Source: Gaiellales bacterium (lineage in GTDB: Bacteria > Actinomycetota > Thermoleophilia > Gaiellales > JAICJC01). From it: DNA of 64,000 bases. Where the stretch lies: contig DATIOK010000068.1 of NCBI GenBank assembly GCA_035473255.1, forward strand, positions 11,858 to 75,857. Reading direction: 5' to 3'. This document shows positions 1 through 64,000 of the stretch, piece by piece. Each line of letters starts with the position of its first letter. Position 1 is the stretch's first letter. The translations under genes were made by a program, and so were the position numbers. The notes below the pieces were generated by a model. It made no database searches, had not been told where the DNA came from, and saw only the letters and a program-made list of their open reading frames with translations.

Positions 1-169
1 CCACGACCTGGATCCCCCAGATCACGGCGCGGATGCGGTCGGCCTGGCTGCTCGACGGAGCGGTCAGCCAGATGGTGACCTGCGCGATCGGCAGCCAGGA
101 GGCAACCACGAGGCAGACGCCGAATCGGATGCGAAGCGCACGGGCCCGCGGGTTCTCGATCGGTTCCAC
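1..169 (-). CDS. partial CDS (N-terminus only; continues beyond the left edge), putative membrane protein
   Basis: Own translation of the minus strand from GTG at 169..167 gives VEPIENPRARALRIRFGVCLVVASWLPIAQVTIWLTAPSSSQADRIRAVIWGIQVV, open to position 1. It has a hydrophobic TM-like stretch. It is below the ORF-track length cutoff. Confidence 0.3.
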   Translation of the reverse strand, partial: MEPIENPRARALRIRFGVCLVVASWLPIAQVTIWLTAPSSSQADRIRAVIWGIQVV

Positions 170-204
170 GGCCAGTCAGCGTACCGCATCGGGCTGCGCG
201 TCTC

Positions 205-987
205 CTAGCAGGCCTGGTGCAGGTGATAGCCGGGGAAGCGCCGGTGCGCGGCCGCCCACGTGCGGAAGTGCTTGAGGTATCTGGCGCTGAGCTCGCGCCA
301 GGCGCTGTCATCGGCGCAGTAGATGGTGCTGGCCGTGCCGAAGCTGGAGGCGTAGTAGCCGCCCGTGTTCGAGCCGCCAGCGGGCGCGGACGGGCCGCCG
401 GCGGCGGTGGGGCTGCCGCCCACGTAGCGCCGGTACGCGGCCACCCAGTCTCGCGCCTCGATGCGCTGCGCTTTGCGCAGCGCGAGCCGCCCTGAGCAGA
501 CCAGCTCATGCAGCCGGTTCTCGAGCACATCCTTGGTGTGGGCGCCCCACCGGCCGGCGTAGGGCTCGGGCCACAGGTTCGCGATCGCGTTCGACCCGCC
601 GATCTCGAGGGACACGAGGTGATCGACCTCGTGGGCATACGGGGCGTGCACGACCCCGTAGCGATCGTAGACTGCGGTCGCCTCCGCCTGCGGGACGTTT
701 CGCACCGACGCCGAGTAGCCTGACACGCAGATCCGCGCCTTGCCCACGGCGAACTCCGCCCCTGGCGTCAGATGGCGGCGTGGCACGTCCACAGCCGGCA
801 CGCCGCCCCGCCGCGTTGCGGCCGGCGGGTGCGCGTGGTGGTGCGGGTGGTGGTGGGCATGGCGCTGGCGGGCAGCGGTCGGGTTCGAGATCGCCCCGCT
901 CTGCCGGGAGGACGCCGGCTGCGCGACGCCGGTGGAGGTGCAGCCCGCGGTCACCAGCATCAACACTGCGGCCGCCCGGTACCTCAC
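205..987 (-). CDS. lipoprotein-type secreted HNH (His-Me finger) endonuclease-family protein with His-rich tract
   Basis: C-terminal 260 codons of ORF 205..1284. GTG at 987..985 gives VRYRAAAVLMLVTAGC, a lipobox-like signal. HEVDHLVSLEIGGSN...NLWPEP is an HNH-type motif. His tract HAHHHPHHHAH lies at 832..861. The upstream 99 codons are Arg/Pro-rich and judged non-coding. Confidence 0.65.
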   Translation of the reverse strand: MRYRAAAVLMLVTAGCTSTGVAQPASSRQSGAISNPTAARQRHAHHHPHHHAHPPAATRRGGVPAVDVPRRHLTPGAEFAVGKARICVSGYSASVRNVPQAEATAVYDRYGVVHAPYAHEVDHLVSLEIGGSNAIANLWPEPYAGRWGAHTKDVLENRLHELVCSGRLALRKAQRIEARDWVAAYRRYVGGSPTAAGGPSAPAGGSNTGGYYASSFGTASTIYCADDSAWRELSARYLKHFRTWAAAHRRFPGYHLHQAC

Positions 988-1058
988 GGGTGCGCCGTCC
1001 GCTGGGCGATATCGGCCATGGGCGAATCGTAGGCGTACCGGTGCTAGCCTGGCCGCCC

Positions 1059-1478
1059 ATGCGACGCGAGATCCAGCCCGGCTACGAGCTTGACGACGAC
1101 CGCGAGCGCATCGACGTGGCCGCGGTGCACCGGTTCCTCTCGGAGGAGGCGTACTGGGCGCTGGGCCGGCCCTTCGACACGGTGGCGCTGCTGGTGCGCA
1201 ACTCCTACCGCGTGCTCGGCCTGTATCACGACGATGCCCTGGTCGGCTACTGCCGGGCCGTCTCCGACGGCGCCGTCCACGCATACCTGGCCGACGTCTA
1301 CGTGCTCGAGCAGCACCGCGGCAGGGGGTTGGGCGAAGCGATGGTGCGGGAGATGGTGGATTCCGGCGAGTTGGCCAACGCCCGCTGGATGCTGCACACC
1401 GGTGACATGCAGCCGCTGTACCGGAAGCTCGGATTCGGAGCCGCCAGCGAGCGGGCCATGGAACGCCCGTCCCGCTGA
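1059..1478 (+). CDS. GNAT family N-acetyltransferase
   Basis: ATG at 1059, in frame with ORF 780..1478. The acetyl-CoA-binding motif EQHRGRGLGEAMV (Q/RxxGxG/A) is present. Size of about 139 aa is typical. The N-terminal part of the track ORF is Arg/Gly-rich junk. Confidence 0.8.
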   Translation: MRREIQPGYELDDDRERIDVAAVHRFLSEEAYWALGRPFDTVALLVRNSYRVLGLYHDDALVGYCRAVSDGAVHAYLADVYVLEQHRGRGLGEAMVREMVDSGELANARWMLHTGDMQPLYRKLGFGAASERAMERPSR

Positions 1479-1484
1479 ATCAGC

Positions 1485-2453
1485 TCAGCGCAGGAGGATC
1501 TTTCCGTGGTGGCCTTTCACGGTCTTCGAACCGCCGGCGAGTCGTGAGGCCAACCGGCCGAGGGTGTGGGTTCTGCTGCCGGTGTTGACCACGACCATCC
1601 CGTGCTTGAACGTGCGGGTGATGATCGCGCCGTTGACCCTCATCTTGGCCGTTGGCTTGCCCAGCTTGCCCGCGCGGTTGAAGAAGTTCCACCACTTGCC
1701 GGCCTGCTGATCCGTGCCGACGCTGATGCGGTCGCCCGCGCCGTACCCCGAAAGGAACAGCGTGAAGCCGTAGCGAGCGCCACTCTCGGTGCCGAGCTTG
1801 GCGAAGCAGAGGCACTTGGTATGGCGCAGCACGTCCAGGGAGCGAGACGCGGACACGCGAGCGAACATCTCGTAAGCGACCATGTAGTTGGCGCCGCGGG
1901 CGGCGATCAGGTTGTTGGCGGCCACGCCCCACTTGCTTGAGGCCTTGTCCACGTAGCTGGCGAGACCTAGCGTCTGCTGCGTCCACCCGTTCAGGCTGAC
2001 GTTCGGGTGCAGATTGGTGCGGGAGTAGCCGTCGCTGCCCATCGCGTCCAGGAAGCAGAACGAAGGGCTGCCCTGGCAGTTCTTCACGACCTGCTTGCGC
2101 CAACCGGCGCTGGCCGGATTCATCACGTAGAAGCCCCGCGCCTTGTCACGGACTCGGGCGCCACCCGCCGTGTGCATGTACCACGACTCCGGGTACGTGC
2201 CGATCCGCGAGCGGGTGCCTTTGGTATAGAGCCCGGTGTGGGCGGAGCGGTAGCCCCTCTTCAGCTGCGCTTTCTGGATCGTGATGGTCGGGAAGTGCGA
2301 CCGGACGAAGGATGGGGAAGGCGCAACCCTGGGATGGAGGTGCAGTGGTGCGTACAGCCTGTCGAGCACGTTCGCTTGGGCTGCAGCCGGAGCCGCCGCG
2401 AGAACCGATATGGCCGTGATCGCGATCAACAGGCGTGAACGCATGAGCAACAA
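1485..2453 (-). CDS. secreted protein of unknown function
   Basis: 322-aa ORF with a clear signal peptide (MLLMRSRLLIAITAISVLAAAPAAAQA). Amino-acid composition is balanced (W, Y, K, N, F present), unlike shadow ORFs. No family recognised with confidence. Confidence 0.7.
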   Translation of the reverse strand: MLLMRSRLLIAITAISVLAAAPAAAQANVLDRLYAPLHLHPRVAPSPSFVRSHFPTITIQKAQLKRGYRSAHTGLYTKGTRSRIGTYPESWYMHTAGGARVRDKARGFYVMNPASAGWRKQVVKNCQGSPSFCFLDAMGSDGYSRTNLHPNVSLNGWTQQTLGLASYVDKASSKWGVAANNLIAARGANYMVAYEMFARVSASRSLDVLRHTKCLCFAKLGTESGARYGFTLFLSGYGAGDRISVGTDQQAGKWWNFFNRAGKLGKPTAKMRVNGAIITRTFKHGMVVVNTGSRTHTLGRLASRLAGGSKTVKGHHGKILLR

Positions 2454-2516
2454 TCTCCTTGGCTTTGGTCGGGGCGCAACGCTGGTACCCGGTTGCGAAT
2501 GTGAAGCCTCGGAAGC

Positions 2517-2538
2517 TCACGGTAAATGGTCACGGTAA
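2517..2538. promoter_or_regulatory. tandem direct repeat TCACGGTAA-N4-TCACGGTAA in divergent intergenic region
   Basis: Read directly: tcacggtaa (2517..2525), atgg, tcacggtaa (2530..2538). It sits in the relatively AT-richer 238-nt gap between divergent genes 1485..2453(-) and 2692..3351(+). Function not established. Confidence 0.25.
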
Positions 2539-2691
2539 GGGGTATGAATGCCTGATGTACGCGACCCGTAAAGATTCAGCCAAGAGCGTGAGGGCGCGAT
2601 CATCAACGCGGGCGCGAGCGACGCCCGTCCAGACTCGGCTACGCTACGCGGTGGCTGGGCTCTGCTTTGTGGTGCAGATGCTCTTGTCGAC

Positions 2692-3351
2692 TTGCAAGCT
2701 GTCATGTACATCCGTGCTGGAGACGTGGGCGACTCTCGTTCCAGATCCCTGCTTTGCGCGGCGGCTGTGGTCGTCGGCCTGCTGCTATCCGGATGCGCGA
2801 GTTCCTCGAGCAGCGGTGGTAGCTCGAGCGCTGCCCCGTCACCCAGCGGCGGTCAGACCGGCACCTACACGCCGGCCAGCGGCACCACCCAGAGCGGCGT
2901 CCTGTTCCCCGTCTACACGAACACGACGGCCGGCTACTCGTTCGAGTACCCGGGCGGCTGGCGAGTCATCGAGAAGGGCAGTGGCGTTCGGATCTCACGC
3001 TTCGGTAACGCCGTCACCGTTGTGGTTCGGCCGCGCCAGCAGGCACCGTCCTCCAAGGACTACCAGAAGCAGCTCGAGGCCATGCTGCGGCGGCATGACG
3101 ACAAGATCATCTCCAAGATCGTTCGGCCTGCCGGCGTGATCAAGGTCGGCAATGACAACGTGACGATGGCGGTGATCGAGCAGGTGCGGCCGACGGGGCC
3201 CGCGGCGGATGCGCCCAAGGACACGCTGGTCGTCAACCGCTACCTGTTCTGGAAAGACGGCAAGCTCCTGCTGCTCTCGATGAGCTCGGTGAAGGGCGTC
3301 GACAACAGCGACGCCTGGAACCTGATGGCCAACTCCTTCAAGTGGAACTGA
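2692..3351 (+). CDS. lipoprotein of unknown function
   Basis: Lipobox LLSGC preceded by a hydrophobic stretch and followed by a Ser/Gly-rich linker (ASSSSSGGSSSAAPSPSGG), then a globular domain. The start could instead be ATG 2704 (MYIRAG...). Confidence 0.7.
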   Translation: MQAVMYIRAGDVGDSRSRSLLCAAAVVVGLLLSGCASSSSSGGSSSAAPSPSGGQTGTYTPASGTTQSGVLFPVYTNTTAGYSFEYPGGWRVIEKGSGVRISRFGNAVTVVVRPRQQAPSSKDYQKQLEAMLRRHDDKIISKIVRPAGVIKVGNDNVTMAVIEQVRPTGPAADAPKDTLVVNRYLFWKDGKLLLLSMSSVKGVDNSDAWNLMANSFKWN

Positions 3352-3378
3352 GCCGGCAGAGCCGCTAGGCTCGGCCGC

Positions 3379-4020
3379 GTGATCGTCACCGACGCAGTCA
3401 GTGGCTACCTGCTCGAGTCGCGTCCACAGCCCGACGCGCTGCTCCTGGAGATGGAAGAGCACGGCCGCCGGGACAACATCCCGATCGTCGTGCCTTCGAC
3501 CGGGGCGCTGCTGGGCGTGCTCGCCGCCGCCTGCGGCGCCAGGCGCGTCGTGGAGGTGGGCACCGCGATCGGCGTCTCCACGCTCTACATCGCGCGCGCG
3601 ATGGCCCCCGACGGGCTGATCGTCTCGTTCGAGATCGATCCCGAGCGCCAGCGGGCCGCGCGCACCTACCTCGACCGCGCCGGCGTCGGCGAGCGTGCCG
3701 ACCTGCGGCTTCTCGATGCCGGTGAGGGTCTGGCCGAGCTCGACCTCGAGGCCTGGGACATGGTCTTCCTGGACGGCATCAAGGGCGACTACCCAGCTCA
3801 CCTGGAGCTGGCCTTGCCGCTGCTGCGAAGCGGCGGCTTGGTAGTGGTCGATAACACCCTTTTGAGCGGCCTCGTGGCCGAGGGACGCGCGGGTGGCGGC
3901 TGGAGCGAGGAGGCGATTGCGACGATGCGACGCGTCAACTCGTCGTTGCTCGAGCGCTCGGACATGGTGGCCGCACTGCTGCCGGTCGGCGACGGCGTGC
4001 TGGTCGGGGTGCGGCGGTGA
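3379..4020 (+). CDS. class I SAM-dependent O-methyltransferase (family 3, caffeoyl-CoA OMT/YrrM-like)
   Basis: SAM-binding VVEVGTAIGVST (motif I), DMVFLDGIKGDY and LRSGGLVVVDN are typical of O-methyltransferase family 3. GTG start. Confidence 0.85.
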   Translation: MIVTDAVSGYLLESRPQPDALLLEMEEHGRRDNIPIVVPSTGALLGVLAAACGARRVVEVGTAIGVSTLYIARAMAPDGLIVSFEIDPERQRAARTYLDRAGVGERADLRLLDAGEGLAELDLEAWDMVFLDGIKGDYPAHLELALPLLRSGGLVVVDNTLLSGLVAEGRAGGGWSEEAIATMRRVNSSLLERSDMVAALLPVGDGVLVGVRR

Positions 4021-5066
4021 AGAAGCTGGCCGCCGCCGTGCTGCTGGTCGTGGCGCTGGCCGCGCCCAGCCAGGCGCACGCACTCACCCGCGGCACGCAC
4101 GTGGAGGTGTTCAAGGGCGGCCTCAACCAGGTTGTCGACATGGCGCACGTGCCGAGGTCGACGACGTTGTTCTACACGGAGAAGACGGGCGCGATCCGGG
4201 TGATCGTGGCCCACCGGCTGCTGCCGACGCCGTGCGTCACCCTGGACGTGGTCAGCGACGGCGAGCGCGGCGCGCTCGGCCTGGCGCTCGACCCCGACTA
4301 CCGCACCAACCATTACCTGTACGTGTACTTCACGAAGCGGTCGCCGCTCGAGAACCGGGTGACGCGCTTCACGGTGACCAACAACCGCTGCAGGCATGCC
4401 CATCCCCTGATCACCGGGATCCCGACGGTGGCCGGCTACCACAACGGCGGGCAGCTGTTCTTCCTGGGCAGCAAGCTGTTCGTCACCGTCGGCGAAAACC
4501 ACGATGCCGGGAACGCCCAGAACCTCCACACCCGGCTGGGAAAGGTGCTGCGCTACAACCGCGACGGGTCGATCCCGCGCACCAACCCGATCCTGGGCGG
4601 TCACCGCACCGCGATCTGGTCGTACGGGCACCGCAACGGCTTCGGGCTGACGGCCAAGCCGAACACGAACCTGCTGTACGAGACCGAAAACGGCCCCAAC
4701 TGCGACGACGAGCTGAACCACATCATGAAGGGGCGCAACTACGGCTGGGGTAACGGTTATGTGTGCGGCACCAACGGCGTGGGGCCGCGGCCGGTGGCAC
4801 CGCTGAAGCGCTGGACGCCGACGATCGCCCCGACCGACCCCTGGTGGTACCGGGGTCGCATCAAGCGCATGCGCGGATCGATCTACATGGGCGACTACAA
4901 CACCGGCACGCTGCGCCGGATCACGCTGAACCGGGCGGGCACGGCGGTGAAGTCGATCTCGCTCACCTACCACGCGCCGGCCGGGATCATCGATGTCTCG
5001 TCCGGGCCGGGCCGGTGGCTGTACTTCGCCACCCAGAGCGCGATCTACCGGATCGTCAAGAACTAG
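4017..5066 (+). CDS. PQQ-dependent sugar dehydrogenase (soluble glucose/sorbosone dehydrogenase beta-propeller family), secreted
   Basis: Signal peptide MKKLAAAVLLVVALAAPSQAHA. Family-typical strings are GLALDPDY, HNGGQLFF, GENHDAGNAQN...LGKVLRYNRDGSIP, YGHRNGFGL and ETENGPNCDDELN...GRNYGWG. GTG 4017 overlaps the upstream TGA (GTGA). Confidence 0.8.
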   Translation: MKKLAAAVLLVVALAAPSQAHALTRGTHVEVFKGGLNQVVDMAHVPRSTTLFYTEKTGAIRVIVAHRLLPTPCVTLDVVSDGERGALGLALDPDYRTNHYLYVYFTKRSPLENRVTRFTVTNNRCRHAHPLITGIPTVAGYHNGGQLFFLGSKLFVTVGENHDAGNAQNLHTRLGKVLRYNRDGSIPRTNPILGGHRTAIWSYGHRNGFGLTAKPNTNLLYETENGPNCDDELNHIMKGRNYGWGNGYVCGTNGVGPRPVAPLKRWTPTIAPTDPWWYRGRIKRMRGSIYMGDYNTGTLRRITLNRAGTAVKSISLTYHAPAGIIDVSSGPGRWLYFATQSAIYRIVKN

Positions 5067-5081
5067 GCGCGAAGCGCGCCA
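5067..5081 (+). terminator. weak GC hairpin after the dehydrogenase gene (candidate terminator)
   Basis: ggcgcg-aag-cgcgcc is a 6-bp stem directly after the TAG at 5064..5066. There is no U-tract, so this is only a candidate. Confidence 0.2.
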
Positions 5082-5103
5082 TCTGGCCGCAGGAGCGCGC
5101 CGA

Positions 5104-5176
5104 TGGGGGCGGCTGGGATCGAACCAGCGACCAACCCGTTATGAGCGGGCTGCTCTAACCGCTGAGCTACACCCCC
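5104..5176 (-). tRNA. tRNA-Met (anticodon CAT), elongator-like; CCA not encoded
   Basis: Hand-folded cloverleaf from the reverse complement: acceptor GGGGGTG/CGCCCCC, D arm GCTC-AGCGGTTA-GAGC. The anticodon arm is GCCCG-CTCATAA-CGGGT, the variable loop is TGGTC, and the T arm is GCTGG-TTCGATC-CCAGC, with discriminator A. A lysidine-modified tRNA-Ile2 cannot be excluded from sequence alone. Confidence 0.9.
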
Positions 5177-5276
5177 GAAGGGCGCGTACCATGGTAAACG
5201 GTGACGCGCTTCACATTCCCTTCCAATGGTCGAGGCCGACCGTTCAAACCATCACCGTCGGCGGAACGTAGAACAG

Positions 5277-5987
5277 ATGGACATCGAGCATGGAGAGGGC
5301 GTGGGGCACATCATCGCAGACGCCGAGCATGAGATCTTCGACGGGCTGAACGACGCCGACCTGGCCGACCTGGACGACCGTTTCGCCATGGCGACGTTCC
5401 GCAAGGGCGAGCTGATCTACTCGCCGTTCGATCGCGGCGAGGCGATGTTCCTGATCGAGAGCGGCCGGGTGCGGCTGTTCCGGAGCGCGGCGGACGGGCG
5501 CCAGGTGACGCTGTCGATGCTCGACCCGGGTGCGACCTTCGGGCAGGTGTCGGTGCTGGACGAGCCCATGCACGACGCGTACGCCGAGGCGATGACCGAC
5601 TCCGTGGTGCGAATCCTGCGCGTGGCCGACCTCGAGCGCACGATCGGCGAGCACCCGCGGATGGCGCTGAACCTGATGCGATCGCTATCGGAGCGGCTGC
5701 GGACGGCCGAGGACCAGATCGAGGCGCTGGCGTTTCGCCCGGTGCCATCACGGCTGGCCGGCAAACTGCTGGAGCTGATGGACCGGTACGGCAGGGTTAC
5801 CCCCAACGGCATCCGGATCGACGAGCGCTTCACCCACATGCAGCTGGCCGAGATGATCGGCACCAGCCGCGAGACGCTGACGAAGGTGCTGAACGAGATG
5901 CGCGACGCCGGTCTGATCGACGTCCGCGAGCGCCTCATCTGGGTGCTCGACGCCGACGGGCTCGAGCGGCTCAAGACCAGCAGCTGA
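5277..5987 (+). CDS. Crp/Fnr family transcriptional regulator
   Basis: N-terminal cNMP-binding-type beta-barrel ([28 protein letters not shown]) and C-terminal HTH ([23 protein letters not shown]). ATG 5277 preferred over the ORF-track start at 5226. Confidence 0.85.
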
Positions 5988-6043
5988 GCGGCGGCAGCGG
6001 CCCGCGACTGCACTACACTTCCGTCCAGAACTTCGGACGGAGG

Positions 6044-6934
6044 ATGTCAGTGGCTGAAACCGGAACCATGCGTGTCAAGAGCGGCCTCGCCGAGATGCTC
6101 AAGGGTGGCGTGATCATGGACGTGACCAACGCCGAGCAGGCGCGGATCGCCGAGGACGCGGGCGCGTGCGCGGTGATGGCGCTCGAGCGCGTGCCGGCCG
6201 ACATCCGCCGCGACGGCGGCGTCGCCCGGATGGCCGATCCCACCAAGATCCGTGAGATCCAGCAGACGGTCACGATCCCGGTGATGGCCAAGGCCCGCAT
6301 AGGCCACTTCGTCGAGGCCCAGATCCTTGAGGCGCTCGAGGTCGACTACATCGACGAGTCCGAAGTGCTGACGCCCGCCGATGAGGCCAACCACATCAAC
6401 AAGTGGGACTTCAAGGTGCCCTTCGTGTGCGGCGCCACCAACCTGGGCGAGGCGCTGCGCCGAATCGCCGAGGGCGCGGCCATGATTCGCAGCAAGGGCG
6501 AGGCCGGCACCGGCAACGTGGTCGAGGCCACCCGCCACATGCGGTCGATCCTGGGCGACATCCGCCGGCTGCAGTCAATGGACGAGAACGAGCTGTACTC
6601 GGCCGCCAAGGAGCACCGTGCCCCCTACGACCTGATCCGCAACGTGGCCGAGAACGGCCGGCTGCCGGTGGTCACGTTCACCGCCGGCGGGCTCGCCACC
6701 CCGGCCGATGCGGCCATGATGATGCAGCTGGGAGCCGACGGCGTGTTCGTCGGCTCCGGCATCTTCAAGAGCGGCGACCCCGCCCAGCGAGCGTCCGCCA
6801 TCGTCAAGGCCACCACCCACTTCAACGACGCGGCCGTGCTGGCCGAGGTGTCGACCGGCCTGGGCGAGCCCATGGTCGGGATCGAGATGTCGGAGCTGGG
6901 CGAGGACGGTCTGCTGCAGACGCGTGGCTGGTAA
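6044..6934 (+). CDS. pdxS: pyridoxal 5'-phosphate synthase lyase subunit PdxS
   Basis: Hallmark PdxS/SNZ strings are present: [80 protein letters not shown]. Confidence 0.95.
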
Positions 6935-7523
6935 GGTCGGAGTCCTCGCCCTGCAGGGCGCATTCCGGGAGCACTGCCGGGCGCTGGCCGACGTCGGAGT
7001 GGAGCCGGTCGAGGTGCGGCAGGCGGGCGAGCTGGCCGGGCTGGAGGGCCTGGTGATCCCGGGCGGTGAGTCGACGACCATGTCCAAGCTGATGGTCGCC
7101 TACGGGCTGGAGGCGCCGATCCGCGAACTGCGCGCCGCGGGCGCCCCCGTGTTCGGCACCTGCGCCGGCATGATCCTGGCGGCTCGCGACGCCGTCGACG
7201 GCCTGCCCGACCAGCGCTACCTGGGTCTGATCGACATCGTCGTGCGGCGCAACGCCTTCGGCCGCCAGGTGGCCAGCTTCGAGGCCGCGCTGGCGCTGGC
7301 CGGCGATCCCGAGCCGGTCACCGGCGTCTTCATCAGGGCACCCTGGATCGAGTCGGCAGGCGACGGCGTGCAGGTGCTCGCAGAGCATGGCGGCCACGCG
7401 GTGGCCGCGCAGCAGGGGTCGGTGCTGGTGACGGCGTTCCACCCCGAGCTGACCGGCGACCGGCGGCTGCACCGGCGCTTCGCCGAGATGGTGGAGCGGG
7501 CGCGGGGGGCGGTGGCGGCATGA
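6924..7523 (+). CDS. pdxT: pyridoxal 5'-phosphate synthase glutaminase subunit PdxT
   Basis: [25 protein letters not shown] (Cys nucleophile) and AFHPELT (His) are present. It lies directly after pdxS. GTG 6924 overlaps the pdxS end by 11 nt; the exact start is uncertain. Confidence 0.9.
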
Positions 7524-8272
7524 GCGGCCACTCGAAATGGTCGACCATCAAACACAAGAAGGGTGCCGAGGACAAGAAGCGCGGCAAGCTCTTCACGAAG
7601 CTGTCGCGGGCCATCATCGTGGCCGCCAAGGAGGGCGGCCCCGACCCGGCCGCGAACGCGTCGCTGGCGGCCGCGATCGCCAAGGCACGGTCGTATTCGA
7701 TGCCGAAGGACAATATCGAGCGGGCCGTGCAGCGCGGCGCCGGCAGCGGCGAGGGCACCGACGCGTACGACGCGATCACGTACGAGGGCTACGGGCCGGA
7801 GGGCGTCGCGATCATCGTCGAGGCGCTGACCGACAACCGCAACCGCACCGCCGCCGACGTGCGCGCGATCTTCAGCAAGCACAATGCCAGCCTGGGCACG
7901 CCGGGCTCGGTGGCGTGGCAGTTCGAGCGCAAGGGCGTGGTGCTGGTGTCGTCCGACCAGCTGGACGAGGACGAGATTGTGCTGCAGGCGGCCGACGCCG
8001 GTGCGCAGGACGCGCAGCTGGACGGCGATGTCTGGCAGGTGACCACCGACGCCGGAGACCTGGGGGTGGTGCGAGACGCGCTCGAGGCGTCCGGCGTGCC
8101 GATCAGCTCGGCCGAGCTGACCCTGGTGCCCAAGAACACCGTTGCGCTGGACGAGGACGCTGCCCGCAAGCTGCTGCGCCTGATCGACGCGCTCGAGGAC
8201 AACGACGACGTGCAGGATGTCTACGCCAACTTCGACATCCCCGACGCCGTGCTCGAGGCGGTGGCGGGCTAG
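7520..8272 (+). CDS. yebC: YebC/PmpR family DNA-binding transcriptional regulator
   Basis: N-terminus [28 protein letters not shown] and YEGYGPEGVAIIVEALTDNRNRT are diagnostic. ATGA overlap with pdxT. Confidence 0.9.
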   Translation: MSGHSKWSTIKHKKGAEDKKRGKLFTKLSRAIIVAAKEGGPDPAANASLAAAIAKARSYSMPKDNIERAVQRGAGSGEGTDAYDAITYEGYGPEGVAIIVEALTDNRNRTAADVRAIFSKHNASLGTPGSVAWQFERKGVVLVSSDQLDEDEIVLQAADAGAQDAQLDGDVWQVTTDAGDLGVVRDALEASGVPISSAELTLVPKNTVALDEDAARKLLRLIDALEDNDDVQDVYANFDIPDAVLEAVAG

Positions 8273-8985
8273 CCAGCCGCCGGGCGGAACCGCAGCACGT
8301 AGCGCACGCACAGGTAGAGCACCAGCGCCGCGACGGCGCCGATCGCGATCAGGCCGATCACCTTGCTGGCCGAGCCGAAGCGGTCGATCAGGGTCGACAC
8401 GGAGCTCGAGAACAGGTAGCCGAGCCCGCCGACCAGGATCGCCCACACGGCGGCGCCCAGGGCGTCCGCAAACAGGTAGCGGTGGAACGGCATGCGGGTG
8501 CTGCCCGAGACGATCGCCAGCTTGGTGCGAATGCCCGCGATCAGCCTGCCGGCGGCCACCGCACGGGAGCCGTAGCGTCTCATGAAGACGTGGACGGAGC
8601 TGTCCTCGTGCACCCCGAAGCGGCGCAGCACGCCGGGGCCGGCGGCGCGCCCGATGCCGTACGCGCAGAGGTCGCCGGCCAGCGCGAATGCCCACGCCAC
8701 CAGCACCACGAGCGGCAGGCTGAACTGGTTGGAGGTGGCCGCGGCAGCGGCGGCGGCAAGCAGCACGATCTCGCCCGAGGAGGGCAGCCCGAAGCTGTCG
8801 CCGAATGCGCCGATCGCCACTCCCAGGTACCCGTAGTCGTGCAGCAGCGAGTCGGCGCTGGGCAGATCGACGTGCGTCAGTACCTGCCAGATCACGAGAC
8901 CCGCCACGGCGACGGCCGAGAATGCCGCCGCCAACCGCAGCACGGGCGGCAGCCACCACCGCGCGGCCGGGCGGCTGATCTCCAT
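8269..8985 (-). CDS. DedA family membrane protein
   Basis: ATG at 8985..8983 (MEISRPAARWW...), in frame with ORF 8269..9597. It has multiple TM segments. GLPSSGEIVLL and AGRLIAGIRTKLAIVSG resemble the DedA/SNARE-associated motifs. The upstream 200 codons of the track ORF are Arg/Pro-rich artefact. Confidence 0.8.
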   Translation of the reverse strand: MEISRPAARWWLPPVLRLAAAFSAVAVAGLVIWQVLTHVDLPSADSLLHDYGYLGVAIGAFGDSFGLPSSGEIVLLAAAAAAATSNQFSLPLVVLVAWAFALAGDLCAYGIGRAAGPGVLRRFGVHEDSSVHVFMRRYGSRAVAAGRLIAGIRTKLAIVSGSTRMPFHRYLFADALGAAVWAILVGGLGYLFSSSVSTLIDRFGSASKVIGLIAIGAVAALVLYLCVRYVLRFRPAAG

Positions 8986-9077
8986 GCGATGGACTGTACC
9001 GGGGCACGATTCGGAGGGGCTTGGCAGCGGGAACACCCGTTCGGTCGCGTCCGCCCACGCCGGTAGACTGCGGCCAG

Positions 9078-9578
9078 ATGATCGTGCTCGGCATCGACCC
9101 CGGTACGGCCTCGACCGGCTTCGGCGTGATCTCGGCGGAGGGCTCGACGCTGCGTGCCATCGACCACGGCCTGATCTCGACACCGCCCCGCGCGCATCCG
9201 TCCCGGCGGATGGGTGAGATCCACAGCCGGGTGGCGGCGCTGATCTCCCAGCACGTGCCCGAGGCGGTGGCCATGGAGGATCTGTTCGTGGGGGTGCATC
9301 CACGGGCGGTATTGTCGGTCGGCGAGGCGCGAGGAGCTGTGCTGGCCGCCTGCGGCCAGGCCGGGCTGGACGCGGCCGCCTACCCCCCGGCCGAGGTGAA
9401 GGCAGCGGTCTGCGGCTACGGCCGCGCCGACAAGCTGCAGGTGCAGCGGATGGTTGGGGCGATGCTCGCGACCGACCTGGCCGCTGCCAGCGACCACGCC
9501 ACCGACGCGCTGGCGGTGGCCATCTGCCACGCAGTGCGAAACCGCGGGCGGCGGCTAGTCCAGGCGGCGGCGGGATGA
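9078..9578 (+). CDS. ruvC: crossover junction endodeoxyribonuclease RuvC
   Basis: MIVLGIDPGTASTGFGVI (catalytic Asp), AMEDLF and DHATDALAVAICH are present. ATG at 9078, in frame with ORF 9021..9578. Confidence 0.9.
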   Translation: MIVLGIDPGTASTGFGVISAEGSTLRAIDHGLISTPPRAHPSRRMGEIHSRVAALISQHVPEAVAMEDLFVGVHPRAVLSVGEARGAVLAACGQAGLDAAAYPPAEVKAAVCGYGRADKLQVQRMVGAMLATDLAAASDHATDALAVAICHAVRNRGRRLVQAAAG

Positions 9579-10165
9579 TCGCGACCCTGCGCGGCAAGGT
9601 GCTGGAGCGCGGCCCCGGCCGGATCGTGATCGACGTGGGCGGCGTCGGCTACCTGCTGGCGGCCACCAGCGCCGCGATCCGGATGGCGGTGCCCGACGGC
9701 GAGGAGGTGACCCTGGTCACGCACCTGCACGTGCGCGAGGACGCGCTGATCCTGTTCGGGTTCGCCAGCACCGCCGAACGCGACCTGTTCGAGCTGCTGC
9801 TGGGGGTGTCCGGCGTGGGTCCGAAGGCGGCGCTGGCGATCGTGTCGGGGTACGCACCCGACCAGATCCGCCGCGCCATCGTCACGTCCGACCATGCGCT
9901 GTTCACGAGCATCACCGGCGTCGGCCGAAAGACCGCCGAGCGGGTCGTGATCGACCTCAAGGACAAGGTCGGATCGCTGCCGGCGACCCAGGTGCAGGAT
10001 GCCGCCGACTCACCGCCGGTCGACGACCACACCGCGGCCCGTGATGGGCTGGTGGGCCTCGGCATGTCCGTGGCGGAGGCCGAGGCGGCGCTGCGAAGCA
10101 TCGATGCCGACCTGCCGGTGGGTGAGCGGATCCGCCAGGCGCTGGCCGCTGGGGCGAGCGCATGA
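9575..10165 (+). CDS. ruvA: Holliday junction branch migration protein RuvA
   Basis: MIATLRGKV... OB domain, two HhH motifs ([25 protein letters not shown]) and a C-terminal domain III. ATGA overlap with ruvC. Confidence 0.9.
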
Positions 10166-11187
10166 GCGCGCCGGCCGACCGCATCCCCGATCCGCTGCTG
10201 GCGCCCGGCGAGGAGGAGCTCGACCAGACGCTGCGGCCGCGCCGGTTGTCGGAGTTCGTCGGCCAGGAGGCGGTCAAGGAGCAGCTCTCGATCTTCCTGG
10301 AGGCGGCGCGGGCCCGCAACGAGCCCTGCGAGCACGTGCTGCTGGCGGGGCCGCCCGGCCTCGGCAAGACCTCGCTGGCCGGGATCATCGCGGCCGAGAT
10401 GAGCTCGGCGCTGCGGATCATGTCCGGCCCGGCCATCGACCGCAAGGCCGATATGGCCGCGATCATGACCGCCCTCGAGCCCAACGACGTGCTGTTCATC
10501 GACGAGATCCACCGCCTCAACCGCTCGATCGAGGAGCTGTTGTATCCCGCCATGGAGGACGGCTGCATCGACGTCGTGATCGGCCAGGGCCCGGGTGCGC
10601 ACTCGATCCGCCTCGACCTGGCGCCGTTTACGCTGGTGGGCGCGACCACGCGCACCGGCCTGCTGACGACGCCGCTGCGCGACCGCTTCGGCATCACGCA
10701 CCGGCTCGAGCACTACCTGCCCGAGGAGATCGAGCAGATCGTCCGCCGCTCTGCAGGCATCCTGGCCGTCGAGATCGACGACGGTGGCTGCGGCGAGATC
10801 GCTCGCCGATCGCGCGGCACCCCGCGGGTGGCCAACCGCATCCTGCGCCGCGTCCGCGACTTCGCCCAGGTGCGGCACGACGGCGTGATCAGCCACGAGA
10901 TCGCATCCGAGGCACTGGAGCTGTTCGAGGTGGACGACCTCGGGCTGGAACGGATCGATCGCGAGATCCTGCGCCGCGTGGCAGAGACGTTCTCCGGCGG
11001 CCCGGTGGGCCTGTCCACGCTGGCCGTCGCGATCGGCGAGGAGCCGGACACGCTCGAGGACGTGTACGAGCCCTACCTGCTGCAGATGGGGCTGCTTCAG
11101 CGGACGCCGCGCGGCCGCGTGGTCACGAACGCCGCCTACCGGCACCTCGGGCTGACCGTGCCCGACCGCGATCCGCGGCTGTTCTAG
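10162..11187 (+). CDS. ruvB: Holliday junction branch migration DNA helicase RuvB
   Basis: [12 protein letters not shown], Walker [12 protein letters not shown], Walker [10 protein letters not shown], and the [14 protein letters not shown] winged-helix region. ATGA overlap with ruvA. Confidence 0.95.
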
Positions 11188-11501
11188 ATGGTTGATCGGT
11201 ATCTCTCGCGAGCCTGGCCGCTGCGGTTGGTCAGGGTTCGCGGCGGCCAGGGTGGCTACGGTTGCGAATCGTCGTCTCCGTCCGCGATCTGCGTAATCGC
11301 AGATCGCTCCCGATCGGTGCAAGGCCGTTGGCCTTGCACCTGGTCCTCGGTCGCGCCAATACGACCCGGTATTGACGCTCCCTGCGTCCGTGCGAGACTC
11401 GGTTCTCGCCCGGAAGTGATCTGCGTGATCGCAGATCCCTCCCGACCGGCGCAAGGCGGTGCCTTGCGCCTTGGACCTCACGGAGATAGCGACCAACCAT
11501 C
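11187..11501. repeat. TIR-flanked, hairpin-rich non-coding element (MITE-like) in the ruvB-pip intergenic region
   Basis: The terminal inverted repeats (TIRs) are 19 nt: GATGGTTGATCGGTATCTC at 11187..11205 versus the reverse complement of 11483..11501, GATGGTTGGTCGCTATCTC (17/19). Inside are two direct repeat units of about 62 nt (11286..11348, 11418..11479). Each unit carries hairpins GATCTGCG-N4-CGCAGATC and GG(T/C)GCAAGGC..GCCTTGC(A/G)CC. A third hairpin pairs CCTGGCCGC (11213..11221) with GCGGCCAGG (11243..11251). Confidence 0.45.
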
Positions 11502-11527
11502 CAGCGCCCCGGAGTTATCGTCCAGGG

Positions 11528-12478
11528 ATGCGTGAGCGCTACCCGGCGATCGAGCCGCAGCAGCAGGGAATGCTCGCTGCCGGCAACGGCCACGACGTCT
11601 ACTGGGAGGTGTGCGGCAACCCCGCTGGCAAGCCGGCGCTGGTGCTGCACGGCGGGCCGGGCTCGGGCTGCAAGCCGTGGCACCGCCAGATGTTCGACCC
11701 CGAGCGCTACCGCGTCGTGCTGCTCGACCAGCGCGGCTGCGGGCGCAGCACGCCCAGCGCCGGCACGGATCTGGCGGCGCTCGAGGCCAACACCACACCG
11801 CACTTACTGGACGACATCGAGGCGGTACGTGACCTGCTCGAGATCGACCGCTGGCTGGTGTGGGGCGGGTCGTTCGGGTGTGAGCTGGCGCTGGCCTACG
11901 CCGAGCGGCACCCGGCCCAGGTCAGCGAGCTGGTGCTGTGGGGCATCACCACCGGGCGCCGCAGCGAGGCTGATTGGCTGTTCCGCGGCGGCGTGGGCGT
12001 GATGTTCCCGGAGCAGTGGTACCGGTTCGCCGAGGGGGCGGATGACGACGACCCGGTCGCCGGGTACCGGCGGCTGCTGCACGACCCCGACCCGGCGGTG
12101 CACCGCAAAGCGGCCGAGGACTGGTGCGCATGGGAGTCGGTGACCCCGGACTGGCCGCCCGCCACCGGCATCGCCGAGCGTTTCCGCGATCCGGAGTTCG
12201 CGCTCGGATTCGCACGCCTGGTCACCCACTACGTGCACCACGATCTCTGGATCGAGGACGGCAGTCTGCTGCGCGACGCCGGTCGCCTGGCCCGAGTGCC
12301 CACCACGCTGATCCACGGCCGGTTCGATCTGCAGGCGCCGCTGGCCTCGGCGTGGGATCTGCACCTGGCGCTGCCCGACGCGACGCTGGACGTCGTCGGT
12401 GAGGGCGGCCATGCCGCCGGCGGCACGGAGATGCGCGACCGTCTGATCGCCGCCACCGATCGGCTCGCCCGTGTCTGA
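11528..12478 (+). CDS. pip: prolyl aminopeptidase (proline iminopeptidase), alpha/beta hydrolase
   Basis: YWEVCGNPAGKPALVLHGGPGSG, DQRGCGRS and the nucleophile elbow GGSFGCELALAY are present, with a C-terminal GGH. ATG 11528, in frame with ORF 11459..12478. Confidence 0.85.
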   Translation: MRERYPAIEPQQQGMLAAGNGHDVYWEVCGNPAGKPALVLHGGPGSGCKPWHRQMFDPERYRVVLLDQRGCGRSTPSAGTDLAALEANTTPHLLDDIEAVRDLLEIDRWLVWGGSFGCELALAYAERHPAQVSELVLWGITTGRRSEADWLFRGGVGVMFPEQWYRFAEGADDDDPVAGYRRLLHDPDPAVHRKAAEDWCAWESVTPDWPPATGIAERFRDPEFALGFARLVTHYVHHDLWIEDGSLLRDAGRLARVPTTLIHGRFDLQAPLASAWDLHLALPDATLDVVGEGGHAAGGTEMRDRLIAATDRLARV

Positions 12479-12953
12479 ACCAGCCGGTGTCTCGGCGCCC
12501 GCCCCCCGCCGCATGGCAGACTGGGCAGCCGTGCGCATGCTCCGCCGCCATCGCCAGTGGGCGATCCTGATCACCGCCGCCGTGGGCCTGCTGGTCGCGG
12601 CCGGCGCCGTCACGTTGACCGTCGTCGAGAGCGTCTCGAAGGGGCCGGCCTACCAGAAGGCCGCCGGCTACGTGCGCTCGGGCGGCGGCAGTGGGCTGAC
12701 CCGGATGCAGCTGGGCGCCGTGCTCGGTTTCGGGCTGGCGGTGACCGGGCCGATCAGCGAGAACGGGAGCTCGGGCCGGGCCGACCTCAGCTTCGACGTG
12801 CACGGAAACTGGCGCAGCGGCCGCGTCAAGATCACGGAGGTCAAGCGCGGCTCGCGATGGTTCGTGACGGGCGGCGTTCTGACCGTGGACGGCAAACGCT
12901 TCCAGATGCCATGCGCGCCACCGATCTCGCCTACGAGCTGCCTCCTGAGCTGA
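12471..12953 (+). CDS. membrane-anchored protein of unknown function
   Basis: One TM (WAILITAAVGLLVAAGAVTLTVV) followed by a small beta-rich domain (ADLSFDVHGNWRSGRVKITEVKRGSRWFVTGGVL). It overlaps the pip stop by 8 nt and the queA start by 43 nt. The start could be ATG 12513. Confidence 0.5.
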   Translation: MSEPAGVSAPAPRRMADWAAVRMLRRHRQWAILITAAVGLLVAAGAVTLTVVESVSKGPAYQKAAGYVRSGGGSGLTRMQLGAVLGFGLAVTGPISENGSSGRADLSFDVHGNWRSGRVKITEVKRGSRWFVTGGVLTVDGKRFQMPCAPPISPTSCLLS

Positions 12954-13918
12954 TCGCACAGCACGCGGCGGAGCCGCGTGACAGCGCGCGACTGCTGGTC
13001 TACGACCGCGCCGGCGGCGCGATCCGCCACCGGCTGTTCCGGGACCTCTCCCGGGAGCTTTCGCCCGGGGACCTGCTGGTCGTGAACGACACGCGGGTGC
13101 TGCCGGTGCGCGTGCGCGCGCGGCGGGCCACGGGCGGTGCGGCCGAGGTGCTGCTGCTCGAGCCCGCCGGCGACGGAAGCTGGGAGGCGCTGGTGCGGCC
13201 CTACCGGAGGCTGCGGGAGGGGGAGGTGCTGGAGGCCGGCGACATGCGCGTCACGATCGTCGAACGGGTGGGGGAGGGGCGCGTGCGGGTGCGCGTGTCG
13301 GCGCCCGGCACGCTCGAGCAGGCGCTCGCGGCGTCGGGCGAGATGCCGCTTCCGCCCTACATCACAGAGCCGCTGGGCGATCCGGCCGACTACCAGACCG
13401 TGTACGCGCAGCACCCCGGGTCGGCGGCCGCGCCCACGGCCGGCCTGCACTTCAGCGAGCGCATGTGGGACGAGATCCGCCGCGACCACGAGGTGGCGGC
13501 GGTCACGCTGGACGTCGGCCTGGACACCTTCAGACCGCTGGCCGAGGAGGTGGTGGAGGACCATCCGATCCACTCCGAGCGCTACCGGGTGCCGGAGCCG
13601 ACCGCCGCTGCGGTCGAGCGGGCGCGATCCGAGGGACGCCGGATCGTGGCCGTGGGCACCACCAGCGTGCGCGTGCTGGAGACGGTGTTCGGCGAGCATG
13701 GGGCTGCCCTCGAGGGACGCACCCGGCTGCTGATCACGCCCGGCTACCGGTTCCGGGCGACCGGGGCGATGATCACGAACTTCCACCTGCCGCGCTCGAC
13801 CCTGCTGGCGCTGGTGATGGCGTTCGCGGGCGTTGAGCAGACGCGCGACCTGTACCGTACCGCCGTGTCCGAGCGTTACCGCTTCTACAGCTTCGGCGAC
13901 GCGAGCCTGATCCTGTGA
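12911..13918 (+). CDS. queA: tRNA preQ1(34) S-adenosylmethionine ribosyltransferase-isomerase QueA
   Basis: YELPPELIAQ..PRDSARLLV, NDTRVLPVR, LPPYI, TAGLHF, VGTTSVRVLE and TNFHLPRSTLL are present. ATG 12911, in frame with ORF 12557..13918. Confidence 0.9.
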   Translation: MRATDLAYELPPELIAQHAAEPRDSARLLVYDRAGGAIRHRLFRDLSRELSPGDLLVVNDTRVLPVRVRARRATGGAAEVLLLEPAGDGSWEALVRPYRRLREGEVLEAGDMRVTIVERVGEGRVRVRVSAPGTLEQALAASGEMPLPPYITEPLGDPADYQTVYAQHPGSAAAPTAGLHFSERMWDEIRRDHEVAAVTLDVGLDTFRPLAEEVVEDHPIHSERYRVPEPTAAAVERARSEGRRIVAVGTTSVRVLETVFGEHGAALEGRTRLLITPGYRFRATGAMITNFHLPRSTLLALVMAFAGVEQTRDLYRTAVSERYRFYSFGDASLIL

Positions 13919-15033
13919 GCATCGGCGACTTCGAGCTGGTGGCGCGCGACGGGGGCGGCCGCGCCGGGTTGCTGGAGACGGCCCACGGCGTGGTGGAGAC
14001 GCCCGTCTTCATGCCCGTCGGCACCAAGGCCAGCGTCAAGGCGCTGCTGCCCTCCGAGCTGCGCGACCTGGGGGCGCAGATCGTGCTCGGAAACACCTAC
14101 CACCTGCACTTCCGGCCCGGCGCGGACGTGATCGCCGACCTGGGCGGCCTGCACCGGTTCATGGCCTGGGACGGCCCGATCCTGACCGACTCGGGCGGGT
14201 TCCAGGTGTTCTCGCTGCGCCACACGGCCGACCGGGTCGACGACGACGGGGTCACGTTCCAGTCGGTCTACGACGGATCGCGGGCGCGCTTCACGCCGGA
14301 GCTGGCGATGGAGGTGCAGCGGCAGCTGGGTTCCGACATCGCGATGGCGTTCGACGAGTGCACGCGCGCCGACGTGACGCCCGAGCAGCTCGCGGAGGCG
14401 GTCAGGCGCACGGCGCTGTGGGCGCAGCGCAGCCGTGGGGCGGAGCGCGCGCCCGGGCAGCTGGTGTTCGGGATCGTGCAGGGAGCGACCGACCTGGCGA
14501 TGCGGGAGCGCAGCGCGGCCGACATCGTTGGGATCGGATTTGACGGCTACGCGATCGGCGGGCTGTCGGTGGGAGAGGAGCGCGGGCTGATGCTGGAGAC
14601 GGTCGCGGCGACGGCCGAGATGCTGCCGGCCGACCGGCCGCGCTACTTCATGGGCATCGGCGATCCGGACGGCCTGCTGGGGGTGATCGAGCGCGGAGTG
14701 GACATGTTCGACTGCGTGCTTCCGACCCGGCTCGGGCGCACCGGAAGCGCGCTGGTTCCAGGCGGGAGGCTGAATCTGCGCAACGCGCGGTTCGCCCGCG
14801 ACGGCTCGCCGCTGGTCGAGGGATGTGGGTGTCCGGCCTGCCGCGACTTCTCCCGGGCCTACATCCGCCACCTGATCACACAGGACGAGATCACCGGCCT
14901 GCGGCTGCTGACCGTGCACAACCTGCACCACGTGATCGAGCTGGTGACCGGCGCCCGGCGGGCGATCGTGGAGGGCCGCTTCGCACGCTTCCGGGAAGAG
15001 CTGGCGGCGGAGGCGGCCGGGGCCATCAACTAA
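13915..15033 (+). CDS. tgt: queuine tRNA-ribosyltransferase Tgt
   Basis: TPVFMPVGT, LGNTYHL, TDSGGFQVFSL, DECT, GGLSVGE and DCVLPTR are present, with the zinc site CGCPACRDFSRAYIRH. GTGA overlap with queA. Confidence 0.95.
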   Translation: MSIGDFELVARDGGGRAGLLETAHGVVETPVFMPVGTKASVKALLPSELRDLGAQIVLGNTYHLHFRPGADVIADLGGLHRFMAWDGPILTDSGGFQVFSLRHTADRVDDDGVTFQSVYDGSRARFTPELAMEVQRQLGSDIAMAFDECTRADVTPEQLAEAVRRTALWAQRSRGAERAPGQLVFGIVQGATDLAMRERSAADIVGIGFDGYAIGGLSVGEERGLMLETVAATAEMLPADRPRYFMGIGDPDGLLGVIERGVDMFDCVLPTRLGRTGSALVPGGRLNLRNARFARDGSPLVEGCGCPACRDFSRAYIRHLITQDEITGLRLLTVHNLHHVIELVTGARRAIVEGRFARFREELAAEAAGAIN

Positions 15034-15042
15034 ACTGAGCGC

Positions 15043-17733
15043 GTGTCCGAGAAGCGTAGGAACTGGCTGATCCTGGGCGTCGTCGTGGCGCTGATGATCG
15101 GCTGCGGCCTTCTCATGACACAGCGGAGCTTCCGCCTCGGCCTCGACCTGCGCGGCGGTCTCGAGGTCGTGCTGGACGCGCGCCCCCTGCCCGGCCAGAC
15201 CGTCAGCCAGCAGGATCTGAACACCTCGGTCACGATCCTTTCCAAGCGCATCGACCCGAACGGCACGCTCAACCCGGAGATCCGCAGCTCGACGAACCCC
15301 AACCAGATCACGATCGCCATCCCCGGCGTGCGCGACCCGGCGGCGGTCGCCTCGCTGCTCGTGTCCAGCGGCCAGCTGCAGAGCTTCGACATGTTCAAGT
15401 ACCTGAACAACGTCTCCAAGGGCACACAGCCCTTCAGCGCGCTGCCGGCCGACTCGCTGTACAGCCTGCTGACCAAGCCTGAGGTCAAGGCTCAGGCCAA
15501 GTCCGACGGCGTCGGCTCGTGGGCGCTGTTCGACGCGAATCACAAGCAGCTGGGCAAGGTCGAGCCGCAGCAGACCCAGGTGCTCCAGGACTTCAACCCG
15601 CAGAACCCGGTGAAGCCGCCCGGGGCGCAGTTCCTGGGGATCCCCAAGGGCACCGAGGTGGTGTCGTGCGACGCGTCGACCGGCTGCCCGGGTGCCACGG
15701 CGACCACCGGCACCTTCTACTACCTGTTCAACCTGAACCAGAACGAGAAGGGCAACCCGAATGTGATCACGGGCGATCAGGTGTCGGCGTCGTCGGACAC
15801 CGACCCCAACACCGGCCAGCCGATCGTGACGCTGAGCTACAAGAACGGCGGCGGCGCCGAGTTTACGAACATCTCACGGTCGCTGGCACAGCAGGCGCGG
15901 GCGGCAGGCATGGCCGACGGCCAGATCAATCCGCCGAAAGGCCTGCCCAACGCGATCGTGGTCGACGGCCAGCTGGTGGCGACGCCGGTGGTCGATCCCG
16001 ACGAGAACCCGAACGGCATCAACGCCACCTACAGCGGCAGCAGCGTGATCAGCGGCCTGACCAAGGCCGACGCCGACCGGATCGCCCTCGAGGTGCAGTC
16101 AGGCTCGCTGCCGATCAAGTTCACGGCCACCTCCTTCAATAACGTCTCGGCCACGCTCGGCAAGGACTCGCTGCGAAACGGCCTGATCGCAGGCGCGGCC
16201 GGCCTGCTGTTCGTGATGATCTTCCTGATCGTCCTGTACGGCTTCCTGGGAGTGATCGCCGACATCGCGCTGATCATCTACGGCGTGCTGCTGGCGGGGA
16301 TCGTGCTGCTGTGGCCGATCACGATGACCCTGCCCGGCATCGCGGGCACCATCCTCACAATCGGTGTTGCCGCCGATGCAAACATCGTCATCTTCGAACG
16401 TATCAAGGAGGAGGTGCGGTCCGGGAAGAGCATCCGCACCTCGATCGCCACCGGCTATCGGCGTGGCTTCCATACGATCATCGACGCCAACGTGGTGACG
16501 CTGATCACGGCCGCGGTGCTGATCCTGGTGGCCACCTCGAGCGTCAAGGGCTTCGCCGTGATGCTCGCCCTGGGCGTGCTCGTGTCGATCTTCACGGCGG
16601 TGGTCGCGACCCGGGCGATGCTGAGCCTGCTGGCCGGCTTCTCGTTCATGTCCAGCCCGCGGGTGCTGGGCCAGGTCGGCTCCGGCGACCGCTGGAAGAA
16701 GTACGACTTCATCGGCCGCACCAAGGTCTGGTTCGCGATCTCCGGGGTGTTCCTGGTGGTATGCGCGATCAGCCTGGGCGTGCAGGGGCTGAACAGGGGC
16801 ATCGACTTCACCGGCGGCAGCCAGTTCAACTTCACCGTGCCGACGGCGACCAGCACCACCGCTGTCACGAACACGTTCAACCAGGCCGGCATCTCGGATC
16901 CGGTGGTGCAGGGTGTCGGCAAGTCCCAGAACGGTGACTACACGCAGTTCCAGGTCAAGTCGCACGCGCTGGCAGGCCCGCAGCAAAACGCGTTGCTGCG
17001 GTCGATCCAGTCGACATACCACATCGCGCCCAACTCGATCGACAGCAAGAACGTGAGCTCGTCGTTCGGCCAGTCGGTGCTCGACCAAGCCTACCTGGCG
17101 ATCGGGTTCTCGCTGCTGATCATCTTCTTGTACGTGTCCTTCCGCTTCGAGTGGCGCTACTCGGTGCCGATGATGGTGGCGCTCGGGCACGATATCCTGA
17201 TCACGCTTGGCATCTACTCGCTGTCGCAGCGAGAGGTCACGGCCGACACGGTGGCGGCGGTGCTGACGGTGCTGGGCTACTCGCTCTACGACACGGTGAT
17301 CGTCTTTGACAGGGTGCGTGAGAACATCCCGATCCTGCGGCGGATGACGGCCAGCCAGGTCGTCAACGAGTCGCTGGCCGAGACGATCACACGGTCGCTG
17401 AACACGTCCGCGGTGACGCTGATCCCGGTCACGCTGCTGTTCATCTTCGGCACCGGATCGCTGAAGGACTTCGCGTTCGCGCTGATGATCGGCATCGCAT
17501 CCGGCGCCTACTCGTCGATCTTCATCGCATCGCCGCTGCTGGCGATCCTGCTCGAGCGCGAGGACCAGTTCAAGGGCCGGCGCAGCGACGCGCGTGTAGC
17601 GGCCGCGAAGCTGGCGCCGGAGCCGGTGCCGGTGGGAGCGGCGGTCTCCGCTGACAGGCCCGAGCCGGCCGCGCGGACATCGGGCCCAGCGCCGCGCAGA
17701 AGGCGTCGCAAACCGCACGGCCGCGCCAGGTAG
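15043..17733 (+). CDS. secDF: protein translocase subunit SecDF (fused SecD-SecF)
   Basis: 896 aa. It begins with an N-terminal TM, GLDLRGG and a large periplasmic domain. A 5-TM block follows (TLPGIAGTILTIGVAADANIVIFERIKEE), then a second periplasmic loop and a second TM block (LGYSLYDTVIVFDRVREN). No separate yajC sits between tgt and this gene (9-nt gap). Confidence 0.9.
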   Translation: MSEKRRNWLILGVVVALMIGCGLLMTQRSFRLGLDLRGGLEVVLDARPLPGQTVSQQDLNTSVTILSKRIDPNGTLNPEIRSSTNPNQITIAIPGVRDPAAVASLLVSSGQLQSFDMFKYLNNVSKGTQPFSALPADSLYSLLTKPEVKAQAKSDGVGSWALFDANHKQLGKVEPQQTQVLQDFNPQNPVKPPGAQFLGIPKGTEVVSCDASTGCPGATATTGTFYYLFNLNQNEKGNPNVITGDQVSASSDTDPNTGQPIVTLSYKNGGGAEFTNISRSLAQQARAAGMADGQINPPKGLPNAIVVDGQLVATPVVDPDENPNGINATYSGSSVISGLTKADADRIALEVQSGSLPIKFTATSFNNVSATLGKDSLRNGLIAGAAGLLFVMIFLIVLYGFLGVIADIALIIYGVLLAGIVLLWPITMTLPGIAGTILTIGVAADANIVIFERIKEEVRSGKSIRTSIATGYRRGFHTIIDANVVTLITAAVLILVATSSVKGFAVMLALGVLVSIFTAVVATRAMLSLLAGFSFMSSPRVLGQVGSGDRWKKYDFIGRTKVWFAISGVFLVVCAISLGVQGLNRGIDFTGGSQFNFTVPTATSTTAVTNTFNQAGISDPVVQGVGKSQNGDYTQFQVKSHALAGPQQNALLRSIQSTYHIAPNSIDSKNVSSSFGQSVLDQAYLAIGFSLLIIFLYVSFRFEWRYSVPMMVALGHDILITLGIYSLSQREVTADTVAAVLTVLGYSLYDTVIVFDRVRENIPILRRMTASQVVNESLAETITRSLNTSAVTLIPVTLLFIFGTGSLKDFAFALMIGIASGAYSSIFIASPLLAILLEREDQFKGRRSDARVAAAKLAPEPVPVGAAVSADRPEPAARTSGPAPRRRRRKPHGRAR

Positions 17734-17786
17734 TCACCCTATCGGGGGTATGCCTGACACCCCTCGAAGTCGATATCTCGGGAAGA

Positions 17787-18908
17787 ATGCGCCCGCGCTC
17801 CGAAAGCTCGCGCCGGTTCGACGATCTCATCGCCGTGATCGAGTCGACCCGTGCGCTTTCATCTGCTGCCGACATCCCTGAGGCGATGTCGATGTTCGCG
17901 CGCGAGCTGACGCTGCTGTTCGACGCGTCGGCCTGCCTGATCTCGTCGTACGACCCGGAGACGCAGGCGGTCACCGACTGGGCGGCGCACGTGATCCCGC
18001 CCGCAAAGCTGAACCTGGTCGCGGAGGACTACTCGCTGTCGGAGTACCCGGCCACGCTCGAGGTGCTGACGTCGCTGAAGTCGTCGACCACGTCGGCCGG
18101 CAGCGGCGGCGATCCGGCCGAGCTGGCGTTCCTGGCCGAGATGGGATTCAAGGCCAGCATGATGACGCCGCTTGTGATGAACGGGAAGCCGGTCGGGCTG
18201 ATCGAGCTGTTCGACTCGCGGGCCCGGACGTTCACGCCCGACGACATCGAGTTCTGCCGGCTGCTGTCGGATCACGCCGGGATCGTGCTGGGCACGGCCA
18301 CGCTGGCCGAGCGGTTGGACGAGCAGCACCTGGCCACGGTCGGTGCGCTGGCGGCCGCGCTCGAGGCGAAGGACGCCTACACCGGCAACCACGCGCAGGC
18401 GATCGCGGAGTTCGCGGTGGCGGTGGGCGAGGAGCTGGGCCTGTCGGGACGGGAGTTGCGGGCGACGCGCATGGGCGCGCTGCTGCACGACGTCGGCAAG
18501 ATCGGGATCCCGGAGTCGATTCTGAACAAGCCGGGGCCGTTGACCGACGACGAGTTCACGGTGATGAAGCGCCATACGGTGATCGGCGCCGACATCATCT
18601 CCGGCATCCCCGGCATGGAGGAGGTCGTCGCCCTGGTTCGCTCGTCGCACGAGCGCTGGGACGGCCGCGGCTATCCGGATGGGCTGCAGGGCAACGAGGT
18701 GCCGCGCGGGGCGTACGTGATCGCGGTCTGCGACGCGTACCACGCGATGACCGAAGATCGGGTGTACCGCAAGGCGATGTCGGTCGAGGGCGCTGTCGAG
18801 GAGCTGCGGCGCTGCTGCGGATCGCAGTTCATGCCGGCCGCGATCGAGGCGCTGATCGCCGTCGTCGAACGGCCCCAGCGCCGCGTGCGCTACAGCCAGG
18901 CTGCCTGA
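17787..18908 (+). CDS. GAF domain-containing HD-GYP phosphohydrolase (probable c-di-GMP phosphodiesterase)
   Basis: N-terminal GAF-like region. The HD-GYP core shows HAQAIAEFAV, LHDVGKIGIP, TVMKRHTVIG and HERWDGRGYPDGL. Confidence 0.85.
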   Translation: MRPRSESSRRFDDLIAVIESTRALSSAADIPEAMSMFARELTLLFDASACLISSYDPETQAVTDWAAHVIPPAKLNLVAEDYSLSEYPATLEVLTSLKSSTTSAGSGGDPAELAFLAEMGFKASMMTPLVMNGKPVGLIELFDSRARTFTPDDIEFCRLLSDHAGIVLGTATLAERLDEQHLATVGALAAALEAKDAYTGNHAQAIAEFAVAVGEELGLSGRELRATRMGALLHDVGKIGIPESILNKPGPLTDDEFTVMKRHTVIGADIISGIPGMEEVVALVRSSHERWDGRGYPDGLQGNEVPRGAYVIAVCDAYHAMTEDRVYRKAMSVEGAVEELRRCCGSQFMPAAIEALIAVVERPQRRVRYSQAA

Positions 18909-19014
18909 CGCTTTCGCGCGCTGCGCGTGACGCCTGGGCGGGATGCCGCTGCACTCATCACGTCACGACCTTCGCAGGCACCTCGTCACAACCGTGCGAC
19001 TTCGTAACCGCCGC

Positions 19015-19178
19015 GTTGGTAACACCCGTGCCAGGCGCCGGCGTTGCGCCCCGGATCGAGGATCTGGGCGTCGTCCGGGCCGAGTTCGCGGCGAGGCGCG
19101 AAACGCCCCGGCGTGAGCCGCGTGACGGCTTGGAACGCTGCCGTTGGCAACGCCGGTGCCAGGCGTGGCTGTTGCGCC
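19015..19178. repeat. pair of 36-nt direct repeats in convergent intergenic region
   Basis: GTTGGTAACACCCGTGCCAGGCGCCGGCGTTGCGCC (19015..19050) versus GTTGGCAACGCCGGTGCCAGGCGTGGCTGTTGCGCC (19143..19178); 29/36 identical by my count. The ORFs covering this 282-nt gap are Arg-rich shadow ORFs. Confidence 0.4.
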
Positions 19179-19190
19179 GACCGCCGCGTG

Positions 19191-20462
19191 TCAGGCAGGT
19201 GACGGGCTGCCCAGCACGTCCTCGCAGGCGCAGAGGTCGCCGCCGCGTGCGACGACCCAGTCCAGCAGGCGCTCGTAGCAGCGATCCCAGCCGCGGGCGT
19301 AGGGGCCTGCGAAGCGGTCGTTGTGCCAGAGGATGGCGACCGTGCCGCCCGCCTCGGCGACCCGTTCGAGCACGGCGATCGACCGCAGATACCCTGCTTC
19401 GGCGTCCAACCCTAGATAGCGCCGGTCGGAGAGGGTCGCGTCCATCACCGCCAGCGGCAGTTCGACCAGGCCCAGCGGCCGCTCGGAGGCCAGGTCGTAG
19501 GGGTGGTAGGGGAACGAGAAGCCGGCCCGCAGCCCGGGACGGTCGGCGTAGCCCTGGCTCGAGTCGAGCGCGAAGCCGAGCCCGTCCAGCTCGGCCAGCG
19601 AGCGGTGCGGGTCGTGCCGCAGGAAGTGGAAGCGGGCGCTGCGAAGCGGCGCCGGCGCCAGCGCCGCCAGCCGCTCCTGCTCGCCGCGCAGCCGTTCGGG
19701 GTGGTCGCTGGTCGTGTAGCTGGGGTGCAGCCCCACCTCGTCTCCGTTGGCGGTGATCCGGTCGACCATCCGGGCACGCACCTCGTCGTAGGCGGCCGCG
19801 TCGCCGTCGGCCGGATGATGGTGCCCAGCCATCAGGAAGTGCGTCGATCGCCCGCCGCGCACTTCCTCGATCTCGTGGATCCGCTGGAACGCCCAGTTCG
19901 GGTCGCGCTCGCGCGCCAGATCGATCGGCAGCCATGCCAGCCCCCGTGCCTCCGCCACCAGCTCACCGCGGTTTCGCTCGAGCGCCGCCGTCCGCATGCG
20001 CCCGCCGGCCGCGACCACGCTGCGCTTGCTCGTCCACCGCCGCGGCGTGTCGATGTCGTGCGTCAACACCACCCTGAACCCTTGACGCCGTTCCAGCCCG
20101 GTCGCATCCCGGAACCGTTCGAGCAGCGCATCCACGGCCGGCTGCTCTGGATCGGCCAGCGCGTTCGCCGCCGTGAACCGTCCGTGCCTGTCCCGCGGCG
20201 ACCCCGCCCGCTCCTCCCAGCGGGACAGGTGCCAGAACGCGCTCGCAACCACGTCCTCGACCCCGTCCCCGAAGTCCAGCAGGCCACCCTCCTGCAGCAC
20301 CGGCGGCGCCGCCTCGCCGCGGTCGAAGTACTCCCACGCCGCCTCCGAGCCGGGCAGCCCCGACGACGGGTACGCGATCTCGGCTGCGCCCTGCTTCGGC
20401 GCGGCGCAGGCCGTCGCCAGCGTCTCGACCACCCACTCGGCCCGCGCGTTCACCGGCCGCAT
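19191..20462 (-). CDS. polysaccharide deacetylase-like protein (N-terminal unknown domain + deacetylase-type fold)
   Basis: ATG at 20462..20460 (MRPVNARAEW...), in frame with ORF 19191..20729. VVLTHDIDTPRRW, GLHPSY and ILWHND resemble NodB-superfamily/DUF-type deacetylases. The family call is moderate only. 13-nt overlap with the upstream ATP-grasp gene. Confidence 0.65.
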   Translation of the reverse strand: MRPVNARAEWVVETLATACAAPKQGAAEIAYPSSGLPGSEAAWEYFDRGEAAPPVLQEGGLLDFGDGVEDVVASAFWHLSRWEERAGSPRDRHGRFTAANALADPEQPAVDALLERFRDATGLERRQGFRVVLTHDIDTPRRWTSKRSVVAAGGRMRTAALERNRGELVAEARGLAWLPIDLARERDPNWAFQRIHEIEEVRGGRSTHFLMAGHHHPADGDAAAYDEVRARMVDRITANGDEVGLHPSYTTSDHPERLRGEQERLAALAPAPLRSARFHFLRHDPHRSLAELDGLGFALDSSQGYADRPGLRAGFSFPYHPYDLASERPLGLVELPLAVMDATLSDRRYLGLDAEAGYLRSIAVLERVAEAGGTVAILWHNDRFAGPYARGWDRCYERLLDWVVARGGDLCACEDVLGSPSPA

Positions 20463-21637
20463 CCGCGCAGCGCGCCGTAGACCTGGTGCACCCCCGGCAT
20501 CGGATCGCGCAGCGACAGCACCGGCTCCGAGAACGGCGGTCGCAGCGGCGCCAGCGTCTTGCGCAGCCCCAGCCGGTCGCGCCGGCTCTCCCGCAGATGC
20601 CGCACCAGCGCCACCCAGCGCCTGTGGCCGGCTCGCTCGCTGGTCGCCTCCCGCACCGGCAGTCCCAGTACGTCCCGGTAGGCGATCTCCACCAGGTCGA
20701 CGCCGCAGTCGGACGCCAGCGAGTGCCACTGCCAGAGCCGCGCGTTCACCTCCATCAGCCGCAGCTCCCCGTCCCGTGGATCGAGCTTGTACTCGACCTG
20801 CGAGATGCCGTGGAAGCCCAGCTCGCGGAGCAGGCGCAGTGCCCCGTCAACGGCGTCCGGGCTCCATATCGCTTCGCCAACACGGCAGGTTCCGACGCCG
20901 GCCGGCGCCTGCAGCAGCTTCCTGCCGCAGAACACGCCCAGCGCCCGCCCCTCGCCGTCCAGATAGCTGCCCACCGTCCACAGCGAGTCGTCTCCGCCCG
21001 GTATCAGCTCCTGGAACATCGGCTGGAACGGCTCTCCCAGCCGGTAGGCGGCCACCAGCGCCGCGGCGTCCGCGGCCTCGATCAGCGGCTTCCCGTAGCG
21101 CGCCTTGAACCCGTTGCCCAGCGACGGCTTCATCACCGCCGGGTAGGGGATGGCGGCCGCCGCCTCCTGTGCTTCCTCGACGGACGCCGGGTGAAACGTC
21201 TCCGGAAGCCGCACCCCGACCCGCTCGGCTGCCGCGTACTGGAAACGCTTCGCCTGCACCCGATCAATCAGCTCGCTCGGGCCGAACGGCAGCCGCAGGC
21301 CCGCCGGCGCCGCGTCGTTCACCGCCACCAGGTAATCGTCGTGGGTGGGAAAGGCCACGGCCTCGCGCCCGAGCGCATCGCACACCCCAGAGAGGTGCTC
21401 TGCGAACCGCTCCCGCTCGCCCGGCGGCGGGCCGACGACGCCCAGCGCCAACCGCGAGCGCATCCCCAGTCCGTCGCGCCTGTGGTCGAGCGCCACAACC
21501 GGCACCCCGATCCGCGAAAGGCTCCGAATCGCCGACAGCCCGTTCACATACGAGCACTCGAACACCAGCGCCGGCGCCTTCTCGGAGCCGTCGGCAAGCC
21601 GTGCCAGCCGCTCCCGCAGCGCCGGGCCGAGTCCCAC
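20450..21637 (-). CDS. ATP-grasp domain protein (carboxylate-amine ligase type)
   Basis: PAVMKPS (ATP-binding Lys), QELIPGG, ISQVEYK and LMEVNARLWQWH (E-x-N Mg-ATP site) are present. N-terminal pre-ATP-grasp Rossmann-like region. Confidence 0.75.
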   Translation of the reverse strand: MGLGPALRERLARLADGSEKAPALVFECSYVNGLSAIRSLSRIGVPVVALDHRRDGLGMRSRLALGVVGPPPGERERFAEHLSGVCDALGREAVAFPTHDDYLVAVNDAAPAGLRLPFGPSELIDRVQAKRFQYAAAERVGVRLPETFHPASVEEAQEAAAAIPYPAVMKPSLGNGFKARYGKPLIEAADAAALVAAYRLGEPFQPMFQELIPGGDDSLWTVGSYLDGEGRALGVFCGRKLLQAPAGVGTCRVGEAIWSPDAVDGALRLLRELGFHGISQVEYKLDPRDGELRLMEVNARLWQWHSLASDCGVDLVEIAYRDVLGLPVREATSERAGHRRWVALVRHLRESRRDRLGLRKTLAPLRPPFSEPVLSLRDPMPGVHQVYGALRGCGR

Positions 21638-21639
21638 CC

Positions 21640-22437
21640 TCAGGCCCCCTGCCAGCCCATGCTGCGGCCCAGCCGCTGCTCAAGCCTGCTGTTCGGCTCC
21701 GCGTAGAACGCGGCCAGCTCCGCCCGCGTCTCCGGCAGCATGGAGCTGTAGACGACCTGGTTTCGCGCCGCGAATGTCGTGCGTGCGGTGTCCGGCCGCA
21801 GACCCAGGAACGCCACCGTCTGCGCGTACACCTCGCCCGGCCGCTCGAACATGTCCTCGCTTCGCAGCACCAGCAGCCGCTCCGGCGGAAACCTCGCCCA
21901 CCAGCGCTCCAGCTGCTCCAGGTAGAGCCCGCGGGTGCGGTAGGACTGCACCCCGTACGCCTCGCCGCGGTAGGCGGGATCGCTCAGCAGCCGGGCCTCC
22001 TCGCCGGCCAGCCGCTCCGGTTCGGCCGCGAGCGCCTGCTCGAAGCTGAGCGGCTCCCGCCCGTTCCGCTGAGCCAGCTGGTAGTGCGAGTAGGCGCGCT
22101 CCACCGGGTCGCGCAGGATCGCGATCAGCCGCGCGTCCGGCAGCATCGCGGCCACCCGCCCTGGCACCGCGGGGTGCGACAGGTAGTGGGTGGTCGCCTC
22201 GCCGGTGATCGCGCGGCGCGCCCGCAGGTGCGCCCGCAGCGGGAACAGCCGGCGGTAGAAGTCCTCTCCGCGAAGGTGATTGTTGTCGAAGAAGTGCGGC
22301 TCCTTGTGCGCGCCGGCCAGCACCTGCGGATGCCCGCAGAGGGTCGTGTACAGCGACGTCGACCCGCACCGCTGACCGCCGATAAGCAGGAAGTCGGGCA
22401 GCGCCCGCGCATTTCGGGTGATGGTGCGAAATCGCAT
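21640..22437 (-). CDS. sulfotransferase family protein
   Basis: ATG at 22437..22435 (MRFRTITRN...), in frame with ORF 21640..22758. The 5'-PSB loop is LLIGGQRCGSTSL. The 3'-PB region is LIAILRDPVERAYSHY. 2-nt gap to the ATP-grasp gene. Confidence 0.75.
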   Translation of the reverse strand: MRFRTITRNARALPDFLLIGGQRCGSTSLYTTLCGHPQVLAGAHKEPHFFDNNHLRGEDFYRRLFPLRAHLRARRAITGEATTHYLSHPAVPGRVAAMLPDARLIAILRDPVERAYSHYQLAQRNGREPLSFEQALAAEPERLAGEEARLLSDPAYRGEAYGVQSYRTRGLYLEQLERWWARFPPERLLVLRSEDMFERPGEVYAQTVAFLGLRPDTARTTFAARNQVVYSSMLPETRAELAAFYAEPNSRLEQRLGRSMGWQGA

Positions 22438-22623
22438 GTGCGCGCGCTCGCCGGCGCCGCGCGCGCGCTCCGGCGCGGGCGGTGGTGGTGCGGTCGTGTG
22501 GGGTCCGGCGGCCATCTGCGAACGGTATTCTGCCCGACCGCGGTCGGCGCGCAGCGCCGCTACCTCGGTTAGCATTTCCAGCGCCTTGGAGACCCGCACC
22601 GACGTCCCCGGCGACCCGAGACC

Positions 22624-23475
22624 GTGACCGGCCACCGGATGGTGTTCCTGGGCGGCCTGCACCGCAGTGGCACCACCATGCTCGCGCGGCTGTTGGCGGA
22701 GCATCCGCAGGTCAGCGGCTTCGACGGCACCGGCGTACCTGCTGACGAGGGCCAGCACATACAGGACGTCTACCCGGTCGTCTCACAGGGCCACCAGGCC
22801 GGGCGGTTCGCGCTGCTGCCCGAGGCGCATCTCACCGAGCGCTCAGCTCTGGTCACCGATGCGAACCGGCGGGCGCTGTGGGAGAGCTGGCGCCCTCACT
22901 GGGACGAGAGCCGGCAGGTGCTGATCGAAAAGTCGCCGCCCAACCTGCTGATGACCCGGTTCCTGCAGGCCATGTTCCCCGACGCATCGTTCGTGCTGGT
23001 CGTCCGCCACCCGATCGCCGTCTCGGCCGCCACTCAGAAGTGGAGCGCCACCCGGCCGCACGCGCTGCTCGCCCACTGGGCGGCGGCGCACCGCACCCTG
23101 CGCGGCGACCTGCCCTCGCTGCAGCGCGCCATGATCGTCCGCTACGAGCAGCTGGTGGCCGACCCCGACCGCGAGCTGGCGCGGGTGTTCCGGTTCACCG
23201 GGCTGGATGACCACGCGCCCGGCCGCTCGGTCGCCGAGGGCATCAACCCCGACAACTTCGCCGGCGACCGCACCCCGCGCGGCGGCAGCAACCAGCGCTA
23301 CTTCGAAAGCTGGAACGCCCGCCGCCGCTCCCTGGCACGGCGCGTATACCTCGACCTGGCCGAGCGCCGCTGCCGACCCGAGGCGGCGCGGTTCGGCTAC
23401 GCGATGCGGCCGCCTGCCGAGCGGCCGGCGTCCGACCCGCTGGTGGCCCGGCTGCTCGAGCAAGGCGGCGCGTGA
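22624..23475 (+). CDS. sulfotransferase family protein (second, divergent)
   Basis: The 5'-PSB loop is FLGGLHRSGTTMLARLL. VLVVRHPIAVS is a 3'-PB-like region. GTG 22624, or ATG 22639 as an alternative start. Confidence 0.75.
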   Translation: MTGHRMVFLGGLHRSGTTMLARLLAEHPQVSGFDGTGVPADEGQHIQDVYPVVSQGHQAGRFALLPEAHLTERSALVTDANRRALWESWRPHWDESRQVLIEKSPPNLLMTRFLQAMFPDASFVLVVRHPIAVSAATQKWSATRPHALLAHWAAAHRTLRGDLPSLQRAMIVRYEQLVADPDRELARVFRFTGLDDHAPGRSVAEGINPDNFAGDRTPRGGSNQRYFESWNARRRSLARRVYLDLAERRCRPEAARFGYAMRPPAERPASDPLVARLLEQGGA

Positions 23476-24983
23476 GCACCCCGGGCCAGCAGGGCATGCT
23501 CGCCGAGGGCCGCCGCATGCGGTCGCTGGCCGGCCAGTCCCTGATCTACGGCATGAGCGGGGTGATCGGGCGCTTCGCCGGGTTCTTCCTGATCCCGGTC
23601 TACCTGCACGCGGCCGGCGCCAAGGCCTACGGCACCGTCGACCTGATGCTATCGGCCGTGCTGCTGGCCTCGATCCTGCTGCGGGTGGGCATCGTCACCA
23701 CCATGTCGCGGTTCACCCTGGGCGAGGGCGAGACCGACTGGGCGCCCGTCATCCACACCATCTTCGTGTTCGTGATGACGGCCGCTACGCTGGGCGTGCT
23801 GGTCGGATGGGTGTTCCGGGGCTTCATCGGCCACGTGTTGCAGGTGGACACCGACATCGTGCTGGCCGGCCTGTTCGGGCTCTGGATCAGCATGAACTAC
23901 GACGTGATGGCGCGGGTCTACCGGATCGAGCGGCGGGCCAAGGCATGGGTGCGCTTCACGCTCCTGAACATCCTGCTGACCACGATCCTGACGCTGCTCT
24001 TGGTGGTCGTCTTCGACCAGGGGGCCCTCGGCCTGCTGGTCGGAAACTTCACCGGCACCGCGCTGGTCTACCTGATCGTCGTGGTCGCCCGCCGCCACAC
24101 GATCGGCATTCGCCGCTTCGACCGGCCGGTGCTGCGCGACCTGCTCACCTATTCGCTGCCGCTGATGCCGGCCAACATCGCGCTGTGGGCGTTGAACCTG
24201 GCCGACCGCATCCAGGTGCAGCGGCTGGCCGGCCACCAGGAGCTGGGCACCTACTCGGTGGCGGCGCGTCTGGGGGTGCCGGTGTTGGTGCTGATGGGCG
24301 CCTTCCAGACGGCGTGGGCGCCGTTCGCCCACGACGTCCGCGGCCAGGAGGGCGACGACCAGGCCAAGCGCACGTACGCATCGGTGCTGACGTACTGGTC
24401 GGTCGTGATGGGCTGGGGGCTGGTGGCGATCAGCCTGACGGCGCCGCCCTACATCGGCTACTTCCTGCCCAAGAACACCCAGGGGGCGATGCCGGTGGTG
24501 ACACTGCTGGCCGCGGGCACGGTGCTCTACGGCGGCTACCTGATCGTGAACATCGGCGTCACCATCAGCCTCCGCACCCGCATGACGCCGCTGATCGCCT
24601 CCGCCGCGGCCGCCGTCAATCTGGGCCTGAACTTCTGGGCGATCCCGCACTGGGGCATCGTCGGCGCCGGCCTGACCACCGTGCTCGGGTATGCGCTGCT
24701 GTTGTGGATGGGCTGGGCCAACTCGCAGCGCAGCTACCCGGTCCCCTACGAGTGGCTGCGTGTGGGGAAGGTGGCGGGGATGGCGGTGCTGCTGCTGGCG
24801 CTTTCGCAGTGGGTGATCCCGGCTACGGGGCTGATCGCCGTGGTCGTGCGGCTGCTGCTGGCGGCGCTGTTCCCGCTGATGCTGGTTCCGGTGGGGGCGC
24901 TCAGCAAGGGCGACGTGCGGAAGGGCTGGCGGATCATCGCCAGCCGCCTGCGCCGGCGCCCGCCTGCCGAGGCGGCCACGTGA
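23472..24983 (+). CDS. polysaccharide/oligosaccharide flippase (Wzx-like, MOP superfamily)
   Basis: 503 aa, hydrophobic throughout, with about 12-14 TM segments by eye. The N-terminal SLIYGMSGVIGRFAGFFLIPVY is typical of 'polysaccharide biosynthesis protein' flippases. GTGA overlap with the sulfotransferase. Confidence 0.8.
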   Translation: MSTPGQQGMLAEGRRMRSLAGQSLIYGMSGVIGRFAGFFLIPVYLHAAGAKAYGTVDLMLSAVLLASILLRVGIVTTMSRFTLGEGETDWAPVIHTIFVFVMTAATLGVLVGWVFRGFIGHVLQVDTDIVLAGLFGLWISMNYDVMARVYRIERRAKAWVRFTLLNILLTTILTLLLVVVFDQGALGLLVGNFTGTALVYLIVVVARRHTIGIRRFDRPVLRDLLTYSLPLMPANIALWALNLADRIQVQRLAGHQELGTYSVAARLGVPVLVLMGAFQTAWAPFAHDVRGQEGDDQAKRTYASVLTYWSVVMGWGLVAISLTAPPYIGYFLPKNTQGAMPVVTLLAAGTVLYGGYLIVNIGVTISLRTRMTPLIASAAAAVNLGLNFWAIPHWGIVGAGLTTVLGYALLLWMGWANSQRSYPVPYEWLRVGKVAGMAVLLLALSQWVIPATGLIAVVVRLLLAALFPLMLVPVGALSKGDVRKGWRIIASRLRRRPPAEAAT

Positions 24984-26131
24984 GCTCGGCGCCGCGACCG
25001 CTCCGGATCCTGGCCGTGGCCGACGCGCGGTCGATCCACACGCTGCGTTGGGCGCGGCGGCTGGCCGGCCGCGGGCACGACGTGCACGTCGTCTCCAACC
25101 GGGTGGGCGCGGATCCCCGCGAGACCGAGGGCATCACCGTCCACGACCTGCTGGCGCTGGAGCCGCTGATGCGCGTCCCCAGGCTGCGCCGCCTCCGCTT
25201 CGGCCCGGCCATCCGCCGGCTGGCGGCGTCCCTCGATGCCGACGTCGTGCACGGCCATGGGATCACGCCCTATGCCTACTGGGGCGCGCTGGCCGAGGTG
25301 CACCCCTACGTGGTGAGCCCCTGGGGCCGCGACGTGTTGCTGGACGCGCTCACGGAGCCGGGCCGCACCCGCGCGCTTCGCACGTGGCGGTCGGCCGACT
25401 ACCTGGTCGTCAACTCAGGGGCGATCGAGGCGGCGGCGGTGGCGGCCGGCGCCGACCCGACCCGGATCGCCCACATCATCTGGCACACCCAGCTTTCCGG
25501 ATTCGGTCCCGAGCAGGCCGACCGGGACGGTCTGCGTGACGAGCTGGGCTGGCCGCACGACGCCCTGATCGTGCTGTCGCTGCGCAACTTCCAGGAGCGA
25601 ACCAACATCGACGTGCTGGTGCGCGCGTTCGCCCGCGTTGCGCCATCGCATCCGTGCGCGCGGCTGCTGCTGGCAGCGCGGGGCGGCGAGACGCGAGCCC
25701 AGGTGGAGCAGGCGGTCGCCGATGCGGGGCTGGCCGACCGGATCCGGCTGCACCGGGTTGACCCCGACGGGCTGCCGCGGCTGGCGGCCTCGGGCGACAT
25801 CGTGGTGTCGATCGCCAGCACCGACTCGTCGCCGTCATCGCTGCTCGAGGCGATGGCCAGCGGGAACCCCCTGGTCGGCGGCTGGTGCCCGTCCATCGAC
25901 GAGTGGATCGGGCCGGGGGAGGGGGCGGAGATGGTGCAGCCCCGCGACGAGCAGGCGCTGGCGGCGGCGCTTGACCGGCTGCTGGCCGACGGCGCCCTCC
26001 GTGATCGCTATGCCGAGCGCAACCTCCGCATCGTGCGGGAACGGGTGGCGGAGTCGGCGCCGGCGATGGAGGCGCTGTACCGGCGGCTGATCGCAGAGCA
26101 TGCGGAGCGCTCGGCCGGACCGGTTTCCTAG
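24980..26131 (+). CDS. glycosyltransferase family 4 (GT-B fold)
   Basis: GTG 24980, in frame with ORF 23207..26131, overlapping the flippase TGA. LRILAVADARSIHTLRWARRLAGRGHDVHVV is the N-terminal Rossmann domain. SSLLEAMASGNPLVGG is the EX7E-type donor-binding motif. Confidence 0.8.
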   Translation: MSSAPRPLRILAVADARSIHTLRWARRLAGRGHDVHVVSNRVGADPRETEGITVHDLLALEPLMRVPRLRRLRFGPAIRRLAASLDADVVHGHGITPYAYWGALAEVHPYVVSPWGRDVLLDALTEPGRTRALRTWRSADYLVVNSGAIEAAAVAAGADPTRIAHIIWHTQLSGFGPEQADRDGLRDELGWPHDALIVLSLRNFQERTNIDVLVRAFARVAPSHPCARLLLAARGGETRAQVEQAVADAGLADRIRLHRVDPDGLPRLAASGDIVVSIASTDSSPSSLLEAMASGNPLVGGWCPSIDEWIGPGEGAEMVQPRDEQALAAALDRLLADGALRDRYAERNLRIVRERVAESAPAMEALYRRLIAEHAERSAGPVS

Positions 26132-26140
26132 ACTGCGGCG

Positions 26141-27523
26141 ATGAGCAAGCCAAGGCGCGTGATGGTGATCGGGCTGGACTGCGCGGCCCCCCAGATCCTG
26201 TTCGACGACATGAAGAGCGAGCTTCCGGTGCTGGGGGGACTGATGGACCGCGGCGTGTACGGCCCGCTGGAATCGTGCGATCCGCCGATCACCGTGCCGG
26301 CCTGGTCGTGCATGACCAGCTCCAAGGATCCGGGCACGCTCGGCTTCTATGGGTTCCGCAACCGCAAGGACCACTCCTACGACGGGCTCACCTTCGCCAC
26401 CGCCGAGAAGATGAAGGAAGACCGCGTCTGGGACATCCTGTCCCGCGTTGGCAAGCACGTGGTGGTGCTGGGCGTTCCCCAGACCTTTCCGCCGCGCCGC
26501 GTGAACGGCGAGATGATCAGCTGTTTTCTGGCGCCCTCGACCGACTCGAAGTACACCTACCCCGAGGAGTTGCGCGACGAGATCAAGCAGGTGGTCGGCG
26601 AGTACATGGTGGACGTGCCCAACTTCCGCACCGACCAGAAGGACCGGATCCTGCGAGACATCAATGAGATGACGAAGCGCCGGTTCCAGCTGGCCCGCCA
26701 CCTTCGCGACTCGCGCCCCTGGGACTTCTTCATGATGGTCGAGATGGGTACCGACCGCCTGCACCACGGGTTCTGGCGCTACTACGACCACGGCCACCCC
26801 GACTACGTGCCCGGCACCGCCTACGAGCAGGCGTTCCGCGACTACTACCGCTACCTCGACTCCGAGATCGGCTCGCTGATCGAGGGGCTGGGATCAGACA
26901 CCGCGCTGATGGTGGTCTCCGACCACGGCGCCCAGTCGATGGTCGGCGGCATCCGCGTGAACGAGTGGCTGATCCGCGAGGGCTACCTGACCCTGCGCGA
27001 GGGGGCGCCGACCGGGCCGGTCAAGCCGGACATGATCGACTGGGCACGGACGCGGGTGTGGGGCGACGGCGGCTACTACTCGCGCATCTTCCTGAACGTG
27101 CGCGGCCGTGAGCCAGAGGGCGTCATCGAGCCGTCGCAGGTGGAGCCGCTGCGCGACGAGCTGATCGCCAAGCTCGAGGCGCTGGGCGACGAGCAGGGCA
27201 ACTCGATCGGCACGAAGGCGTTTCGCCCTGAGCAGCTCTACCACACCGTCAACGGGGTGCCGCCCGACCTGATCGTCTACTTCGGCAACCTCACCTGGCG
27301 CTCGATCGGCAGCGTCGGTGACGGCGCCATCCACACCCGTGAGAACGACACCGGCCCCGACGACGCCAACCACGCGAAGTACGGCATCTACATCTTCGAA
27401 GGCCCGGGCATGCCGGCGGCGCCGCCGCAGGGCGCTCGCCTGTTCGACATCGCGCCCACGCTGCTGGAGCTGATGGGCCAGCCGGTGCCCGACGACATGC
27501 AGGGCCGGAGCCTCGCTGGATGA
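26141..27523 (+). CDS. alkaline phosphatase superfamily protein (type I phosphodiesterase/nucleotide pyrophosphatase-like), no signal peptide
   Basis: VMVIGLDCA (metal Asp), PPITVPAWSCMTS (Thr nucleophile region) and MVVSDHGAQ (DHG metal site) are present. No N-terminal hydrophobic signal, so it is probably cytoplasmic. Confidence 0.8.
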   Translation: MSKPRRVMVIGLDCAAPQILFDDMKSELPVLGGLMDRGVYGPLESCDPPITVPAWSCMTSSKDPGTLGFYGFRNRKDHSYDGLTFATAEKMKEDRVWDILSRVGKHVVVLGVPQTFPPRRVNGEMISCFLAPSTDSKYTYPEELRDEIKQVVGEYMVDVPNFRTDQKDRILRDINEMTKRRFQLARHLRDSRPWDFFMMVEMGTDRLHHGFWRYYDHGHPDYVPGTAYEQAFRDYYRYLDSEIGSLIEGLGSDTALMVVSDHGAQSMVGGIRVNEWLIREGYLTLREGAPTGPVKPDMIDWARTRVWGDGGYYSRIFLNVRGREPEGVIEPSQVEPLRDELIAKLEALGDEQGNSIGTKAFRPEQLYHTVNGVPPDLIVYFGNLTWRSIGSVGDGAIHTRENDTGPDDANHAKYGIYIFEGPGMPAAPPQGARLFDIAPTLLELMGQPVPDDMQGRSLAG

Positions 27524-28023
27524 TTGACCTCCGCGCCGTCCAGGAGCCGCTCAAGCAGTCATACCGGGAGCACCCCGAGAGCGGCCTGATCACGCTGACC
27601 GCGCGGGGAGCCAGCGCAGACACGCCGATCGCCTGCTCGGTCGACCTCGGCCGCGCCGTCTACGAGACGCAGGCACACACCGGCGTCGGCGGCGAGGGCA
27701 CCGGTGCCTGCTCCGGCGACCTGCTGCTGGGCGCGCTGGCCGCCTGTGCGCAGATCACGTGCCAGATGGTGGCCGAGGCGATGGGCCTCGAGGTGAGCGA
27801 CATCGCGGTCACCGTCGAGGGCGACCTCGACCTGCGCGGCACGCTTGGCATCGACCGCGAGGCGCCGGTCGGGTTCACCGACATCCGCGTGTCGTTTGCG
27901 ATCGACGCTCCCGGCGCGACCAACGAGCAGCTGGGCGCGCTGCGGCGCAAGACCGAGCGCTACTGCGTGGTCATGCAGACGCTCACGACGGCGCCGCCGA
28001 TGACGGTGGGCTGGCGGCCGTGA
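27520..28023 (+). CDS. OsmC family peroxiredoxin
   Basis: Paired cysteines in typical context (GACSGDLLLGALAACAQIT ... ERYCVV). 167 aa. ATGA overlap with the upstream gene. Confidence 0.85.
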   Translation: MIDLRAVQEPLKQSYREHPESGLITLTARGASADTPIACSVDLGRAVYETQAHTGVGGEGTGACSGDLLLGALAACAQITCQMVAEAMGLEVSDIAVTVEGDLDLRGTLGIDREAPVGFTDIRVSFAIDAPGATNEQLGALRRKTERYCVVMQTLTTAPPMTVGWRP

Positions 28024-28520
28024 CACCGAACTTCGACCGGGCCTTCGACCAGCGGCCAGAGGTGCAGGCGGCATGGCTGGCGCTGAACACGTCCATCAAG
28101 GAGTCGATGGACCTGCGCCGCTACGAGTTGGCCACGCTCGCCGCCGCCCAGCGGCTGCGCTCGAGCTACTGCTGCCTGGCCCACGGCAAGGTGCTGATCG
28201 ACAGCTTCGGTGAGCCGGTGCGCGAGATCGCGCTCGACCGCCGCGGGGCCGGTCTGGACGAGGTGGACGTCGCCGTCATGGACCTGGCCGAGCAGGTGGT
28301 GGACGACGCGACCTCGATCGGCGACAAACAGCTGACACGGCTGCGCGAGCTGGGCCTGCCGGAGCAGGAGATCAGGGGCGTCGTCCTGGCCGCGGCCGCT
28401 CGCTGCTTCTTCTCGAAGACGCTTGACGCGCTCAACATCCGGGCCGATGCGAGCTACCGCGAGCTCGACCCGGCACTGCTCGAGGCCCTGGTGGTGGGCC
28501 GGCCGATCTCCGAAGCCTGA
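28020..28520 (+). CDS. carboxymuconolactone decarboxylase/AhpD-like family protein
   Basis: GTG 28020 (GTGA overlap with osmC-like), in frame with ORF 27759..28520. LRRYELATLAAAQRLRSSYCCLAHG resembles the AhpD-like CxxC/CxxH helix. Confidence 0.7.
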   Translation: MTPNFDRAFDQRPEVQAAWLALNTSIKESMDLRRYELATLAAAQRLRSSYCCLAHGKVLIDSFGEPVREIALDRRGAGLDEVDVAVMDLAEQVVDDATSIGDKQLTRLRELGLPEQEIRGVVLAAAARCFFSKTLDALNIRADASYRELDPALLEALVVGRPISEA

Positions 28521-28561
28521 CCGCCGCTGGTCGCGGCCACACAGGGCGGTACCATTGCCCC

Positions 28562-30208
28562 ATGGAGACGCAGCCTTCGCGGCGCACGCAGATCGCCCGC
28601 GTTCGTGAGATCGCGCAGGTGGCCGCCCGGCACGGCTTCGGGTATGCGTTCGAGCGGCGGCCGCGGGGCGCGCAGGAGCCCGAGATGTCGCTGGAGGCGC
28701 GTGGCCGGCACCTGCGCGAGATGCTCGACGAGCTAGGCCCGACCTTCGTCAAGTTCGGCCAGCTGCTCTCGATCCGCCCGGACCTGATGCCGCCCGAGAT
28801 CATCAGCGAGCTGCGCCTGCTGCAGGACTCGGTCTCGCCCTTCTCCTACGAGGAGGTGCAGCAGGTGATCCGCCAGGAGCTGAACGGCGAGATCGGCGAC
28901 CTGTTCGCCTCCTTCGACCCGGTGCCGGTGGCCGCCGCCTCGATCGGGCAGGTGCACCTGGCCGAGCTGCACACCGGCCGCTCGGTGGCGGTGAAGGTGC
29001 AGCGTCCCAACGCGCGGCGCCAGATCGAGGCCGACATCGCGCTGCTGCGCCAGGTCGGCAAGATCGTGAAGAGCCGCGTCGAGCGTCTCGAATTCGTGGA
29101 CACGGTGGAGCTGGTGGACGAGTTCGCGCGGTCGATCACGCGCGAGCTCGACTACCGGATCGAGGCCCGGAACGCCGAGGTGTTCCGGCGCATGTTCGCC
29201 GAGTCGACCACCGTTCTGATCCCCAAGGTGTACTGGACATTCTCCAGCGAGCGGGTACTGACGCTTGAGCGGATCGAGGGCACGACGCTCAGCGACACCG
29301 ACCTATCGGCGCTCGATCCGGCCGAGCGCCGCCGGCTGGCCTACCTGATGGCGGAGGTGTGGCTGGAGATGGTGTTCCGCTACGGCACCTTCCACGCCGA
29401 CCCGCATCCGGCAAACCTGTTCGTGATGGAGGACGGCAGGCTGGGGATCGTCGACTTCGGCATCACCGGCGCGCTCTCGCCCACCGACATGCGCCGCCTC
29501 ACGCGGCTGCTGGTGGACGCCGTCAACGAGAACATCGACCAGCTGCCGCGGCGGCTGCGCGACCTCGGGGTGCGGTTCAACACTGCGCAGGAGGAGGAGT
29601 TCCGGCTGGAGCTGCGCGAGGTCTATTACCGCTATCACGGCGCCGCGCTTGGCGAGATCGACCCGATCGAGGTCGTGCGCGAGGCCTTCTCGCTGATCGC
29701 CCGCATGCACCTGCGCCTGCCCACCCGCTTCGCGCTGCTGGACAAGACGCTGGCCACGCTGGGCTCGGTGGGCGCCGAGCTGTACCCGGAGTTCAACGTG
29801 TTCGAGGTGGCCGAGCCCTATGCCGACGAGCTGATGGCGCAGCAGCTGTCACCCTCAGCCCTGCTCGATCGCGGCCGGGAGGAGCTGATGAGCTACGGCG
29901 GCCTGCTGATGGAGCTGCCCTACCAGGTGCACGACACGCTCGAGCAGTTCCGCGACGGCGAGGTGGAGGTGCAGTTCCGCCACCGCGGGCTCGACCAGCT
30001 CACGTCCAAGGCCGACGTCGTTGCCAACCGGCTGGTGATCGCGATCGTGATGGCCGGGACGATGGTGGGCTCCGCGCTGCTCGGAATCGCGGCCGACGGC
30101 GGCCCGCACGTCTGGGGCGTGCACATCCTGACCTGGTTCGGCTACCTGGTCGCGAGCGGCCTGGGGCTGGTGCTGGTGTGGTCGATCCTGCGCAGCGGCA
30201 GGATCTGA
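28562..30208 (+). CDS. ABC1/UbiB-family atypical protein kinase with two C-terminal TM helices
   Basis: GPTFVKFGQLLSIRPDL, AAASIGQVH, VAVKVQRP, FHADPHPANLF and IVDFGITG are present. The C-terminal hydrophobic segments are LVIAIVMAGTMVGSALLGI and LVASGLGLVLVWSIL. Confidence 0.85.
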   Translation: METQPSRRTQIARVREIAQVAARHGFGYAFERRPRGAQEPEMSLEARGRHLREMLDELGPTFVKFGQLLSIRPDLMPPEIISELRLLQDSVSPFSYEEVQQVIRQELNGEIGDLFASFDPVPVAAASIGQVHLAELHTGRSVAVKVQRPNARRQIEADIALLRQVGKIVKSRVERLEFVDTVELVDEFARSITRELDYRIEARNAEVFRRMFAESTTVLIPKVYWTFSSERVLTLERIEGTTLSDTDLSALDPAERRRLAYLMAEVWLEMVFRYGTFHADPHPANLFVMEDGRLGIVDFGITGALSPTDMRRLTRLLVDAVNENIDQLPRRLRDLGVRFNTAQEEEFRLELREVYYRYHGAALGEIDPIEVVREAFSLIARMHLRLPTRFALLDKTLATLGSVGAELYPEFNVFEVAEPYADELMAQQLSPSALLDRGREELMSYGGLLMELPYQVHDTLEQFRDGEVEVQFRHRGLDQLTSKADVVANRLVIAIVMAGTMVGSALLGIAADGGPHVWGVHILTWFGYLVASGLGLVLVWSILRSGRI

Positions 30209-30219
30209 CCGGCGATTCC

Positions 30220-31848
30220 TCAGGTCGGGTCGAGCCCGCCCTCGCGCACGCCGCCGTCGCGCACCTCCCAGACCCGATCGCACCCGATCGAGTGGATGAA
30301 CTCGCGGTCGTGGGAGACGGTCAGGATGGTGCCGCGGAAACCCTTCAAGGCCCGCTCGACGACGTCGATCGAGTCGAAGTCGAGGTGGTTGGTGGGCTCG
30401 TCCAGCAGCAGCAGCTCTGCGCCGCCCATCACCAGCATCGCGATCAGGAGGCGTGACCGCTCGCCGGCGCTGAGCCCGGCCATGGGGCGGAACAGCTGCT
30501 CCTGCGTGAACAGGAACCAGCCCAGCACCGCCCGCGCCTCGTGCTCGTGACCTGGGACGCCCCGGCGGTAGTGGTCGAGCACCGTGCGCCCGAGCGGCAG
30601 ATGGTCGTGGGTCTGGGGAAGCACGCCCACGCGCGCCTGGCGCAGCACCGAGCCGGACAGCGGCTCCAGGTCTCCCGCGATCACCCGGAACAGCGTGGAC
30701 TTGCCCGAGCCGTTTCGGCCTGTCAGCGCGATCCGGTCGCGGCCCTTGACGACGAGGTCGAGCCCTGAGAGCACAGCCACCCCGTCGTATCCCGCGGTGA
30801 CCTCCTCCAGCGCCGCCAGCCGGCGGCCGGGCTGGGACGTGCCGGCCAGGGTGAAGGAGAACGAGGCCGCCTGCTCGGGCCGCTCGATCCAGTCGGTGGC
30901 GGCTATCTGACGCTCCAGCATGCCCTCGCGGGCCTTGGCCTTCTTCGCCACCTTCTTGGCGTAGCGCTTGAGCTGGTCGCTGCCCATGCCGCGTGCGGTC
31001 GATTCGGTGGCGGCCGCCTGGCTGCGGGTGCGGGCGATGTCTGACTCCAGCCGCTTGCGGTAGCGCTCCTGGGCGCGGTGCTCCTCCTGGCGCCGTTCGA
31101 ACAGCCGCTGCTTCTCGGCGCGGAACGCCGTATAGCCGCCCTCGTAGACGGCCAGTGCGCGTGTCACCGGATCCAGCTCGAGGATGCGCGAGACGGTCTC
31201 GTCGAGGAAGCGGCGGTCGTGGGTCACCACCAGCACGGCGCCGGGGAAGCTCGACAGGTACCGCTCCAGCCAGCGGATACCATCCAGGTCGAGGTGGTTG
31301 GTGGGCTCGTCCAGCAGCAGGACGGTGGGGCGGGACAACAGCACCCCGGCCAGCATCACGCGGGCGGCCTGCCCGCCCGACAGCTCGCGGAAGCGCGCAT
31401 TGTCTGACAGGCCGGTGATGCCGATGTGGCGGCGCACCTGGTCGATCGTGTCGCGGAAGCGCCATCCGTCCAGCACCTCGTAGCGGTGCTGGAGCGCTCC
31501 GTACGCGGCCACCACAGCCTCGTCGCCCGTCGCCATCGCGGCCTCCAGCGCCCGCATCTCGCGGTCGACGGCGTAGACCTCGCCGGCCGACCGGCGCAGG
31601 TGCTCGCCCAGCGTCAGATCCGGATCGGGAGGCTGCTGTTCGAGGTAGGAGACGCGGTCTGAGTCGCCGACGCTGACGATGCCGGCGTCGGGCTTGGCCC
31701 GGCCCGCGAGCAGGCGCAGCAGCGTCGACTTGCCGACGCCGTTGGGTCCGACCAGACCTACCCGGTCGCCGTCAGCGAGGACGAAGGAGACGTCGTCGAA
31801 GAGAGGTTCGGCGTCGTGCGCCGCCCGCAGAGCGTCTGCTTTCAACAC
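30220..31848 (-). CDS. ABC-F family ATPase (two ABC cassettes, no TM domain)
   Basis: Two Walker A sites (GPNGVGKST, GRNGSGKST), two signature motifs (LSGGQAARV, LSAGERSRL), two Walker B sites (LLLDEPTNHLD twice), and a charged linker between the cassettes. Confidence 0.9.
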   Translation of the reverse strand: MLKADALRAAHDAEPLFDDVSFVLADGDRVGLVGPNGVGKSTLLRLLAGRAKPDAGIVSVGDSDRVSYLEQQPPDPDLTLGEHLRRSAGEVYAVDREMRALEAAMATGDEAVVAAYGALQHRYEVLDGWRFRDTIDQVRRHIGITGLSDNARFRELSGGQAARVMLAGVLLSRPTVLLLDEPTNHLDLDGIRWLERYLSSFPGAVLVVTHDRRFLDETVSRILELDPVTRALAVYEGGYTAFRAEKQRLFERRQEEHRAQERYRKRLESDIARTRSQAAATESTARGMGSDQLKRYAKKVAKKAKAREGMLERQIAATDWIERPEQAASFSFTLAGTSQPGRRLAALEEVTAGYDGVAVLSGLDLVVKGRDRIALTGRNGSGKSTLFRVIAGDLEPLSGSVLRQARVGVLPQTHDHLPLGRTVLDHYRRGVPGHEHEARAVLGWFLFTQEQLFRPMAGLSAGERSRLLIAMLVMGGAELLLLDEPTNHLDFDSIDVVERALKGFRGTILTVSHDREFIHSIGCDRVWEVRDGGVREGGLDPT

Positions 31849-31921
31849 GGACCGTCATACCTCTCTGTGCCCAGCATAGCGGGTGCCGGAGGCCGCGTCG
31901 CTGTCCGACCCGCTTCCTAGC

Positions 31922-34300
31922 ATGAGAGCTGTGGATGAACGCGCTCCCCGATGGTTGATCGATCCCTGCTCGGAGCCGGCCGCCCTGGATCTGGCCGGGC
32001 AGCTGGGCGTCAGCCGCACCATGGCCGAGGTGCTGCTGCGCCGCGGCCACGGCGATGCCGCCTCCGCCCGCGCCTTCCTCGAGGCGGACGGCCCGCGTCA
32101 CGACCCGCTGCTGCTGGGTGACATGAGCGCTGGCTGCGACCGCATCCTGGCCGCGATCGAGGGCGGCGAGCGGATCTGCGTGCACGGCGACTACGACGCC
32201 GACGGCATCTGCGCGACGGCGCTGGCCGTCCTGGTGCTGCGATCGCTGGGCGCCGAGGTCGGCTGGCACCTGCCCAGCCGCTTCGAAGAGGGCTACGGCG
32301 TCGGCGCCCAGGCGCTGGAGCGGTTGGCCGGCGAGGGCGTGAAGCTGGTCGTCACGGTCGACTGCGGCATCACGGCCACCGCCGAGGTGGCGAGAGCCCG
32401 CGAGCTCGGCATGGACGTGATCGTGACCGACCACCATCGCCCGGCCGAGCAGCTGCCCGACTGCCTGCGGGTCTGCACCCGGCCGTCGGACTATCCGTTC
32501 CCGGAGCTGTGCGGCACCGGCGTGGTGCTGAAGCTGGCCGAGGCGCTGTACGCGCGCAGCGGACGGGAGCGCGACCAGCTCGACCAGCACCTCGACCTGG
32601 TGGCGCTGGCCACCGTCGCCGACGTGGTGCCGCTGCTCGACGAGAATCGTGGGCTGGTCAGGGCCGGCCTGCGCCGCATGGCGCGCACGGCCAAGCCGGG
32701 GCTGCGTGCGCTGATGGCGGCCGCCCGCATCGACCGGACACGCGTCGCGGCCGGTGATCTCGGCTTCCGGCTCGGCCCTCGCATCAACGCGGCCGGGCGG
32801 CTGGGACACCCCGGCGTCGCGCTTGACCTGCTGCTGACCGATGACGACGATCGTGCCCGCGAGCTGGCCGCGAAGCTCGAGAGCCTGAACCGCCGCCGCC
32901 AGTCGGTCGAGGAGGAGATCCTGGAGCTGGCCGCAGAGCAGGTGGAGGCCCGCGACGCCGCATGGCGCGAGCGGCGTGCCTACGTGCTGGCGTCGCCCGA
33001 TTGGCACGAGGGCGTGATCGGGATCGTGGCGTCGCGCCTGGTCGAGCGCTACGGCCGGCCGGTGGTGCTGATCGCGATCGGCGAGGAGGGCGCCAAGGGG
33101 TCGGGGCGCAGCATCCCCGCCTACGACCTGCACGCCGGGCTGAGCGCCTGTGCCGGGGAGCTGGAGAAGTTCGGCGGCCATCGCGCCGCCGCCGGCCTGT
33201 CGATCGACCCGCTCCGCATCGAACGGTTCGCCGAGCTGCTGGCGGAGCATGCCGCTGCGGCTCTGGACGGGCAGGACCTGGGCCGGGCCGTGCACGTCGA
33301 CGCCGTGGTGGCTCCTTCCGAGCTGTCACTGGAGCTGGCCGATGAGTTGGCCCGCCTCGAACCCTGCGGGCTGGGAAACCCGGGCGTGATGCTGCTGGCA
33401 CCGGCCACGACGCTGACCTCGGTAGAGACGATGAGCGAGGGCAAGCATGTCCGCATGGCGGTCGAGCTGGGCGGCTTCCACTGCCGCGCGGTCGGGTTCG
33501 GGATGGGACGTGACGCGCCCGTGCTGCGCCAGTCGGGACGCCACGACGTGGCCTTCCGGCTCCAGCGCAACCAGTGGAACGGCACCGTCACCCCGCAGAT
33601 GCTCGTGCGTGCGGTGCGCACGCTGGACGCGCAGGCGCCCGCGGCCGACCCCAGGCCGTCGCTCGCCGGCCGCTCAGGCTGCCTGGTCGACGCGCGCGGC
33701 CAGGGCACGCAGATCGCGACCATCGCGCGCCTGCTGGCCGGCGGCGACGACGTGCTGGTGGTGGTCGCCGAGCGCGCCCGCCGCCAGGCGATGCTGACCG
33801 GCGTGCTGCACCCGGCGCGATTCGGCGCGGCCGGCATCGCGCTGGCCGAGTGGGACGAGCTGCCCGGAGCAGCGGACGGGTTCGGCGCGCTGGTGCTGCT
33901 CGATCCGCCCCAGGACGAGCGGCTGCTGCCGCTGGTCGGCGAGCTGGCCGAGCGCGCGGCGGTGCACGTCGTCTGGGGCGGGGCCGAGATCGCCTTTGCA
34001 CGGTCGGTGGCCGCGGAGCGCGAGCCGCTGCGGCCGGCCCTGGCCGCGGTCTGGCGAGCGGCCCGCGACGGCGTCACCCCGCTGCTGCCGGCCCGCACCG
34101 TCGCCGCCTGCCTGCGGGTGCTGGAGGAGCTGGGTCTCGATCCGTCCGCACCCCCGGCGGACCGGGTCGACCTCGAAGCCTCCGCCAGCTTCCGGGCGGC
34201 GCAGGCGCGCCTGCGCGAGTCGCTGGAGTTCCTCGGCCGGCTGGAAAGCGGCGGGCTGACGCTGGACGTTGTGCCGGAGCCGGTGGCCGCCGCTGTCTGA
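31922..34300 (+). CDS. recJ: single-stranded-DNA-specific exonuclease RecJ with a C-terminal extension of about 230 aa
   Basis: DHH motifs are ICVHGDYDADGICA, VTVDCG and VIVTDHH; DHHA1 is GGHRAAAGL. ATG 31922 is preferred, but GTG 31883 is possible. The sequence after about 33608 is Ala/Leu/Arg-rich with no motif I recognise. Confidence 0.8.
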   Translation: MRAVDERAPRWLIDPCSEPAALDLAGQLGVSRTMAEVLLRRGHGDAASARAFLEADGPRHDPLLLGDMSAGCDRILAAIEGGERICVHGDYDADGICATALAVLVLRSLGAEVGWHLPSRFEEGYGVGAQALERLAGEGVKLVVTVDCGITATAEVARARELGMDVIVTDHHRPAEQLPDCLRVCTRPSDYPFPELCGTGVVLKLAEALYARSGRERDQLDQHLDLVALATVADVVPLLDENRGLVRAGLRRMARTAKPGLRALMAAARIDRTRVAAGDLGFRLGPRINAAGRLGHPGVALDLLLTDDDDRARELAAKLESLNRRRQSVEEEILELAAEQVEARDAAWRERRAYVLASPDWHEGVIGIVASRLVERYGRPVVLIAIGEEGAKGSGRSIPAYDLHAGLSACAGELEKFGGHRAAAGLSIDPLRIERFAELLAEHAAAALDGQDLGRAVHVDAVVAPSELSLELADELARLEPCGLGNPGVMLLAPATTLTSVETMSEGKHVRMAVELGGFHCRAVGFGMGRDAPVLRQSGRHDVAFRLQRNQWNGTVTPQMLVRAVRTLDAQAPAADPRPSLAGRSGCLVDARGQGTQIATIARLLAGGDDVLVVVAERARRQAMLTGVLHPARFGAAGIALAEWDELPGAADGFGALVLLDPPQDERLLPLVGELAERAAVHVVWGGAEIAFARSVAAEREPLRPALAAVWRAARDGVTPLLPARTVAACLRVLEELGLDPSAPPADRVDLEASASFRAAQARLRESLEFLGRLESGGLTLDVVPEPVAAAV

Positions 34301-34355
34301 TCCGCAGATTGGTCCTGCCATGGGCGCCGGGGGGTCCGTTCACTACACTGTGTAC

Positions 34356-36575
34356 ATGGCAACGGTGCAGCGCAGCCCGGAGGCCGTTCGGCACGATCAC
34401 CTGCTCCAGGAGTTGCTCGGCCAGGTCTCCTCGTACAACCCAAAGCTCGACGTCGACCTGATCCGCAGGGCGTTCGACTTCGCCTGCGACCAGCACGCGG
34501 GCCAGCTGCGCAAGAGCGGGGAGGACTTCATCCACCATCCCTGGAGCACCGCCCAGGTGTGCGCGGGGATGAAGCTCGACTCCTCCACCATCGCGGCGGC
34601 GCTGATGCACGACGTGATCGAAGACACCGACGCCGACCTCGAACAGGTGCGCGAGCTGTTCCGCGACGAGGTGGCGCTGCTGGTCGAGGGCGTGACGAAG
34701 CTGTCCAAGATCAGCTTCGCCAGCCGTGAGCAGGCCCAGGCCGAGAACTACCGCAAGATGGTCATGGCGATGGCCCAGGACGTGCGCGTGGTGCTGATCA
34801 AGCTGGCCGACCGGCTCCACAACATGCGCACGATCGAGGCCCTGCCGAAGCAGAAGCAGACCAACAAGGCCCGCGAGACGCTGGAGATCTACGCGCCGCT
34901 GGCCCACCGGCTGGGCATCCACTCCATCAAGTGGGAGCTCGAGGATCGCGCGTTCCAGACGCTGCACCCGCGCCGGTACACCGAGATCGAGTCGATGGTC
35001 AACCAGCGCCGCGCCGACCGCGAGCGCTACGTCGAGGAGGCATCGACCATCCTCTCGCGCGAGCTCGACGAGACCGGCGTCGAGGCCGACATCTCCGGTC
35101 GCGCCAAGCACTACTACTCGATCTACTCGAAGATGGCGCAGGGCGGCAAGGAGTTCAACGAGATCTACGACCTCACCGCGATGCGGGTGCTGGTCGACTC
35201 GGTGAAGGACTGCTACGGCGCGATCGGCGTGATCCACTCGCTGTGGAAGCCGATGCCGGGCCGCTTCAAGGACTACGTGGCCATGCCCAAGTTCAACATG
35301 TACCAGTCACTGCACACGACGGTGATCGGGCCCGAGGGCAAGCCGCTGGAGATCCAGGTGCGGACGCAGCTGATGCACCAGACCGCCGAGTACGGCATCG
35401 CCGCGCACTGGCTCTACAAGGACAAGCACGGCGCCGCGAAGGACGGCTCGCTGACGCCGTGGCTGACGCAGCTGATGGACTGGCAGAACGATGCCTCCGA
35501 CCCCAAGGAGTTCATGGAGACGCTGCGCGTCGACCTGTTCTCGGACGAGGTCTACGTGTTCACGCCCAAGGGCGAGGTGAAGAGCCTGCCGGCCGGGTCG
35601 ACGCCGCTCGACTTCGCCTACGCGGTGCACACCGACGTCGGGCACCGCTGTGTCGGCGCCAAGGTCAACGGCCGCATCGTGCCGCTGCACTACGCCCTGC
35701 ACTCAGGCGACTTCGTCGAGGTGCTGACCTCCAAGCAGGAGCGGGGGCCGTCCCGCGACTGGCTGAACCTGGTGCAGAGCTCGCGGGCGCGCAACAAGAT
35801 CCGCCAGTGGTTCAGCCAGCAGGCGCGCGAGGATCTCGAGCACAAGGGCCGCGAGTCGCTGCACCAGGCGCTGAAGTCGAACGGGCTGCCGCACCAGAAG
35901 GTGTCGGCGTCGCCGCTTCTGGCCGGGATCATCCGCGACATGGGCTTCAAGAAGGCCGACGACTTCTACGTCGCGATCGGCGCCGGCAAGGTTCCGGTGG
36001 GGCAGATCGTGTCGAAGGTGCTGGGCAAGCTGAAGACCTCCGAGGTGGTGGTGCCCGAGGCCGATCTCACGATCACGCGGCGCGCCCAGAAGCGGCCGGC
36101 CGTCTCGTCCAGCTTCGGCATCACGGTCGAGGGCGCGGTCGACAGCGATGTGCTGGTGCGGATGGCCAAGTGCTGCACCCCGGTGCCCGGAGACTCCGTG
36201 GTCGGCTACATCTCGCTGGGCCGCGGCATCACCGTGCACCGCGACGACTGCCCCAACGTGCGGGCTCTGCGACGCAACCCGGAGCGCTTCACGGCGGTCA
36301 GCTGGGACGACAGCGAAAACGCCACCCGGTCGTTCCGGGTGACGCTGGCCCTGCAGTCCTGGGACCGGCCGCGCCTGCTCGAGGACGTGGCCCGCACGTT
36401 CGCCGAGTTCGGCTGCAACATCGTCGAATACGGCGGCCACGTGTCCGATCAGATGGCCCGCAACTGGTACACCGTCGAGGTCGGCGACGTGAAGACGCTG
36501 CGCAGCCTGATCTCGGCGCTGAAGAACCTGGAGGCCGTGTTCGACGCCTACCGGGTCACCCCCGGCAGTAGCTGA
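34356..36575 (+). CDS. rel: bifunctional (p)ppGpp synthetase/hydrolase (RelA/SpoT homolog)
   Basis: The HD hydrolase shows HPWSTAQV and LMHDVIEDT. The synthetase shows GRAKHYYSIYSKM, YQSLHTTV and EIQVRT. TGS (VFTPKGEVKSLPAGSTPLDFAYAVH) and a C-terminal ACT-like region follow. ATG 34356, in frame with ORF 34269..36575. Confidence 0.9.
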   Translation: MATVQRSPEAVRHDHLLQELLGQVSSYNPKLDVDLIRRAFDFACDQHAGQLRKSGEDFIHHPWSTAQVCAGMKLDSSTIAAALMHDVIEDTDADLEQVRELFRDEVALLVEGVTKLSKISFASREQAQAENYRKMVMAMAQDVRVVLIKLADRLHNMRTIEALPKQKQTNKARETLEIYAPLAHRLGIHSIKWELEDRAFQTLHPRRYTEIESMVNQRRADRERYVEEASTILSRELDETGVEADISGRAKHYYSIYSKMAQGGKEFNEIYDLTAMRVLVDSVKDCYGAIGVIHSLWKPMPGRFKDYVAMPKFNMYQSLHTTVIGPEGKPLEIQVRTQLMHQTAEYGIAAHWLYKDKHGAAKDGSLTPWLTQLMDWQNDASDPKEFMETLRVDLFSDEVYVFTPKGEVKSLPAGSTPLDFAYAVHTDVGHRCVGAKVNGRIVPLHYALHSGDFVEVLTSKQERGPSRDWLNLVQSSRARNKIRQWFSQQAREDLEHKGRESLHQALKSNGLPHQKVSASPLLAGIIRDMGFKKADDFYVAIGAGKVPVGQIVSKVLGKLKTSEVVVPEADLTITRRAQKRPAVSSSFGITVEGAVDSDVLVRMAKCCTPVPGDSVVGYISLGRGITVHRDDCPNVRALRRNPERFTAVSWDDSENATRSFRVTLALQSWDRPRLLEDVARTFAEFGCNIVEYGGHVSDQMARNWYTVEVGDVKTLRSLISALKNLEAVFDAYRVTPGSS

Positions 36576-36600
36576 CCGGACCCTGAGATACACTCGCCGC

Positions 36601-37092
36601 GTGGACGTGCTGCAGGGCGAAGAGCTGATCTGGACCGGGCATCCCAGCTGGCGAATGCTGATGATCTACTACGTCAAGTACACGATCGTCTCGCTGATCC
36701 CGGCGGCGATCTGGGTGTTCCTGAACGCCGTCATGAACAACCCGCCCAGCTCGGCGATCTTCTTCGGCGCGACGGTGGTGGCGCTGATCTGCACCTACGT
36801 GATCGGGTGGCTGCGGCTGCGCACTACCGCGTACACCCTGACCAGCACGCGCATCCACGTACGCACGGGCATCGTCTCGCGGCAGGAGCACTCCGCGCAG
36901 CTCACCCGCGTGCAGAACGTGAACGTCTCGCAGACGATGTTCCAGCGCCTGCTCGGCATCGGCGACGTGGACTGGGACACGGCCGGCACCGAGGAGGCCA
37001 GCTCCGAGTTCCGGTTCCGCGGCGTCGACGACCCCAGCCGGCTGTCGCGGATCGTGGACGAGCGGCTGCACGACGCCGAGACCCGGGCCTGA
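36601..37092 (+). CDS. bacterial PH domain (YdbS/DUF304-like) membrane protein
   Basis: Two N-terminal TMs, then LTSTRIHVRTGIVSRQEHSAQLTRVQNVNVSQTMFQRLLGIGDV, typical of bPH_2 proteins. GTG start. Confidence 0.7.
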   Translation: MDVLQGEELIWTGHPSWRMLMIYYVKYTIVSLIPAAIWVFLNAVMNNPPSSAIFFGATVVALICTYVIGWLRLRTTAYTLTSTRIHVRTGIVSRQEHSAQLTRVQNVNVSQTMFQRLLGIGDVDWDTAGTEEASSEFRFRGVDDPSRLSRIVDERLHDAETRA

Positions 37093-37130
37093 CCGCCCAC
37101 CGGCGGCGAGGCCGCCGATAGACTGGGGCG

Positions 37131-37493
37131 ATGAGCGCCGCCCGGCATGCAGCAGCCATCCGAGCGCTGGCGCTGTCGTTTCCCACAGCCCGTGAGGATC
37201 ATCCGTGGGGGCCGGAGGCGCACGTCTTCAAGGTCGGCGGAGGCAGCACCATGTTCGCGATCATGGGCGATGGGCCGCCGGTGACGGTGACCATGAAGCT
37301 GACCAGGGAGGAGCGCGAGGTCGCCCTGACGCTGCCGTACGTGTCGCACGCCAAGTACGTGGGACGCTACGGCTGGGTGACGGCCAGGGTGGAGGACGCC
37401 GACTGCCTCAGCGCGACGCTGGAGTGGATCCGGGAGAGTTACTGGCTGAAGGCGCCGGCCAACGTGCGCGAGGCCGCCTGGGCAGAGTCGTAG
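37131..37493 (+). CDS. MmcQ/YjbR family DNA-binding protein
   Basis: 120 aa. HPWGPEAHVFKVGGGSTMFAIM....YVGRYGWVTARVED matches the YjbR-fold family pattern. Confidence 0.75.
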   Translation: MSAARHAAAIRALALSFPTAREDHPWGPEAHVFKVGGGSTMFAIMGDGPPVTVTMKLTREEREVALTLPYVSHAKYVGRYGWVTARVEDADCLSATLEWIRESYWLKAPANVREAAWAES

Positions 37494-37497
37494 CTGC

Positions 37498-37513
37498 CCG
37501 ATCAACCATCTAG
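37498..37513. repeat. 16-nt exact copy of the left terminus of the 11.2-kb element
   Basis: CCGATCAACCATCTAG at 37498..37513 is the exact reverse complement of CTAGATGGTTGATCGG at 11184..11199. It fills the 16-nt gap between two convergent stop codons. Confidence 0.6.
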
Positions 37514-38007
37514 GGCTCCCAGGGCTCGCCGCCGGTGTCCCAGCCCACCAGGCAGTAGGGGCTGAGCAGCTCGGCGACGCGCTCCAGGAAGCGGCGGTCG
37601 CCGTCGCCGAACGCGGCCGGCCGGTCGGAGTCGATGTCGATCTCGGCCACCACCAGCCCGTCGTAGCTGATCGGCACCACGATCTCCGACCTGGTCGATG
37701 CGAAGCAGGCCAGGTAGCGGGAGTCGGCGTTGACGTCGTCCACGATCTCGGTCTGGCCGCTGGCGGCCGCCGACCCGCAGACGCCCTGGCCGATCGGGAT
37801 GCGCACGTGCTCCGTCGCCTCCGGGCCGTTCCACGGCCCCAGCGCCAGCTCCTCGCCCTCGACGAAGTACACGCCCACCCACGAGTAGCTGTCGAAGCCG
37901 TCGTGCAACAGGTCGACCGCGCGGCGCAGGATCTCGTCCGACTCCGTCTCGTCGGCGATCACCTGCTCGATCGCGCGCAGCGACTGCTCGTACGCCTCCC
38001 CGCTCAC
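37510..38007 (-). CDS. GAF domain protein (free methionine-R-sulfoxide reductase-like)
   Basis: GTG at 38007..38005 (VSGEAYEQSL...), a GTGA overlap with the upstream thioesterase. SYSWVGVYFVEG..L.LGPWNG and GQGVCGSAA...IVDDV....YLAC...SEIVVPI match a single-domain GAF/MsrC-like pattern. Confidence 0.75.
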   Translation of the reverse strand: MSGEAYEQSLRAIEQVIADETESDEILRRAVDLLHDGFDSYSWVGVYFVEGEELALGPWNGPEATEHVRIPIGQGVCGSAAASGQTEIVDDVNADSRYLACFASTRSEIVVPISYDGLVVAEIDIDSDRPAAFGDGDRRFLERVAELLSPYCLVGWDTGGEPWEP

Positions 38008-38444
38008 AGCTCCAGCTCCGCCTCGAATCCGGCGATCGCGTCGCGCAGACGCCACTCGACCGGCACCGGCTGGCGTTCGGCCAGATCGACCGAAACCAGC
38101 GTCTGGTTGGCGGCCACCAGCCGGTCGCCGCCGGACACCTTGTAGGCCTCGAACTCCCACGACAGGCTGGTGGTGCCGATCCGCCGCACGCGCACGAACA
38201 CCTCCAGCTCGTCGTCGAAGCTGGCCGGCGCGAGGTACTCGACGTGCTGGGCCCGCATCACGAACTCCGGGTCGCTGGGCTCGCGCACCAGCACCCCCAG
38301 CTCCCGCAGGTACTCGACCCGCGCCCGGTCGAAGTAGGGCATGTAGCGCCCGTAGTAGACGATCCCCTGGGCGTCGGTCTCGTCGAAGCCGACACGCGTG
38401 CGGTACGAGAAACGGAACGGCGGTCGGCGGTCGGTGGCCGGCAT
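38004..38444 (-). CDS. acyl-CoA thioesterase (4HBT/YbgC hot-dog fold)
   Basis: ATG at 38444..38442. RVGFDETDAQGIVYYGRYMPYFDRARVEYLRELG contains the catalytic Asp context of 4HBT thioesterases. 1-nt overlap (TGATG) with the upstream gene. Confidence 0.8.
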   Translation of the reverse strand: MPATDRRPPFRFSYRTRVGFDETDAQGIVYYGRYMPYFDRARVEYLRELGVLVREPSDPEFVMRAQHVEYLAPASFDDELEVFVRVRRIGTTSLSWEFEAYKVSGGDRLVAANQTLVSVDLAERQPVPVEWRLRDAIAGFEAELEL

Positions 38445-39790
38445 CAGGAGGTGATCAGCGCGAGCACCTCGTCCCGCCGCCGCTCCATCGTCTCGGCCGA
38501 CAACGCCTCCAGGTTCAGCCGCAGCAGCGGCTCCGTGTTCGACGGCCGTACGTTGAAGTGCCAGTCGGGGTACTCGAACGAGATGCCGTCCAGGTGCGAC
38601 ACTCGCTCCGCCGACGGGCCGAACCGGTCCTTCAGCTCCTGCAGCTTCAACGGCACGTCGGCCACCGTCGAGTTGATCTCGCCGGAGATGTGGTACCGCT
38701 GCCGGAACGGCGCCAGCAGCTGCGACAGCTTCTGCCCGCTGCGCGAGATCAGCTCCAGCATCACCAGCGCCGGCACGATACCGGTGTCGCAGTAGTAGAA
38801 GTCCTTGAAGTAGTAATGACCCGACACCTCGCCGGCGAACACCGCCTCCTCCTTGCGCAGGCGGGCTTTCATGAAGGCGTGGCCGACGCGGTTCTCGAGC
38901 GCCGTTCCGCCCGCGGCCGCGACCGTGTCGCGCACCGCCCACGATGCGCGCAGGTCATAGATAATCGTCGCACCGGGGTGCCGTTCCAGCATCGAGCGCG
39001 CGATCAGGGCGGTGATCAGGTCGCCGGGCACGAACTCGCCGGTGTCGTCGATGAAGAAGCACCGGTCGGCGTCGCCGTCCCAGGCGATGCCCAGGTCGGC
39101 ACCCTCAGCGACCACCTGCTCCACGATGAAGTGGCGGTTCTCCTCGAGCAGTGGGTTGGGCTCCCCGTTGGGAAAGCTGCCGTCCGGGTCGAGATGGTGG
39201 GGGAACGCCGTGATCGGCAGGCGCTCGAGCAGCGGCCCGATCATGGGGCCGGCCATCCCGTTGGTGCCGTCCAGCACCACGCGCAGCGGTTGGATCGCTG
39301 CGGGATCGATGAAGCGCAGCACCCGCTCGTGGAAGCCCTCGTAGATGTCGCGCTGAGTGATCGTGCCGGGCTGGTCGGGGCCGTCGGGAGTGCCCTGCTC
39401 GGCGAAGCGCTTGATCTTGTCGAGCCCGGTGTCGCCGCCAACCGGCCGGGCGCCGCGCCGCACGATCTTCATGCCGTTGTAGGCGCGCGGGTTGTGCGAG
39501 GCGGTGACCTGGATGCCGCCCTCGTAGCCGTGCTCGCCGACCGCGTAGTAGAGCATCTCTGTGCCGATCTCGCCCAGCGCCACGACGTCGGCGCCCTGCT
39601 CGGAGGCGCCGCGCGCGGCCGCCTCGGACAGCTCCGGCGAGGTCAGGCGCATGTCGTGGCCGATCGCCATCGTGGCCGGCTCGAAGGCCGCCACGTAGGC
39701 GCGACCGAGCCGATAGGCTCCCTCGGCGTCGAGTTCGTCGGGCACGATGCCCCGGACGTCGTAGGCCTTGAACACTGAGGAGTCGAGCAT
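38444..39790 (-). CDS. phosphomannomutase/phosphoglucomutase
   Basis: FKAYDVRG, the active-site TASHNPRAYNGMK, the metal loop AWDGDADR, and GEVSGHYYF are present. 448 aa. Confidence 0.9.
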   Translation of the reverse strand: MLDSSVFKAYDVRGIVPDELDAEGAYRLGRAYVAAFEPATMAIGHDMRLTSPELSEAAARGASEQGADVVALGEIGTEMLYYAVGEHGYEGGIQVTASHNPRAYNGMKIVRRGARPVGGDTGLDKIKRFAEQGTPDGPDQPGTITQRDIYEGFHERVLRFIDPAAIQPLRVVLDGTNGMAGPMIGPLLERLPITAFPHHLDPDGSFPNGEPNPLLEENRHFIVEQVVAEGADLGIAWDGDADRCFFIDDTGEFVPGDLITALIARSMLERHPGATIIYDLRASWAVRDTVAAAGGTALENRVGHAFMKARLRKEEAVFAGEVSGHYYFKDFYYCDTGIVPALVMLELISRSGQKLSQLLAPFRQRYHISGEINSTVADVPLKLQELKDRFGPSAERVSHLDGISFEYPDWHFNVRPSNTEPLLRLNLEALSAETMERRRDEVLALITS

Positions 39791-39797
39791 CGGGGCG

Positions 39798-40319
39798 ATG
39801 ATAGAGCAGGTCGAGTTGCGGCCGGTGCGGCTGGCCGACGTCGACGCGCTGGCGGAGCTGTACGCGTCAGAGCGGGCGTTCCTGGCGCCGTTCGACCCGA
39901 TCCGCCCCGACGAGTTCTACACGGCCGAGGGGCAGCGGATCGAGGTCGAGCACGCGCTGGCACAGCGGGCGGCCGGCTCGCGCTACAGGTTCGTGATCGA
40001 GGCCGACGGGAGGCTGGTGGGGACGCTCGGGATCGGGAACGTGGTGGGCTCCGTATTCCAGTCGGGCAACCTCGGCTACTTCGTCGCCCAGGCGGCCAAC
40101 GGCCGCGGGGTCGCCACGCGTGCGGTCGGCCTGGCCGCCGAGCAGGCGTTCGGGCCGCTGGGCATGCACCGGCTGGAGGCCGGCACGCTGGTGGACAACG
40201 TGGCCTCGCAGCGGGTGCTCGAGAAGAACGGGTTCGAGCGTATCGGCCTGGCCCGCGCGTACCTGCGGATCGCAGGCACATGGCGTGACCACATCCTGTT
40301 CCAGCGGGTTGCGGAATGA
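39798..40319 (+). CDS. GNAT N-acetyltransferase (RimJ/RimL-like)
   Basis: VELRPVRLADVDALAELY, GYFVAQAANGRGVATRAV and HRLEAGTLVDNVASQRVLEKNGFERIG are present. ATG 39798 is preferred because it avoids overlap with the divergent PMM start. Confidence 0.8.
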   Translation: MIEQVELRPVRLADVDALAELYASERAFLAPFDPIRPDEFYTAEGQRIEVEHALAQRAAGSRYRFVIEADGRLVGTLGIGNVVGSVFQSGNLGYFVAQAANGRGVATRAVGLAAEQAFGPLGMHRLEAGTLVDNVASQRVLEKNGFERIGLARAYLRIAGTWRDHILFQRVAE

Positions 40320-40789
40320 GCGTGACGCTGCGGCCGATGCGGCCGGACGAGTACCCAGCATGGGCGGAGGAGGGGGAACGGGGCTACGTCTACCAGATGG
40401 TCGAGTTCGGCGGCATGGAGCGTGAGCACGCGACGGCGAAGGCCGTGCGTGACTTCGCAGCGGTGCTGCCAGAGGGCCTCCAGACCGAGAACCACTGGGT
40501 GAACGTGATCGAGGCGGATGGCCAGCCGGTCGGCTCCCTGTGGTTCGCGGAGCGCGACATGGATGGCCGCCCGTCGGCGTTCCTCTACGACATCCACATC
40601 CACGAGCACGCCCGCGGCCACGGGTACGGCAGGGCGGCGATGCTGGAGTTCGAGCGGGAGGCGGCCCGCCGGGGCCTGCATCACCTGTCGCTGAACGTGT
40701 TTGGCGGAAACGCGCCCGCGCGCGGGCTCTACAGCTCGCTGGGCTGGGCCGAGATGGCGATCACGATGACGAAGCAGCTGGAGGCGTAG
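40316..40789 (+). CDS. GNAT family N-acetyltransferase
   Basis: HEHARGHGYGRAAMLEFEREAARRGLHHLSLNVFGGNAPARGLYSSLGW. ATGA overlap with the preceding GNAT. Confidence 0.8.
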   Translation: MSVTLRPMRPDEYPAWAEEGERGYVYQMVEFGGMEREHATAKAVRDFAAVLPEGLQTENHWVNVIEADGQPVGSLWFAERDMDGRPSAFLYDIHIHEHARGHGYGRAAMLEFEREAARRGLHHLSLNVFGGNAPARGLYSSLGWAEMAITMTKQLEA

Positions 40790-41278
40790 TTAGCCCGGCC
40801 AGGCGGCCCGCAGCTTCTCCAGGGTGCGCGACAGGTGCTCCGGCATGACACGCGTGTCGGCCAGCACCGGCATGAAGTTGGTGTCGCCGCTCCAGCGCGG
40901 CACCACGTGGAGGTGCAGGTGGCCCTCGACGCCGGCGCCCGCCACCCGGCCCAGGTTCATGCCGCAGTTGAAGCCGTGCGGCGCCATCGCCGCTGTCAGC
41001 GCGGTGATGCCGTCGTCGGCGAGCTGCCAGAGCTCGGCTCGCTCATCGTCGTTCAGGTCGCCGGGCATGGGCAGGTGGCGGTAGGGGGCGACCATCAGGT
41101 GGCCGTTCGCGTAGGGGTAGAGGTTCAGCACCGCGAACGCGTGGGTACCGCGGTGCAGGATCAGCGCATCTTCGTCGGAGAGCGCCGGCTTGTCGCAGAA
41201 GATGCAGCCGCCGGCGTCATCGGCGCCGGCCACGTACTCCAGGCGCCAGGGCGCCCAGAGCCGCTCGCTCATAGCCAC
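40790..41278 (-). CDS. HIT family protein (nucleotide hydrolase/transferase)
   Basis: The histidine triad is GHLHLHVVPR. The N-terminus WAPWRLEYV..CIFC is like the Ap4A phosphorylase/GalT-type HIT branch. 10-nt overlap with corA. Confidence 0.85.
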   Translation of the reverse strand: MAMSERLWAPWRLEYVAGADDAGGCIFCDKPALSDEDALILHRGTHAFAVLNLYPYANGHLMVAPYRHLPMPGDLNDDERAELWQLADDGITALTAAMAPHGFNCGMNLGRVAGAGVEGHLHLHVVPRWSGDTNFMPVLADTRVMPEHLSRTLEKLRAAWPG

Positions 41279-42264
41279 CGCTGGCGACGGAAGAACGAGA
41301 GCATCGCGATCGCGAGCAGCAGCGTGCCGCCCTCGATGATCCAGAACGCGTGGTGTGACTGCTGGAATGGCAGTGGCACGTTCATGCCGTAGATGCCGGC
41401 GATCAGGGTCGGCGGCAGCAGGATCACGGTAAAGATCGTGAGCAGCCGCAGGATGTCGTTCTGCTTGTGGGCGATCACCGTCTCGTTGGTCTGCTCCAGC
41501 GCCTCGACAACCTCCTTGTAGTTGTCGAGCTGGTCCCAGATCCGCTCCGCCGAGTCGACGATGTCGTCGAAGTACACCTCCAGGTCCTCCGACAGGTAGC
41601 GGGTGCGGGCGCGCTCCAGCAGTCGCAGCGTCGAGCGCTCCGGCTTGATGATCTTGCGGTACGCGATCACCTCCTGCTTGACGTTGGAGATGTCGCGGGC
41701 CACGTCCTCGCTGCGCTCGTCCCAGATCGCGTTCTGCAGGCGGTCGAGCTTGAACCCGATCTTGTCCAGGATCGGGAAGCAGTAGTCGAACGACTCCGAC
41801 AGGATCTCGTACAGCAGGTAGCCCGATCCCTTCGAGAAGTACTCCTCGCGCAGCTCCGTGTTGTTCGACAGGCGCGTGAACAGCCGGCCCACGGGCTTCA
41901 GCGGGTGGTTGGGCAGGGTGATCACGTAGTCCGGGCCCACGAACACGTTCAGCTCGGCGGCGTTCAGCCGGCCGATCGACTTGTCGAAGCGCGGCAGGTG
42001 CAGCACCATGAACAGGTACTCGTCGTACTCGTCGATCTTGGGCCGCTGGCGGGTGGACAGCACGTCCTCGAGATCCAGCTCATGGAAGTCGAAGTGCTCC
42101 GCCAGGTACGCGGTCTCGACCGCCGTGGGGGCCTCGATGTTCAGCCAGCGGACGCCGCCGAGCTCGAGCTCAGCAACCTGTGGTTCGGTCCGCGCGACGT
42201 CCTGCCGCTGCGAAACTCGCGGCCGCCTGCGGACTGTCCTCGGGATCCGGCGCAGGTTCGGCAT
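41269..42264 (-). CDS. corA: magnesium/cobalt transporter CorA
   Basis: Two C-terminal TMs with the signature GIYGMNV. Acidic cytoplasmic N-domain. The start codon is uncertain. Confidence 0.85.
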   Translation of the reverse strand: MPNLRRIPRTVRRRPRVSQRQDVARTEPQVAELELGGVRWLNIEAPTAVETAYLAEHFDFHELDLEDVLSTRQRPKIDEYDEYLFMVLHLPRFDKSIGRLNAAELNVFVGPDYVITLPNHPLKPVGRLFTRLSNNTELREEYFSKGSGYLLYEILSESFDYCFPILDKIGFKLDRLQNAIWDERSEDVARDISNVKQEVIAYRKIIKPERSTLRLLERARTRYLSEDLEVYFDDIVDSAERIWDQLDNYKEVVEALEQTNETVIAHKQNDILRLLTIFTVILLPPTLIAGIYGMNVPLPFQQSHHAFWIIEGGTLLLAIAMLSFFRRQRWL

Positions 42265-42402
42265 CAGCAGTCATGGTCGTCAACACGGGCATACGGCAAG
42301 TGTACCTGTCAGCTGGTATTCCGCGCGGGAGGCGCGGCCCCTTGTGGGGCTTTCACCATGCGTATCGGCAGAACACCGTCCCCGCCTGTAATCTGAGCCG
42401 CG

Positions 42403-43149
42403 ATGACGGACTCCCCCCGCGTCGGCGGCACGGCCGACGAGCACCTGCTGCAGCGCCACGACGCGACCTTTCTGCACACCGACCCGTGGCGGATCCTGCG
42501 CATCACCGGGGAGTTCGTGGAGGGCTTCGACCAGCTCGCCGACGTCGGCGCGGCCGTTGCCGTGTTCGGATCAGCCCGCACGCCCGCGGACGATCCCGCA
42601 TACGTCGCCGCCCGCGAGACCGCCCGGCTGCTGGTGGCCGACGGCTTCGGTGTCATCACCGGCGGCGGCCCCGGCATCATGGAGGCCGCCAACATGGGTG
42701 CGGCGGAAGCCGGCGGCGTGTCGATCGGCTGCAACATCGAGCTGCCCCACGAACAGCACGGCAACAGCTACGCGAACCTGTCGATGGAGTTCCGCTACTT
42801 CTTCGTGCGAAAGACCATGTTCGTGAAGTACTCCGAGGCGTTCGTGGTATTCCCGGGCGGCTTCGGGACGCTCGACGAGCTGTTCGAGGCGGTCACACTC
42901 GTGCAGACCGGCAAGATCCACCGCTTCCCGGTGGTGCTGTACGACAGCGCGTATTGGAATGGCCTGCTGGAGTGGCTGCGCGAGCGGGTCGTCGGGGAGG
43001 CCAAGTTGAGAGAGGCCGAGCTGGAGCTGCTGCAGGTAGTGGACACCCCCGCCGAGGCGGCTGGGATCGTGCGCGACTGCACGTCCGGGGCGTGCGGCCA
43101 CGAGCATCACCCGCCGGCTGAGACGCCCACGCGCACCGCCCCCACGTAG
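42403..43149 (+). CDS. LOG family protein (TIGR00730-type nucleotide 5'-monophosphate nucleosidase)
   Basis: VITGGGPGIMEAAN and PGGFGTLDELFE (PGGxGTxxE) are present. The C-terminus overlaps the convergent NlpC/P60 gene by 43 nt. Confidence 0.85.
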   Translation: MTDSPRVGGTADEHLLQRHDATFLHTDPWRILRITGEFVEGFDQLADVGAAVAVFGSARTPADDPAYVAARETARLLVADGFGVITGGGPGIMEAANMGAAEAGGVSIGCNIELPHEQHGNSYANLSMEFRYFFVRKTMFVKYSEAFVVFPGGFGTLDELFEAVTLVQTGKIHRFPVVLYDSAYWNGLLEWLRERVVGEAKLREAELELLQVVDTPAEAAGIVRDCTSGACGHEHHPPAETPTRTAPT

Positions 43150-44060
43150 TTGTCGGCGTACCAGCCGTCCAGCTCCGCGATCTGCACCACCGTCCCGGTG
43201 TGAGGCGCGTGCACGAAGCGTCCGCGGCCGAGGTAGATGCCGACATGGCCGAGGTTCTCGAAGAACACCAGATCCCCCGGCTCGAGCTGGGAGAACGGCA
43301 CGTGCACGCCGGCGTGATACTGGTCGCGGGCGACCCGGGGCAGGGCGAGGCCGAGGCGCCCGTACACGTACTGGACCAGCCCTGAGCAGTCGAAGCCGCT
43401 CGGATCCTCACCGCCCCAGACGTAGGGACGGCCGAGAAACTGCAGGCTGAGTGCGGCGGCGCGCCGGCCCAGGTCGGCGGTCGTGGTGTCGACGGGAAGC
43501 GAGTGCTCGACCGCGGCGTCGGGGTGCGGGCGCCGGCGCCTGGGATGACCGAAGCTGCCCTCCGGCAGGATCCCCTCGTCGACCAGCGCCTGCTGGGTGC
43601 GAGGGCCGGCCTCGCCGTCGACCACCAGCCCGTGGCTGCGCTGGAAGCGGCGTACCGCCGCCCGCGTGGCCAGTCCGTAGCGGCCGGTGGCAGGGAGGCC
43701 CAGCGCCCACTGCAGCGACGAGATCACGTGACCGCGGTCGCCGTGGCGGAACACCCGGGCTCCTGGTGTGCCCGCGTACTCCGCGTCAAGCGCCGCCCAG
43801 GTCAGCGGGCCCGGGACGCCGTCCACCTCGAGGCCGTGAGCCGACTGAAAGGCGCGCACGGCCCGCACGGTGCGCCGGTCGAGGAGGCCGCTGGGCGGCA
43901 GGCCGAGCAGCGTCTGCAGCCGCTGGAGCGAGCCGGCCGCCGTCGGCTGATCGGCGGTCGCGGGCGGCGTGCCGGCCGCCCGTGCCGCCGTGCCGCCGGC
44001 CACCGAGGGGGCCGTTACCACGACCCAGGCCAGGGCTGCGCGCGCAAGCAGCCGCTTCAT
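43107..44060 (-). CDS. secreted NlpC/P60 peptidoglycan hydrolase with two PG-binding (PG_binding_1-like) repeats
   Basis: ATG 44060..44058 gives the signal peptide MKRLLARAALAWVVVTAPSVAGG. There are two RAVRAFQSAHGLEVDGVPGP-type repeats. The catalytic region shows GFDCSGLVQYVY, GHVGIYLG and HAPHTG. ATGA overlap with the S8 protease stop. Confidence 0.85.
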   Translation of the reverse strand: MKRLLARAALAWVVVTAPSVAGGTAARAAGTPPATADQPTAAGSLQRLQTLLGLPPSGLLDRRTVRAVRAFQSAHGLEVDGVPGPLTWAALDAEYAGTPGARVFRHGDRGHVISSLQWALGLPATGRYGLATRAAVRRFQRSHGLVVDGEAGPRTQQALVDEGILPEGSFGHPRRRRPHPDAAVEHSLPVDTTTADLGRRAAALSLQFLGRPYVWGGEDPSGFDCSGLVQYVYGRLGLALPRVARDQYHAGVHVPFSQLEPGDLVFFENLGHVGIYLGRGRFVHAPHTGTVVQIAELDGWYADNYVGAVRVGVSAGG

Positions 44061-46261
44061 CCCACACCCCTGTCTGACTCGAACGCGTCGAACAGGAGCA
44101 CGCCTCTGGCGCCGGGCTGCAGGCCGCCCGACGGTCCCAGCATCACCCGCTCCAGGCGCCGCTCCCCGTTTCCGAGGTCGCCGACCGAGCCGGCAGGAGT
44201 GCCGTCGACCGCCAGCGTCACCGAACCGGGGCTGCCCGCCTGCCAGGTCAGATCGAGCACGTGGACGTCGTCGCTGACCCGCGTCCAGCGCGTCGACTCC
44301 CACCCCGATATCCCAATAGCGGAGGCGCGCAGGAAGACCCTGTGCACGACCGTCCGGTAGCGCAGCAGGAACACCCGGCCGCCACCGTCCCATCCGGCGA
44401 ACACGACCCAGGCCCGGCCGCCGGTCGATGTGCCGGACGGATCGAAGCTGAACCGGGCGTGGTAGCCGGACTCTGCGGCCGGCGACTGGTCGACGACGCC
44501 CGTGACAGCGCTGCCGGTCACCTTGGCGCGCAATCCATAGCCGTCACCGTCGAGCGCGGCCCACGGAGTGACCGCGAGCATGCCCGCGCCGCGGCGACCG
44601 GACCAGGCGCTGAGGTCGCCGCTGGCGAAGCTGTCCGTGAACAGGCCGGGGGAGTCCACGGTGACGGTGACCGTCTGCACCGCCCCCCAGTTGCCGGCGG
44701 AGTCGCGGGCGCGCACCGAGATCGTGTGCGTGCCGGGTGAGAGCGTGCCGACGTCCGCCGTCACGTCCTCGACCGGGGAGTCGAAGGCGCCGTCGGCCGG
44801 CAGAGCGGCGGTGGCCAGTCCCTGGCCGGGGTCGGCGCCGTCGAACCACTCAGCCCCGGTCACCGCCGACAGCCCATCGGTGGCGGTCGCGCCCAGCGTG
44901 GTTCCGGTAACCGACAACCCGCTCACGACCGGGCCGGCGACATCTCCGCCCAGGGACGCGATTGCCGCCGGCACGTCGATGCGCCCATCTCCGAACACGT
45001 TGTCGGGGCCGGGATCGCCCAGATCGGCTGCGCTCCGGCGCAGCGCAGTCTCCTGCTCGGCGGCGGTCAGACTCGGGTCGGCGCTCAGCAGCAGCGCCAG
45101 TGCGCCGGCGGCATGCGGGGCTGCCAGTGAGGTGCCTGTGGCGGTGGTGGTGCCGACCGGATCCAGCACGGGGACGTCCACGCCGGGAGCGGTCACGGCC
45201 GGATACGTGACCGCGGTGCCGCCGCAGGTGGTCGGCCCGCGGCTCGAGTCGGCTGCGATCTGATCGCCGGCGGTGGTGGCACCTACGGCCAGGGCTCCCG
45301 GATTGTTGGCCGGGCTGTAGTCGCTGGGCGATCCCGGGCCGGAGTTGCCGGCGGCGAACACGGGCAGGATCCGTGCCGCGCGCAGGGCGGTGATGTCGGG
45401 TTCGAACTCGAGGTTGCACCCCGCGGTCATCGACCAGGAGTTGTTCACGACCTGCGGGGCGTCAGTGGTGGCGGGGTCGTGGTCGGGGTCGAGCAGCCAC
45501 TGGAAGGCGAGGTGGATGGCGCTGGTGGTGGCCTGGCCGCGGTCGTCGAAGATGCGGGCCGCGATCCAGCGGCTGGCCGGCGCCACCCCCAGCGCCGTCC
45601 CGGTGGCACCGCCGGCCACCATGACGCTCATCGTATGGGTGCCGTGACCGGAAAGGTCGACCGGGGCTGCCGTGTGCTGCCCGTAGGGGTCAAACCAGCT
45701 GTTGGACCCGCCCCGCCATGCGGCCGCCAGCTCGGGGATGGTCATGTCCACGCCCGTGTCGAGCGAGGCAACCACCACGCCCTGCCCGCGGTCACCGAGC
45801 GCCCAGGCCCCGGGCGCCCCGATCGCGGTCAGGTTCGAGGCGGCGGCGCCGCCGCCCGCGTCTCCGGCGGCGTGCACGGTGATCGCGTCGTCATGCACCG
45901 AGGCGACGTCGGGACGGGCGGCCAGCTTCGCGATGACGTCGTCGCTGGCGGTCACAGCGATCGCGTTCACGATCCACAGTGGCCGCACGGCCGATACCGT
46001 GCCGGCTCGGCGGCCGGCCGCCAGCTGGTCGAGGATCGGCTGCTGCGACGCGTCGGCGGTGCTCTGCAGTGCCTGCTCCAACGCGCGCAGGCGCGCGCCT
46101 CGGGCGCGAGGCAGCCCACCGAAGTCGGCACGCTCGGTGAGCGTCACGATCACGCGGCGCATTGGCACCGGGCCGGCGGCGGCATTCCGGGCGGTGCCGG
46201 CGCCGGCCGCAGCGGTTCCCAGCAATGCCGCGGTCACCGCGAGCACGACCACGCGTCTCAC
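44057..46261 (-). CDS. secreted S8 (subtilisin-family) serine protease with one Ig-like repeat and a C-terminal jelly-roll/LamG-like module
   Basis: GTG 46261..46259 gives VRRVVVLAVTAALLGTAAAGAG. The catalytic triad is VASLDTGVD, HGTHTMSVMVAG and GTSLAAPHAAG. The Ig-like repeat is at 44657..44857 and the C-terminal module at 44060..44656; both are paralogous to parts of 48581..51973. Confidence 0.85.
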   Translation of the reverse strand: MRRVVVLAVTAALLGTAAAGAGTARNAAAGPVPMRRVIVTLTERADFGGLPRARGARLRALEQALQSTADASQQPILDQLAAGRRAGTVSAVRPLWIVNAIAVTASDDVIAKLAARPDVASVHDDAITVHAAGDAGGGAAASNLTAIGAPGAWALGDRGQGVVVASLDTGVDMTIPELAAAWRGGSNSWFDPYGQHTAAPVDLSGHGTHTMSVMVAGGATGTALGVAPASRWIAARIFDDRGQATTSAIHLAFQWLLDPDHDPATTDAPQVVNNSWSMTAGCNLEFEPDITALRAARILPVFAAGNSGPGSPSDYSPANNPGALAVGATTAGDQIAADSSRGPTTCGGTAVTYPAVTAPGVDVPVLDPVGTTTATGTSLAAPHAAGALALLLSADPSLTAAEQETALRRSAADLGDPGPDNVFGDGRIDVPAAIASLGGDVAGPVVSGLSVTGTTLGATATDGLSAVTGAEWFDGADPGQGLATAALPADGAFDSPVEDVTADVGTLSPGTHTISVRARDSAGNWGAVQTVTVTVDSPGLFTDSFASGDLSAWSGRRGAGMLAVTPWAALDGDGYGLRAKVTGSAVTGVVDQSPAAESGYHARFSFDPSGTSTGGRAWVVFAGWDGGGRVFLLRYRTVVHRVFLRASAIGISGWESTRWTRVSDDVHVLDLTWQAGSPGSVTLAVDGTPAGSVGDLGNGERRLERVMLGPSGGLQPGARGVLLFDAFESDRGVG

Positions 46262-46266
46262 GGCAG

Positions 46267-48081
46267 TCACTCCGAGGCGGGCAGTTCGGCCGGCGCCAGG
46301 GCCGGCGGCTGCCCGAGCATCGGCCTCAGCGCCCGCCACAGCAACGCGGCTGCGGCCAGCGCGAGCAGCACCTCGGCCAGCAGCGTCAGCAGCGGTGCCA
46401 GTGGCCGGTCGGACACCCAGGGCCGCCGCGGCGCCGGCCCGCCGGGGTGGTCCACGGGCCAGCGCAGCAAGGCGGTGGCGTCGGGCACACCCGCCCGGTG
46501 AACGACCACCTGCAGCGGCATCACGCCGGAGCGCGACAGGCGATGCGCCGGCACTCGCCAGATGCCGCCTGTCCGGACGGCGTCGACGATGTCACCCGCT
46601 GCCCGCCCGTCGGGCCAGCGGATGCCGACCCCGGTGACCGGGCCGGGCGCCGGCAGCCGCGTCTCGAGCACCTTCACCGATGCGAAGTTCGCACCCGGCC
46701 GGTTCGGCTTTACGGACACGCCCAGGATCAGGTCGTCGACCGCTGCGTAGCGGAGCGCCGGCGACCGGGCGACCTTCGCGGCGGGAGCGTACTGCGGCTC
46801 CCGCGCGGGGGCCGAGGCGGTCAGCATCGCCGCCGGCACCAGCACGGCCAACGCGATCGTTGTCTCCAGCGTCACCGCCAGCCGCAGCCTGCGGCCGCCG
46901 GCGCGGCGGCGCAGCAGCAGCAGGTTGGTCAGTCCCAGGACACCGACCGCCAGGAACAGCGCCGACTTCACCACCAGCGTGCGGCCGTAGACGCTCTGCA
47001 GCAGGGCGTCGGCGGAAGCGACCTGCACGCCGGCGCTGTACAGCCCGGTGATGGCGATCAGCGCCACGCAGCCCGCGGCGAGGTTCCCGAAGCAGCGCAG
47101 GACGATGCGCCCCGACCGGGTGTCACGGACGAGCAGCGGCGCCAGGCAGATCGCCGCCGCGGCCAGGCCTCCTGTCCAGACCGCGGCGGTCAGCAGGTGC
47201 GCGGTCATTGCCAGCACGGCCACGCTGAGGTCGCCGCGTGCCGCCGGAGCATGGCCGGTCAGCGCCAGCGTGCCGCACAGCGCCACCGCCATCGCAATCC
47301 CCGGCCATCGCAACCACGATCGCCGCCCGGCCCGCGGCAGCGCCACCAGCGTCGCCAGCAGGCCGATCAGCAGCAGCTCGCGCAGCGCCCAGCGCGGGCC
47401 ATAGGTCGTGCCGGTGAGCAGCGTCCAGCCGGCCGGCGCAAGCGCCCGGGGGAATGACGATGCCTGCACCAGCAGCAGCGCAATCCCGGTCACGAGTGCG
47501 GCCGCAGCCGCCAGCAGCGCCATCATCCGCAGCCGCCGCTCCAGCCCATCCAGGCCGCGGGCGCCGCGACCGGCGGCGGCCGGCAGCACCAGCAGCATCA
47601 TCGCCAGCGGGCCCAGCAGCGCGGCCACGGCGGCGAAGTCCAGCCAGCGCACCAGCACGCTGCCGGTGGCGGGCGTCGGGTCCGGAGGCAGCCCGGCTGA
47701 GGGCGCCACGTGGACGTTCCCGACGCCGAAGACCGTCTCCCCGCGGGTCGCGTGCAGGTCGTCGGTGGAGACGGTCTGCCAGACGATCCGGTAGACCCCG
47801 CTGGGCAGTTTCGGCAGGGCCAGGGTGAGGACGGCACTGTCGTGCCCGGGCACCACCCGGGCCGGGATCACACGACCCGATGCGCCGACCAGCTCGACCC
47901 GGCTGAGACCGGGGCTGACCTGTTCGCTGAACAGCAGTCGCATGGTGGGCGGCGAATGGGCGAGCGAGCTGCCGTCGGCCGGGTCAGAGCGCACCAGGTA
48001 GGCATGGGCGGACGCGGCTGCGGGCAGCGCCAGTGCGACCGCCGCGGCCACGGCCGCGACCGCTGCGCCGCGACGGATCAT
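46267..48081 (-). CDS. copper resistance protein CopC-CopD fusion (YcnJ-like) with extra C-terminal domain and TM
   Basis: ATG 48081..48079. The signal ends ...ASA|HAYLVRSDPADGSSL, giving the CopC N-terminal His. LPSGVYRIVWQTVSTDDLHATRGE is the CopC fold. Eight or more TMs follow (CopD), then a beta-rich segment and a final TM. ATGA overlap with the upstream gene. Confidence 0.8.
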   Translation of the reverse strand: MIRRGAAVAAVAAAVALALPAAASAHAYLVRSDPADGSSLAHSPPTMRLLFSEQVSPGLSRVELVGASGRVIPARVVPGHDSAVLTLALPKLPSGVYRIVWQTVSTDDLHATRGETVFGVGNVHVAPSAGLPPDPTPATGSVLVRWLDFAAVAALLGPLAMMLLVLPAAAGRGARGLDGLERRLRMMALLAAAAALVTGIALLLVQASSFPRALAPAGWTLLTGTTYGPRWALRELLLIGLLATLVALPRAGRRSWLRWPGIAMAVALCGTLALTGHAPAARGDLSVAVLAMTAHLLTAAVWTGGLAAAAICLAPLLVRDTRSGRIVLRCFGNLAAGCVALIAITGLYSAGVQVASADALLQSVYGRTLVVKSALFLAVGVLGLTNLLLLRRRAGGRRLRLAVTLETTIALAVLVPAAMLTASAPAREPQYAPAAKVARSPALRYAAVDDLILGVSVKPNRPGANFASVKVLETRLPAPGPVTGVGIRWPDGRAAGDIVDAVRTGGIWRVPAHRLSRSGVMPLQVVVHRAGVPDATALLRWPVDHPGGPAPRRPWVSDRPLAPLLTLLAEVLLALAAAALLWRALRPMLGQPPALAPAELPASE

Positions 48082-48584
48082 CGCACGACGACGTGGCGCA
48101 GCCACAGCGAGCCCATCTTCACCGACACCTTGTCCCCGGTGCGCACGGTGCCACCGTCGTTGCGGTACAGCAGGTAGTACTGGCGTCCCGCCTGCATGTG
48201 GTGCGGGAACATGGACATCGCCAGGCCGCCCAGCGTGCGCCCGGTGCGCTCGTCCACCAGCACCGGGAACGTCGACCGTGTGTGGCCGAAGGCGACGGCG
48301 CGGTCGGGATCGAGCGCGATGTAGCGCACGTCGACCATGCCGCCTGCGGCGGTCACGGCGATCTGCGAGACGCGGATGCCGTATCGGAGCTCAACCGTCG
48401 GGTTGTGCGGAACCGGCGGGTAGACGGTGGGGGCCTCTGCGCCGCGGCTGTCGTGGGCAACCAGAAACCCACCCACGACAACCGCGGTCAGGAGGGGCGC
48501 CAGCAACTGCCGGCGCATGAGGCCGCGCACCCCCGGGCGAGGGGTGCGCGGTGCGACCGGGGCGGGAGCGGTTTCAGCCGTCAT
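48078..48584 (-). CDS. small membrane-anchored protein of unknown function with Met/His motif
   Basis: 168 aa with one TM (LLAPLLTAVVVGGFLV), then a beta-rich domain containing AMSMFPHHMQ (48195..48218). ATGA overlaps at both ends support translation. No family recognised. Confidence 0.55.
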   Translation of the reverse strand: MTAETAPAPVAPRTPRPGVRGLMRRQLLAPLLTAVVVGGFLVAHDSRGAEAPTVYPPVPHNPTVELRYGIRVSQIAVTAAGGMVDVRYIALDPDRAVAFGHTRSTFPVLVDERTGRTLGGLAMSMFPHHMQAGRQYYLLYRNDGGTVRTGDKVSVKMGSLWLRHVVVR

Positions 48585-51500
48585 GGCCCGATCGTGCCTC
48601 CTCTGGTGGAGACGAAGTCGTCGAAGTAGAGGACGCCCGAGATCTTGGCGGCCAGCGTGTCCGACGGGCCCAGCTTCACCTTGTCGATTCGCTGAGAGCC
48701 GTTCACGAGCGAGCCCAGCGTCTGCTTCAGCGCTCCGTCCACCAGCAGCTTCAGAGATCCGCTGCCGGCTCCTGCCTTCCAGTCGACCTCGACCGCATGG
48801 GCGGCGTTCGAGATCGTGTACCAGGAGGTGTTTTTCCAGCTGCCGCCCGAGAGGGCGCCCGCGCGGATCCGGTAGACACCGGCACCGGTGCGGCTGTACT
48901 GGACGCGCGTGACCGTGCCGCCGCCGCCCTTGATGGCTGCGAGGATGGTGGGCGACGAGCTGCCGGGCAGCGCGCCGTGCGGATTGAAGTAGAACCGTGC
49001 GCTGTACTGCGACTCCAGCGCCGGCGAGTTGTCAAGTACGAACCGCGACGCGGTTCCCGACTGGGACGCCTGCAGGCCGTACTGGTCAGCCCCGTGCAGC
49101 TTGGCGGCAGCGGTCGCCGAGATCGCCGATCCACCCGTCGCCGACGACCAGGCACTCAGGTTGCCGGCCGCGAACGAGTTGGCGAACACGACCGGGTTGG
49201 AGATGGTGACCGTCACCTGTGCGACCGGTCCCCAGTTTCCCGCGGCATCGAGCGCGCGCACCGACAGTGTGTGGGTTCCGTTGGACAGGGTCGGCAGCGT
49301 CGCCCGGATGGCCTCGCTGTTCGAGTTGAAGCTGCCGTCCGTGGCGGTCATCGGCGTTGCCAGTCCCTGACCGGGGTCGGCTCCGTCGTACCATTCAGCG
49401 CCCACGATGACGCTGCCCGGGGTCGGTCCGGGCAAGCCCGGATCCGTGGCGGTGGCGGTCAGCGTGCCGGCCGCGACCGCCGGGCCGGCCGTGATGGCCG
49501 GGCCTGTCTTGTCCACGATCAGCGTGGCCGTGACCATCGCGCCCCAGTTACCGGCCGCATCCCTGGCGTGTGACGAAAACACGTGCGGGCCCTGGCTGAG
49601 CGCATTGATCTGGGCCAGCGGGAAGCGCATGTAGGCCGTCTCGGTGGGCGAGTCGAACGCGCCGTCGGTGGGCAGCAGCACCAGCCCGCTGCCGTTAGCG
49701 CCGACGGTATCGAGGAAGCCCTCGGCCCGCGTGATCGGCGAGTTGACGCCGCCCACCACCGGGTCGGCGAAGTCCGCCTCGACCTGCAGCTCGAACGAGT
49801 TGGGATCGATCGAGATGGTGCCGTTGTTGGGCGACGGGCCGATGCTCGCATTGCTGCCCGTCGGGCCGTTCTTGTCGACGACCAGCGGTGTCGAGGCAAA
49901 CGCACCCCAGTTGTTGAAGGCGTCGCGGGAGCGCACGTAGATCGTGTGTGCACCCACACCCAGCCCGGAGACGGTGGCCTGCGGGATCGTGCCCGTGATC
50001 TCGGAGATCGCGTTGGTGGGCGTCGTCACGGTCATGGCGGTGGGGGCGGCGCCGGTGCTGTCGATCCGGAACTCGGCGGCGCTGATGTTCTGGTCGCCGT
50101 TCAGCAGATCGGTGGCCGTGCCTGTGACGGCCACGCCGCTGGTGCCGTTGGTGTACGCGGGCGTCAGGGCCAGCGCGATGCTGTCCGGGCCGATCTCGTC
50201 GACGAAGAACGTCTCAGCGTCGAACCCGCCCCACGTGCCCGCGCTGTCGCGGGCGTGGATGAACACCGTGTGCGGGCCGGCGGCAAGCGGCGGTGAGCTG
50301 GGATCGATGGTGGCGCCGGTGACGACCGTCGAGGCCGGCGAACCGATCGTGATCGCCGTCCCGGAACCGTCGGCGCCCAGCGTGTCGACGAAGTACTCGG
50401 CGTCGGTCACGGTCTTGGGCGAGCCGGCGCTGGCCGGCGTGCAGGCGGAGAAGGTGGCCGAGATGGCGACCGGGGTGGTGCCGTCCGTCACGTCCGGCGT
50501 GGCGCTGCCGGAGACCGGCGATGGCCCGGCGCAGGTGTCGAGCGTGTCGGGGGTCTGGATGAACGTCATCATGCCGCCCGCGGTGACCGGTGCAGAGGCG
50601 GAGCTGGACCAGCCAGCTCCGGCCAGGTCGAGGTGCTGCCCCTGGTCGCTGACCGGGTAGGAGACAGCGCTGCCGGTGCCGCTCGGCATCGTCACCAGCG
50701 TGTCCATGGTGGCACCCGCGCCGACGGTTTCTGCGACCGCCTGATACGAGTACGTCAGTGGCAGCGCATCGTTGGCGATCACGCGCTGGTGCAGGCCGAG
50801 CGTGCTCATGGAGTGCTCGTCCAGCCCGGCGTTGACGTAGCGCAGCAGCACCGTGTCGCCACGCGCGGCGTTGATCACGTCGGTGGACGGGATGCTGCCG
50901 CCGTCGTGGTAGGTGCGCCCGTTGATCAGCCAGTAGCTGGCCTTGTAGCCCTTCATGTCGAAGCCGGACGGGTCGGCGGCGTTGTTGAGGGCGGGATCGA
51001 TCTCGCCCAGCACCAGCAGCGCCTCGGCGTCGAACGCCGTCGACGTGCCGTAGGCGCCGCTCTGCCCGCCGGCCAGGTTGGCCGGGCCCAGCGGGCTGAC
51101 CACGCCGCTGCCGTCGGAGCCGCCGGCCAGCGTCACCGTCACCAGCGCCGAAGCGGCCGGGTCGGCATTGATCGCAGCCATCACCTCGCTCGCCGTCGAC
51201 ACCGGCGCGCCGGTGCCGTCGGTGGCAAGGCTGACGGAGATGTCGGTTCCCGTCACCGACACGCTCAGCGGCGAGTTGGAGGCGGCGGGATCGACGTAGG
51301 TGATGCTGATCGCGTTGCCATCGACGCCGGAGTCGCCGGCCGTGAAGACGAGGTCGGCGTTGGGGCCGATGGCCGTGGTCAGCGTTGCGGCCGACAGGCC
51401 GGGCGGGCGCACGACCAGCGCGCCGTAGAGACCCATCGCCACCTGGTGGCGGGCGTTCTCGGTCGGCCCGGCCTCGTAGATGGTGGTGCCGGGGGTGGTT

Positions 51501-51973
51501 GCGGTGAACGTGTAGGTGCTTGAGTTGCCCTGCGTGACACCGGTGGTGTCGGGCACCAGAGGCGCCTCGGGAAGCATCAGCGACAACGCCTCGTTACCGC
51601 CGTTGACGGCGTTGGGGAGGGCGTTGTGCATGGTGATCGTGACCTGGTCGCCCTGGTCGACGACCAGCGTCGGGCCGCCCGGCTTGACCACGGAGTCGCC
51701 GGAGCTGGGCACGAAGCCCCACGTGGGCAGGGTGACGCCGCCGGGCAGGTCGGTGGTACCGGCCTTTGCCCACAGATCACAGGCCGGGTGTCCCGGGTTG
51801 GAGACGTCGCACGTGGTCGCGGGCAGCGCCGAAGCGATCGCCGCATCCGCGTGTACGACCTGCCGGTTGACGGGCGATCCCGCCGGAGCGGCAGCGGCCG
51901 CTGCCGGCAGCGTCACGGCTGCCAGCAGCGCGAGCGCCAGCGCTCGCTGAGTTCGCGTGAACCTGCGCGTCAC
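48581..51973 (-). CDS. two-domain multicopper-oxidase-like protein lacking copper ligands ('MCO-C'), fused to four Ig-like repeats and a C-terminal LamG-like module
   Basis: GTG 51973..51971. The signal is MTRRFTRTQRALALALLAAVTLPAAAAAA. The cupredoxin strings are paralogous to the two genes upstream (GTTIYEAGP...AMGLYGALVVRP; YKASYWLINGRTY) but contain no HxH or HCH. Repeats with ...H.....RA.D..GNWG lie at 49199..50407. The tail at 48584..49198 is paralogous to the S8 tail. Confidence 0.85.
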   Translation of the reverse strand: MTRRFTRTQRALALALLAAVTLPAAAAAAPAGSPVNRQVVHADAAIASALPATTCDVSNPGHPACDLWAKAGTTDLPGGVTLPTWGFVPSSGDSVVKPGGPTLVVDQGDQVTITMHNALPNAVNGGNEALSLMLPEAPLVPDTTGVTQGNSSTYTFTATTPGTTIYEAGPTENARHQVAMGLYGALVVRPPGLSAATLTTAIGPNADLVFTAGDSGVDGNAISITYVDPAASNSPLSVSVTGTDISVSLATDGTGAPVSTASEVMAAINADPAASALVTVTLAGGSDGSGVVSPLGPANLAGGQSGAYGTSTAFDAEALLVLGEIDPALNNAADPSGFDMKGYKASYWLINGRTYHDGGSIPSTDVINAARGDTVLLRYVNAGLDEHSMSTLGLHQRVIANDALPLTYSYQAVAETVGAGATMDTLVTMPSGTGSAVSYPVSDQGQHLDLAGAGWSSSASAPVTAGGMMTFIQTPDTLDTCAGPSPVSGSATPDVTDGTTPVAISATFSACTPASAGSPKTVTDAEYFVDTLGADGSGTAITIGSPASTVVTGATIDPSSPPLAAGPHTVFIHARDSAGTWGGFDAETFFVDEIGPDSIALALTPAYTNGTSGVAVTGTATDLLNGDQNISAAEFRIDSTGAAPTAMTVTTPTNAISEITGTIPQATVSGLGVGAHTIYVRSRDAFNNWGAFASTPLVVDKNGPTGSNASIGPSPNNGTISIDPNSFELQVEADFADPVVGGVNSPITRAEGFLDTVGANGSGLVLLPTDGAFDSPTETAYMRFPLAQINALSQGPHVFSSHARDAAGNWGAMVTATLIVDKTGPAITAGPAVAAGTLTATATDPGLPGPTPGSVIVGAEWYDGADPGQGLATPMTATDGSFNSNSEAIRATLPTLSNGTHTLSVRALDAAGNWGPVAQVTVTISNPVVFANSFAAGNLSAWSSATGGSAISATAAAKLHGADQYGLQASQSGTASRFVLDNSPALESQYSARFYFNPHGALPGSSSPTILAAIKGGGGTVTRVQYSRTGAGVYRIRAGALSGGSWKNTSWYTISNAAHAVEVDWKAGAGSGSLKLLVDGALKQTLGSLVNGSQRIDKVKLGPSDTLAAKISGVLYFDDFVSTRGGTIGP

Positions 51974-51974
51974 C

Positions 51975-53291
51975 TCAGCACCCCCCTGGTGGATCGACCC
52001 GCATCAAGGTCAGCATGCCGCCACCTGCGATCCCGAAGTTCGTGATCTGGTAAAGGGCGTGGCTATGCATCATGAAGTAGTACTCACCGCATTCGTTGTA
52101 ACTGGTCACGCCGACGGGCAGCGGGCCCTTGTAGCCGAGGTAGGGGCTGCCGCTGTACCAGGTCGCGTTGTCCTTGAACAGCAGGTTGGCGAGCGGCGGG
52201 ATGGCCACCGGGATCGGCTTGGTGTCCGGGTTCCATCCGTCCACGTCCGTCCACGTGTAGGTGGCGTCGGCGGTCTGCCCGGGGCCCACGGCCACCGTGT
52301 ACTTCTCGTAGCTCAGGTCCTGCCCAGCCGGCCCCTGCAGCGCCTGGCCGTCGCGTGCGATCACGCGGCCGTGGTTGCCGTGGGGATGGAACGGGTAGGT
52401 GACCGGCCCGGTGCTCAGGTAACGCACCAGCGAGGGCTTGTTGAACGGGTTGCCGGGATCGCTCGAGTGCGGCTGGAACTCGACCAGCGAGCTGTAGGGC
52501 TGGGTCGGCAGCCAGGCCGCGTTGTTCGGCGCGATCGTGTCGGGGAAGCTGCGACCGTTCACGAACCAGTAGTGCGGGTGGTAGGCCTTCATGTCGAAGG
52601 GCTGGTTCCGCTCGACGGCGCGGTGCAGGGCCGGATCCGACTGCGACAGCAGCATCACGTACTCGGTGTCGGGGTTGAAGGCCGAGTCGGAGCGGTTGTA
52701 GGCGAATGCCGCTCCCATCGAGGGCCGCACCACCATCGCGCCCACCAGTCCCATGTCCAGCTGCTTGTCCTGGTCGGTGCCGCTCTCGTAGATGTAGGTG
52801 CCGGGCTGGCCGGCGGTGAACGTGTAGCTGACGCTGCCGCCGTTGGCCTTGGCGGTCTGGGCCAGCGAGACGAGGTTCCCGCCCTGGTATACCGGGGAGA
52901 CCGGCACCCCGCTGGAGGTGACATTGTCTTGCCCCGGAAACACGATCGAGGTGTCCTCGGGGAGGGTGTTCTTGAGCACGATCGTGACGGTCTGCCCCTG
53001 GTTCAGGCACAGCACCGGGCCCGGGTACTGGAAGCCGCCGCCAGTCGGCGCGAAGCTCCACATGTAGACCAGGTTGTCGTCGGGGGTGGAGATCTGGCCG
53101 TCCCGTGCCGTCAGCTTGAAAACGTTGTTCGAGTCCGGATGGCTGCAGACGATGCCGGTCGCGGGCACGCTCACCCCGGACGCCTTGGGCGCACCGGTGG
53201 TCTCGATCCCGGCGATCAGGGCCAGCCCCAGCAGCGGCGCGATCCACCAGCGGAGCAGTCTCTTGCGTGCGTGTGTGAGAGTCTTCGTCAC
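51975..53291 (-). CDS. two-domain multicopper oxidase paralog ('MCO-B') with trinuclear-cluster-type His motifs only in domain 2
   Basis: GTG 53291..53289 is preceded by GAGG. The N-terminal hydrophobic segment is WWIAPLLGLALIAGI. Domain 1 has no HxH. Domain 2 has FHPHGNHG (52371..52388) and MMHSH (52059..52067). The family-typical GTYIYESG...DMGLVGAMVVRP is present. Confidence 0.8.
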   Translation of the reverse strand: MTKTLTHARKRLLRWWIAPLLGLALIAGIETTGAPKASGVSVPATGIVCSHPDSNNVFKLTARDGQISTPDDNLVYMWSFAPTGGGFQYPGPVLCLNQGQTVTIVLKNTLPEDTSIVFPGQDNVTSSGVPVSPVYQGGNLVSLAQTAKANGGSVSYTFTAGQPGTYIYESGTDQDKQLDMGLVGAMVVRPSMGAAFAYNRSDSAFNPDTEYVMLLSQSDPALHRAVERNQPFDMKAYHPHYWFVNGRSFPDTIAPNNAAWLPTQPYSSLVEFQPHSSDPGNPFNKPSLVRYLSTGPVTYPFHPHGNHGRVIARDGQALQGPAGQDLSYEKYTVAVGPGQTADATYTWTDVDGWNPDTKPIPVAIPPLANLLFKDNATWYSGSPYLGYKGPLPVGVTSYNECGEYYFMMHSHALYQITNFGIAGGGMLTLMRVDPPGGC

Positions 53292-53298
53292 GTCTGCC

Positions 53299-54636
53299 TC
53301 ACGCGTTCGGGGTGGTTTGGGCCGGGAGCGTTCCGGCCGGGTACGCGCGCAGCTCTGTGCGCAGCCCGGCATGGGCGCCTGATTTCGTCAGATAGCCGTC
53401 GGCGTAGTTGCGGTCGAACAGCGGGTATACGTCGTACGGCGAGCCGCTCGGCTCGGGCATGGTGATGATCACGTCGGTCGCCTCCCCGGGGCCGATGTCG
53501 AGCGTCTCGGCCAGGTAGCTGGTGTCGGTCCCGTCGCGGCCGCGCATCAGCGTGGCGTCCTTGCCGACCACCTTCATGGGCAGTCCCGGCAGGGTGATCG
53601 AGTGCTGCTGGTAGCCGATGTTGACGACCCGCACCAGCACGCGCTCGCCGGCGTTGCCCTTGATCAGGGCCGAGATCGGCTGGTATGCCAGCCGCGGATC
53701 GGCGAACCCGATCGGGTTGCCGTTGGCGTCGTAGCCGCTGCTGGCCTGGAGCGTGTCCGGGTAGGAGCGACCGTTGAAGAACCAGGCGTCGGCCTTGAAC
53801 TCCGACCAGTCCGGCTGCTGGATGTGCGCGTCCTCCCAGTGCGACTGCAGGTACCACTCGGTGATCAGCAGCGCGTACTCGCGGTCGTAGGCGGTCGAGC
53901 CGTCGCCGTCGTTGTAGGCGTAGGGGCCGGGGTGGCCGGCGATCGGCGCCTTGTTCTGGGCCGGCCGCACGAACACCACGCCGGTCATTCCCATCTGCAC
54001 GTGCTCGACGTCCTCGAAGTGGCAGTGGTAGATGTAGGTGCCGGGGTTGTGCGGCTTGTAGAAGTAGGGGAAGGTGCGGCCGATCGGAACCGAGATCGAC
54101 ATCTCCGGTATGCCGTCGAACAGCGACAGCGCGTTGCGGAAGCCATGCCAGTGGATGGTGTGGCCGTCGGTCAGGTCGGGGCGCTGCTGGAACCCGAGGT
54201 TGCTGAGCGAGATCGTGACGTCGTCGTTCTCGTCGACGTAGATCAGCGGCGCGCTCGCCTGGATCTTGCCCTTCTGGGCGCGGATCGCCGCCACGTCGGT
54301 GGCGATCAGCTGCGGGTTGCCGGTGGCGGTGCGGGCCGCCTGCACCATACTGGTCACGTCCCGGAAGCCGAACAGGTAGGTGGTGCGGTTGTTCGGGGCG
54401 TAGCCGTCGGGGAAGTACTTGGTCGGGTTCCTGGGATCGGGCAGCGAAATCCAGCCGTCGGTCGCGATCAGGTTGATCTCACCCTTGACGCCGGTGTAGC
54501 CGTTGCCGGCGGCGCGGGCGCTACCGCCCGTGCGGAGGATGCCCATGCCCCCGGCCGCCAGCACGGCGCCGGCTCCGGCTCCGGCCTTGAGCGCTGCGCG
54601 CCGCGTGAATCGGCGGTCGTTCCAGTTGCCTGTCAT
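53299..54636 (-). CDS. two-domain multicopper oxidase paralog ('MCO-A') with Tat signal, type-1 Cu site and half of the trinuclear ligands in domain 1
   Basis: Tat-like NDRRFTRRAALKAGAGAGAVLAAG. Domain 1 has HTIHWHG (54145..54162) and YHCHFEDVEHVQMGM (53986..54027). Domain 2 has no HxH motif. ATGA overlap with the upstream giant gene. Confidence 0.85.
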   Translation of the reverse strand: MTGNWNDRRFTRRAALKAGAGAGAVLAAGGMGILRTGGSARAAGNGYTGVKGEINLIATDGWISLPDPRNPTKYFPDGYAPNNRTTYLFGFRDVTSMVQAARTATGNPQLIATDVAAIRAQKGKIQASAPLIYVDENDDVTISLSNLGFQQRPDLTDGHTIHWHGFRNALSLFDGIPEMSISVPIGRTFPYFYKPHNPGTYIYHCHFEDVEHVQMGMTGVVFVRPAQNKAPIAGHPGPYAYNDGDGSTAYDREYALLITEWYLQSHWEDAHIQQPDWSEFKADAWFFNGRSYPDTLQASSGYDANGNPIGFADPRLAYQPISALIKGNAGERVLVRVVNIGYQQHSITLPGLPMKVVGKDATLMRGRDGTDTSYLAETLDIGPGEATDVIITMPEPSGSPYDVYPLFDRNYADGYLTKSGAHAGLRTELRAYPAGTLPAQTTPNA

Positions 54637-57600
54637 CGCTCGTCAGCCCCCAGGTCCTTCCCGGACGACGGCCGGGTTTGGTTGTCGATGTCGAAGGTCG
54701 GCGCGTTCACGCCCGACTGCGAGTTGACCGCCAGGTTCAGCGCCTGGGATCCGGCCGCGAGGTGGTAGTTGCCCGCCAGCAGCTCGGCCACCGACTGGGC
54801 GATCGTGATGGCGGCGATGAAGTGCGGGTCGCCGCGCCACGGGAACGGCGAGATCAGCGTGTCGTACGGATTCACAACGATGCTGCCGGGAGCTCCCGCC
54901 ACCAGCGTGTTGGTGCCGTCGTTTGCGGCCGGCACCGCGCCCGCCACCGGCTGGCTGGGGCCGTAGCCCTGCAGCAGCGTGTGGTGCGGGTGCAACGGGC
55001 CGAGGCCGTCGGCGACGCCCATGTCCCAGTAGCGGATCGGTGCCGGGTCGCCGGTCTGGCCGATGCCGGACACGGTGCCCGAGCTGAGATCCCAGGCGCC
55101 GGCGCGGTTGTCGTCGAACACGTTGTTGAACATCAGCGGGTCGCTGTAGTGGGCGTGGGAGGCGGGCAGCTTGGCCTGCAGCAGCGTGCTGTTGCCGGTG
55201 TCCGATAGGCCCGCCGGAGCCGGTTGGCCGTTGCTGGTGGCTGCCGTCGCCGTGGTGATGTTCTTCATCACCGTGTTGTTGTAGAAGCGCGTGTTGGTGG
55301 CGTCGTCGAGGGCCACGCCGCCGCCCTCGTGGGTCGACACGTTGTTCACGATCATGTTGTTGAAGATCGAGATCTGCGAGTCGTTGAGGGTGCCGTTGGC
55401 GTTCGCGCCGCTGGTCATCAGCAGCCGCAGCCCGCCGCCGTCGTCGTTGGCCACGTTCTCCTGGATCAGGTTGTTGAAGACGCTGACCGAGCCGGAGCCG
55501 CGCGTCAGCGTGGTCTTGGGATTGGCGGGCAGCTCGCCGGCGATCATCACGCCGGCGCCCTCGTCGTACGAGCCGTTCAGGTAGATCTGGTTGTCGTGGA
55601 TCTGCCCGCCGGGGCTGAGGCCGAAGTGGCTGATGCCGCCGCCGTACTCCGACGAGAAGTTGCCGCAGACGTCGTTGAAGCTGAGGTCGTAGTTGTTGGC
55701 ACCGGTGAACAGCGCCACCGCGCCGGCCAGGTTGGAGCCGCCGTTGTGGAGGATCCGGTTGTGCGAGATCAGCAGGTTGTTGTTGTTGTTCGAGCCGATG
55801 TTGGGAGTGCCGACGCGGATCGCGCCGCCGTAGGAACCGCCGTTACCGTCGATCACGTTGTTGGTGACGTGCATGAAGTGGGCCTGCGCGTTCACGTACA
55901 CGCCGCCGCCCTGCGTCACCGCGGCCTCCTGGGTGGGATCGCCGACCGGGTTGGGCACCGGGCCGCCGCCGTTGTCGAACAGGCTGCCGGGGAAGTCGAT
56001 CTGGTCGCCGCCCATCAGCGTGAACCCGTCGATCGATCCGGGGAAGGCGCTCGTGAACTGGCCGGTCGTGCGCGGGTACACCGACACCACCGGGCCCTCG
56101 TAGATGTTCTGGTTGCCGGTCCGGGTGAGGCCGCTGACCAGCGTCGTCCAGTCGGTGGCGTAGTTGTTGTCACCGTCGGCAGCGAAGCCGCCCTGGGTGT
56201 AGAAGTACCGGCCGTTCAGGATCGAGCCGGGCACTGCGTGCTGCGTGCCGCCGGCGGTGTAGATGCCGCCCGGGCCGACGCCCTGGAGCTTGATCGGCTT
56301 GTTCATGACCACGTTTTCGAAGTAGCTGCCGAGCGGGTTGCCGTTGCTCGGCGTATCCGGGTACACGACCACCAGTCGCCTGCCGGTGCCGGGGTTGGCG
56401 GCGTTGATCGCGTCCTGCACCGTGGCCGGTGTGGTGGCCTGGGTGTCGAACTGCTTGCCGGGACCGACCTCGATCACGGTCGGGGTGTAGTTCCCGCCCA
56501 GGATGTGGTACGTGATTCCGTCGATGGTCGACTGTGCGCCGGCTCCCGCTGTCCTGATGATGAGCTGATGCGGCGCGCCGATCCGCGAGGCCGCGGACGA
56601 GGCCGTCGACGACGACCGGGACGGCATCTGCGCCACGATCTGGTTGTCCGTCCAGGAGGTGATCGAGCCGGAGGTGCTGCCGGTAACCGCGGAGGTGATC
56701 GACACGCCGTCCAGCAGCACGTTTCCGGTCGCGTTGCCGAAGTTCTTGCCGGTGATCGTGATCGTGCGCTGAGCAGTGGTGGCGTTGTTCACCTGGTACG
56801 GGCGGCTGACCGAGAACATCTGCGGTATGGCCGTGGGCAACGTGCAGTCGGCCGGGTGCAGCGTCTGCGTGCCCGGGCCTTCGACCAGCTGTGCGATCGG
56901 CACCGGCGCCAGGTCGGCAGGCAGCGTCAGGTTCGGCCACAGCTGGAAGTTGGTGGCAGCCGTCCGGTAGTTCGGGTTGAAGTCGGCGTTGGGATGCTCG
57001 GGCGTGCCGGGGTCGTTTGCCACGAACCGATACACGTTCGGGCAGGGCCCGGCCGGCAGCGGGCAGTTGTACGAGCTGACCGACGGCAGGATGTCCTCGA
57101 ACACGCCGTTGGCGTCGGTGTGCATGGTGTCGACCAGGCGGCCGGTGTAGTCGTACAGGCCGACCGGCATGTTCGGGATGCCCAGCTTCTCGCCGTAGAA
57201 CAGCTCCTTGGGATTGCTGGAGAGCGTCAGGTCGTCGGTCACCAGGCCGTGGAAGCGCCCGGGCACCGGCACGTCGGTGAAGAAGTGGAAGTTGGGCGTC
57301 GCCGAGTACTGATCCTTGAGGGTGACCAGCTGGGTGTCGCAGATCGGCTTCTGCTCGCCCTCGTACGGGCTGCCGCCGATGTCCGCGAACCCGGGGTTCG
57401 CAGTCGGCGTCGAGGCCGGCACCGTGACGGTGCCGCCGTCGAGGCTGACCGGGCCGTAGCTGTCCTGCCCAGAGCCGGCCACGTCCACCGTGTGCAGGGC
57501 GCCGGCGCACGGATAGGGAGGCTCCTGTGGCGTGTAGGAGTCACCGGTGGCGATGTTGATGTCCTCCTCGCGCACCGGCTTGTAGACGGGCTGGTGCGTG

Positions 57601-59900
57601 ATCGGGTCGTTCGGCACCTCGACCCGCACCAGGTAGTCGCCCGGCCCCAGGGGGTCCTGGCAGTCGTCCGGGTTCCCGCTGAAGGTGCTGTTGCCGTTGG
57701 CATCGGGTGTGCACTGGGTGCCGAACCCGTAGTTGCCGTTGACGAGTGAGAACTGATCGCTCTGGTTGCCCCAGAATCCGACCTGGTTCTGCATGGCGAA
57801 GCCCTCGAGGCAGTCCTTGTTGGTGGCGTTCACGGACGGGAAGTCGGGCATGAAGTCCCAGGACACGGGGTCGCCGTTGACGTCGCGGGACGTGCAGCCG
57901 GTGGGCCGCTGCCACTGCTCCGTGGTGTACTGGTTCAGCTTGGGGCCGAGCTGGTAGGAGCCGTCGGCCGCCTTCAGGTACTGCCCCGGGTTGTTCGGGT
58001 CGGGGACGGGGGCGTAGAGGTCGACTTTGAGGCCGGAGATGCCGCCCTCGTAGTCCTCGGTGGCCATGAAGCGCGGGTCGAGCTCGTTGCGGGTCGTTTC
58101 GTACACGACCTCGCCCACGATGCCGCCGTTGGTGCCGCGGTCATAGGGCCTGATGCCCCAGTCGATGCGGTTGGACAGGCCGACCAGGTGGAAGGTGTTG
58201 AGATCGACGCCGGCGCCCAGGATGGTGGTGGGGCTGGGCTGGTTGTCGGTCTGATAGGTGACGCCCGTCGTGTAGTACCGCGGGTCGTACATCTCCTCGA
58301 CCACCCACTGGCCCAGCGGATAGGCCTCGCGGAAGATGTAGTGGCCGTTCGAGTCGGTCGTGTAGGAGGCGGTGCCCTGATCCTGCAGCGAGTTGTCGCG
58401 CGACTTCAGGGTGACCGTCAGGTTGGGGACGCCCGGCTCGCCGGGATCTTGCTTGCCGTTGCTGTTGTAGTCGTTGAAGACCGTGCCCTTGACGATGCCG
58501 AACCAGTGCGCCAGATACAGCGTTTTCATCTTGGTCAGCTGGCCGTTTCGCACCGTCGCCTGGTTGGTCTCCACCAGGTAGTCCTGGTTCTCGTCCCAGG
58601 TCACGAGCTCGTAGTCGCCGTTCGGCACGTGCTTGATGTCGAAGCGGCCCTGCGTGTCGGCGCGCTTCACGTAGACGGCCGTGTCGCCGGCGTCGATCGA
58701 GACCAGCGACACCCAGCCGTCGCTGACCGGCGGGTCGATGGCGTTGCCGGCCTCGCCGCCGAACACCAGGCCCTTGGCGGGCGGGGTGTAGGCGCGGATG
58801 CCGTTCAGCTGGCCGGTGATCTCACCCGTGACGTTGGTGTTGGTGAGCGTGTTCTGCTCGGCCACGAAGCCCGCGATCGTCTCGGGCACGCCCTCGCCGC
58901 CGCGGATCAGCTCGCCGTCGAACCCGTTCGACCCCTCCTGGTGCCAGGTGTCCCAGTCGTGCCCGCCTTCGAGGGTCGTCGTCTGCAGCCAGTGGCTCGA
59001 TGCATTGGGACCCGAGGTGGGCGGGGTGACGGTGACCGTGTAGCGGTTGGAGCCGAGGTTGCCGATCTCGATCAGGCCAGTCGAGTCGGACAGGCACTTG
59101 CCGCCGATCGTGTCGATCACCGGCTTGCCGTTGGCATCCATCTCGTAGGGGCCGACGAAGGGGTCGCTGCTCGGGTTCGGATCGCTGGGATCCTTCTTGT
59201 AGATCGTGCACAGCGGGTTGCCGTACCAGTCGGTCGTGACCTCGGCCAGCACGTCGTTGATGTGTCCGACGAAGTTGCTGAGGCCGGGTTCTGCGGGAAT
59301 GTCCCACTGGCCGTTGGTAGCGGTGTCGTTGAAGACCTGCACGCGCATCGTGGCCAGCGGCAGGTCGTACGCGTCGACCTGCACCGTCACGTTCAGGTCG
59401 CCGCTCGCGGGGACCGTGAAGTGGGTGCCGTCGATCTTCGCGGTCTGGGCGCCGGTGGCGTCGTAGGCCTGCACCGAGATCACGTACTTGCCCGGGTCGA
59501 GCGCGATGCCGTTGCTCGGGCCCATCACGGTCTCGTCGCCCTGCGTGACGATCTGGTTGACCCCAGCCGTGCCGCCCGGCGTGGAGTGGATCGAGGGCCA
59601 GTTGCACCCGTCCGGGTAGCTCGGGTTGCTGCCGCCCGCGCCGCTTGGCAGGCAGGCGGACTGCGGCTGTGAAGGATCGCCGGCGTCGTCGCGGACGATC
59701 AGATACTTGTAGTGGTCGACGGCCTGGGGTGCCGGGCCTGCGGTGACGACGTTGAGCGTGACGCCTCCGGCGGCAGCGGCGCTGGGTGCGCCGGACAGCA
59801 GCAGGCAGAGCGCGACGGCGGCAGCGCAGACGGCCGCACCGGTGGCGAACCTCCCGCGGGTGACGCGGGTCGTGCGCTGATGCCGCAATGCTGTTCTCAC
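54633..59900 (-). CDS. 1755-aa secreted protein: multiple SdrD-B/Cna-B-like (carboxypeptidase-regulatory-like) domains, IPT/TIG-like domain, C-terminal right-handed parallel beta-helix
   Basis: GTG 59900..59898 is preceded by GAGGAGGAG at a 4-nt spacing. The signal is ...GAAVCAAAVALCLLLSGAPSAAAA. An SdrD-B-like unit is VKGTVFNDYNSNGKQDPGEPGVPNLTVTL...TDSNGHYIF. The IPT-like segment is ITITGKNFGNATGNVLLDG. The PbH1-type repeats are ISHNRILHNGG, FNNLIQENVANDDGGG and FNNMIVNNVSTHEGGG. Confidence 0.85.
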   Translation of the reverse strand: MRTALRHQRTTRVTRGRFATGAAVCAAAVALCLLLSGAPSAAAAGGVTLNVVTAGPAPQAVDHYKYLIVRDDAGDPSQPQSACLPSGAGGSNPSYPDGCNWPSIHSTPGGTAGVNQIVTQGDETVMGPSNGIALDPGKYVISVQAYDATGAQTAKIDGTHFTVPASGDLNVTVQVDAYDLPLATMRVQVFNDTATNGQWDIPAEPGLSNFVGHINDVLAEVTTDWYGNPLCTIYKKDPSDPNPSSDPFVGPYEMDANGKPVIDTIGGKCLSDSTGLIEIGNLGSNRYTVTVTPPTSGPNASSHWLQTTTLEGGHDWDTWHQEGSNGFDGELIRGGEGVPETIAGFVAEQNTLTNTNVTGEITGQLNGIRAYTPPAKGLVFGGEAGNAIDPPVSDGWVSLVSIDAGDTAVYVKRADTQGRFDIKHVPNGDYELVTWDENQDYLVETNQATVRNGQLTKMKTLYLAHWFGIVKGTVFNDYNSNGKQDPGEPGVPNLTVTLKSRDNSLQDQGTASYTTDSNGHYIFREAYPLGQWVVEEMYDPRYYTTGVTYQTDNQPSPTTILGAGVDLNTFHLVGLSNRIDWGIRPYDRGTNGGIVGEVVYETTRNELDPRFMATEDYEGGISGLKVDLYAPVPDPNNPGQYLKAADGSYQLGPKLNQYTTEQWQRPTGCTSRDVNGDPVSWDFMPDFPSVNATNKDCLEGFAMQNQVGFWGNQSDQFSLVNGNYGFGTQCTPDANGNSTFSGNPDDCQDPLGPGDYLVRVEVPNDPITHQPVYKPVREEDINIATGDSYTPQEPPYPCAGALHTVDVAGSGQDSYGPVSLDGGTVTVPASTPTANPGFADIGGSPYEGEQKPICDTQLVTLKDQYSATPNFHFFTDVPVPGRFHGLVTDDLTLSSNPKELFYGEKLGIPNMPVGLYDYTGRLVDTMHTDANGVFEDILPSVSSYNCPLPAGPCPNVYRFVANDPGTPEHPNADFNPNYRTAATNFQLWPNLTLPADLAPVPIAQLVEGPGTQTLHPADCTLPTAIPQMFSVSRPYQVNNATTAQRTITITGKNFGNATGNVLLDGVSITSAVTGSTSGSITSWTDNQIVAQMPSRSSSTASSAASRIGAPHQLIIRTAGAGAQSTIDGITYHILGGNYTPTVIEVGPGKQFDTQATTPATVQDAINAANPGTGRRLVVVYPDTPSNGNPLGSYFENVVMNKPIKLQGVGPGGIYTAGGTQHAVPGSILNGRYFYTQGGFAADGDNNYATDWTTLVSGLTRTGNQNIYEGPVVSVYPRTTGQFTSAFPGSIDGFTLMGGDQIDFPGSLFDNGGGPVPNPVGDPTQEAAVTQGGGVYVNAQAHFMHVTNNVIDGNGGSYGGAIRVGTPNIGSNNNNNLLISHNRILHNGGSNLAGAVALFTGANNYDLSFNDVCGNFSSEYGGGISHFGLSPGGQIHDNQIYLNGSYDEGAGVMIAGELPANPKTTLTRGSGSVSVFNNLIQENVANDDGGGLRLLMTSGANANGTLNDSQISIFNNMIVNNVSTHEGGGVALDDATNTRFYNNTVMKNITTATAATSNGQPAPAGLSDTGNSTLLQAKLPASHAHYSDPLMFNNVFDDNRAGAWDLSSGTVSGIGQTGDPAPIRYWDMGVADGLGPLHPHHTLLQGYGPSQPVAGAVPAANDGTNTLVAGAPGSIVVNPYDTLISPFPWRGDPHFIAAITIAQSVAELLAGNYHLAAGSQALNLAVNSQSGVNAPTFDIDNQTRPSSGKDLGADER

Positions 59901-59936
59901 CGAGCTCCTCCTCGTCACAGGCAATCGAGCCTGGTG

Positions 59937-59966
59937 ACCGTAAGGTCGGAGGAGAAGCGCAAGCAA
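59937..59966 (-). promoter_or_regulatory. candidate promoter for the giant gene/copper operon
   Basis: On the minus strand: TTGCTT (59966..59961), an 18-nt spacer, then TACGGT (59942..59937; fits TAnnnT). It lies about 37 nt upstream of the GTG at 59900. Sequence match only. Confidence 0.25.
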
Positions 59967-59970
59967 GGAT

Positions 59971-59987
59971 TGTTACAACCGTGTCAC
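59971..59987 (-). promoter_or_regulatory. direct repeat GTGACA-N5-GTAACA (11-bp period) abutting the candidate -35; possible OmpR-family regulator site
   Basis: The minus strand reads GTGACACGGTTGTAACA (59987..59971). The half-sites are 11 bp apart and end 4 nt upstream of TTGCTT. This geometry is typical of winged-helix response-regulator sites. Binding is untested. Confidence 0.2.
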
Positions 59988-59994
59988 GCTTTCG

Positions 59995-61089
59995 TCATGC
60001 GACTGTTTTCTGCCGGGACGAGCGGCGGTCCTCGCGGATCGCGCCCAGCAGAGAGTCGGATGCACCCGGTTCGAACCCCGGCAGCGTGATCCGGAACAGC
60101 GCCCCACCCATCGGCGAATCGCCGACCTCGGCGGTTCCGCCGTGGGCCTCGGCGATCGCCTTCACCAGCGGCAGGCCGAGGCCCGCGCCACCCCCGCCGG
60201 CTGCGCGGCCGGCGCGGGTGAAGCGCTCGAACACCTCCGGGCGGCGGTCGGGATCGATGCCGCAGCCCGAGTCGGCAACCTCGATCACGGCTCGCGTACC
60301 CTCGGCGCGCGCCGTGATCGAGATCGCGTCGCCCTCCGCGGTGAACCGCAGGGCGTTCTCGACCAGCGCATCCAGCGCCTGGCCGATCTGCTCGACGTCG
60401 ACCGTGACCGTCCCTTCGGCCTCGATGTCGACGCGCCAGCGCCGGTCGGCCGTGGCGCCCCAGCGGCGGGCGCTGTCGACCACCAGCTCCTCGAGCTCGA
60501 TCTGCTCGGGGCGCAGGAACCCGGTATGGCCGGCCGCGGCGAGCACCAGCAGGCGATGCGAAATCCGTGACAGCTGCTCCAGCTCGTGCAGCACGATGGC
60601 GGCGTCATCACCGGTCTCGGTGCCGATGTGCGACTCGCGGATCAGATCGGCGTGGCCGCGTGCGACGGCGATCGGCGTCCGCAGCAGGTGCGACGCGTCA
60701 CGCGCGAAGCTGCGCTCGGTCTCGGCAGCTCGTCGCACCTCGACCAGCGCCGCCTCGCGGCGGCGCGCGTGCCACACCATCGCAAGGAACATCGCCGACA
60801 TCAACGGGATCTCCGTCAGCTCGTCGATGCCGGGGCCGCCGGTGGCCTCCGCCGCGTGCACCAGCCCGACGCCCGTAATCAGACAGACGACCGACAGCAC
60901 CACGGCGGTCAGCCGCAGCCCCCACACGCGGAACCCGTAGAACAGCGTCAGGCTCACCCAGATGAAGTGGAACGGGACGGTCGTCCAGCTGGTCAGGTGC
61001 CAGAGTACGAGGACGTTGGCTGCCCAGAATGCCCCCAGGCCGACGTCCTGCCAGTACCTACGAACCAATGAAGCTGTATCCGACACCAC
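59995..61089 (-). CDS. sensor histidine kinase (membrane-embedded sensor, no obvious periplasmic domain)
   Basis: About four N-terminal TMs with very short loops. The HisKA motif is RDASHLLRTPIAVARGHADLI. The HATPase_c motifs are ENALRFT, VADSGCGIDP and GGGAGLGLPLVKAIAEAHGG. The GTG start overlaps the regulator gene by 32 nt. Confidence 0.85.
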   Translation of the reverse strand: MVSDTASLVRRYWQDVGLGAFWAANVLVLWHLTSWTTVPFHFIWVSLTLFYGFRVWGLRLTAVVLSVVCLITGVGLVHAAEATGGPGIDELTEIPLMSAMFLAMVWHARRREAALVEVRRAAETERSFARDASHLLRTPIAVARGHADLIRESHIGTETGDDAAIVLHELEQLSRISHRLLVLAAAGHTGFLRPEQIELEELVVDSARRWGATADRRWRVDIEAEGTVTVDVEQIGQALDALVENALRFTAEGDAISITARAEGTRAVIEVADSGCGIDPDRRPEVFERFTRAGRAAGGGGAGLGLPLVKAIAEAHGGTAEVGDSPMGGALFRITLPGFEPGASDSLLGAIREDRRSSRQKTVA

Positions 61090-61726
61090 GCACCGTTTCG
61101 ATCGCTCGTGTTCCCACCTTGGCCCGCAACCGGGCCACGTACACGTCGACCACGTTCGTGCCGGGGTCGAACGTGTAGCCCCAGACCCGCTCCAGCAGCT
61201 CGTCGCGCGTGCACACCTCGGTCGGGTGTCGCATCAGATGCTCCAGCAACACGAACTCCCGGGTCGAGAGGCTGCATCGGCCGAGGCCGGTGTCGACCAC
61301 GCGCCGGGCGAGGTCGAGCTCGACCGAGCCGACCCGAAGCGTCCGCTCCGGCTGGAGCGCGGAGGTGGCCTGACGCAGACGGGAGCGGATCCGCGCCACC
61401 AGCTCGCCCAGCTGAATCGGCTTGACCAGGTAGTCGAGCGCGCCCATCTCGAGGCAGCGCACCTTGGTATCGACGTCGGCGATCGCCGACATCACGATCA
61501 TCCGCTGGTTGGGCTCGCGACGCAGCGTCTCGCGCATCAGCGTGACGCCGTCCACCGTCGGCAGCAGCAGGTCCACCAGCATCAGGTCGTAGTTGCCCTG
61601 CTCCGCCATCTGCAGCCCGCGCAGACCGTCGCCGGCGGTGTCAACGCCGAACCCATGCCGCGTCAGTGCGCGTGAGACGAACCTGACCATGTTTGGTTCG
61701 TCGTCGATCACCAATATACGAGCCAC
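61058..61726 (-). CDS. OmpR/PhoB-family response regulator
   Basis: The receiver domain shows RILVIDDEP and DLMLVDLLLPTVDG (phospho-Asp). The winged-helix shows LSTREFVLLEHLMRHPTEVCTRDELLERVWGY and VDVYVARLRAKV. GTG 61726 (VARILVIDD) is preferred over the ORF-track TTG at 61756, because a G-run SD and the promoter below fit it. Confidence 0.85.
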   Translation of the reverse strand: MARILVIDDEPNMVRFVSRALTRHGFGVDTAGDGLRGLQMAEQGNYDLMLVDLLLPTVDGVTLMRETLRREPNQRMIVMSAIADVDTKVRCLEMGALDYLVKPIQLGELVARIRSRLRQATSALQPERTLRVGSVELDLARRVVDTGLGRCSLSTREFVLLEHLMRHPTEVCTRDELLERVWGYTFDPGTNVVDVYVARLRAKVGTRAIETVRGVGYSFIGS

Positions 61727-61755
61727 TTGCGGAGCCCCCCCAACGTTCTGGCGCA

Positions 61756-61784
61756 ACGGTACGTGACCGATTGTTTGATGTCAA
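61756..61784 (-). promoter_or_regulatory. near-consensus sigma-70-type promoter upstream of the two-component system
   Basis: On the minus strand: TTGACA (61784..61779), a 17-nt spacer, then TACCGT (61761..61756). The predicted start of transcription would leave a leader of about 25 nt containing GGGGGGG before GTG 61726. Confidence 0.4.
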
Positions 61785-61848
61785 CGTTGCGTCCGGTCGC
61801 GTCGACCAGCCTGACTTGGCGCATGTTGACCTGAAAGAGAACTGTTTG

Positions 61849-62733
61849 CTAGCGGAGGGATGCGACGGCTGTGCGAAGCGCCGTCGTCAGCGGCTGCACG
61901 GAGGCCACCCGGCCCTCGATCTCCTCGAGGTCTTCGACGTCGTACTGGTCCTCCCACACGTATGCCAGCGAGCCGCGCTCGTACTGGAACGTGGTCTGGG
62001 GGAACTCGTTGTTGATCAGGCGCACCAGCAGCGCCGGCGTGAAGATGCGCAGCACCGCCGCCTGGTCGGCACCGTCGTTGACCATCAGCGAGAACCGCTT
62101 GTTGAACTCGACGCTCTCGGTCTCGACCTGGCGGCTCGGCCCGAAGGCGGCCGCCAGCTTGTTCAGGAACCCGATCCCGCGGTCGGCCAGCTGCACGGTG
62201 TCAACGCCGGCAACGGCGCCGACCTCCAGGCGCAGTACCGTGTGGCGGTGCTTCACCTCCTCCGTGTACGTCTCCGTGGTCATGTGACCCTGAGCGTCGG
62301 TCGCGGTGCGCGTGCGAGTCTCGAACGTGGAGTAGGTGAAGTTGAAGATCAGCCCGGGCACGTCGCACATCGGGCCCGAGAAGCCGTCGGACGCTTCCAT
62401 CCGCTGCTTGTCCCGGCAGAAGGCGACGTCGGTCGGCAGCGGCGGTGAGGGCTGGTACTCCCAGCCGTGCTCCTTCGCCCATTGGTGCATGACCTGGTCC
62501 TTGGCGGCGCTCGACGCCTGCGACCGCAGCACCAAGTGGTAGATGACCGGCCCGGCCAGCGCCCCGACCAGGCCGACCACGATCAGCAACGGCACGGTGA
62601 AGATCCCGATCATGGCCACGACAACGCCGGGCACGGTGCAGAGGCCGAGCGTGCGATGGTAGGTGGGCCGCCCCGTCAGCTCAGCCATGCGGGCATCGCG
62701 CGCGGCCCGGTATCGCTCGCGGCTGGTCGCCAT
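61849..62733 (-). CDS. membrane protein of unknown function
   Basis: ATG 62733..62731 (MATSRERYRAARD...). There are two adjacent TMs (VVVAMIGIFTVPLLIVVGLVGALAGPVIY), then a mixed-composition soluble domain of about 210 aa. 1-nt overlap with the upstream gene. The upstream 69 codons of the track ORF are Arg/Gly-rich. Confidence 0.6.
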   Translation of the reverse strand: MATSRERYRAARDARMAELTGRPTYHRTLGLCTVPGVVVAMIGIFTVPLLIVVGLVGALAGPVIYHLVLRSQASSAAKDQVMHQWAKEHGWEYQPSPPLPTDVAFCRDKQRMEASDGFSGPMCDVPGLIFNFTYSTFETRTRTATDAQGHMTTETYTEEVKHRHTVLRLEVGAVAGVDTVQLADRGIGFLNKLAAAFGPSRQVETESVEFNKRFSLMVNDGADQAAVLRIFTPALLVRLINNEFPQTTFQYERGSLAYVWEDQYDVEDLEEIEGRVASVQPLTTALRTAVASLR

Positions 62734-63407
62734 CAGCCGGCTCCCGCAATGGCCGGCTGCAGGTGCAGCTGCTCGTGTGCGCCCAGGTAGCGTCGGGAGG
62801 GGATGGTCACATCGGCTTCCCACACCGCCTTCGCGTCGGCCAGCACCTCGCGGGCCTGGTAGCGCACCATCTTTGCCGCCGGCACGCGGCCCCAGTCGGG
62901 CACGGTCAACGCGTCTGCGTCGACGCCCACCGACCGGCACAGGTAGACGGCGCGCGGGGCGTGGTAGCTCTGCGTCACCACGACGGCGCTCTGCACTCCG
63001 AAGATGTGGCGTGCCCGGTGGCAGGAGTCGTACGTGTCGAAGCCGGCGTAGTCGAGGGTGATGGCGGCCGCCGGCACGCCGTGGGCGATGGCGTAGGCCC
63101 GCATGGCGGTGGGCTCATCGTGGCCGGCGACGTGGTTGTCCCCGGACATCAGCAGGCCGTCGACCCTGCCCATGCGGTACAGGCGAATGGCCGCGTCCAG
63201 GCGATCGGCGAGAAACCAGCTGGGCGTCCCTTTGGCGGTGAGGCCGGCGCCCAGCACCAGCGCGACCTGGTGGTGTGAGACGTCGGCCGCGTCGGACGTG
63301 AGGCCCGCGCCGGTGCCGACCCGGATCAGGAGCACCGGCACGAACAGCAGGGCGACGGCCGCCACCAGCAGTCCAGCTGCTATCAGCATCCGACGGCGTC
63401 GTAACAT
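62733..63407 (-). CDS. SanA/YdcF (DUF218) family membrane-anchored protein
   Basis: ATG 63407..63405 (MLRRRRMLIAAGLLVAAVALLFVPVLL). ALVLGAGL....PSWFLADRLDAAIRLY......LLMSGDN......EPTAMRAY and VVTQSYHAPRAVYL fit the DUF218/SanA pattern. Confidence 0.75.
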   Translation of the reverse strand: MLRRRRMLIAAGLLVAAVALLFVPVLLIRVGTGAGLTSDAADVSHHQVALVLGAGLTAKGTPSWFLADRLDAAIRLYRMGRVDGLLMSGDNHVAGHDEPTAMRAYAIAHGVPAAAITLDYAGFDTYDSCHRARHIFGVQSAVVVTQSYHAPRAVYLCRSVGVDADALTVPDWGRVPAAKMVRYQAREVLADAKAVWEADVTIPSRRYLGAHEQLHLQPAIAGAG

Positions 63408-63463
63408 TGGCGGAGACCCTACCGGTGCGGCAGGCTGACGTCCGCGGTTTCGACGCCGTTTCG

Positions 63464-64000
63464 TTACGTTGCGACGCGGCCGCGCCGCGACAGCGCGTCG
63501 ATGATGACCGCGGCCAGCAGCACCAGGGCGGTCACCATGTACTGGGCCGAGGCGGTGAAGCCAACCAGCCCCATGCCGTTGTCGATGGCGGCGATCACGA
63601 TGCCGCCCAGCACCCCGTGCACAGCCTTGCCGCGTCCGCCGAACAGGCTGGTGCCGCCGATCACAGCAGCAGCCACGGCGTACAGCACCAGCGTGCCGCC
63701 GTTCACCGCGGTGGAGATCGACTGCAGCCGTGACGCGTAGACGATGCCGGCGATGCCGGCCGTGAACGAGCACAGCACGAACGCGAGCGTGCGGACCCAC
63801 ATCACGTCGACGCCGGCGCGGCGGGCGGCCTCGGCGTTGCCGCCGATGGCATAGATGTAGCGGCCCAGCTTGGTGCGCCCGAGCAGGAACGTCCAGATCA
63901 CGAGCACTCCCAGCACCAGCAGCACCACCCACGGGACGCCCCTGATCGGTACGAGTATGCCGCGATTGGTATTGCAGAGCAGCACCAGCGCGACGCCTGC
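63464..64000 (-). CDS. sugar ABC transporter permease (RbsC/XylH-type), C-terminal part; gene continues beyond the right edge
   Basis: LGRTKLGRYIYAIGGNAEAARRAGVDV and TSLFGGRGKAVHGVLGGIVIAAIDNGM are typical of the binding-protein-dependent monosaccharide permease family. The reading frame is open to the window end. Confidence 0.75.
   Translation of the reverse strand, partial: AGVALVLLCNTNRGILVPIRGVPWVVLLVLGVLVIWTFLLGRTKLGRYIYAIGGNAEAARRAGVDVMWVRTLAFVLCSFTAGIAGIVYASRLQSISTAVNGGTLVLYAVAAAVIGGTSLFGGRGKAVHGVLGGIVIAAIDNGMGLVGFTASAQYMVTALVLLAAVIIDALSRRGRVAT

Follow-up and report, generated by a model that had tools for sequence, protein, structure and literature searches.

The locus between ruvB and the downstream alpha/beta-hydrolase gene (pip) raises the question of what a 315-bp stretch of non-coding DNA, bounded by TIRs and filled with hairpins, is doing directly behind a stop codon. 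The earlier note on this DNA had read it as a structured repeat under selection and not as random spacer DNA, and had offered four options for its identity: a MITE (listed first), a REP-like element, an sRNA or a terminator cluster. As set out below, the element is one copy of a MITE family that is spread through genomes of the Gaiellales (class Thermoleophilia); the first option therefore stands and the other three fall away, while the idea of a selected structured repeat is supported by the many copies, the absence of the element from the orthologous site and the covarying hairpins in 77 units. Features are collected in Table 1, with positions given in the window, by which we mean the whole 64-kb stretch of DNA that was analysed.

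Table 1. Features of the element and of its insertion site in the window.
Feature	Position	Strand	Remarks
ruvB	10162..11187	+	341 aa; 97% identical to P0001, named Holliday junction DNA helicase RuvB by its source
Left target copy, TA	11185..11186	.	Within CTAG 11184-11187
Left TIR	11187..11205	+	GATGGTTGATCGGTATCTC; repeat search; family consensus GATGRTTGAT... common to 90 complete copies
Internal hairpin A	11208..11256	+	Stem from inverted-repeat search and folding; loop and 3' arm (~11222-11250) are the family's hypervariable segment
Small 8-bp hairpin	11258..11281	+	From MFE structure; kept in 11 aligned copies
Repeat unit 1	11284..11340	+	Hairpin 1 (11284-11307, loop TAAT), linker, hairpin 2 (11316-11340)
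Inter-unit module	11341..11414	+	Hairpins CAATAC/GTATTG (11357-11374) and GCGAGA/TCTCGC (11388-11413)
Repeat unit 2	11415..11470	+	Hairpin 1 (11415-11440, loop TGAT), hairpin 2 (11448-11470); 132 nt from unit 1
Right TIR	11483..11501	-	Reverse complement is GATGGTTGGTCGCTATCTC
Right target copy, now CA	11502..11503	.	One T>C change from TA
Downstream alpha/beta-hydrolase gene (pip of the earlier note)	11528..12478	+	Orthologues with PF00561 Abhydrolase_1 lie directly after ruvB

The earlier description of the element was borne out at every coordinate given. The G at 11187 is indeed both its first base and the last base of the ruvB TAG, and the 19-nt TIRs match each other as described (17/19), the match being extendable to 22 nt at 86% in a repeat search. 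Within the 64 kb, a degenerate TIR pattern was found in two places only, which are the ends of the element (shuffle expectation 0.00). The two units of ~62 nt, previously judged about four-fifths identical, are direct repeats in the same orientation with a 132-nt register, and they share 84% identity over 64 nt by BLAST and 88% over 43 nt in the repeat search (11286-11328 versus 11418-11460); nhmmer recovered them with E = 4.9e-19 (unit 1) and E = 1.6e-16 (unit 2). The window has exactly two occurrences of hairpin 1, GATCTGCG-N4-CGCAGATC (shuffle expectation 0.11; two or more occurrences in 0/100 shuffles), and hairpin 2 has perfect stems of 11 bp and 10 bp that differ between the units by the compensatory pair of changes T>C and A>G, so that the T:A to C:G exchange claimed earlier is present. 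The further 9-bp stem (11213-11221 with 11243-11251) was also found, as part of an 18-nt inverted repeat (83%). Predicted folding of the whole element is much stronger than that of shuffled sequences on both strands, with z = -9.5 for the plus strand and z = -11.9 for the minus strand, and its G+C content is 64.8% versus 69.9% for the window. The only ORF that runs through the element (11188-11535) was rejected as protein-coding, as its codon-position G+C is flat (0.65/0.66/0.64, versus 0.73/0.45/0.95 in ruvB); it is an example of the spurious ORFs that the family creates. In a minor correction to the earlier note, the ATG of pip is at 11528. An idea that GATC is enriched in the element was dropped, the excess being only 2-fold over a genome that is already GATC-rich.

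Insertion polymorphism at the ruvB-pip site was evident in relatives. The element is absent from all 11 RuvB-derived ruvB-pip loci of relatives with 85-97% identical RuvB protein, and the gap from the ruvB stop to pip is 2-39 nt in these loci versus 343 nt in the window. In two of the empty loci (L108 and L109) collinearity with the window extends over 5 kb upstream and 2.0-3.4 kb downstream, with a nucleotide identity of 94%. In the genome MFD08821.bin.2.33 the ruvB site is empty (L110), yet the family is present elsewhere (L032, L041, L094 and L105), and the family can be used as a strain-level insertion marker. The closest empty site, L119, whose collinearity with the window is limited to 35 nt upstream and 353 nt downstream, reads ...ctgttcTAGcgg... 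(TTC-TAG-CGG at the junction) and ...TTCTAGCGG..., so that the net insertion in the window is 317 bp. Counted from the T of the stop codon to the base before the pip ATG, there are 343 nt in the window and 26 nt in L119, a difference of 317 = 315 + 2, and the 26 nt that follow the element match the TAG-plus-spacer of L119 at 22/26 positions without a gap. Filled and empty sites are thus distinguished by the element and 2 further bp, which is what insertion into TA (inside CTAG) with duplication of the TA should produce, although this 2-bp duplication is indistinguishable from one of 3 or 4 bp because the ends read CTA|G...C|TAG at a palindromic CTAG target. The insertion hit the TA of the ruvB stop codon (TAG, 11185-11187), which now straddles the junction: TA is target DNA and G belongs to the element. 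Since this G rebuilds TAG, RuvB is unchanged; its orthologues end at the same codon position with TAA, TAG or TGA. A search for entries with exactly the RuvB sequence of the window gave no record.

The exact 20-mer of hairpin 1 matched at least 107 genomic stretches. Among the matches listed, ~100 came from MAGs of Gaiellales, Thermoleophilia or 'uncultured Actinomycetes' and ~7 were chance matches in unrelated taxa, and a single MAG had up to 28 blocks (SMAG_U6862), with 14 in SMAG_U11270 and 12 in MFD05442.bin.1.101. Boundaries were set for 90 complete copies (90-382 bp) with a TIR at either end, all ascertained through an exact hairpin-1 match and nearly all from MAGs. Over the full 315 bp, the window copy shares 91% identity with each of two copies at unrelated loci (L033 and L017), and flanks differ from copy to copy, indicating dispersal over unrelated loci. 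Copies contain one, two or three units of hairpin 1, linker and hairpin 2, modules are shuffled between copies, and the inter-unit module of the window also occurs elsewhere with the compensatory variant CAATAT/ATATTG. A hairpin-1 scan of viral contigs gave no matches, and the family had no match in plasmid, phage or viral collections. With respect to the general properties of bacterial MITEs summarised in PMC2229807, the family is small and non-coding, has TIRs and many dispersed copies, shows filled and empty sites and duplicates TA; it is not A+T-rich, a property of most but not all bacterial MITEs that is typical rather than defining (PMC2229807). The literature searched contained no paper linking Gaiellales to MITEs, and the family was not found in any source searched, while its kind is already known and belongs to ordinary selfish DNA. 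Its abundance in Gaiellales, a soil lineage dominated by uncultured members, is hereby documented, and it has a practical side in that copies break MAG assemblies, many contigs ending inside them.

Flanks were compared over the 90 copies. A at -1 (91%) and T at +1 (84%) are followed outward by T at -2 (60%) and A at +2 (61%) and by C at -3 (68%) and G at +3 (60%), a CTAG-like consensus, and 30 of the 90 copies have TA on both sides. This asymmetry, with conservation much higher right beside the element (84-91%) than one base further out (~60%), is not what would be expected if a TA duplication had simply decayed, and the frequency of TA/TA showed no trend with nearest-copy identity as a proxy for age. 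A 'GA...TC' class of flanks, inverted and not direct, was seen in 6 copies versus ~2 expected. In DNA of 70% G+C such as this, CTAG is seldom found, and 7 of the 14 CTAG sites of the window are TAG stops, for which reason copies pile up on gene 3' ends; the family is a clear natural example of a TA/CTAG-seeking element that is funnelled onto stop codons in a G+C-rich genome. The consensus TIR start, TAGATGATTGA, reads TAG, TGA and TGA inward in the three frames, and among 93 ends with a GC3-supported ORF reading in, the boundary TAG terminates 37 ORFs and the TIR TGA (positions 7-9) another 11, so the family supplies the stop codon for many genes. Copies lie between convergent genes in 19 cases and between divergent genes in 9.

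Covariation was examined in 77 distinct aligned units. Double compensatory changes were found in 16 of the 26 hairpin pairs, which was reached by 0/500 shuffles, and they occupy 174 cells; 88.7% of cells pair, versus 30-37% when the partners are slid. One-sided states of wobble type are few (9 G:T and 29 A:C among 1813 cells), and their asymmetry is weak and not independent. The interior as a whole is 92-99% identical between copies versus 87% for the TIRs, and the exception is the ~30-nt variable segment of hairpin A, which has 60% identity between copies whose remainder is 92-99% identical and is nearly always different between copies, including those of a single genome. A guide-like or flank-derived nature of this segment was considered and rejected, as alignment to the own flank (mean 6.71) was no better than to the flanks of other copies (6.80; permutation p = 0.7). 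A strand-specific RNA function was likewise rejected, given the unbiased orientation and the weak wobble asymmetry. The covariation may reflect selection on RNA, selection on DNA hairpins, or templated correction of palindromes.

The last of these possibilities would make the hairpins passengers of the MITE rather than evidence of selection, with compensatory changes arising mechanically through intrastrand template switching, quasi-palindrome correction or swapping of hairpin modules. The excess of double over one-sided changes fits such an origin, as do the many G:C to C:G transversion pairs, for which no wobble intermediate is possible, the replacement of whole stems at once (e.g., GGTGTCCAGCG/CGCTGGACACC in L024, L061 and L103) and the clear shuffling of modules between copies. 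Template switching explains neither the nearly identical interior beside the variable 30-nt segment nor the fact that all modules, in all subfamilies, are hairpins, and we consider this reading possible but on the unlikely side. The family also poses the question of why the hairpin interior is more conserved than the ends, which one would not normally expect if mobility depended on the ends alone. One answer would be that the hairpin cassette and not the TIRs is the selected payload, in a mobile 3'-end module that delivers arrays of stem-loops behind stop codons and moves by a mechanism needing the internal hairpins. This would explain the conservation of the interior over the TIRs, the variable segment and the flanks that are unlike a plain TA duplication, and the stem-loops would then be transcript stabilisers or terminators, or binding sites for host or transposase proteins; we hold it to be rather improbable.

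Better conservation of the interior than of the ends would also suit a REP/BIME-like reading, in which a mosaic of extragenic palindromes would be spread or maintained by the host or by a single-strand transposase of RAYT/HUH type (IS200/IS605-like), and the TIRs would be just another palindrome pair. So would the patchwork of G+C-rich hairpin modules, varying in number, that makes up the interior, the preference of copies for positions after gene 3' ends, often between convergent genes, and double changes with few wobbles, which suit a hairpin at the DNA level. However, the units are not solitary: TIR-bounded copies enclose 103 of them, and of the remaining 23 all but one are interrupted by the edge of a contig or locus. 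Hairpin units thus occur essentially only within TIR-bounded elements, so the family is not REP-like. Moreover, the two units are direct repeats rather than inverted as in REPINs, the element arrived as a single block together with 2 duplicated bp at TA, and 90 copies have clear-cut termini and flanks, leaving the mosaic reading very unlikely. The proposal of a cis-regulatory RNA, sRNA gene or terminator cluster specific to this locus and serving ruvB or pip, to which the very stable predicted folding, the position between two co-directional genes and the location of the units on the transcribed strand would lend themselves, is already refuted and keeps next to no probability. The element is missing from the same 11/11 loci and from L119 and, among the matches listed, is present at ~100 unrelated loci; Rfam, scanned for a known RNA family, gave no relevant match over positions 10800-11900 with a cut-off of E <= 10, and 10 other loci yielded no match at gathering score; and neither sigma-70-type promoter-like sites nor terminator-like stems followed by a T-run were found (0 of each). 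The lack of any orientation bias relative to transcription (co-directional 16 versus 9; genes reading in 43 versus 37) further argues against an sRNA or terminator cluster.

The best explanation, very probable as a whole, is that the element, which is bounded by TIRs of 19-24 bp, is a non-autonomous DNA transposon (a MITE) that would be moved in trans by a TA-duplicating DDE transposase. Such a transposase would bind the TIRs and insert the element into TA, here inside CTAG, with duplication of the TA, and would be of the IS630/Tc1-mariner type or of the IS427 group of the IS5 family. The IS427 group would give the same TA/CTAG picture, and a literature search on IS427 and CTAG returned nothing usable. 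IS630/Tc1-mariner transposases target and duplicate TA and occasionally leave products with TA on one side and only A on the other (PMC2170065). TA-only insertion of this type fits the site in the window and the CTAG-like consensus, while the ~60% conservation at -2/+2 and the 'GA...TC' class count against it. No autonomous element with matching TIRs emerged from the 870 kb of collected loci, either among leftover strict TIR ends or among inverted repeats of at least 17 nt spaced 650-3200 nt apart, so that the transposase family is an inference. A copy pair at L064 was rejected as a transposase-bearing element, since it flanks an ORF that by eye resembles glutamyl-tRNA synthetase in translation, and the candidate partners at L104 and L055 were set aside, with translated ORFs in which no obvious transposase was seen by eye. 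The interior of the MITE would consist of exchangeable modules in which independent G+C-rich hairpins follow one another, with the number of units changing by recombination between them. The hairpins, kept by compensatory changes, would be under selection as part of the element, most likely because a stable stack of stem-loops following a stop codon does the upstream mRNA no harm, or benefits it slightly, whichever way the element is oriented; alternatively, they may have a role in transposition.

Among known systems, RUP (repeat unit of pneumococcus) and other MITEs mobilised by IS630 are likewise small, non-coding, inserted at TA and present in many intergenic copies, with TIRs and with stop codons in the reading frames, and they are mobilised in trans by a TA-duplicating transposase (PMC2229807; PMC2170065), as would be the case here. 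RUP differs in being 107 bp long and A+T-rich, with TIRs that match a known IS (IS630-Spn1), whereas the window element has 315 bp, 65% G+C, an interior of six or more hairpins and an asymmetric conservation of flanks. BOX of Streptococcus pneumoniae has the architecture boxA-boxB(n)-boxC. It resembles the family in its modular build, with fixed end modules, variable internal modules and strongly folding transcripts, but it has no sequence similarity, belongs to another phylum and is not known to have clear TIRs or a TA duplication, whereas the window element repeats a two-hairpin unit at a spacing of 132 nt and has TIRs that enclose the whole. BOX elements are mentioned in PMC10969869. The Correia elements (NEMIS) of Neisseria are TIR-bounded, TA-flanked MITEs near genes, with folding transcripts and size variants due to internal deletion (PMC2229807); they fold mainly by pairing of their long TIRs and carry an IHF site, whereas independent internal hairpins with family-wide covariation dominate the fold here. 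REP/BIME sequences share the G+C-rich extragenic palindromes in mosaics after gene 3' ends, as described in PMC2817692. REPs, however, occur singly or in alternating orientation, have neither a TIR boundary nor a target duplication and are linked to RAYT. Finally, the minisatellite MITE of Porphyromonas gingivalis, according to PMC4596501, is another bacterial MITE with a variable number of interior repeats; these are short tandem repeats, whereas here 62-nt double-hairpin units are separated by other modules.

All of the features that the earlier note had listed in the 315-bp segment between ruvB and the gene it called pip (an alpha/beta-hydrolase gene) were present. The element begins, as claimed, on the last base of the ruvB TAG stop codon, and its terminal inverted repeats (TIRs) match at the reported 17 of 19 positions and stretch to 22 nt at 86%; a degenerate TIR pattern had no further occurrence across the 64 kb (shuffle expectation 0.00). 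The two similar units, each made of hairpin 1, a linker and hairpin 2, are direct repeats whose starts lie 132 nt apart, with identities of 88% over 43 nt and, by BLAST, 84% over 64 nt. Hairpin 1, described in each unit, was recovered as the palindrome GATCTGCG-N4-CGCAGATC, which occurs exactly twice in the window (shuffles expect 0.11; two or more in 0/100 shuffles), and the compensatory T-to-C/A-to-G change reported for hairpin 2 held, both stems being perfect (11 bp in unit 1, 10 bp in unit 2) and differing by T:A to C:G. On either strand the folding of the 315 nt was much stronger than that of dinucleotide-shuffled sequences (z = -9.5 and -11.9), and the predicted structure has seven or more local hairpins in a row, with the paired TIRs closing the chain. 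In the element region, no sigma-70-type promoter-like or terminator-like sites were found, and the Rfam scan suggested in the earlier note gave no relevant match, even at E <= 10. An ORF running through the element was rejected as coding because its G+C by codon position is flat (0.65/0.66/0.64, compared with 0.73/0.45/0.95 in ruvB).

Coordinates of the element, its parts and neighbors, and related segments
Feature	Sequence	Position	Strand
ruvB stop codon (TAG)	window	11185-11187	
Element	window	11187-11501	
Left TIR	window	11187-11205	
Right TIR	window	11483-11501	
Hairpin A (internal)	window	11208-11256	
Variable segment (hairpin A loop and 3' arm)	window	~11222-11250	
ORF through element, rejected as coding	window	11188-11535	
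ATG of alpha/beta-hydrolase gene (pip)	window	11528	
Left-end-like segment	window	31950-31983	
Long ORF, RecJ-like by eye	window	31883-34300	
TIR-identical segment	window	37497-37513	minus
ORF ending before TIR-identical segment	window	37510-38160	minus
First copy of inverted pair	L064	2003-2322	
Second copy of inverted pair	L064	4852-5233	

A search for RuvB relatives at 85-97% protein identity yielded eleven ruvB-pip loci (L108-L118), and the element was found in 0 of 11. In these loci the ruvB stop falls at the same codon position, as TAA, TAG or TGA, and the gap to the next gene is 2-39 nt. In two of them (L108 and L109) collinearity with the window, at a nucleotide identity of 94%, extends for 5 kb on the upstream side and for 2.0-3.4 kb on the downstream side, and a third (L110, from MFD08821.bin.2.33) has an empty ruvB site in a genome with family copies at four other loci. 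The final 35 nt of ruvB are exactly as in the window in L119 (metagenome contig Ga0207983_1005624), where the empty site reads ...CTGTTC TAG CGGCCGCGAGTTATCGTCCAGGG ATG, compared to ...CTGTTC TA[GATGG...315 bp...CCATC]CA GCGCCCCGGAGTTATCGTCCAGGG ATG at the filled site. From the stop-codon T to the base preceding the pip ATG there are 343 nt in the window and 26 nt in L119, so the gain is 317 bp, equal to the element and 2 further bp. Directly 3' of the element, 26 nt match the TAG and spacer of L119 at 22 of 26 positions without a gap. L119 is collinear with the window over just 35 nt on the upstream side and 353 nt on the downstream side; farther upstream an unrelated ORF is joined to the final 9 codons of ruvB, and downstream the contig likewise diverges. 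It represents either a chimera of the assembly or a rearrangement of the locus. The insertion went into the stop-codon TA of ruvB, which lies within a CTAG, and duplicated this TA; the right TA copy has since mutated to CA, and the first G of the element restores the ruvB TAG. The duplication length is ambiguous, 2 vs. 3 or 4 bp, because the junctions read CTA/G...C/TAG. Absence at the orthologous site in L108-L118 and L119 constitutes the insertion polymorphism that the earlier note had proposed to look for in relatives.

The element is also multi-copy. An exact scan for GATCTGCGTNATCGCAGATC, with one genome per species, returned at least 107 stretches; among the matches listed, ~100 came from Gaiellales, Thermoleophilia or 'uncultured Actinomycetes' metagenome-assembled genomes (MAGs), with 28 blocks in SMAG_U6862, 14 in SMAG_U11270, 12 in MFD05442.bin.1.101 and 9 in SMAG_U987. 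The ~7 matches outside the lineage (Pelagibius, Clostridia, Thermococci and others) are without the remaining unit and are due to chance. From the matched loci and the window, we delimited 90 complete copies with GATGRTTGAT... termini, of 90-382 bp (mode near 255 bp), containing one unit in 67, two in 15, three in 2 and none in 6. Two copies at unrelated loci of another MAG (L033 and L017) share 91% identity with the one in the window along the full 315 bp; the remaining copies have only part of the modules in common with it. Copies of 182-184 bp correspond to the window element less one 132-nt unit register, and those of 375 bp have three units each. An nhmmer unit profile detected 126 units at 40 bits or more. 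Complete copies account for 103 of them, and 22 of the 23 outside such copies are truncated where the contig or locus ends; hence the units do not occur as free-standing REP-like palindromes, an option the earlier note had entertained. Many MAG contigs terminate within copies. At least 14 break inside one, ending there at L001, L002, L013, L015, L020, L026 and L090 and starting there at L029, L034, L063, L066, L095, L098 and L101, indicating that the family is a frequent assembly breakpoint in short-read MAGs and that copy numbers are underestimated. The 3.9-kb contig of L063 (DATAHZ010000804.1), labelled Kofleriaceae and binned as a myxobacterium, has a copy of typical Gaiellales type, near-identical to SMAG_U6862 copies, and is therefore likely mis-binned. 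A locus labelled Solirubrobacterales (L061) has a copy with a divergent hairpin 2 (GGTGTCCAGCG...).

When 77 distinct units were aligned, the two-hairpin structure was paired in 88.7% of cells, compared to 30-37% with partners slid by 1-3 columns. Both-sided changes occurred in 16 of 26 pairs (174 cells) and the covariation score was 0.198 vs. 0.070 in shuffles, values reached in 0/500 shuffles. The outer part of hairpin 1 alternates among GAGC/GCTC, TCGC/GCGA, GACC/GGTC and GAGG/CCTC, and compensated variants were also found in units free of the search-pattern constraint (GACCTGCG/CGCAGGTC and AATCTGCG/CGCAGATT). Hairpin 2 alternates at no fewer than four positions and is fully replaced by GGTGTCCAGCG/CGCTGGACACC in three copies. 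The single compensatory pair first noticed is thus one case of a pattern that runs through the family, and aligning more copies bore out the covariation anticipated from it.

Few cells have changed on one side only (9 G:T and 29 A:C out of 1813), many hairpin exchanges are G:C to C:G, and no orientation preference relative to transcription was detected (co-directional 16 vs. 9; genes reading in per side 43 vs. 37). A constraint on RNA from one strand fits these three observations less well. They fit either a constraint on both strands or an origin of the covariation in mechanical palindrome correction or module swapping.

On the left flank of the 90 copies, -1 is A in 91%, -2 is T in 60% and -3 is C in 68%; on the right flank, +1 is T in 84%, +2 is A in 61% and +3 is G in 60%. 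Farther out the composition is that of the background, and the consensus is CTA/element/TAG; TA is on both flanks in 30/90. IS630 has a preference for CTAG as its target, and the IS427 group of IS5 yields the same flank picture. Duplication of TA is the signature of IS630/Tc1-mariner transposition (PMC2170065), which the family consensus appears to carry. Decay of a TA duplication would predict neither the asymmetry between proximal and distal flanks nor a 'GA...TC' flank class (6 copies vs. ~2 expected); in vitro, ISY100 gave products with TA on one side and only A on the other (PMC2170065). The six copies (L018, L036, L044, L045, L048 and L085) belong to different subfamilies and have GA before and TC after, not TA/TA, an inverted and not a direct relation. 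In four of the class, the left-flank TGA is the stop of the upstream ORF; in L044 and L045 the stop is a TAG at -7, in a CTAG 4 nt ahead of GA (CTAGCTGA/GATGG).

Read inward, the consensus terminus TAGATGATTGA offers TAG, TGA and TGA, one per frame. With genes called heuristically (open frame of at least 70 codons plus high GC3), a gene reads into the element at 93 of 167 testable ends, stopping at the boundary TAG in 37, at the TGA of TIR positions 7-9 in 11 and at a TGA overlapping -1 to 5 in 8. This placement is attributable to target availability, since CTAG is strongly depleted in the window (14 per 64 kb, 0.22 per kb) and at 7 of the 14 the TAG ends a GC3-supported ORF. Convergent genes flank the copies in 19 cases, divergent genes in 9. 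GATC is very frequent in the window (655 sites, 10.2 per kb), and its GC3-supported ORFs stop at TGA in 39 cases, TAG in 17 and TAA in 4.

By the working definition of a bacterial MITE (small, non-coding, multi-copy, with TIRs, TA termini, target duplication, and filled and empty sites; PMC2229807), the window element is one, except that it is G+C-rich, not A+T-rich. The earlier note, which put a MITE first among its options, was right. Mechanistically the element resembles RUP and other IS630-type MITEs, and in its modular architecture BOX elements; however, RUP and BOX have no sequence in common with it and occur in a different phylum, and it belongs to neither. Membership in REP/BIME was rejected on its criteria. 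No match was obtained for the element in plasmid, phage or viral-contig collections or for the family in Rfam scans; our literature search returned no paper joining Gaiellales and MITEs, and the words Actinobacteria and actinomycete are absent from a 2024 review of prokaryotic MITEs (PMC10969869). The family is thus without record in the collections and literature searched, and the kind of element is already known.

The only points able to lead somewhere new are the conservation of the interior relative to the TIRs and the variable segment. Among 11 copies having window-element positions 1-224 in common (five from one MAG), identity was 0.87 in the TIR, 0.60 in the hairpin A loop and 3' arm, 0.96 in the linker and hairpin 2, 0.92-0.95 in the rest and 0.99 in hairpin 1, the last value being inflated by ascertainment and the contrast of the 30-nt variable segment with all else not. 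This segment could not be related to the flanks of the copy that carries it (p = 0.7). It differs in almost every copy, even inside one MAG; in the window and 40 other copies it keeps a length of 28-35 nt and is G/T-rich, in an otherwise nearly invariant element.

No autonomous partner element was found across 870 kb of sequence. Elsewhere in the window, CTAGATGGTTGATCGG repeats exactly the CTA flank and the 13 nt that open the left TIR; it lies in a ~16-nt spacer between a minus-strand ORF, whose TAG stop it directly follows, and a convergent ORF, and it has the appearance of an isolated TIR left behind when most of a copy was deleted. A second segment resembles a family copy's left end (TIR and hairpin A start), matching it at 31/36 positions (BLAST E = 0.004), and overlaps the start of a long ORF, with the ATG within its TIR-like GATGG in frame; it may be a remnant now providing the 5' end or start codon. 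In L064, two related copies are inverted around 2.5 kb containing a glutamyl-tRNA-synthetase-like ORF (translation judged by eye), which has composite-transposon geometry and is probably a coincidence.

Follow-up and report, generated by a model that had tools for sequence, protein, structure and literature searches.

What might a soil bacterium do with three multicopper oxidase (MCO) paralogs encoded in a single run with a very large secreted protein, a CopC-CopD fusion, a protease and a cell-wall hydrolase? The locus lies in a 64-kb stretch of a Gaiellales genome (the window), and all features described below are on its minus strand. The earlier note on this DNA took the cluster for one operon, tightly coupled and preceded by a two-component system, a reading that our analysis supports. 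On balance, and with some reserve, we favor the view that monoderm soil bacteria have here a dedicated oxidase machine outside the cytoplasm, with a heteromeric MCO as its catalytic core; this cell-surface oxidase appears to be undescribed.

Gene order and junctions

ORF listing and translation give eight consecutive genes, running from 59900 down to 43107 in the order giant protein, MCO-A, MCO-B, MCO-C, p168, CopCD, S8 protease and NlpC/P60 hydrolase; these genes and the seven tight junctions between them, read directly, are all where the earlier note had placed them. Four junctions are ATGA overlaps (giant/MCO-A, MCO-C/p168, p168/CopCD and S8/NlpC), and the others are gaps of 7 nt between MCO-A and MCO-B (TGA GGCAGAC GTG), 1 nt between MCO-B and MCO-C, and 5 nt between CopCD and the protease gene. 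A 98% identical metagenome contig (L085) has the same gene lengths from MCO-A onward (445, 438, 1130, 168, 604, 734 and 318 aa), and a 1755-aa record 100% identical to the giant protein exists. Micromonospora and a second Gaiellales genome have gaps of 10–20 nt between MCO-A, MCO-B and MCO-C; with order and tight spacing repeated in such distant genomes, a chance arrangement becomes less likely. A terminator scan of both strands returned 11 matches (5.6 ± 2.7 expected) and no convincing terminator at the gene boundaries. The three minus-strand matches, with stems at 61270..61256 and 60806..60793 in the regulator and kinase genes and at 52959..52947 in MCO-B, are weak (5–6 stem pairs, poor T-tail) and all intragenic. 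Tight translational coupling of this kind fits subunits that are co-produced for one complex.

Conservation of the cluster

The idea that the whole set is conserved as a unit stands for six genes and fails for the last two. Across 84 related loci from Actinomycetota and Chloroflexota, the order giant, MCO-A, MCO-B, MCO-C, small membrane protein (p168), CopCD is kept at every locus as far as the contig permits, with constant strand. All three MCO genes are present in 84/84; the giant gene, p168 and CopCD are absent solely at contig ends, p168 being found at 78 loci, always between MCO-C and CopCD, and CopCD at 74. A regulator-kinase pair is the usual neighbor of the core, with a homologous response regulator adjoining it at 56 of the 84 loci by tblastn and at 62 loci by clustering. 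True orthologs of the S8 protease lie downstream of CopCD at 18 loci, and the NlpC/P60 hydrolase at none of the 84, being seen in this lineage only (L085 included). Clustering of neighbors at the related loci recovered no further recurrent gene flanking the core. The conserved core is six genes and the two-component system; the S8 and NlpC/P60 genes are lineage accessories. A relative of MCO-B is carried by 183 species-representative genomes, and the hosts are soil saprophytes (e.g., Kribbella, Terrabacter, Micromonospora, Amycolatopsis, Ktedonobacterales).

Copper ligands of the MCO paralogs

Pfam finds Cu-oxidase domains in all three MCOs, and pairwise alignments find them mutually homologous across both domains. 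They are paralogs, as the earlier note had said; they do not look like redundant enzymes, their ligands suggesting complementary halves of one copper centre. MCO-A (53299..54636; 445 aa) has a Tat-type signal and two cupredoxin domains, and the PDB entries it matches best, 3g5w and 2zwn, are two-domain MCOs. Its domain 1 holds both a type-1 Cu site with His-Cys-His-Met ligands and two HxH-type pairs, the four histidines of a trinuclear cluster: H159, H162, H164, H204, C205, H206, H212, M215 and M217 are invariant in 72 of 72 orthologs. An acidic loop (FEDVE) beside the type-1 histidine is also invariant, and domain 2 has no HxH motif in the orthologs compared. MCO-B (51975..53291; 438 aa), with a Sec-type signal and again two cupredoxin domains, has ligands in domain 2 only (H302-P-H304 and H409-S-H411, invariant in 69/69 and 68/69 orthologs); its domain 1 reads YESGT in place of YHCH and bears none. 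The two HxH motifs of MCO-B lie 107 residues apart, longer than usual, which we attribute to a putative insertion between them, and motif homology suggests that the four histidines cluster in space. MCO-C (48581..51973; 1130 aa) has a ligand-free two-cupredoxin module, with no conserved HxH pair or Cys ligand in the ortholog comparison, and Ig-like repeats; its last 274 aa form a module that recurs at the C-terminus of the S8 protease, at 47% identity.

In pairwise alignment, HTIHWHG of MCO-A falls opposite TSIVFPG of MCO-B, and YHCH opposite YESG; conversely, FHPHG of MCO-B falls opposite ITLPG of MCO-A, which aligns with HTHG of 3g5w. Within these aligned sequences, the ligand losses of MCO-A and MCO-B are reciprocal, position for position. 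Further, two metagenomic loci (L087 and L088) carry MCO-B and MCO-C fused in frame as one ORF within an unchanged gene context, the fusion having B-type motifs only and the partner MCO-A retaining its ligands. Together, the complementary invariant ligands and the fusion indicate that the three proteins are probably subunits of one heteromeric oxidase, likely a heterotrimer, with one active centre among them.

An opposing view would treat the MCOs as separate proteins, for example copper-binding or structural cupredoxins in a loose secreted set, with a ligand pattern left by decay. Copper-free MCO-like proteins such as FtsP/SufI are known, and the export signals of MCO-A and MCO-B differ: 70 of 81 MCO-A orthologs have a twin-arginine motif, whereas the signals of MCO-B, MCO-C and the giant protein are of Sec type, so a cluster shared by MCO-A and MCO-B could be built only after export. 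Decay, however, would not hold exactly 12 ligands invariant, in complementary halves, across two phyla. The strict co-occurrence and gene order, as well as the B::C fusions, also argue against this view, and a lone MCO-A, its type-1 site connected by His-Cys-His with only half a cluster, would be non-functional. We consider separate proteins highly improbable.

The giant protein and the electron donor

The first gene of the run (54633..59900; GTG start, ribosome-binding site GAGGAGGAG) encodes a secreted protein of 1755 aa with a signal peptide, prealbumin/CnaB-like domains, a conserved centre, a TIG domain and, at its C-terminus, a right-handed beta-helix. Pfam matches SdrD_B and TIG, with Beta_helix matched in 17 of 24 orthologs, and the protein is acidic (D+E 9.6% vs. 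K+R 4.7%). It had previously been called adhesin-like, a label that suits it poorly: identity across the two phyla is 44–53% (40% in one Chloroflexia locus), on par with the oxidase subunits, many Cys, Gly, Asp and Trp residues are invariant, and the protein has no sortase motif.

It is conceivable that this protein is itself catalytic, within a surface complex that modifies polymers oxidatively. On this reading the giant protein would bind or cleave glycan or lignin-carbohydrate, environmental or from the cell's own wall or matrix, and the oxidase would supply phenolic or radical chemistry, such as cross-linking or depolymerization; only the donor and the catalytic role of the giant protein set this apart from the explanation we prefer. 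An AlphaFold2 model of residues 556–1755 (pLDDT 79.6) matches, by Foldseek, CnaB/SpaA pilin domains and beta-helix carbohydrate-active enzymes, namely GH136 lacto-N-biosidase, RbmB polysaccharide lyase, GH87 glucanase and a phage depolymerase, and 23 of 24 orthologs match fn3_3 (polysaccharide lyase family 4, domain II) and CarboxypepD_reg. The saprophytic hosts, and the wall hydrolase and protease added in this lineage, point the same way. However, the fold matches are moderate (TM-score 0.4–0.46 on target, 10–12% identity), no CAZy-type Pfam family was matched, no sugar transporter or other polymer-degrading gene recurs nearby, and a single active centre in an oxidase of roughly 200 kDa would be costly for bulk attack on polymer. 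We find such a complex unlikely, if somewhat easier to credit than the copper-stress system discussed below.

As to what the heteromeric oxidase would oxidize, our tentative first choice, held at less than even confidence, is one of the metal ions Cu(I), Fe(II) and Mn(II), which would dock at the invariant FEDVE loop. A phenolic or humic substrate is ranked a close second.

Copper handling and accessory proteins

The p168 gene (48078..48584) encodes one membrane helix and a small beta-sandwich (AlphaFold2 pLDDT 77.6), with no sequence match in Pfam, NCBIfam or PDB and no significant fold match for the model (best E-value 0.04). Its earlier description as a Met/His protein does not survive the ortholog comparison, only H128 and H164 being conserved. 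Beyond its two Pfam domains, CopC and CopD, CopCD (46267..48081; 604 aa) carries a further C-terminal domain and ends in a membrane helix. Its mature N-terminal His (H26), D-x-H110 motif and CopD-part H277 and H295 are conserved in 66–67 of 67 sequences, and by these residues it retains the CopC Cu(II) site and the CopD histidines. The S8 subtilase (44057..46261; 734 aa; Pfam Peptidase_S8) has visible catalytic motifs (DTG, HGT, GTS), and the NlpC/P60 peptidoglycan hydrolase (43107..44060; about 317–318 aa) matches Pfam NLPC_P60 and two PG_binding_1 repeats.

Regulation

Upstream lie an OmpR/PhoB-family response regulator (61058..61726; 222 aa; Pfam Response_reg and Trans_reg_C) and a histidine kinase (59995..61089; Pfam HisKA and HATPase_c), the start of the kinase gene overlapping the end of the regulator gene. 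The kinase has about four N-terminal membrane helices when its sequence is read by eye (a hydrophobicity scan at threshold flags one segment) and, by sequence, no extracytoplasmic sensor domain. Their putative promoter (61756..61784), earlier called near-consensus, has a perfect −35 (TTGACA, 61784..61779) and a 17-nt spacer; its −10 (TACCGT, 61761..61756) keeps only TAnnnT, and a sigma-70 consensus scan was silent.

Downstream of the kinase, three direct repeats with an 11-bp period (aTGACG, gTGACA, gTAACA; 59971..59997), the first overlapping the kinase stop codon, are probably the regulator's operator. The pattern TGACR-N6-TGACR-N6-TRACR has a single match in the window, with 0.00 expected, and 11-bp-phased TGACR repeats precede the giant gene at 29 of 48 two-component-bearing loci, compared with 0.1 in shuffles; 34 TGACR pairs are spaced at 11 bp, and other spacings have 0–2 each. 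Just downstream of the repeats, sequence and position suggest a possible promoter (59937..59966; TTGCTT, 18-nt spacer, TACGGT). The operon would thereby have its own regulator-type operator and a probable promoter within the 94-nt gap 3′ of the kinase gene.

Proposed assembly

We envisage that MCO-A, MCO-B and MCO-C join outside the membrane, their six cupredoxin domains forming a pseudo-threefold ring whose stoichiometry and order are taken by analogy from two-domain MCO trimers. The ring would contain one type-1 Cu, in MCO-A, and one trinuclear cluster at the interface of MCO-A domain 1 and MCO-B domain 2; donor electrons would pass from the type-1 site through the Cys205-His dyad to this cluster, where O2 would be reduced to water. 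MCO-C may close the ring, its Ig-like arm and C-terminal module tethering the enzyme to a partner or the cell wall, and the giant protein may be an obligate partner, as a scaffold or a substrate-presenting and possibly glycan-binding subunit. Copper for assembly could come from CopC-CopD, perhaps also from membrane-anchored p168. In this lineage, the protease, with its MCO-C-type putative targeting module, and the peptidoglycan hydrolase may aid maturation or transit across the wall. The neighboring regulator would bind the phased TGACR repeats and drive the operon.

Comparison with known systems

The locus could instead be a copper-stress system for detoxification or sequestration, a monoderm counterpart of copABCD-copRS/pco that oxidizes Cu(I) to Cu(II) at the surface, with CopC and CopD handling copper, the regulator and kinase sensing excess and the acidic giant protein binding metal. 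The parts are those of cop/pco (MCO, CopC, CopD, two-component system), and the regulator's best NCBIfam match is the heavy-metal family TIGR01387, of CopR/CusR type. Half-sites of the TGACA type are similar to the CusR box of E. coli and to the CopR consensus of P. aeruginosa, quoted as CTGACAn5GTAAT (bioRxiv 10.1101/2023.09.26.559466). The acidity of the giant protein and the invariant acidic loop beside the type-1 histidine would suit this role as well. However, the regulator falls below the family cut-off (192 vs. 279 bits), CusS/CopS have a periplasmic sensor domain that the kinase does not, P-type ATPase, CopZ and CsoR are missing from the cluster, none of the proteins contains a run rich in Met, His or Cys (Met makes up 1.3–2.5% of the giant protein and MCOs), and a highly conserved 1755-aa partner would be a costly copper sponge. 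The repeat unit is also like the Pho-box core (CTGTCAT, 11-bp period), ATGACAG being its reverse complement, a likeness that, if correct, would keep the motif from pointing to any one signal. We judge a copper-stress system improbable, and place it behind the polymer-modifying complex.

The preferred oxidase machine matches none of copABCD/pco, cue or cus, as the earlier note had observed: three-domain Met-rich CopA, CopB and the P-type ATPase are lacking, and copper_res_A (NCBIfam) scores 18–49 bits against a cut-off of 479. A characterized system of like architecture was looked for in Pfam, NCBIfam, PDB and the literature, and none was found; nor did the literature searched describe a split copper-centre oxidase of this kind. 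YcnJ, a CopC-CopD-YtkA protein, imports copper in support of the assembly of cuproenzymes, and YcnJ-type CopC-CopD proteins import copper under starvation (PMC13344008), which argues against a stress response; copper supply, rather than detoxification, is a plausible role for these functions at this locus.

Gene neighborhood and genomic context

Eight consecutive minus-strand genes run from 59900 down to 43107 of the window (G+C ~70%) and encode, in order, a giant protein of 1755 aa, three two-cupredoxin-domain multicopper oxidase paralogs (MCO-A, MCO-B, and MCO-C), the small protein p168, a CopC–CopD protein (CopCD), an S8 protease, and an NlpC/P60 hydrolase. The ORF listing and translations agree with this series as the earlier note had described it, and reading each junction directly returned the same four ATGA overlaps and gaps of 7, 1, and 5 nt. 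The two-component pair that had been placed upstream on the same strand is likewise present (response regulator, 61726..61058; histidine kinase, ~61089..59995). The near-consensus promoter assigned to the regulator (TTGACA, 17 nt, TACCGT) stands in its −35 element, which is perfect, but its −10 element matches only as TAnnnT and went unlisted by a consensus scan. The same scan found three terminator-like sites on the minus strand, all of them weak and intragenic, and reported none at operon gene boundaries. Rfam returned no riboswitch or leader RNA in the window, the sole match being a tRNA elsewhere in it, and no operon product carries a heme, sortase, or Met/His-rich motif.

The locus is chromosomal, with SecDF, RecJ, RelA/SpoT, CorA, and LOG-family genes around the region. 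A metagenome contig 98% identical to it (locus L085) has equal gene lengths, the terminal NlpC/P60 gene included, and a 1755-aa entry 100% identical to the giant protein is on record; an exact look-up with MCO-A returned no entry. NCBI labels given to members of the 90%-identity clusters in a Gaiellales MAG read "SdrD B-like domain-containing," "multicopper oxidase domain-containing," and "hypothetical." The LOG-family (Lysine_decarbox) gene (42403–43149, plus strand) is convergent with the NlpC/P60 gene (43107–44060, minus strand), with a 43-nt 3′ overlap and no terminator-like site in between. Directly upstream of the regulator promoter lies an ORF of ~295 aa (61849–62736, minus strand) with predicted membrane helices and no Pfam family, while SecD and SecF are fused in a single 899-aa protein (15034–17733, plus strand). 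The strongest skew of the window, sustained across the giant and MCO genes at 50001–60000 (plus-strand GC skew +0.08 to +0.11, AT skew down to −0.19), is presumably a consequence of their amino-acid composition.

Conservation of the gene set

Relatives of MCO-A number in the thousands; the best 120 are 48–98% identical, ~420–450 aa long, and belong to Actinomycetota and Chloroflexota. Gene order is identical in three neighborhoods, from Micromonospora auratinigra, another Gaiellales MAG, and a Chloroflexi MAG. A scan with the MCO-B alignment, taking one genome per species, recovered relatives in 183 genomes, from which 80 loci were retrieved (15 Chloroflexota, the remainder Actinomycetota); a search of 1.84 billion library representatives gave 245 relatives for MCO-B at E ≤ 1e-30, clustered at 50% identity.

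Ten window proteins were compared with 84 loci by tblastn. MCO-A, MCO-B, and MCO-C each occur in all 84, the giant protein in 77, p168 in 78, and CopCD in 74, the last three being absent solely at contig ends; gene order and strand are constant throughout. The regulator was found in 56 of the 84 loci and the kinase in 53 (clustering places the regulator in 62), and flank-ORF clustering over 81 loci revealed no further recurrent flanking gene. True orthologs of the S8 protease (41–64% identical, downstream of CopCD) are confined to 18/84 loci, in Chloroflexota, Gaiellales, Nonomuraea, and one further locus, and NlpC/P60 was detected in none (0/84). These occurrence counts define the conserved system as six genes plus the two-component system. 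The earlier proposal that the whole set might be conserved as a unit is thus upheld for this core, but not for the protease and wall hydrolase, which are lineage-specific additions. The Chloroflexota loci L004–L011, L014, L018, L040, and L074 mostly have the S8 protease and lack an adjacent regulator and kinase; in L004, an HTH-type regulator upstream replaces the two-component pair.

Complementary copper ligands in three MCO paralogs

MCO-A, MCO-B, and the first ~470 aa of MCO-C are mutually alignable over two cupredoxin domains at 26–34% identity, and Pfam Cu-oxidase_3, Cu-oxidase_2, and Cu-oxidase match all three in this region. No chain holds more than two cupredoxin domains; MCO-C has in addition a tail of ~650 aa. 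Ligand conservation was read from alignments of 69–72 orthologs. Domain 1 of MCO-A carries the invariant motifs H159-x2-H162-x-H164 and Y-H204-C205-H206-F-E-D-V-E-H212-V-Q-M215-G-M217, which together supply a complete type-1 site (H159, C205, H212, M215, and M217, invariant in 72/72 MCO-A sequences and absent from MCO-B and MCO-C) and four histidines of the trinuclear cluster (H162, H164, H204, and H206). Domain 2 of MCO-A has no HxH motif in the ortholog alignments. MCO-B is the converse: its domain 1 is without ligands, reading YESGT where MCO-A has YHCH, and its domain 2 bears invariant H302-P-H304 and H409-S-H411. Aligned through MCO-A, the HPH of MCO-B corresponds to the domain-2 HTH of 3g5w, where MCO-A has ITLPG against HTHG. 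The pairwise alignment shows these losses to be reciprocal, position for position, and MCO-A and MCO-B together hold exactly the canonical twelve ligands. MCO-C has neither an HxH pair nor a cysteine ligand in its ortholog alignments. With the ligands divided between MCO-A and MCO-B, and none in MCO-C, no single one of the three can form the eight-histidine trinuclear cluster. A twin-arginine signal is present in 70/81 MCO-A sequences; MCO-B, MCO-C, and the giant protein have Sec-type signals.

Two further features of MCO-A were observed in these alignments. The entire type-1 loop (window 54013–54027, minus strand; residues 204–217), YHCHFEDVEHVQMGM, is invariant among the 72 orthologs, and its acidic residues E208, D209, and E211, absent from 3g5w, may form a cation-binding substrate site. 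At the start of domain 2 (window 53824–53841, H266..H271), a histidine is invariant in MCO-A and in the aligned MCO-B (H223) and is replaced by N in MCO-C; a second invariant histidine in this stretch, H271, is particular to MCO-A. Neither is a canonical copper ligand.

In two loci from metagenomic lineages, MCO-B and an MCO-C-like protein are joined in frame as single ORFs (L087:1961–4615, 884 aa; L088:5246–8716, 1156 aa), each in the context of the giant protein, MCO-A, the fusion, a small protein, and CopCD. The B-type motifs are confined to the B part, the partner MCO-A is intact, and the C part is without the long Ig-like tail. Among library representatives related to MCO-B, P0286 and P0288 were the only fusions accepted, with their DNA checked. 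Apparent fusions of MCO-A with MCO-B and some of MCO-B with MCO-C (P0364, P0317, P0318, and P0413) were rejected as frameshift read-throughs because their junction regions are garbled. The accepted fusions support association of the subunits without fixing the geometry of a ring. That MCO-A, MCO-B, and MCO-C are simply three unrelated MCO-like proteins is highly improbable, contradicted as it is both by the invariant, complementary ligands and by these fusions. A separate library representative, P0379 (696 aa), consists of two tandem copper-ligand-free MCO-C-like modules and ends in a dockerin-type-looking repeat, DINRDGRVSMTDALKAARIVVGL; it may represent a different architecture within the same family.

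The giant protein

Identity of the giant protein across phyla is 44–53% (40% for a single Chloroflexia locus), and many of its residues are invariant. The earlier note had called it adhesin-like; this degree of conservation argues instead for an obligate subunit rather than a variable adhesin. Its orthologs match Pfam SdrD_B, CarboxypepD_reg, fn3_3, and TIG, and 17/24 match Beta_helix, for which the window protein itself has no match at E ≤ 0.1. Weak NosD matches occur in 5/24 orthologs (best E-value 5.8e-4), and membership of that family is not established. Neither a sortase motif, a heme motif, nor a metal-rich stretch was found in it; PDB sequence searches with the giant protein and with p168 gave nothing useful, and neither p168 nor the central part of the giant protein belongs to a Pfam or NCBIfam family.

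An AlphaFold2 model of residues 556–1755 (pLDDT 79.6) contains regular short strands at model residues 780–1160, a predicted right-handed parallel beta-helix. Foldseek matches to the model comprise CnaB/SpaA-type domains and beta-helix carbohydrate-active enzymes (GH136 LnbX, RbmB lyase, and GH87). The giant protein might itself be the catalytic part of a complex that modifies polymers; this reading overlaps with the surface oxidase favored below, and we consider it fairly unlikely.

Proposed copper supply, accessory proteins, and regulation

The presence of CopC and CopD noted from sequence is substantiated by Pfam, with scores above the gathering values (65.6 and 50.3 bits) in one fused chain; both fall under the NCBIfam equivalog cut-offs. 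The Cu(II) site of CopC is kept, with H26 directly after the signal peptide and D-D-L-H110 (each in 66/67 sequences), and H277 and H295 in the CopD membrane part, where a putative copper site may lie, are invariant (67/67). Residues 430–604 of CopCD have no Pfam match at E ≤ 5, to YtkA or to any other family, and Pfam gave no credible match for the C-terminal domain of CopCD, the C-terminal module that MCO-C has in common with the S8 protease, or the MCO-C insertion. This shared module (window 48584–49405 and 44060–44866, minus strand) spans the C-terminal 274 aa and consists of an Ig-like repeat and a domain without Pfam match. Its 47% identity between the two proteins, far above that of unrelated proteins, suggests a common docking target or a shared targeting module. 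The catalytic triad of the protease is intact in sequence. The predicted structure of p168, modeled from only 10 sequences, comprises one membrane helix and a small beta-sandwich. A role for p168 as a copper chaperone was considered and rejected: Pfam, NCBIfam, and the PDB lend no support, two histidines only are conserved, and the fold matches are generic Ig-like ones at E ≥ 0.04.

The regulatory genes have the features of the OmpR/PhoB family, with a receiver and winged-helix regulator, a HisKA/HATPase_c kinase, and a putative direct-repeat operator of ~11-bp period. The best NCBIfam match of the regulator is the heavy-metal type TIGR01387 (192 bits, below the cut-off of 279), the kinase scores 100 bits against TIGR01386 (below the cut-off of 292), and, judged from its sequence, the kinase is without an extracytoplasmic sensor domain. 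In loci whose two-component system is transcribed divergently from the giant gene, the motif ATGAC(A/G)G is enriched in the intergenic region. Same-strand TGACR pairs at exactly 11 bp number 34, in 29 of the 48 loci with a two-component system, against 0–2 at each other spacing between 6 and 16 bp; shuffled sequences gave 0.1 loci, and 5/21 loci without the system still carry such repeats. In the window, boxes at 59997, 59986, and 59975 (array 59971..59997, minus strand) lie between the kinase stop codon and the giant gene, the sole match in 64 kb (0.00 expected), and are followed by a possible promoter (TTGCTT, 18 nt, TACGGT). Repeat array and candidate promoter together indicate that the operon is probably transcribed from a regulator-dependent promoter of its own. 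The half-site is similar to the CusR box and to the CopR consensus and is also the reverse complement of what we take to be the Pho-box core; because of this two-way resemblance, the motif does not reveal the signal, and naming the regulator's signal from it was rejected.

Discussion

We lean, by a modest measure, toward the view that this locus encodes a heteromeric multicopper oxidase at the cell surface, served by a dedicated copper supply, controlled by a regulator of its own, and acting together with a giant beta-helix protein. In the mechanism we propose, by analogy with two-domain MCO trimers, MCO-A, MCO-B, and MCO-C would assemble after export into a ring that has a single type-1 site and, where MCO-A domain 1 meets MCO-B domain 2, a single trinuclear cluster. 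There could be at most one such center per assembly, since two gene products share the ligands between them and the third paralog has none. The invariant acidic FEDVE loop beside the type-1 histidine makes a metal cation our first guess for the electron donor, with phenolics second.

A stronger form of this proposal we regard as evenly balanced: that it is the first natural MCO with an O2-reducing trinuclear cluster between two gene products (MCO-A and MCO-B), the copper-free MCO-C completing a six-domain ring; that it is intermediate between homotrimeric two-domain and ceruloplasmin-type single-center enzymes; and that, in permanent association with a conserved beta-helix protein of 185 kDa, a copper importer dedicated to it, and a regulator of its own, it constitutes a hitherto unrecognized class of surface oxidase machine, present in no fewer than 183 sequenced species among the soil Actinomycetota and Chloroflexota. 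In every MCO known to us (laccases, CueO/CopA, two-domain trimers, ceruloplasmin, and MnxG), one polypeptide has the complete ligand set. If true, the proposal would show a route from homotrimers to asymmetric single-center rings and provide a natural test case for the extracellular assembly of an intersubunit copper cluster. The system occurs in many soil-bacterial genera, and what it oxidizes may matter for the oxidation of metals or organic matter in soils. Metagenome surveys that score each of the three genes as a "laccase-like" enzyme are likely wrong.

Comparison with known systems

Neither Pfam nor NCBIfam holds a curated system of matching architecture, and our literature search, which covered the system itself, heteromeric MCOs generally, and the CusR-box operator sequence, found nothing comparable; the sole "heterotrimer" it matched is a proteolytic alpha-alpha-alpha′ form of a homotrimer. 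The operon shares an MCO, CopC, CopD, an OmpR-type two-component system, and TGACA-type half-sites with copABCD–copRS and pcoABCDRS. A copper-stress system of the cop/pco kind, which this common parts list and regulator type would favor, is nonetheless unlikely, as the operon has no Met-rich motifs, no efflux components, and no periplasmic sensor for copper. The earlier judgment that the canonical systems do not fit is borne out: no three-domain Met-rich CopA/PcoA is encoded (TIGR01480 scores of 48.6, 41.0, and 17.8 bits against a cut-off of 479; Met content 1.3–2.5%), and no ORF or domain for CopB/PcoB was found in the operon or its flanks. Unlike cop/pco operons, moreover, this one has CopC and CopD fused, a kinase without periplasmic sensor, and the additional giant protein and p168.

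For the dedicated copper supply of the proposed surface oxidase, a parallel is YcnJ of Bacillus subtilis (CopC–CopD–YtkA), which imports copper and supports assembly of extracytoplasmic copper enzymes (PMC13344008). Like YcnJ, CopCD joins an extracellular CopC, its Cu(II) ligand residues conserved, to a CopD domain in the membrane; it differs in having no YtkA match and in being partnered with an MCO operon, where YcnJ is partnered with respiratory oxidases. Homologs of YcnI and YcnK were not detected.

The closest relatives are two-domain MCOs that carry the type-1 site in domain 1, "type C" of the classification. Those known are homotrimers in which each chain has four HxH motifs, giving three active centers; here the ligands are spread over two products. 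In the two-domain MCO Nmar_1354, the structure places the trinuclear cluster at the subunit interface (PMC11761707). The best PDB sequence matches of MCO-A are 3G5W (Nitrosomonas europaea blue copper oxidase) and 2ZWN (metagenomic mgLAC), and, as in two-domain MCOs, there are two cupredoxin domains per chain, domain 1 of MCO-A holding the type-1 Cu along with one half of the trinuclear ligands. We looked for a complete ligand set in one chain and found it in none of the three, so none of them should be filed as an enzyme of this type. For MCO-C, there is a precedent in FtsP/SufI, a three-domain, Tat-exported cell division protein in which the MCO fold, having lost the copper ligands, plays a part other than catalysis; MCO-C differs in being a two-domain module with a long Ig-like tail, beside ligand-bearing paralogs.

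The Mnx manganese oxidase complex of Bacillus spores (MnxG with MnxE/MnxF) is a heteromeric surface MCO encoded in one operon, its catalytic copper ligands all lying in MnxG and its accessory subunits being small and unrelated. The likeness is limited to the heteromeric state, since the present system has no six-domain catalytic chain such as MnxG. Ceruloplasmin, a single eukaryotic polypeptide, is a six-cupredoxin ring that has three type-1 sites but only one trinuclear cluster, located at one interface. The proposed assembly of MCO-A, MCO-B, and MCO-C would function in the manner of a six-domain oxidase with a single cluster and have an equal copper economy, but would reach it with three chains (two where MCO-B and MCO-C are fused) and one type-1 site.

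Follow-up and report, generated by a model that had tools for sequence, protein, structure and literature searches.

Trinuclear copper ligands divided between adjacent genes in a candidate heteromeric two-domain multicopper oxidase from a Gaiellales bacterium

Three two-cupredoxin genes and their copper ligands

The window analyzed here is a 64,000-nucleotide stretch from a Gaiellales bacterium (GCA_035473255.1, DATIOK010000068.1:11858-75857); coordinates count from its first letter, and every feature described lies on its minus strand. A first-pass annotation, made from the sequence alone, had proposed that three neighboring open reading frames (ORFs) encode paralogous two-domain multicopper oxidases (MCOs) with complementary sets of copper ligands. 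The ORFs, MCO-A, MCO-B and MCO-C (hereafter A, B and C), lie where they had been placed and each encodes one two-cupredoxin unit. Their products share the strings GT.IYE.G....MGL.GA.VVRP and W..NGR, as claimed, and all three exceed the curated cutoff of Pfam Cu-oxidase_3, with A also exceeding those of Cu-oxidase_2 and Cu-oxidase. Window coordinates of the motifs below were converted by hand from protein residue numbers, and the positions previously given for the motifs of A and B check.

MCO-A (53299..54636) encodes a 445-residue subunit with a TAT signal and two cupredoxin domains, as seen from the ORF and Pfam matches, and an RRx## TAT-like motif is present in 59 of 62 A sequences. Domain 1 holds a type-1 (T1) copper site, formed by H159, C205, H212 and M217, together with four histidines of the trinuclear cluster (TNC), H162, H164, H204 and H206. 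These residues fall within two motifs. The first, H159-T-I-H162-W-H164 (54145..54162), contributes the T1 histidine and the first HxH pair of the TNC, and aligns with HTIHWHG of the Nitrosomonas europaea blue copper oxidase (3g5w) and the metagenomic mgLAC (2zwn). The second, H204-C205-H206-x5-H212-x2-M215-x-M217 (53986..54027), contributes the second TNC pair, the T1 cysteine and histidine, and the axial methionine, with the same x5 spacing as in 3g5w (HCHVNVNEH). Among the three products, the T1 ligands and the His-Cys-His triad (H204-C205-H206) occur only in domain 1 of A, and domain 2 of the window protein contains no HxH. Among PDB sequences A again matches 3g5w and 2zwn best, its ligand motifs falling on theirs, and the AF2 model of A (pLDDT 80, pTM 0.82) has 3g5w_A as its best fold match (TMt 0.68).

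MCO-B (51975..53291; 438 residues from a GTG start) carries a Sec-type signal and two cupredoxin domains, recognized from its ORF and its Cu-oxidase_3 match. The longest B ORF extends to 53372, and the GTG start lies 7 nt past the A stop codon with GAGG upstream. Domain 1 of B has no ligands, reading YIYESGT in place of the YIYHCHFE of A, while domain 2 carries a first HxH pair in H-P-H-G-N-H (52371..52388) and a second in H-S-H (52059..52067). The assignment of these histidines to TNC positions is borne out by a B profile alignment, which covers both domains of 3g5w and places HPH on the HTH of 3g5w (HTHGH) and on HSHGH of 2zwn, and HSH on the HDH of both. There is also a B-specific insertion of ~70 residues with the invariant motif WYSGSPYLG. 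An extra HPH (YHPHYW), whose role the annotation had left unclear, is present in window B but not conserved; 78 of 88 orthologues have Arg in place of its second histidine, and it is no candidate ligand pair.

MCO-C (48581..51973), with a GTG start 1 nt past the B stop codon, encodes 1130 residues comprising a ligand-free two-cupredoxin unit and a tail (ORF; Pfam Cu-oxidase_3 and Big_13). The unit spans approximately residues 53-478, including a lineage-specific insert of 110 residues, and both HxH and HCH are absent from its two cupredoxin domains, as had been noted. The 650-residue tail consists of Ig-like repeats followed by a C-terminal module in common with an S8 protease.

The eight TNC histidines are thus distributed as four on A, four on B and none on C, and by motif inspection the complete TNC ligand set is reached only by A and B together. 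MCOs carry all eight in one polypeptide, or in every chain of a homo-oligomer, and none of A, B and C does so. Since the two halves of the TNC sit on separate gene products and the third product has neither, a ring of the three would hold at most one site.

The surrounding module and its conservation

Directly upstream of A lies BIG (54633..59966), whose TGA overlaps the A ATG (ATGA). It is a secreted protein of 1777 residues in which Pfam finds SdrD-B/prealbumin-like Ig repeats, a TIG domain and a C-terminal right-handed beta-helix, and its identity across phyla is 28-44%. Immediately upstream of BIG is a membrane-embedded sensor histidine kinase (59995..61089; Pfam HisKA and HATPase_c), accompanied by an OmpR-type response regulator (61058..61756; Pfam Response_reg and Trans_reg_C), and this two-component pair also adjoins the cluster in Micromonospora, Gaiellales and locus L095. 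On the other side, the C TGA is overlapped by the ATG of P168 (48078..48584), a membrane-anchored protein of 168 residues and unassigned family, recognized by synteny, which has zero Pfam or NCBIfam matches and no invariant His, Met or Cys, and is retained downstream of C in non-Bacillota loci. Next come a YcnJ-like CopC-CopD fusion, a copper-handling membrane protein (46267..48105; Pfam CopC 8e-18 and CopD 3e-13, with the NCBIfam copper_CopC and copper_CopD matches below cutoff), and a secreted S8 (subtilase) peptidase (44057..46339; Pfam Peptidase_S8 1e-39). Both are conserved in position among loci, and the final 274 residues of the peptidase share 47% identity with the end of C (E 3e-66). 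The unit is larger than the A-B-C trio, adding BIG and, in the window lineage, the membrane protein, the CopC-CopD fusion, the S8 protease and the two-component system.

Conservation was followed in orthologue sets of 74 A, 88 B and 62 C sequences from Actinomycetota, Chloroflexota and Bacillota, with loci drawn from Anaerolineae, Actinomycetota, Acidimicrobiales and Bacillota genomes and from metagenomes. Barring truncated contigs, the twelve ligand positions of A and B are invariant: H159, H162 and H164 are kept in 67 of 74 A orthologues (the remainder being gaps caused by truncated contigs), H204, C205, H206, H212 and M217 in 72 of 74, H329 and H331 in 87 of 88 B orthologues, and H436 and H438 in 86 of 88. 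The complementary ligands are missing throughout the same sets. At the domain-2 columns matching the first HxH pair of B, these histidines occur in 0 of 74 syntenic A orthologues, and the 62 C orthologues have no conserved ligand set. Of the 219 A-like database proteins in which HCH occurs, 207 lack any HxH downstream of it, and the others are frameshift chimeras, proteins with a single stray HxH, or members of a separate tandem family. In no orthologous cluster does a single chain carry the full eight TNC ligands, and the split is identical in the L094 lineage, which is only ~31% identical. Judged from these alignments, the invariant complementary pattern is far beyond chance.

Gene order is equally constant. 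Counting loci with a long enough contig, BIG lies directly upstream of A in 44/44, A adjoins B in 58/58 (flagged cases inspected) and C lies downstream of B in 54/55, so that the co-occurrence to which the first-pass annotation had looked as a check is essentially absolute. At the BIG-A-B-C junctions, the stop codon of one gene overlaps the start codon of the next or precedes it by 1-7 nt. A, B and C form three monophyletic orthogroups with all lineages in each, and the C orthogroup is the sister of the B orthogroup. In Bacillota, signal peptides have been lost jointly by all four proteins (BIG, A, B and C), B has lost four conserved cysteines, and C takes a minimal 310-residue form without the tail. 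Genomes carrying the module without signal peptides include those of the strict anaerobes Thermincola and Desulfallas.

Natural fusions provide a further view of these associations. B-C fusions were found in at least nine clusters at 90% identity from independent samples (for example, P0243 and P0241), and loci L095 and L096 have the order BIG-A-[B-C]-P168-CopCD with no separate C gene, while in L094 a C-like unit is fused with a BIG homologue. No genuine A-B fusion was found; the apparent cases, P0121, P0122 and P0158, were rejected as frameshift chimeras. The B-C and C-BIG fusions additionally support the heteromeric reading of A, B and C, in which domain 1 of A (D1) is predicted from sequence to contact domain 2 of B (D2).

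Comparison with known multicopper oxidases

By sequence and by fold, A and B match the type C oxidases 3g5w and 2zwn best. Type C denotes two-domain MCOs with the T1 site in the N-terminal cupredoxin domain (PMC13151041), and A alone of the three products has a T1 site in that domain. As in type C, there are two cupredoxin domains per chain, the T1 and HxH/HCH-x5-H-x4-M motifs belong to domain 1 and two HxH pairs to domain 2, and the type C TNC is built where domain 1 of a chain meets domain 2 of the adjacent chain, as proposed for A and B. However, type C enzymes are homotrimers with both halves on each chain and three active sites, whereas here the halves lie on different products, with A and its orthologues lacking the domain-2 pairs and B and its orthologues lacking the domain-1 pairs. 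A fold match for A, the two-domain MCO Nmar_1354 of Nitrosopumilus maritimus (PDB 9cck), has been described as an alpha-alpha-alpha' 'heterotrimer' (PMC11761707). The chains there differ because one copy of a single gene product has lost its appended cupredoxin domain, and all three have full ligand sets. No heteromeric multicopper oxidase of the two-domain kind was found in the literature.

A single TNC at one inter-unit interface, within a pseudo-threefold ring of three two-cupredoxin units, is the arrangement of ceruloplasmin and the one proposed here. Ceruloplasmin and factors V and VIII are nevertheless eukaryotic single genes whose products become heteromers by proteolysis only, whereas A, B and C are encoded by three separate bacterial ORFs, each with a start codon and a signal peptide of its own. 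In addition, six-domain proteins have T1 sites in even-numbered domains, unlike A-B-C, in which the one T1 site is in a first domain, following the polarity of type C. In its activated form (VIIIa), factor VIII is a heterotrimer of the units A1, A2 and A3-C1-C2, the third of which has extra anchoring domains comparable to the C tail. Among bacteria, the Mnx complex of Bacillus sp. PL-12 (MnxG with MnxE3F3) contains an MCO that works only in a multi-protein complex, and is spore-surface associated; unlike the split A-B-C, MnxG is a single six-domain chain with all ligands. MnxE and MnxF are small non-cupredoxin proteins, and no splitting of ligands between Mnx subunits is known. Next to A-B-C, small ORFs resembling these two accessory subunits were not noted.

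The AF2 models, of A and of a B-C fusion, match MCO and NirK structures. For the B-C fusion, the best Foldseek matches are six-domain chains of factor V, factor VIII and ceruloplasmin (TMq 0.43-0.46), against TMq of only 0.26-0.28 for single two-domain oxidases, with MnxG (9bxa_A) as a distant match. The fusion model is of moderate confidence (pLDDT 68, pTM 0.61, with the HSH region of B below pLDDT 50), and its rmsd to the six-domain proteins is ~15 Å over all aligned columns.

Proposed assembly and alternatives

A, B and C are probably the subunits of one asymmetric multicopper oxidase, an obligate 1:1:1 six-domain ring with one catalytic interface that is tied to BIG. The ring would be pseudo-threefold, resembling the trimer of two-domain MCOs or ceruloplasmin, with a sole active interface. 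Domain 1 of A would hold the type-1 copper at which substrate electrons enter and, through its His-Cys-His triad, half of the TNC; domain 2 of B would supply the remaining four cluster histidines, and O2 would be reduced to water at the single A(D1)/B(D2) interface. The ligand-free C is proposed to be an inert third subunit that closes the ring and serves as a tether. Given the way in which domains contact one another in two-domain MCOs and in ceruloplasmin, the ring would be expected to run B, then A, then C.

The ring would form part of a conserved four-protein module with BIG, to which C would be attached; in one lineage the two are covalently fused, and in the window lineage C instead carries an Ig-like tail of its own. 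The window module is predicted to be extracytoplasmic, with A exported in folded form via TAT and B, C and BIG via Sec, so that the shared cluster would form only after export. For a TAT subunit and Sec subunits to build a buried cluster extracellularly is unusual and speaks against the ring, as do the lack of a genuine A-B fusion and the only moderate B-C model. The adjacent CopC-CopD protein plausibly handles copper, and the two-component system plausibly controls expression of the module. As a guess, the substrate may be a metal ion, or else something that forms part of BIG or the cell surface or is carried on either.

The ligands dictate only the complementarity of A and B, and a shared TNC could instead belong to an assembly other than a 1:1:1 ring (for example, B-A-B or A and B only), with C as an outside tether or adaptor. 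The long, variable tails of C, its fusion with other partners, and the lack of a tight six-domain-like superposition in the B-C model are in keeping with such an arrangement. It is nonetheless unlikely, given that C retains the two-cupredoxin unit with the family core motifs in every lineage, even in the tail-less Bacillota form, that it is present in all but one of the 55 loci and forms the sister orthogroup of B, and that three units form the closed ring of every known two-domain MCO (PMC13151041).

A slimmer chance attaches to a composite A-B site that is real but does not reduce O2, and instead carries out nitrite, other small-oxidant or hydroxylamine-type chemistry along the path from the T1 site to the interface. 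Such chemistry would suit strict anaerobes, and the module without signal peptides in Thermincola and Desulfallas fits O2 reduction oddly, which also counts against the ring as proposed. The closest folds include copper nitrite reductases, and the Nitrosopumilus two-domain MCO oxidizes NH2OH (PMC11761707). Against this, the module retains the complete set of eight TNC histidines, unlike the three-His type-2 site of NirK, and the NCBIfam Cu_nitrite_red score is far under cutoff (37.6 versus 296.3). NirK identity itself was rejected on the TIGR02376 scores (37.6, 22.3 and 28.7 against 296.3) and the four MCO-type HxH motifs. Lastly, copper-free MCO-fold proteins are known, SufI is among the weak PDB matches and C clearly has no ligands, but it is very improbable that the three proteins act separately, A carrying electrons as a blue-copper protein whose cluster histidines are vestigial and B and C being copper-free, cupredoxin-fold structural proteins like SufI/FtsP, because vestigial ligands would not stay invariant across phyla, down to ~31% identity, with the complementary halves always absent, and because of the strict synteny, translational coupling and fusions.

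For the asymmetric A-B-C ring, a broader reading stands at roughly even chances: BIG-A-B-C would be an ancient multi-phylum module in which a two-domain oxidase trimer was subfunctionalized into a catalytic T1 half, a cluster-completing half and an inert tether, and became a fixed appendage of BIG. The target would then be either BIG or some polymer or metal handled at the cell surface (in Bacillota, in the spore or cytoplasm). If true, bacteria would have taken an independent path to the asymmetric, single-site, six-domain design of ceruloplasmin and factor VIII.

Copper ligands divided between neighbouring proteins

Three adjacent two-cupredoxin-domain proteins, MCO-A (53299-54636), MCO-B (51975-53291) and MCO-C (48581-51973), are encoded on the minus strand of the window. 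The first-pass annotation had placed multicopper oxidase (MCO) ligand motifs in A and B and none in C, and translation of the window recovered every motif where it had been placed. In the first cupredoxin domain of A, H159-T-I-H162-W-H164-G is followed by Y-H204-C205-H206-FEDVE-H212-VQ-M215-G-M217. The type-1 (T1) copper ligands of A (His, Cys, His and an axial Met) and its His-Cys-His triad lie in domain 1 only, and the chain contains no HxH after the domain-1 motifs. In B, YIYESGT takes the place of the domain-1 YIYHCHFE of A, and the motifs HPHGNH and HSH lie in domain 2, while C contains none of the A-type or B-type ligand motifs. The defining MCO feature, all four HxH motifs in one polypeptide, is therefore absent from A, B and C alike.

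In the PDB, A matches best by sequence the two type C two-domain oxidases with solved structures, 3g5w from Nitrosomonas europaea and 2zwn (the metagenomic mgLAC), whose HTIHWHG and YHCH-x5-H...M motifs align column by column with those of A. At the domain-2 position, 3g5w has HAIHTHGH, whereas A has HSITLPGL. The HxH motifs of 3g5w are presumably ligands of the trinuclear copper cluster (TNC), given general knowledge of MCOs and the type A/B/C definition. A profile of B spans both domains of 3g5w, with HPHGNH falling on HTHGH and HSH on HDH, and does likewise with 2zwn; the histidines of B thus occupy the positions of the type C domain-2 HxH pairs, bearing out the proposal that they sit at TNC-type sites. 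By the type A/B/C definition, these pairs are the half of the TNC supplied by the neighbouring protomer (PMC13151041). The additional HPH of B (YHPHYW), considered as an extra ligand pair, reads YxPRYW in most orthologues and, not being conserved, is not regarded as significant.

This division of ligands is maintained well beyond the window. A genome scan with A returned eleven loci, in Anaerolineae, Actinomycetota, Acidimicrobiales and five Bacillota including Desulfallas and Thermincola, and a metagenome scan with the B profile returned more than 472 relatives, from which 80 loci were kept. Truncated contigs aside, H159, H162, H164, H204, C205, H206, H212 and M217 are invariant among 74 aligned A orthologues, as are H329, H331, H436 and H438 (long-ORF numbering) among 88 B orthologues. 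The complementary histidines never occur at the domain-2 positions of these A proteins or the domain-1 positions of these B proteins, so the ligand loss first read from a single cluster is kept throughout, and the 62 aligned C orthologues show no conserved ligand set. Of the A-like database proteins, 219 have HCH, and 207 of these lack a later HxH; the rest are chimeras, carry single stray motifs or belong to a separate tandem family. In a neighbour-joining tree, A, B and C form three monophyletic orthogroups, with B and C as sisters, and each orthogroup contains all lineages, which places the three-way split before the spread of the module.

Gene order, natural fusions and structure models

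In the window, whose GC content is about 70%, the three genes stand in a block of tightly packed minus-strand genes. The block runs from an OmpR-type response regulator (61058-61756) and a histidine kinase (59995-61089) to BIG (54633-59966), a secreted protein of 1777 residues with SdrD-B or prealbumin-like Ig repeats, a TIG domain and a weak right-handed beta-helix match at its C-terminus. Downstream of C follow P168 (48078-48584), a membrane-anchored protein of 168 residues without a family match, a CopC-CopD fusion (46267-48105) and an S8 (subtilase) peptidase (44057-46339). The ATG of A overlaps the TGA of BIG (ATGA), the GTG of B lies 7 nt past the A stop with GAGG upstream, the GTG of C lies 1 nt past the B stop, and the ATG of P168 overlaps the TGA of C; these overlapping or near-abutting starts and stops point to translational coupling from BIG through P168. 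No NCBIfam model is specific to A, B, C or BIG, and source annotations go no further than "multicopper oxidase domain-containing protein" or "FtsP/CotA-like" for these proteins.

Several further features of the window were recorded. The last ~274 residues of C (48599-49414, minus strand) and of the S8 peptidase (44066-44869, minus strand) are 47% identical (E 3e-66) and comprise an Ig-like repeat and a module of ~190 residues without a Pfam match; this common tail looks like a module through which two products of the operon could be docked or targeted. C also has an insertion of ~110 residues between its cupredoxin domains (~51068-51397, minus strand), found only in a near-identical contig (L012) and in locus L044, while most orthologues pass directly from ...VVRP to ...AYG. 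P168 carries a Met/His-rich stretch (MSMFPHHM) in the window; a role as a Met/His copper chaperone was rejected, as no His, Met or Cys is invariant across 30 orthologues. Downstream of the S8 gene, the translation of 43107-44393 (minus strand) reads as two putative peptidoglycan-binding repeats and an NlpC/P60 endopeptidase (DCSGLVQYVY...). The sole Rfam or ARAGORN match in the 64 kb is a tRNA-Met (CAT) at 5104-5176 (minus strand), and a plasmid search returned nothing beyond an irrelevant 309-nt Ralstonia match.

Where contigs extend far enough for the neighbour to be scored, BIG precedes A at 44 of 44 loci, A precedes B at 58 of 58 (three flagged cases proved on inspection to reflect only overlapping stop-to-stop ORFs), and a C-like gene follows B at 54 of 55. 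Micromonospora auratinigra and a Gaiellales genome also have the cluster together with CopC-CopD and a two-component system. Single chains of 866-1177 residues that join B to C make up at least nine clusters at 90% identity and come from independent JGI, ENA and Logan samples. From the N-terminus they comprise a signal peptide, all of B including its two HxH pairs, a linker that contains a small beta-domain, and C, which has no signal peptide of its own in the fusion. At two loci (L095 and L096) the order is BIG-A-[B-C]-P168-CopCD-S8, with the fusion in place of the two genes. A distant lineage (L094, ~31% identity) has the order A-B-(C+BIG) rather than BIG-A-B-C. Its B-like protein keeps HEH, HSH and WYGGTPYLG and has a ligand-free domain 1, and a protein of more than 2900 residues (L094 13726-22031, plus strand) begins with ~450 residues of a C-like, ligand-free two-cupredoxin unit, the remainder matching BIG. 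C is thus physically joined to different partners, B or BIG, depending on the lineage.

A database search with concatenated A, B and C found no genuine A-B fusion. The apparent cases (P0121, P0122 and P0158) are frameshift chimeras or read-through products, recognisable by Arg/Pro-rich stretches read out of frame or by internal signal peptides that persist; apparent BIG-A fusions (P0144 and P0187) were set aside on the same evidence, and P0194 also resembles read-through. Many B orthologues of 660-790 residues (P0123-P0143) have a C-terminal extension of 200-350 residues past the conserved ...DPPGGC that is unrelated to C. Two other single chains, P0186 and P0188, contain two tandem two-domain units and a plastocyanin-like domain. 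P0186, which JGI names "manganese oxidase", has T1 and all eight TNC histidines in unit 1 and just the domain-2 pairs in unit 2; the first unit of P0188 is A-like, lacking domain-2 pairs, and its second unit has them. These chains are possibly evolutionary intermediates, or a fused analogue of A and B.

An AlphaFold2 model of A (67-sequence alignment, pLDDT 80, pTM 0.82) has 3g5w_A as its top Foldseek match (TMt 0.68). The model of a natural B-C fusion, P0243 (pLDDT 68, pTM 0.61), is confident in B domain 1, the inserted beta-domain and both C domains. Its best Foldseek matches are the six-domain chains of factor V, factor VIII and ceruloplasmin (TMq 0.43-0.46, with an rmsd of ~15 A over all columns), compared with TMq 0.26-0.28 for single two-domain oxidases or NirK; this weakly suggests that B and C would be placed roughly like two of the three units in a six-domain ring. 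An insertion of ~70 residues specific to B (52160-52370, minus strand; residues ~335-405, long-ORF numbering) lies just before HSH and contains the invariant motif (W/F)YSGSPYLG. Both this insertion and the HSH strand fall below pLDDT 50 in the P0243 model, and the insertion may need contact with A to become ordered, or may cover the active site as a lid.

Export, copper supply and the Bacillota module

Twin-arginine-type motifs occur in 59 of 62 A orthologues, 25 of 83 B and 6 of 58 C, and B and C mostly have plain hydrophobic signal peptides. If A leaves the cell folded via TAT, and B and C unfolded via Sec, the last steps in building the shared cluster would take place outside the cytoplasm. 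According to a 2026 study (PMC13344008), loading extracytoplasmic enzymes with copper often relies on import by the CopC-CopD protein YcnJ; by analogy with the import role described there, the adjacent CopC-CopD protein could plausibly supply copper to the cluster.

At the five Bacillota loci (L006-L010), none of BIG, A, B and C has a signal peptide, C is shortened to ~310 residues, and B lacks four cysteines conserved elsewhere (C76, C122, C428 and C465); no CopCD, P168 or S8 genes lie nearby. That the four proteins shift compartment together fits a single assembly. The Bacillota module appears to be an intracellular (or spore-associated) putative MCO in strict anaerobes, where an O2-reducing enzyme would be unexpected. 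A spore-coat role would be a guess, and a search for sporulation-type promoters upstream of these clusters gave only scattered CATA-like matches, not above chance.

Relation to known copper oxidases

Two-domain MCOs are taught as homotrimers, and six-domain ceruloplasmin, hephaestin and factors V and VIII are thought to have such trimers as ancestors, the gene having been triplicated and redundant copper sites lost. Known MCOs have all four HxH motifs within one polypeptide. The closest family, the type C two-domain MCOs, shares its ordinary MCO parts with A, B and C but has all four motifs in each polypeptide, where here they are split across A and B. In its proposed working the system most resembles ceruloplasmin, whose six domains have a single TNC, at one of the interfaces between units; in its proposed quaternary form it most resembles factor VIIIa, a heterotrimer built from A-domain units, the third of which bears anchoring domains. 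Each of these derives from a single gene, whereas A, B and C are separate genes. The Mnx complex is also a multi-protein MCO, but MnxG carries every ligand. The Nmar_1354 "heterotrimer" is a proteolytic variant of one gene product (PMC11761707), unlike the products of three genes considered here. A full-text literature search found no description of a heteromeric or heterotrimeric two-domain MCO or of a BIG-A-B-C cluster.

The motif placement of the first-pass annotation is confirmed, its split-site reading holds up against the ligand alignment, the conservation and the synteny of A, B and C, and a single trinuclear site shared by A and B is very likely. Taken as a whole, the best explanation, an A-B-C ring tethered to BIG and working as an O2-reducing oxidase, is probable, and a specific 1:1:1 ring tethered to BIG is favoured somewhat less firmly; any statement on substrate would be of low confidence. 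The asymmetry of the six-domain proteins, in which one interface of three is active, seems to have arisen here without any fusion, by duplicating a gene and losing complementary ligands; relatives with two of the three units fused provide intermediate forms.

If true, this module would offer to the study of copper-enzyme evolution and assembly a natural, genetically separable system for TNC assembly across a protein-protein interface, for metallation outside the cell with subunits on different export routes, and for why one site per ring suffices. The family is not rare, with 245 B clusters at 50% identity (E <= 1e-30) and more than 470 metagenomic loci, and A or B expressed alone, as in laccase screens, would probably yield inactive protein. 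The invariant tie to a BIG protein of 1500-2900 residues points to an unstudied process at the cell surface.
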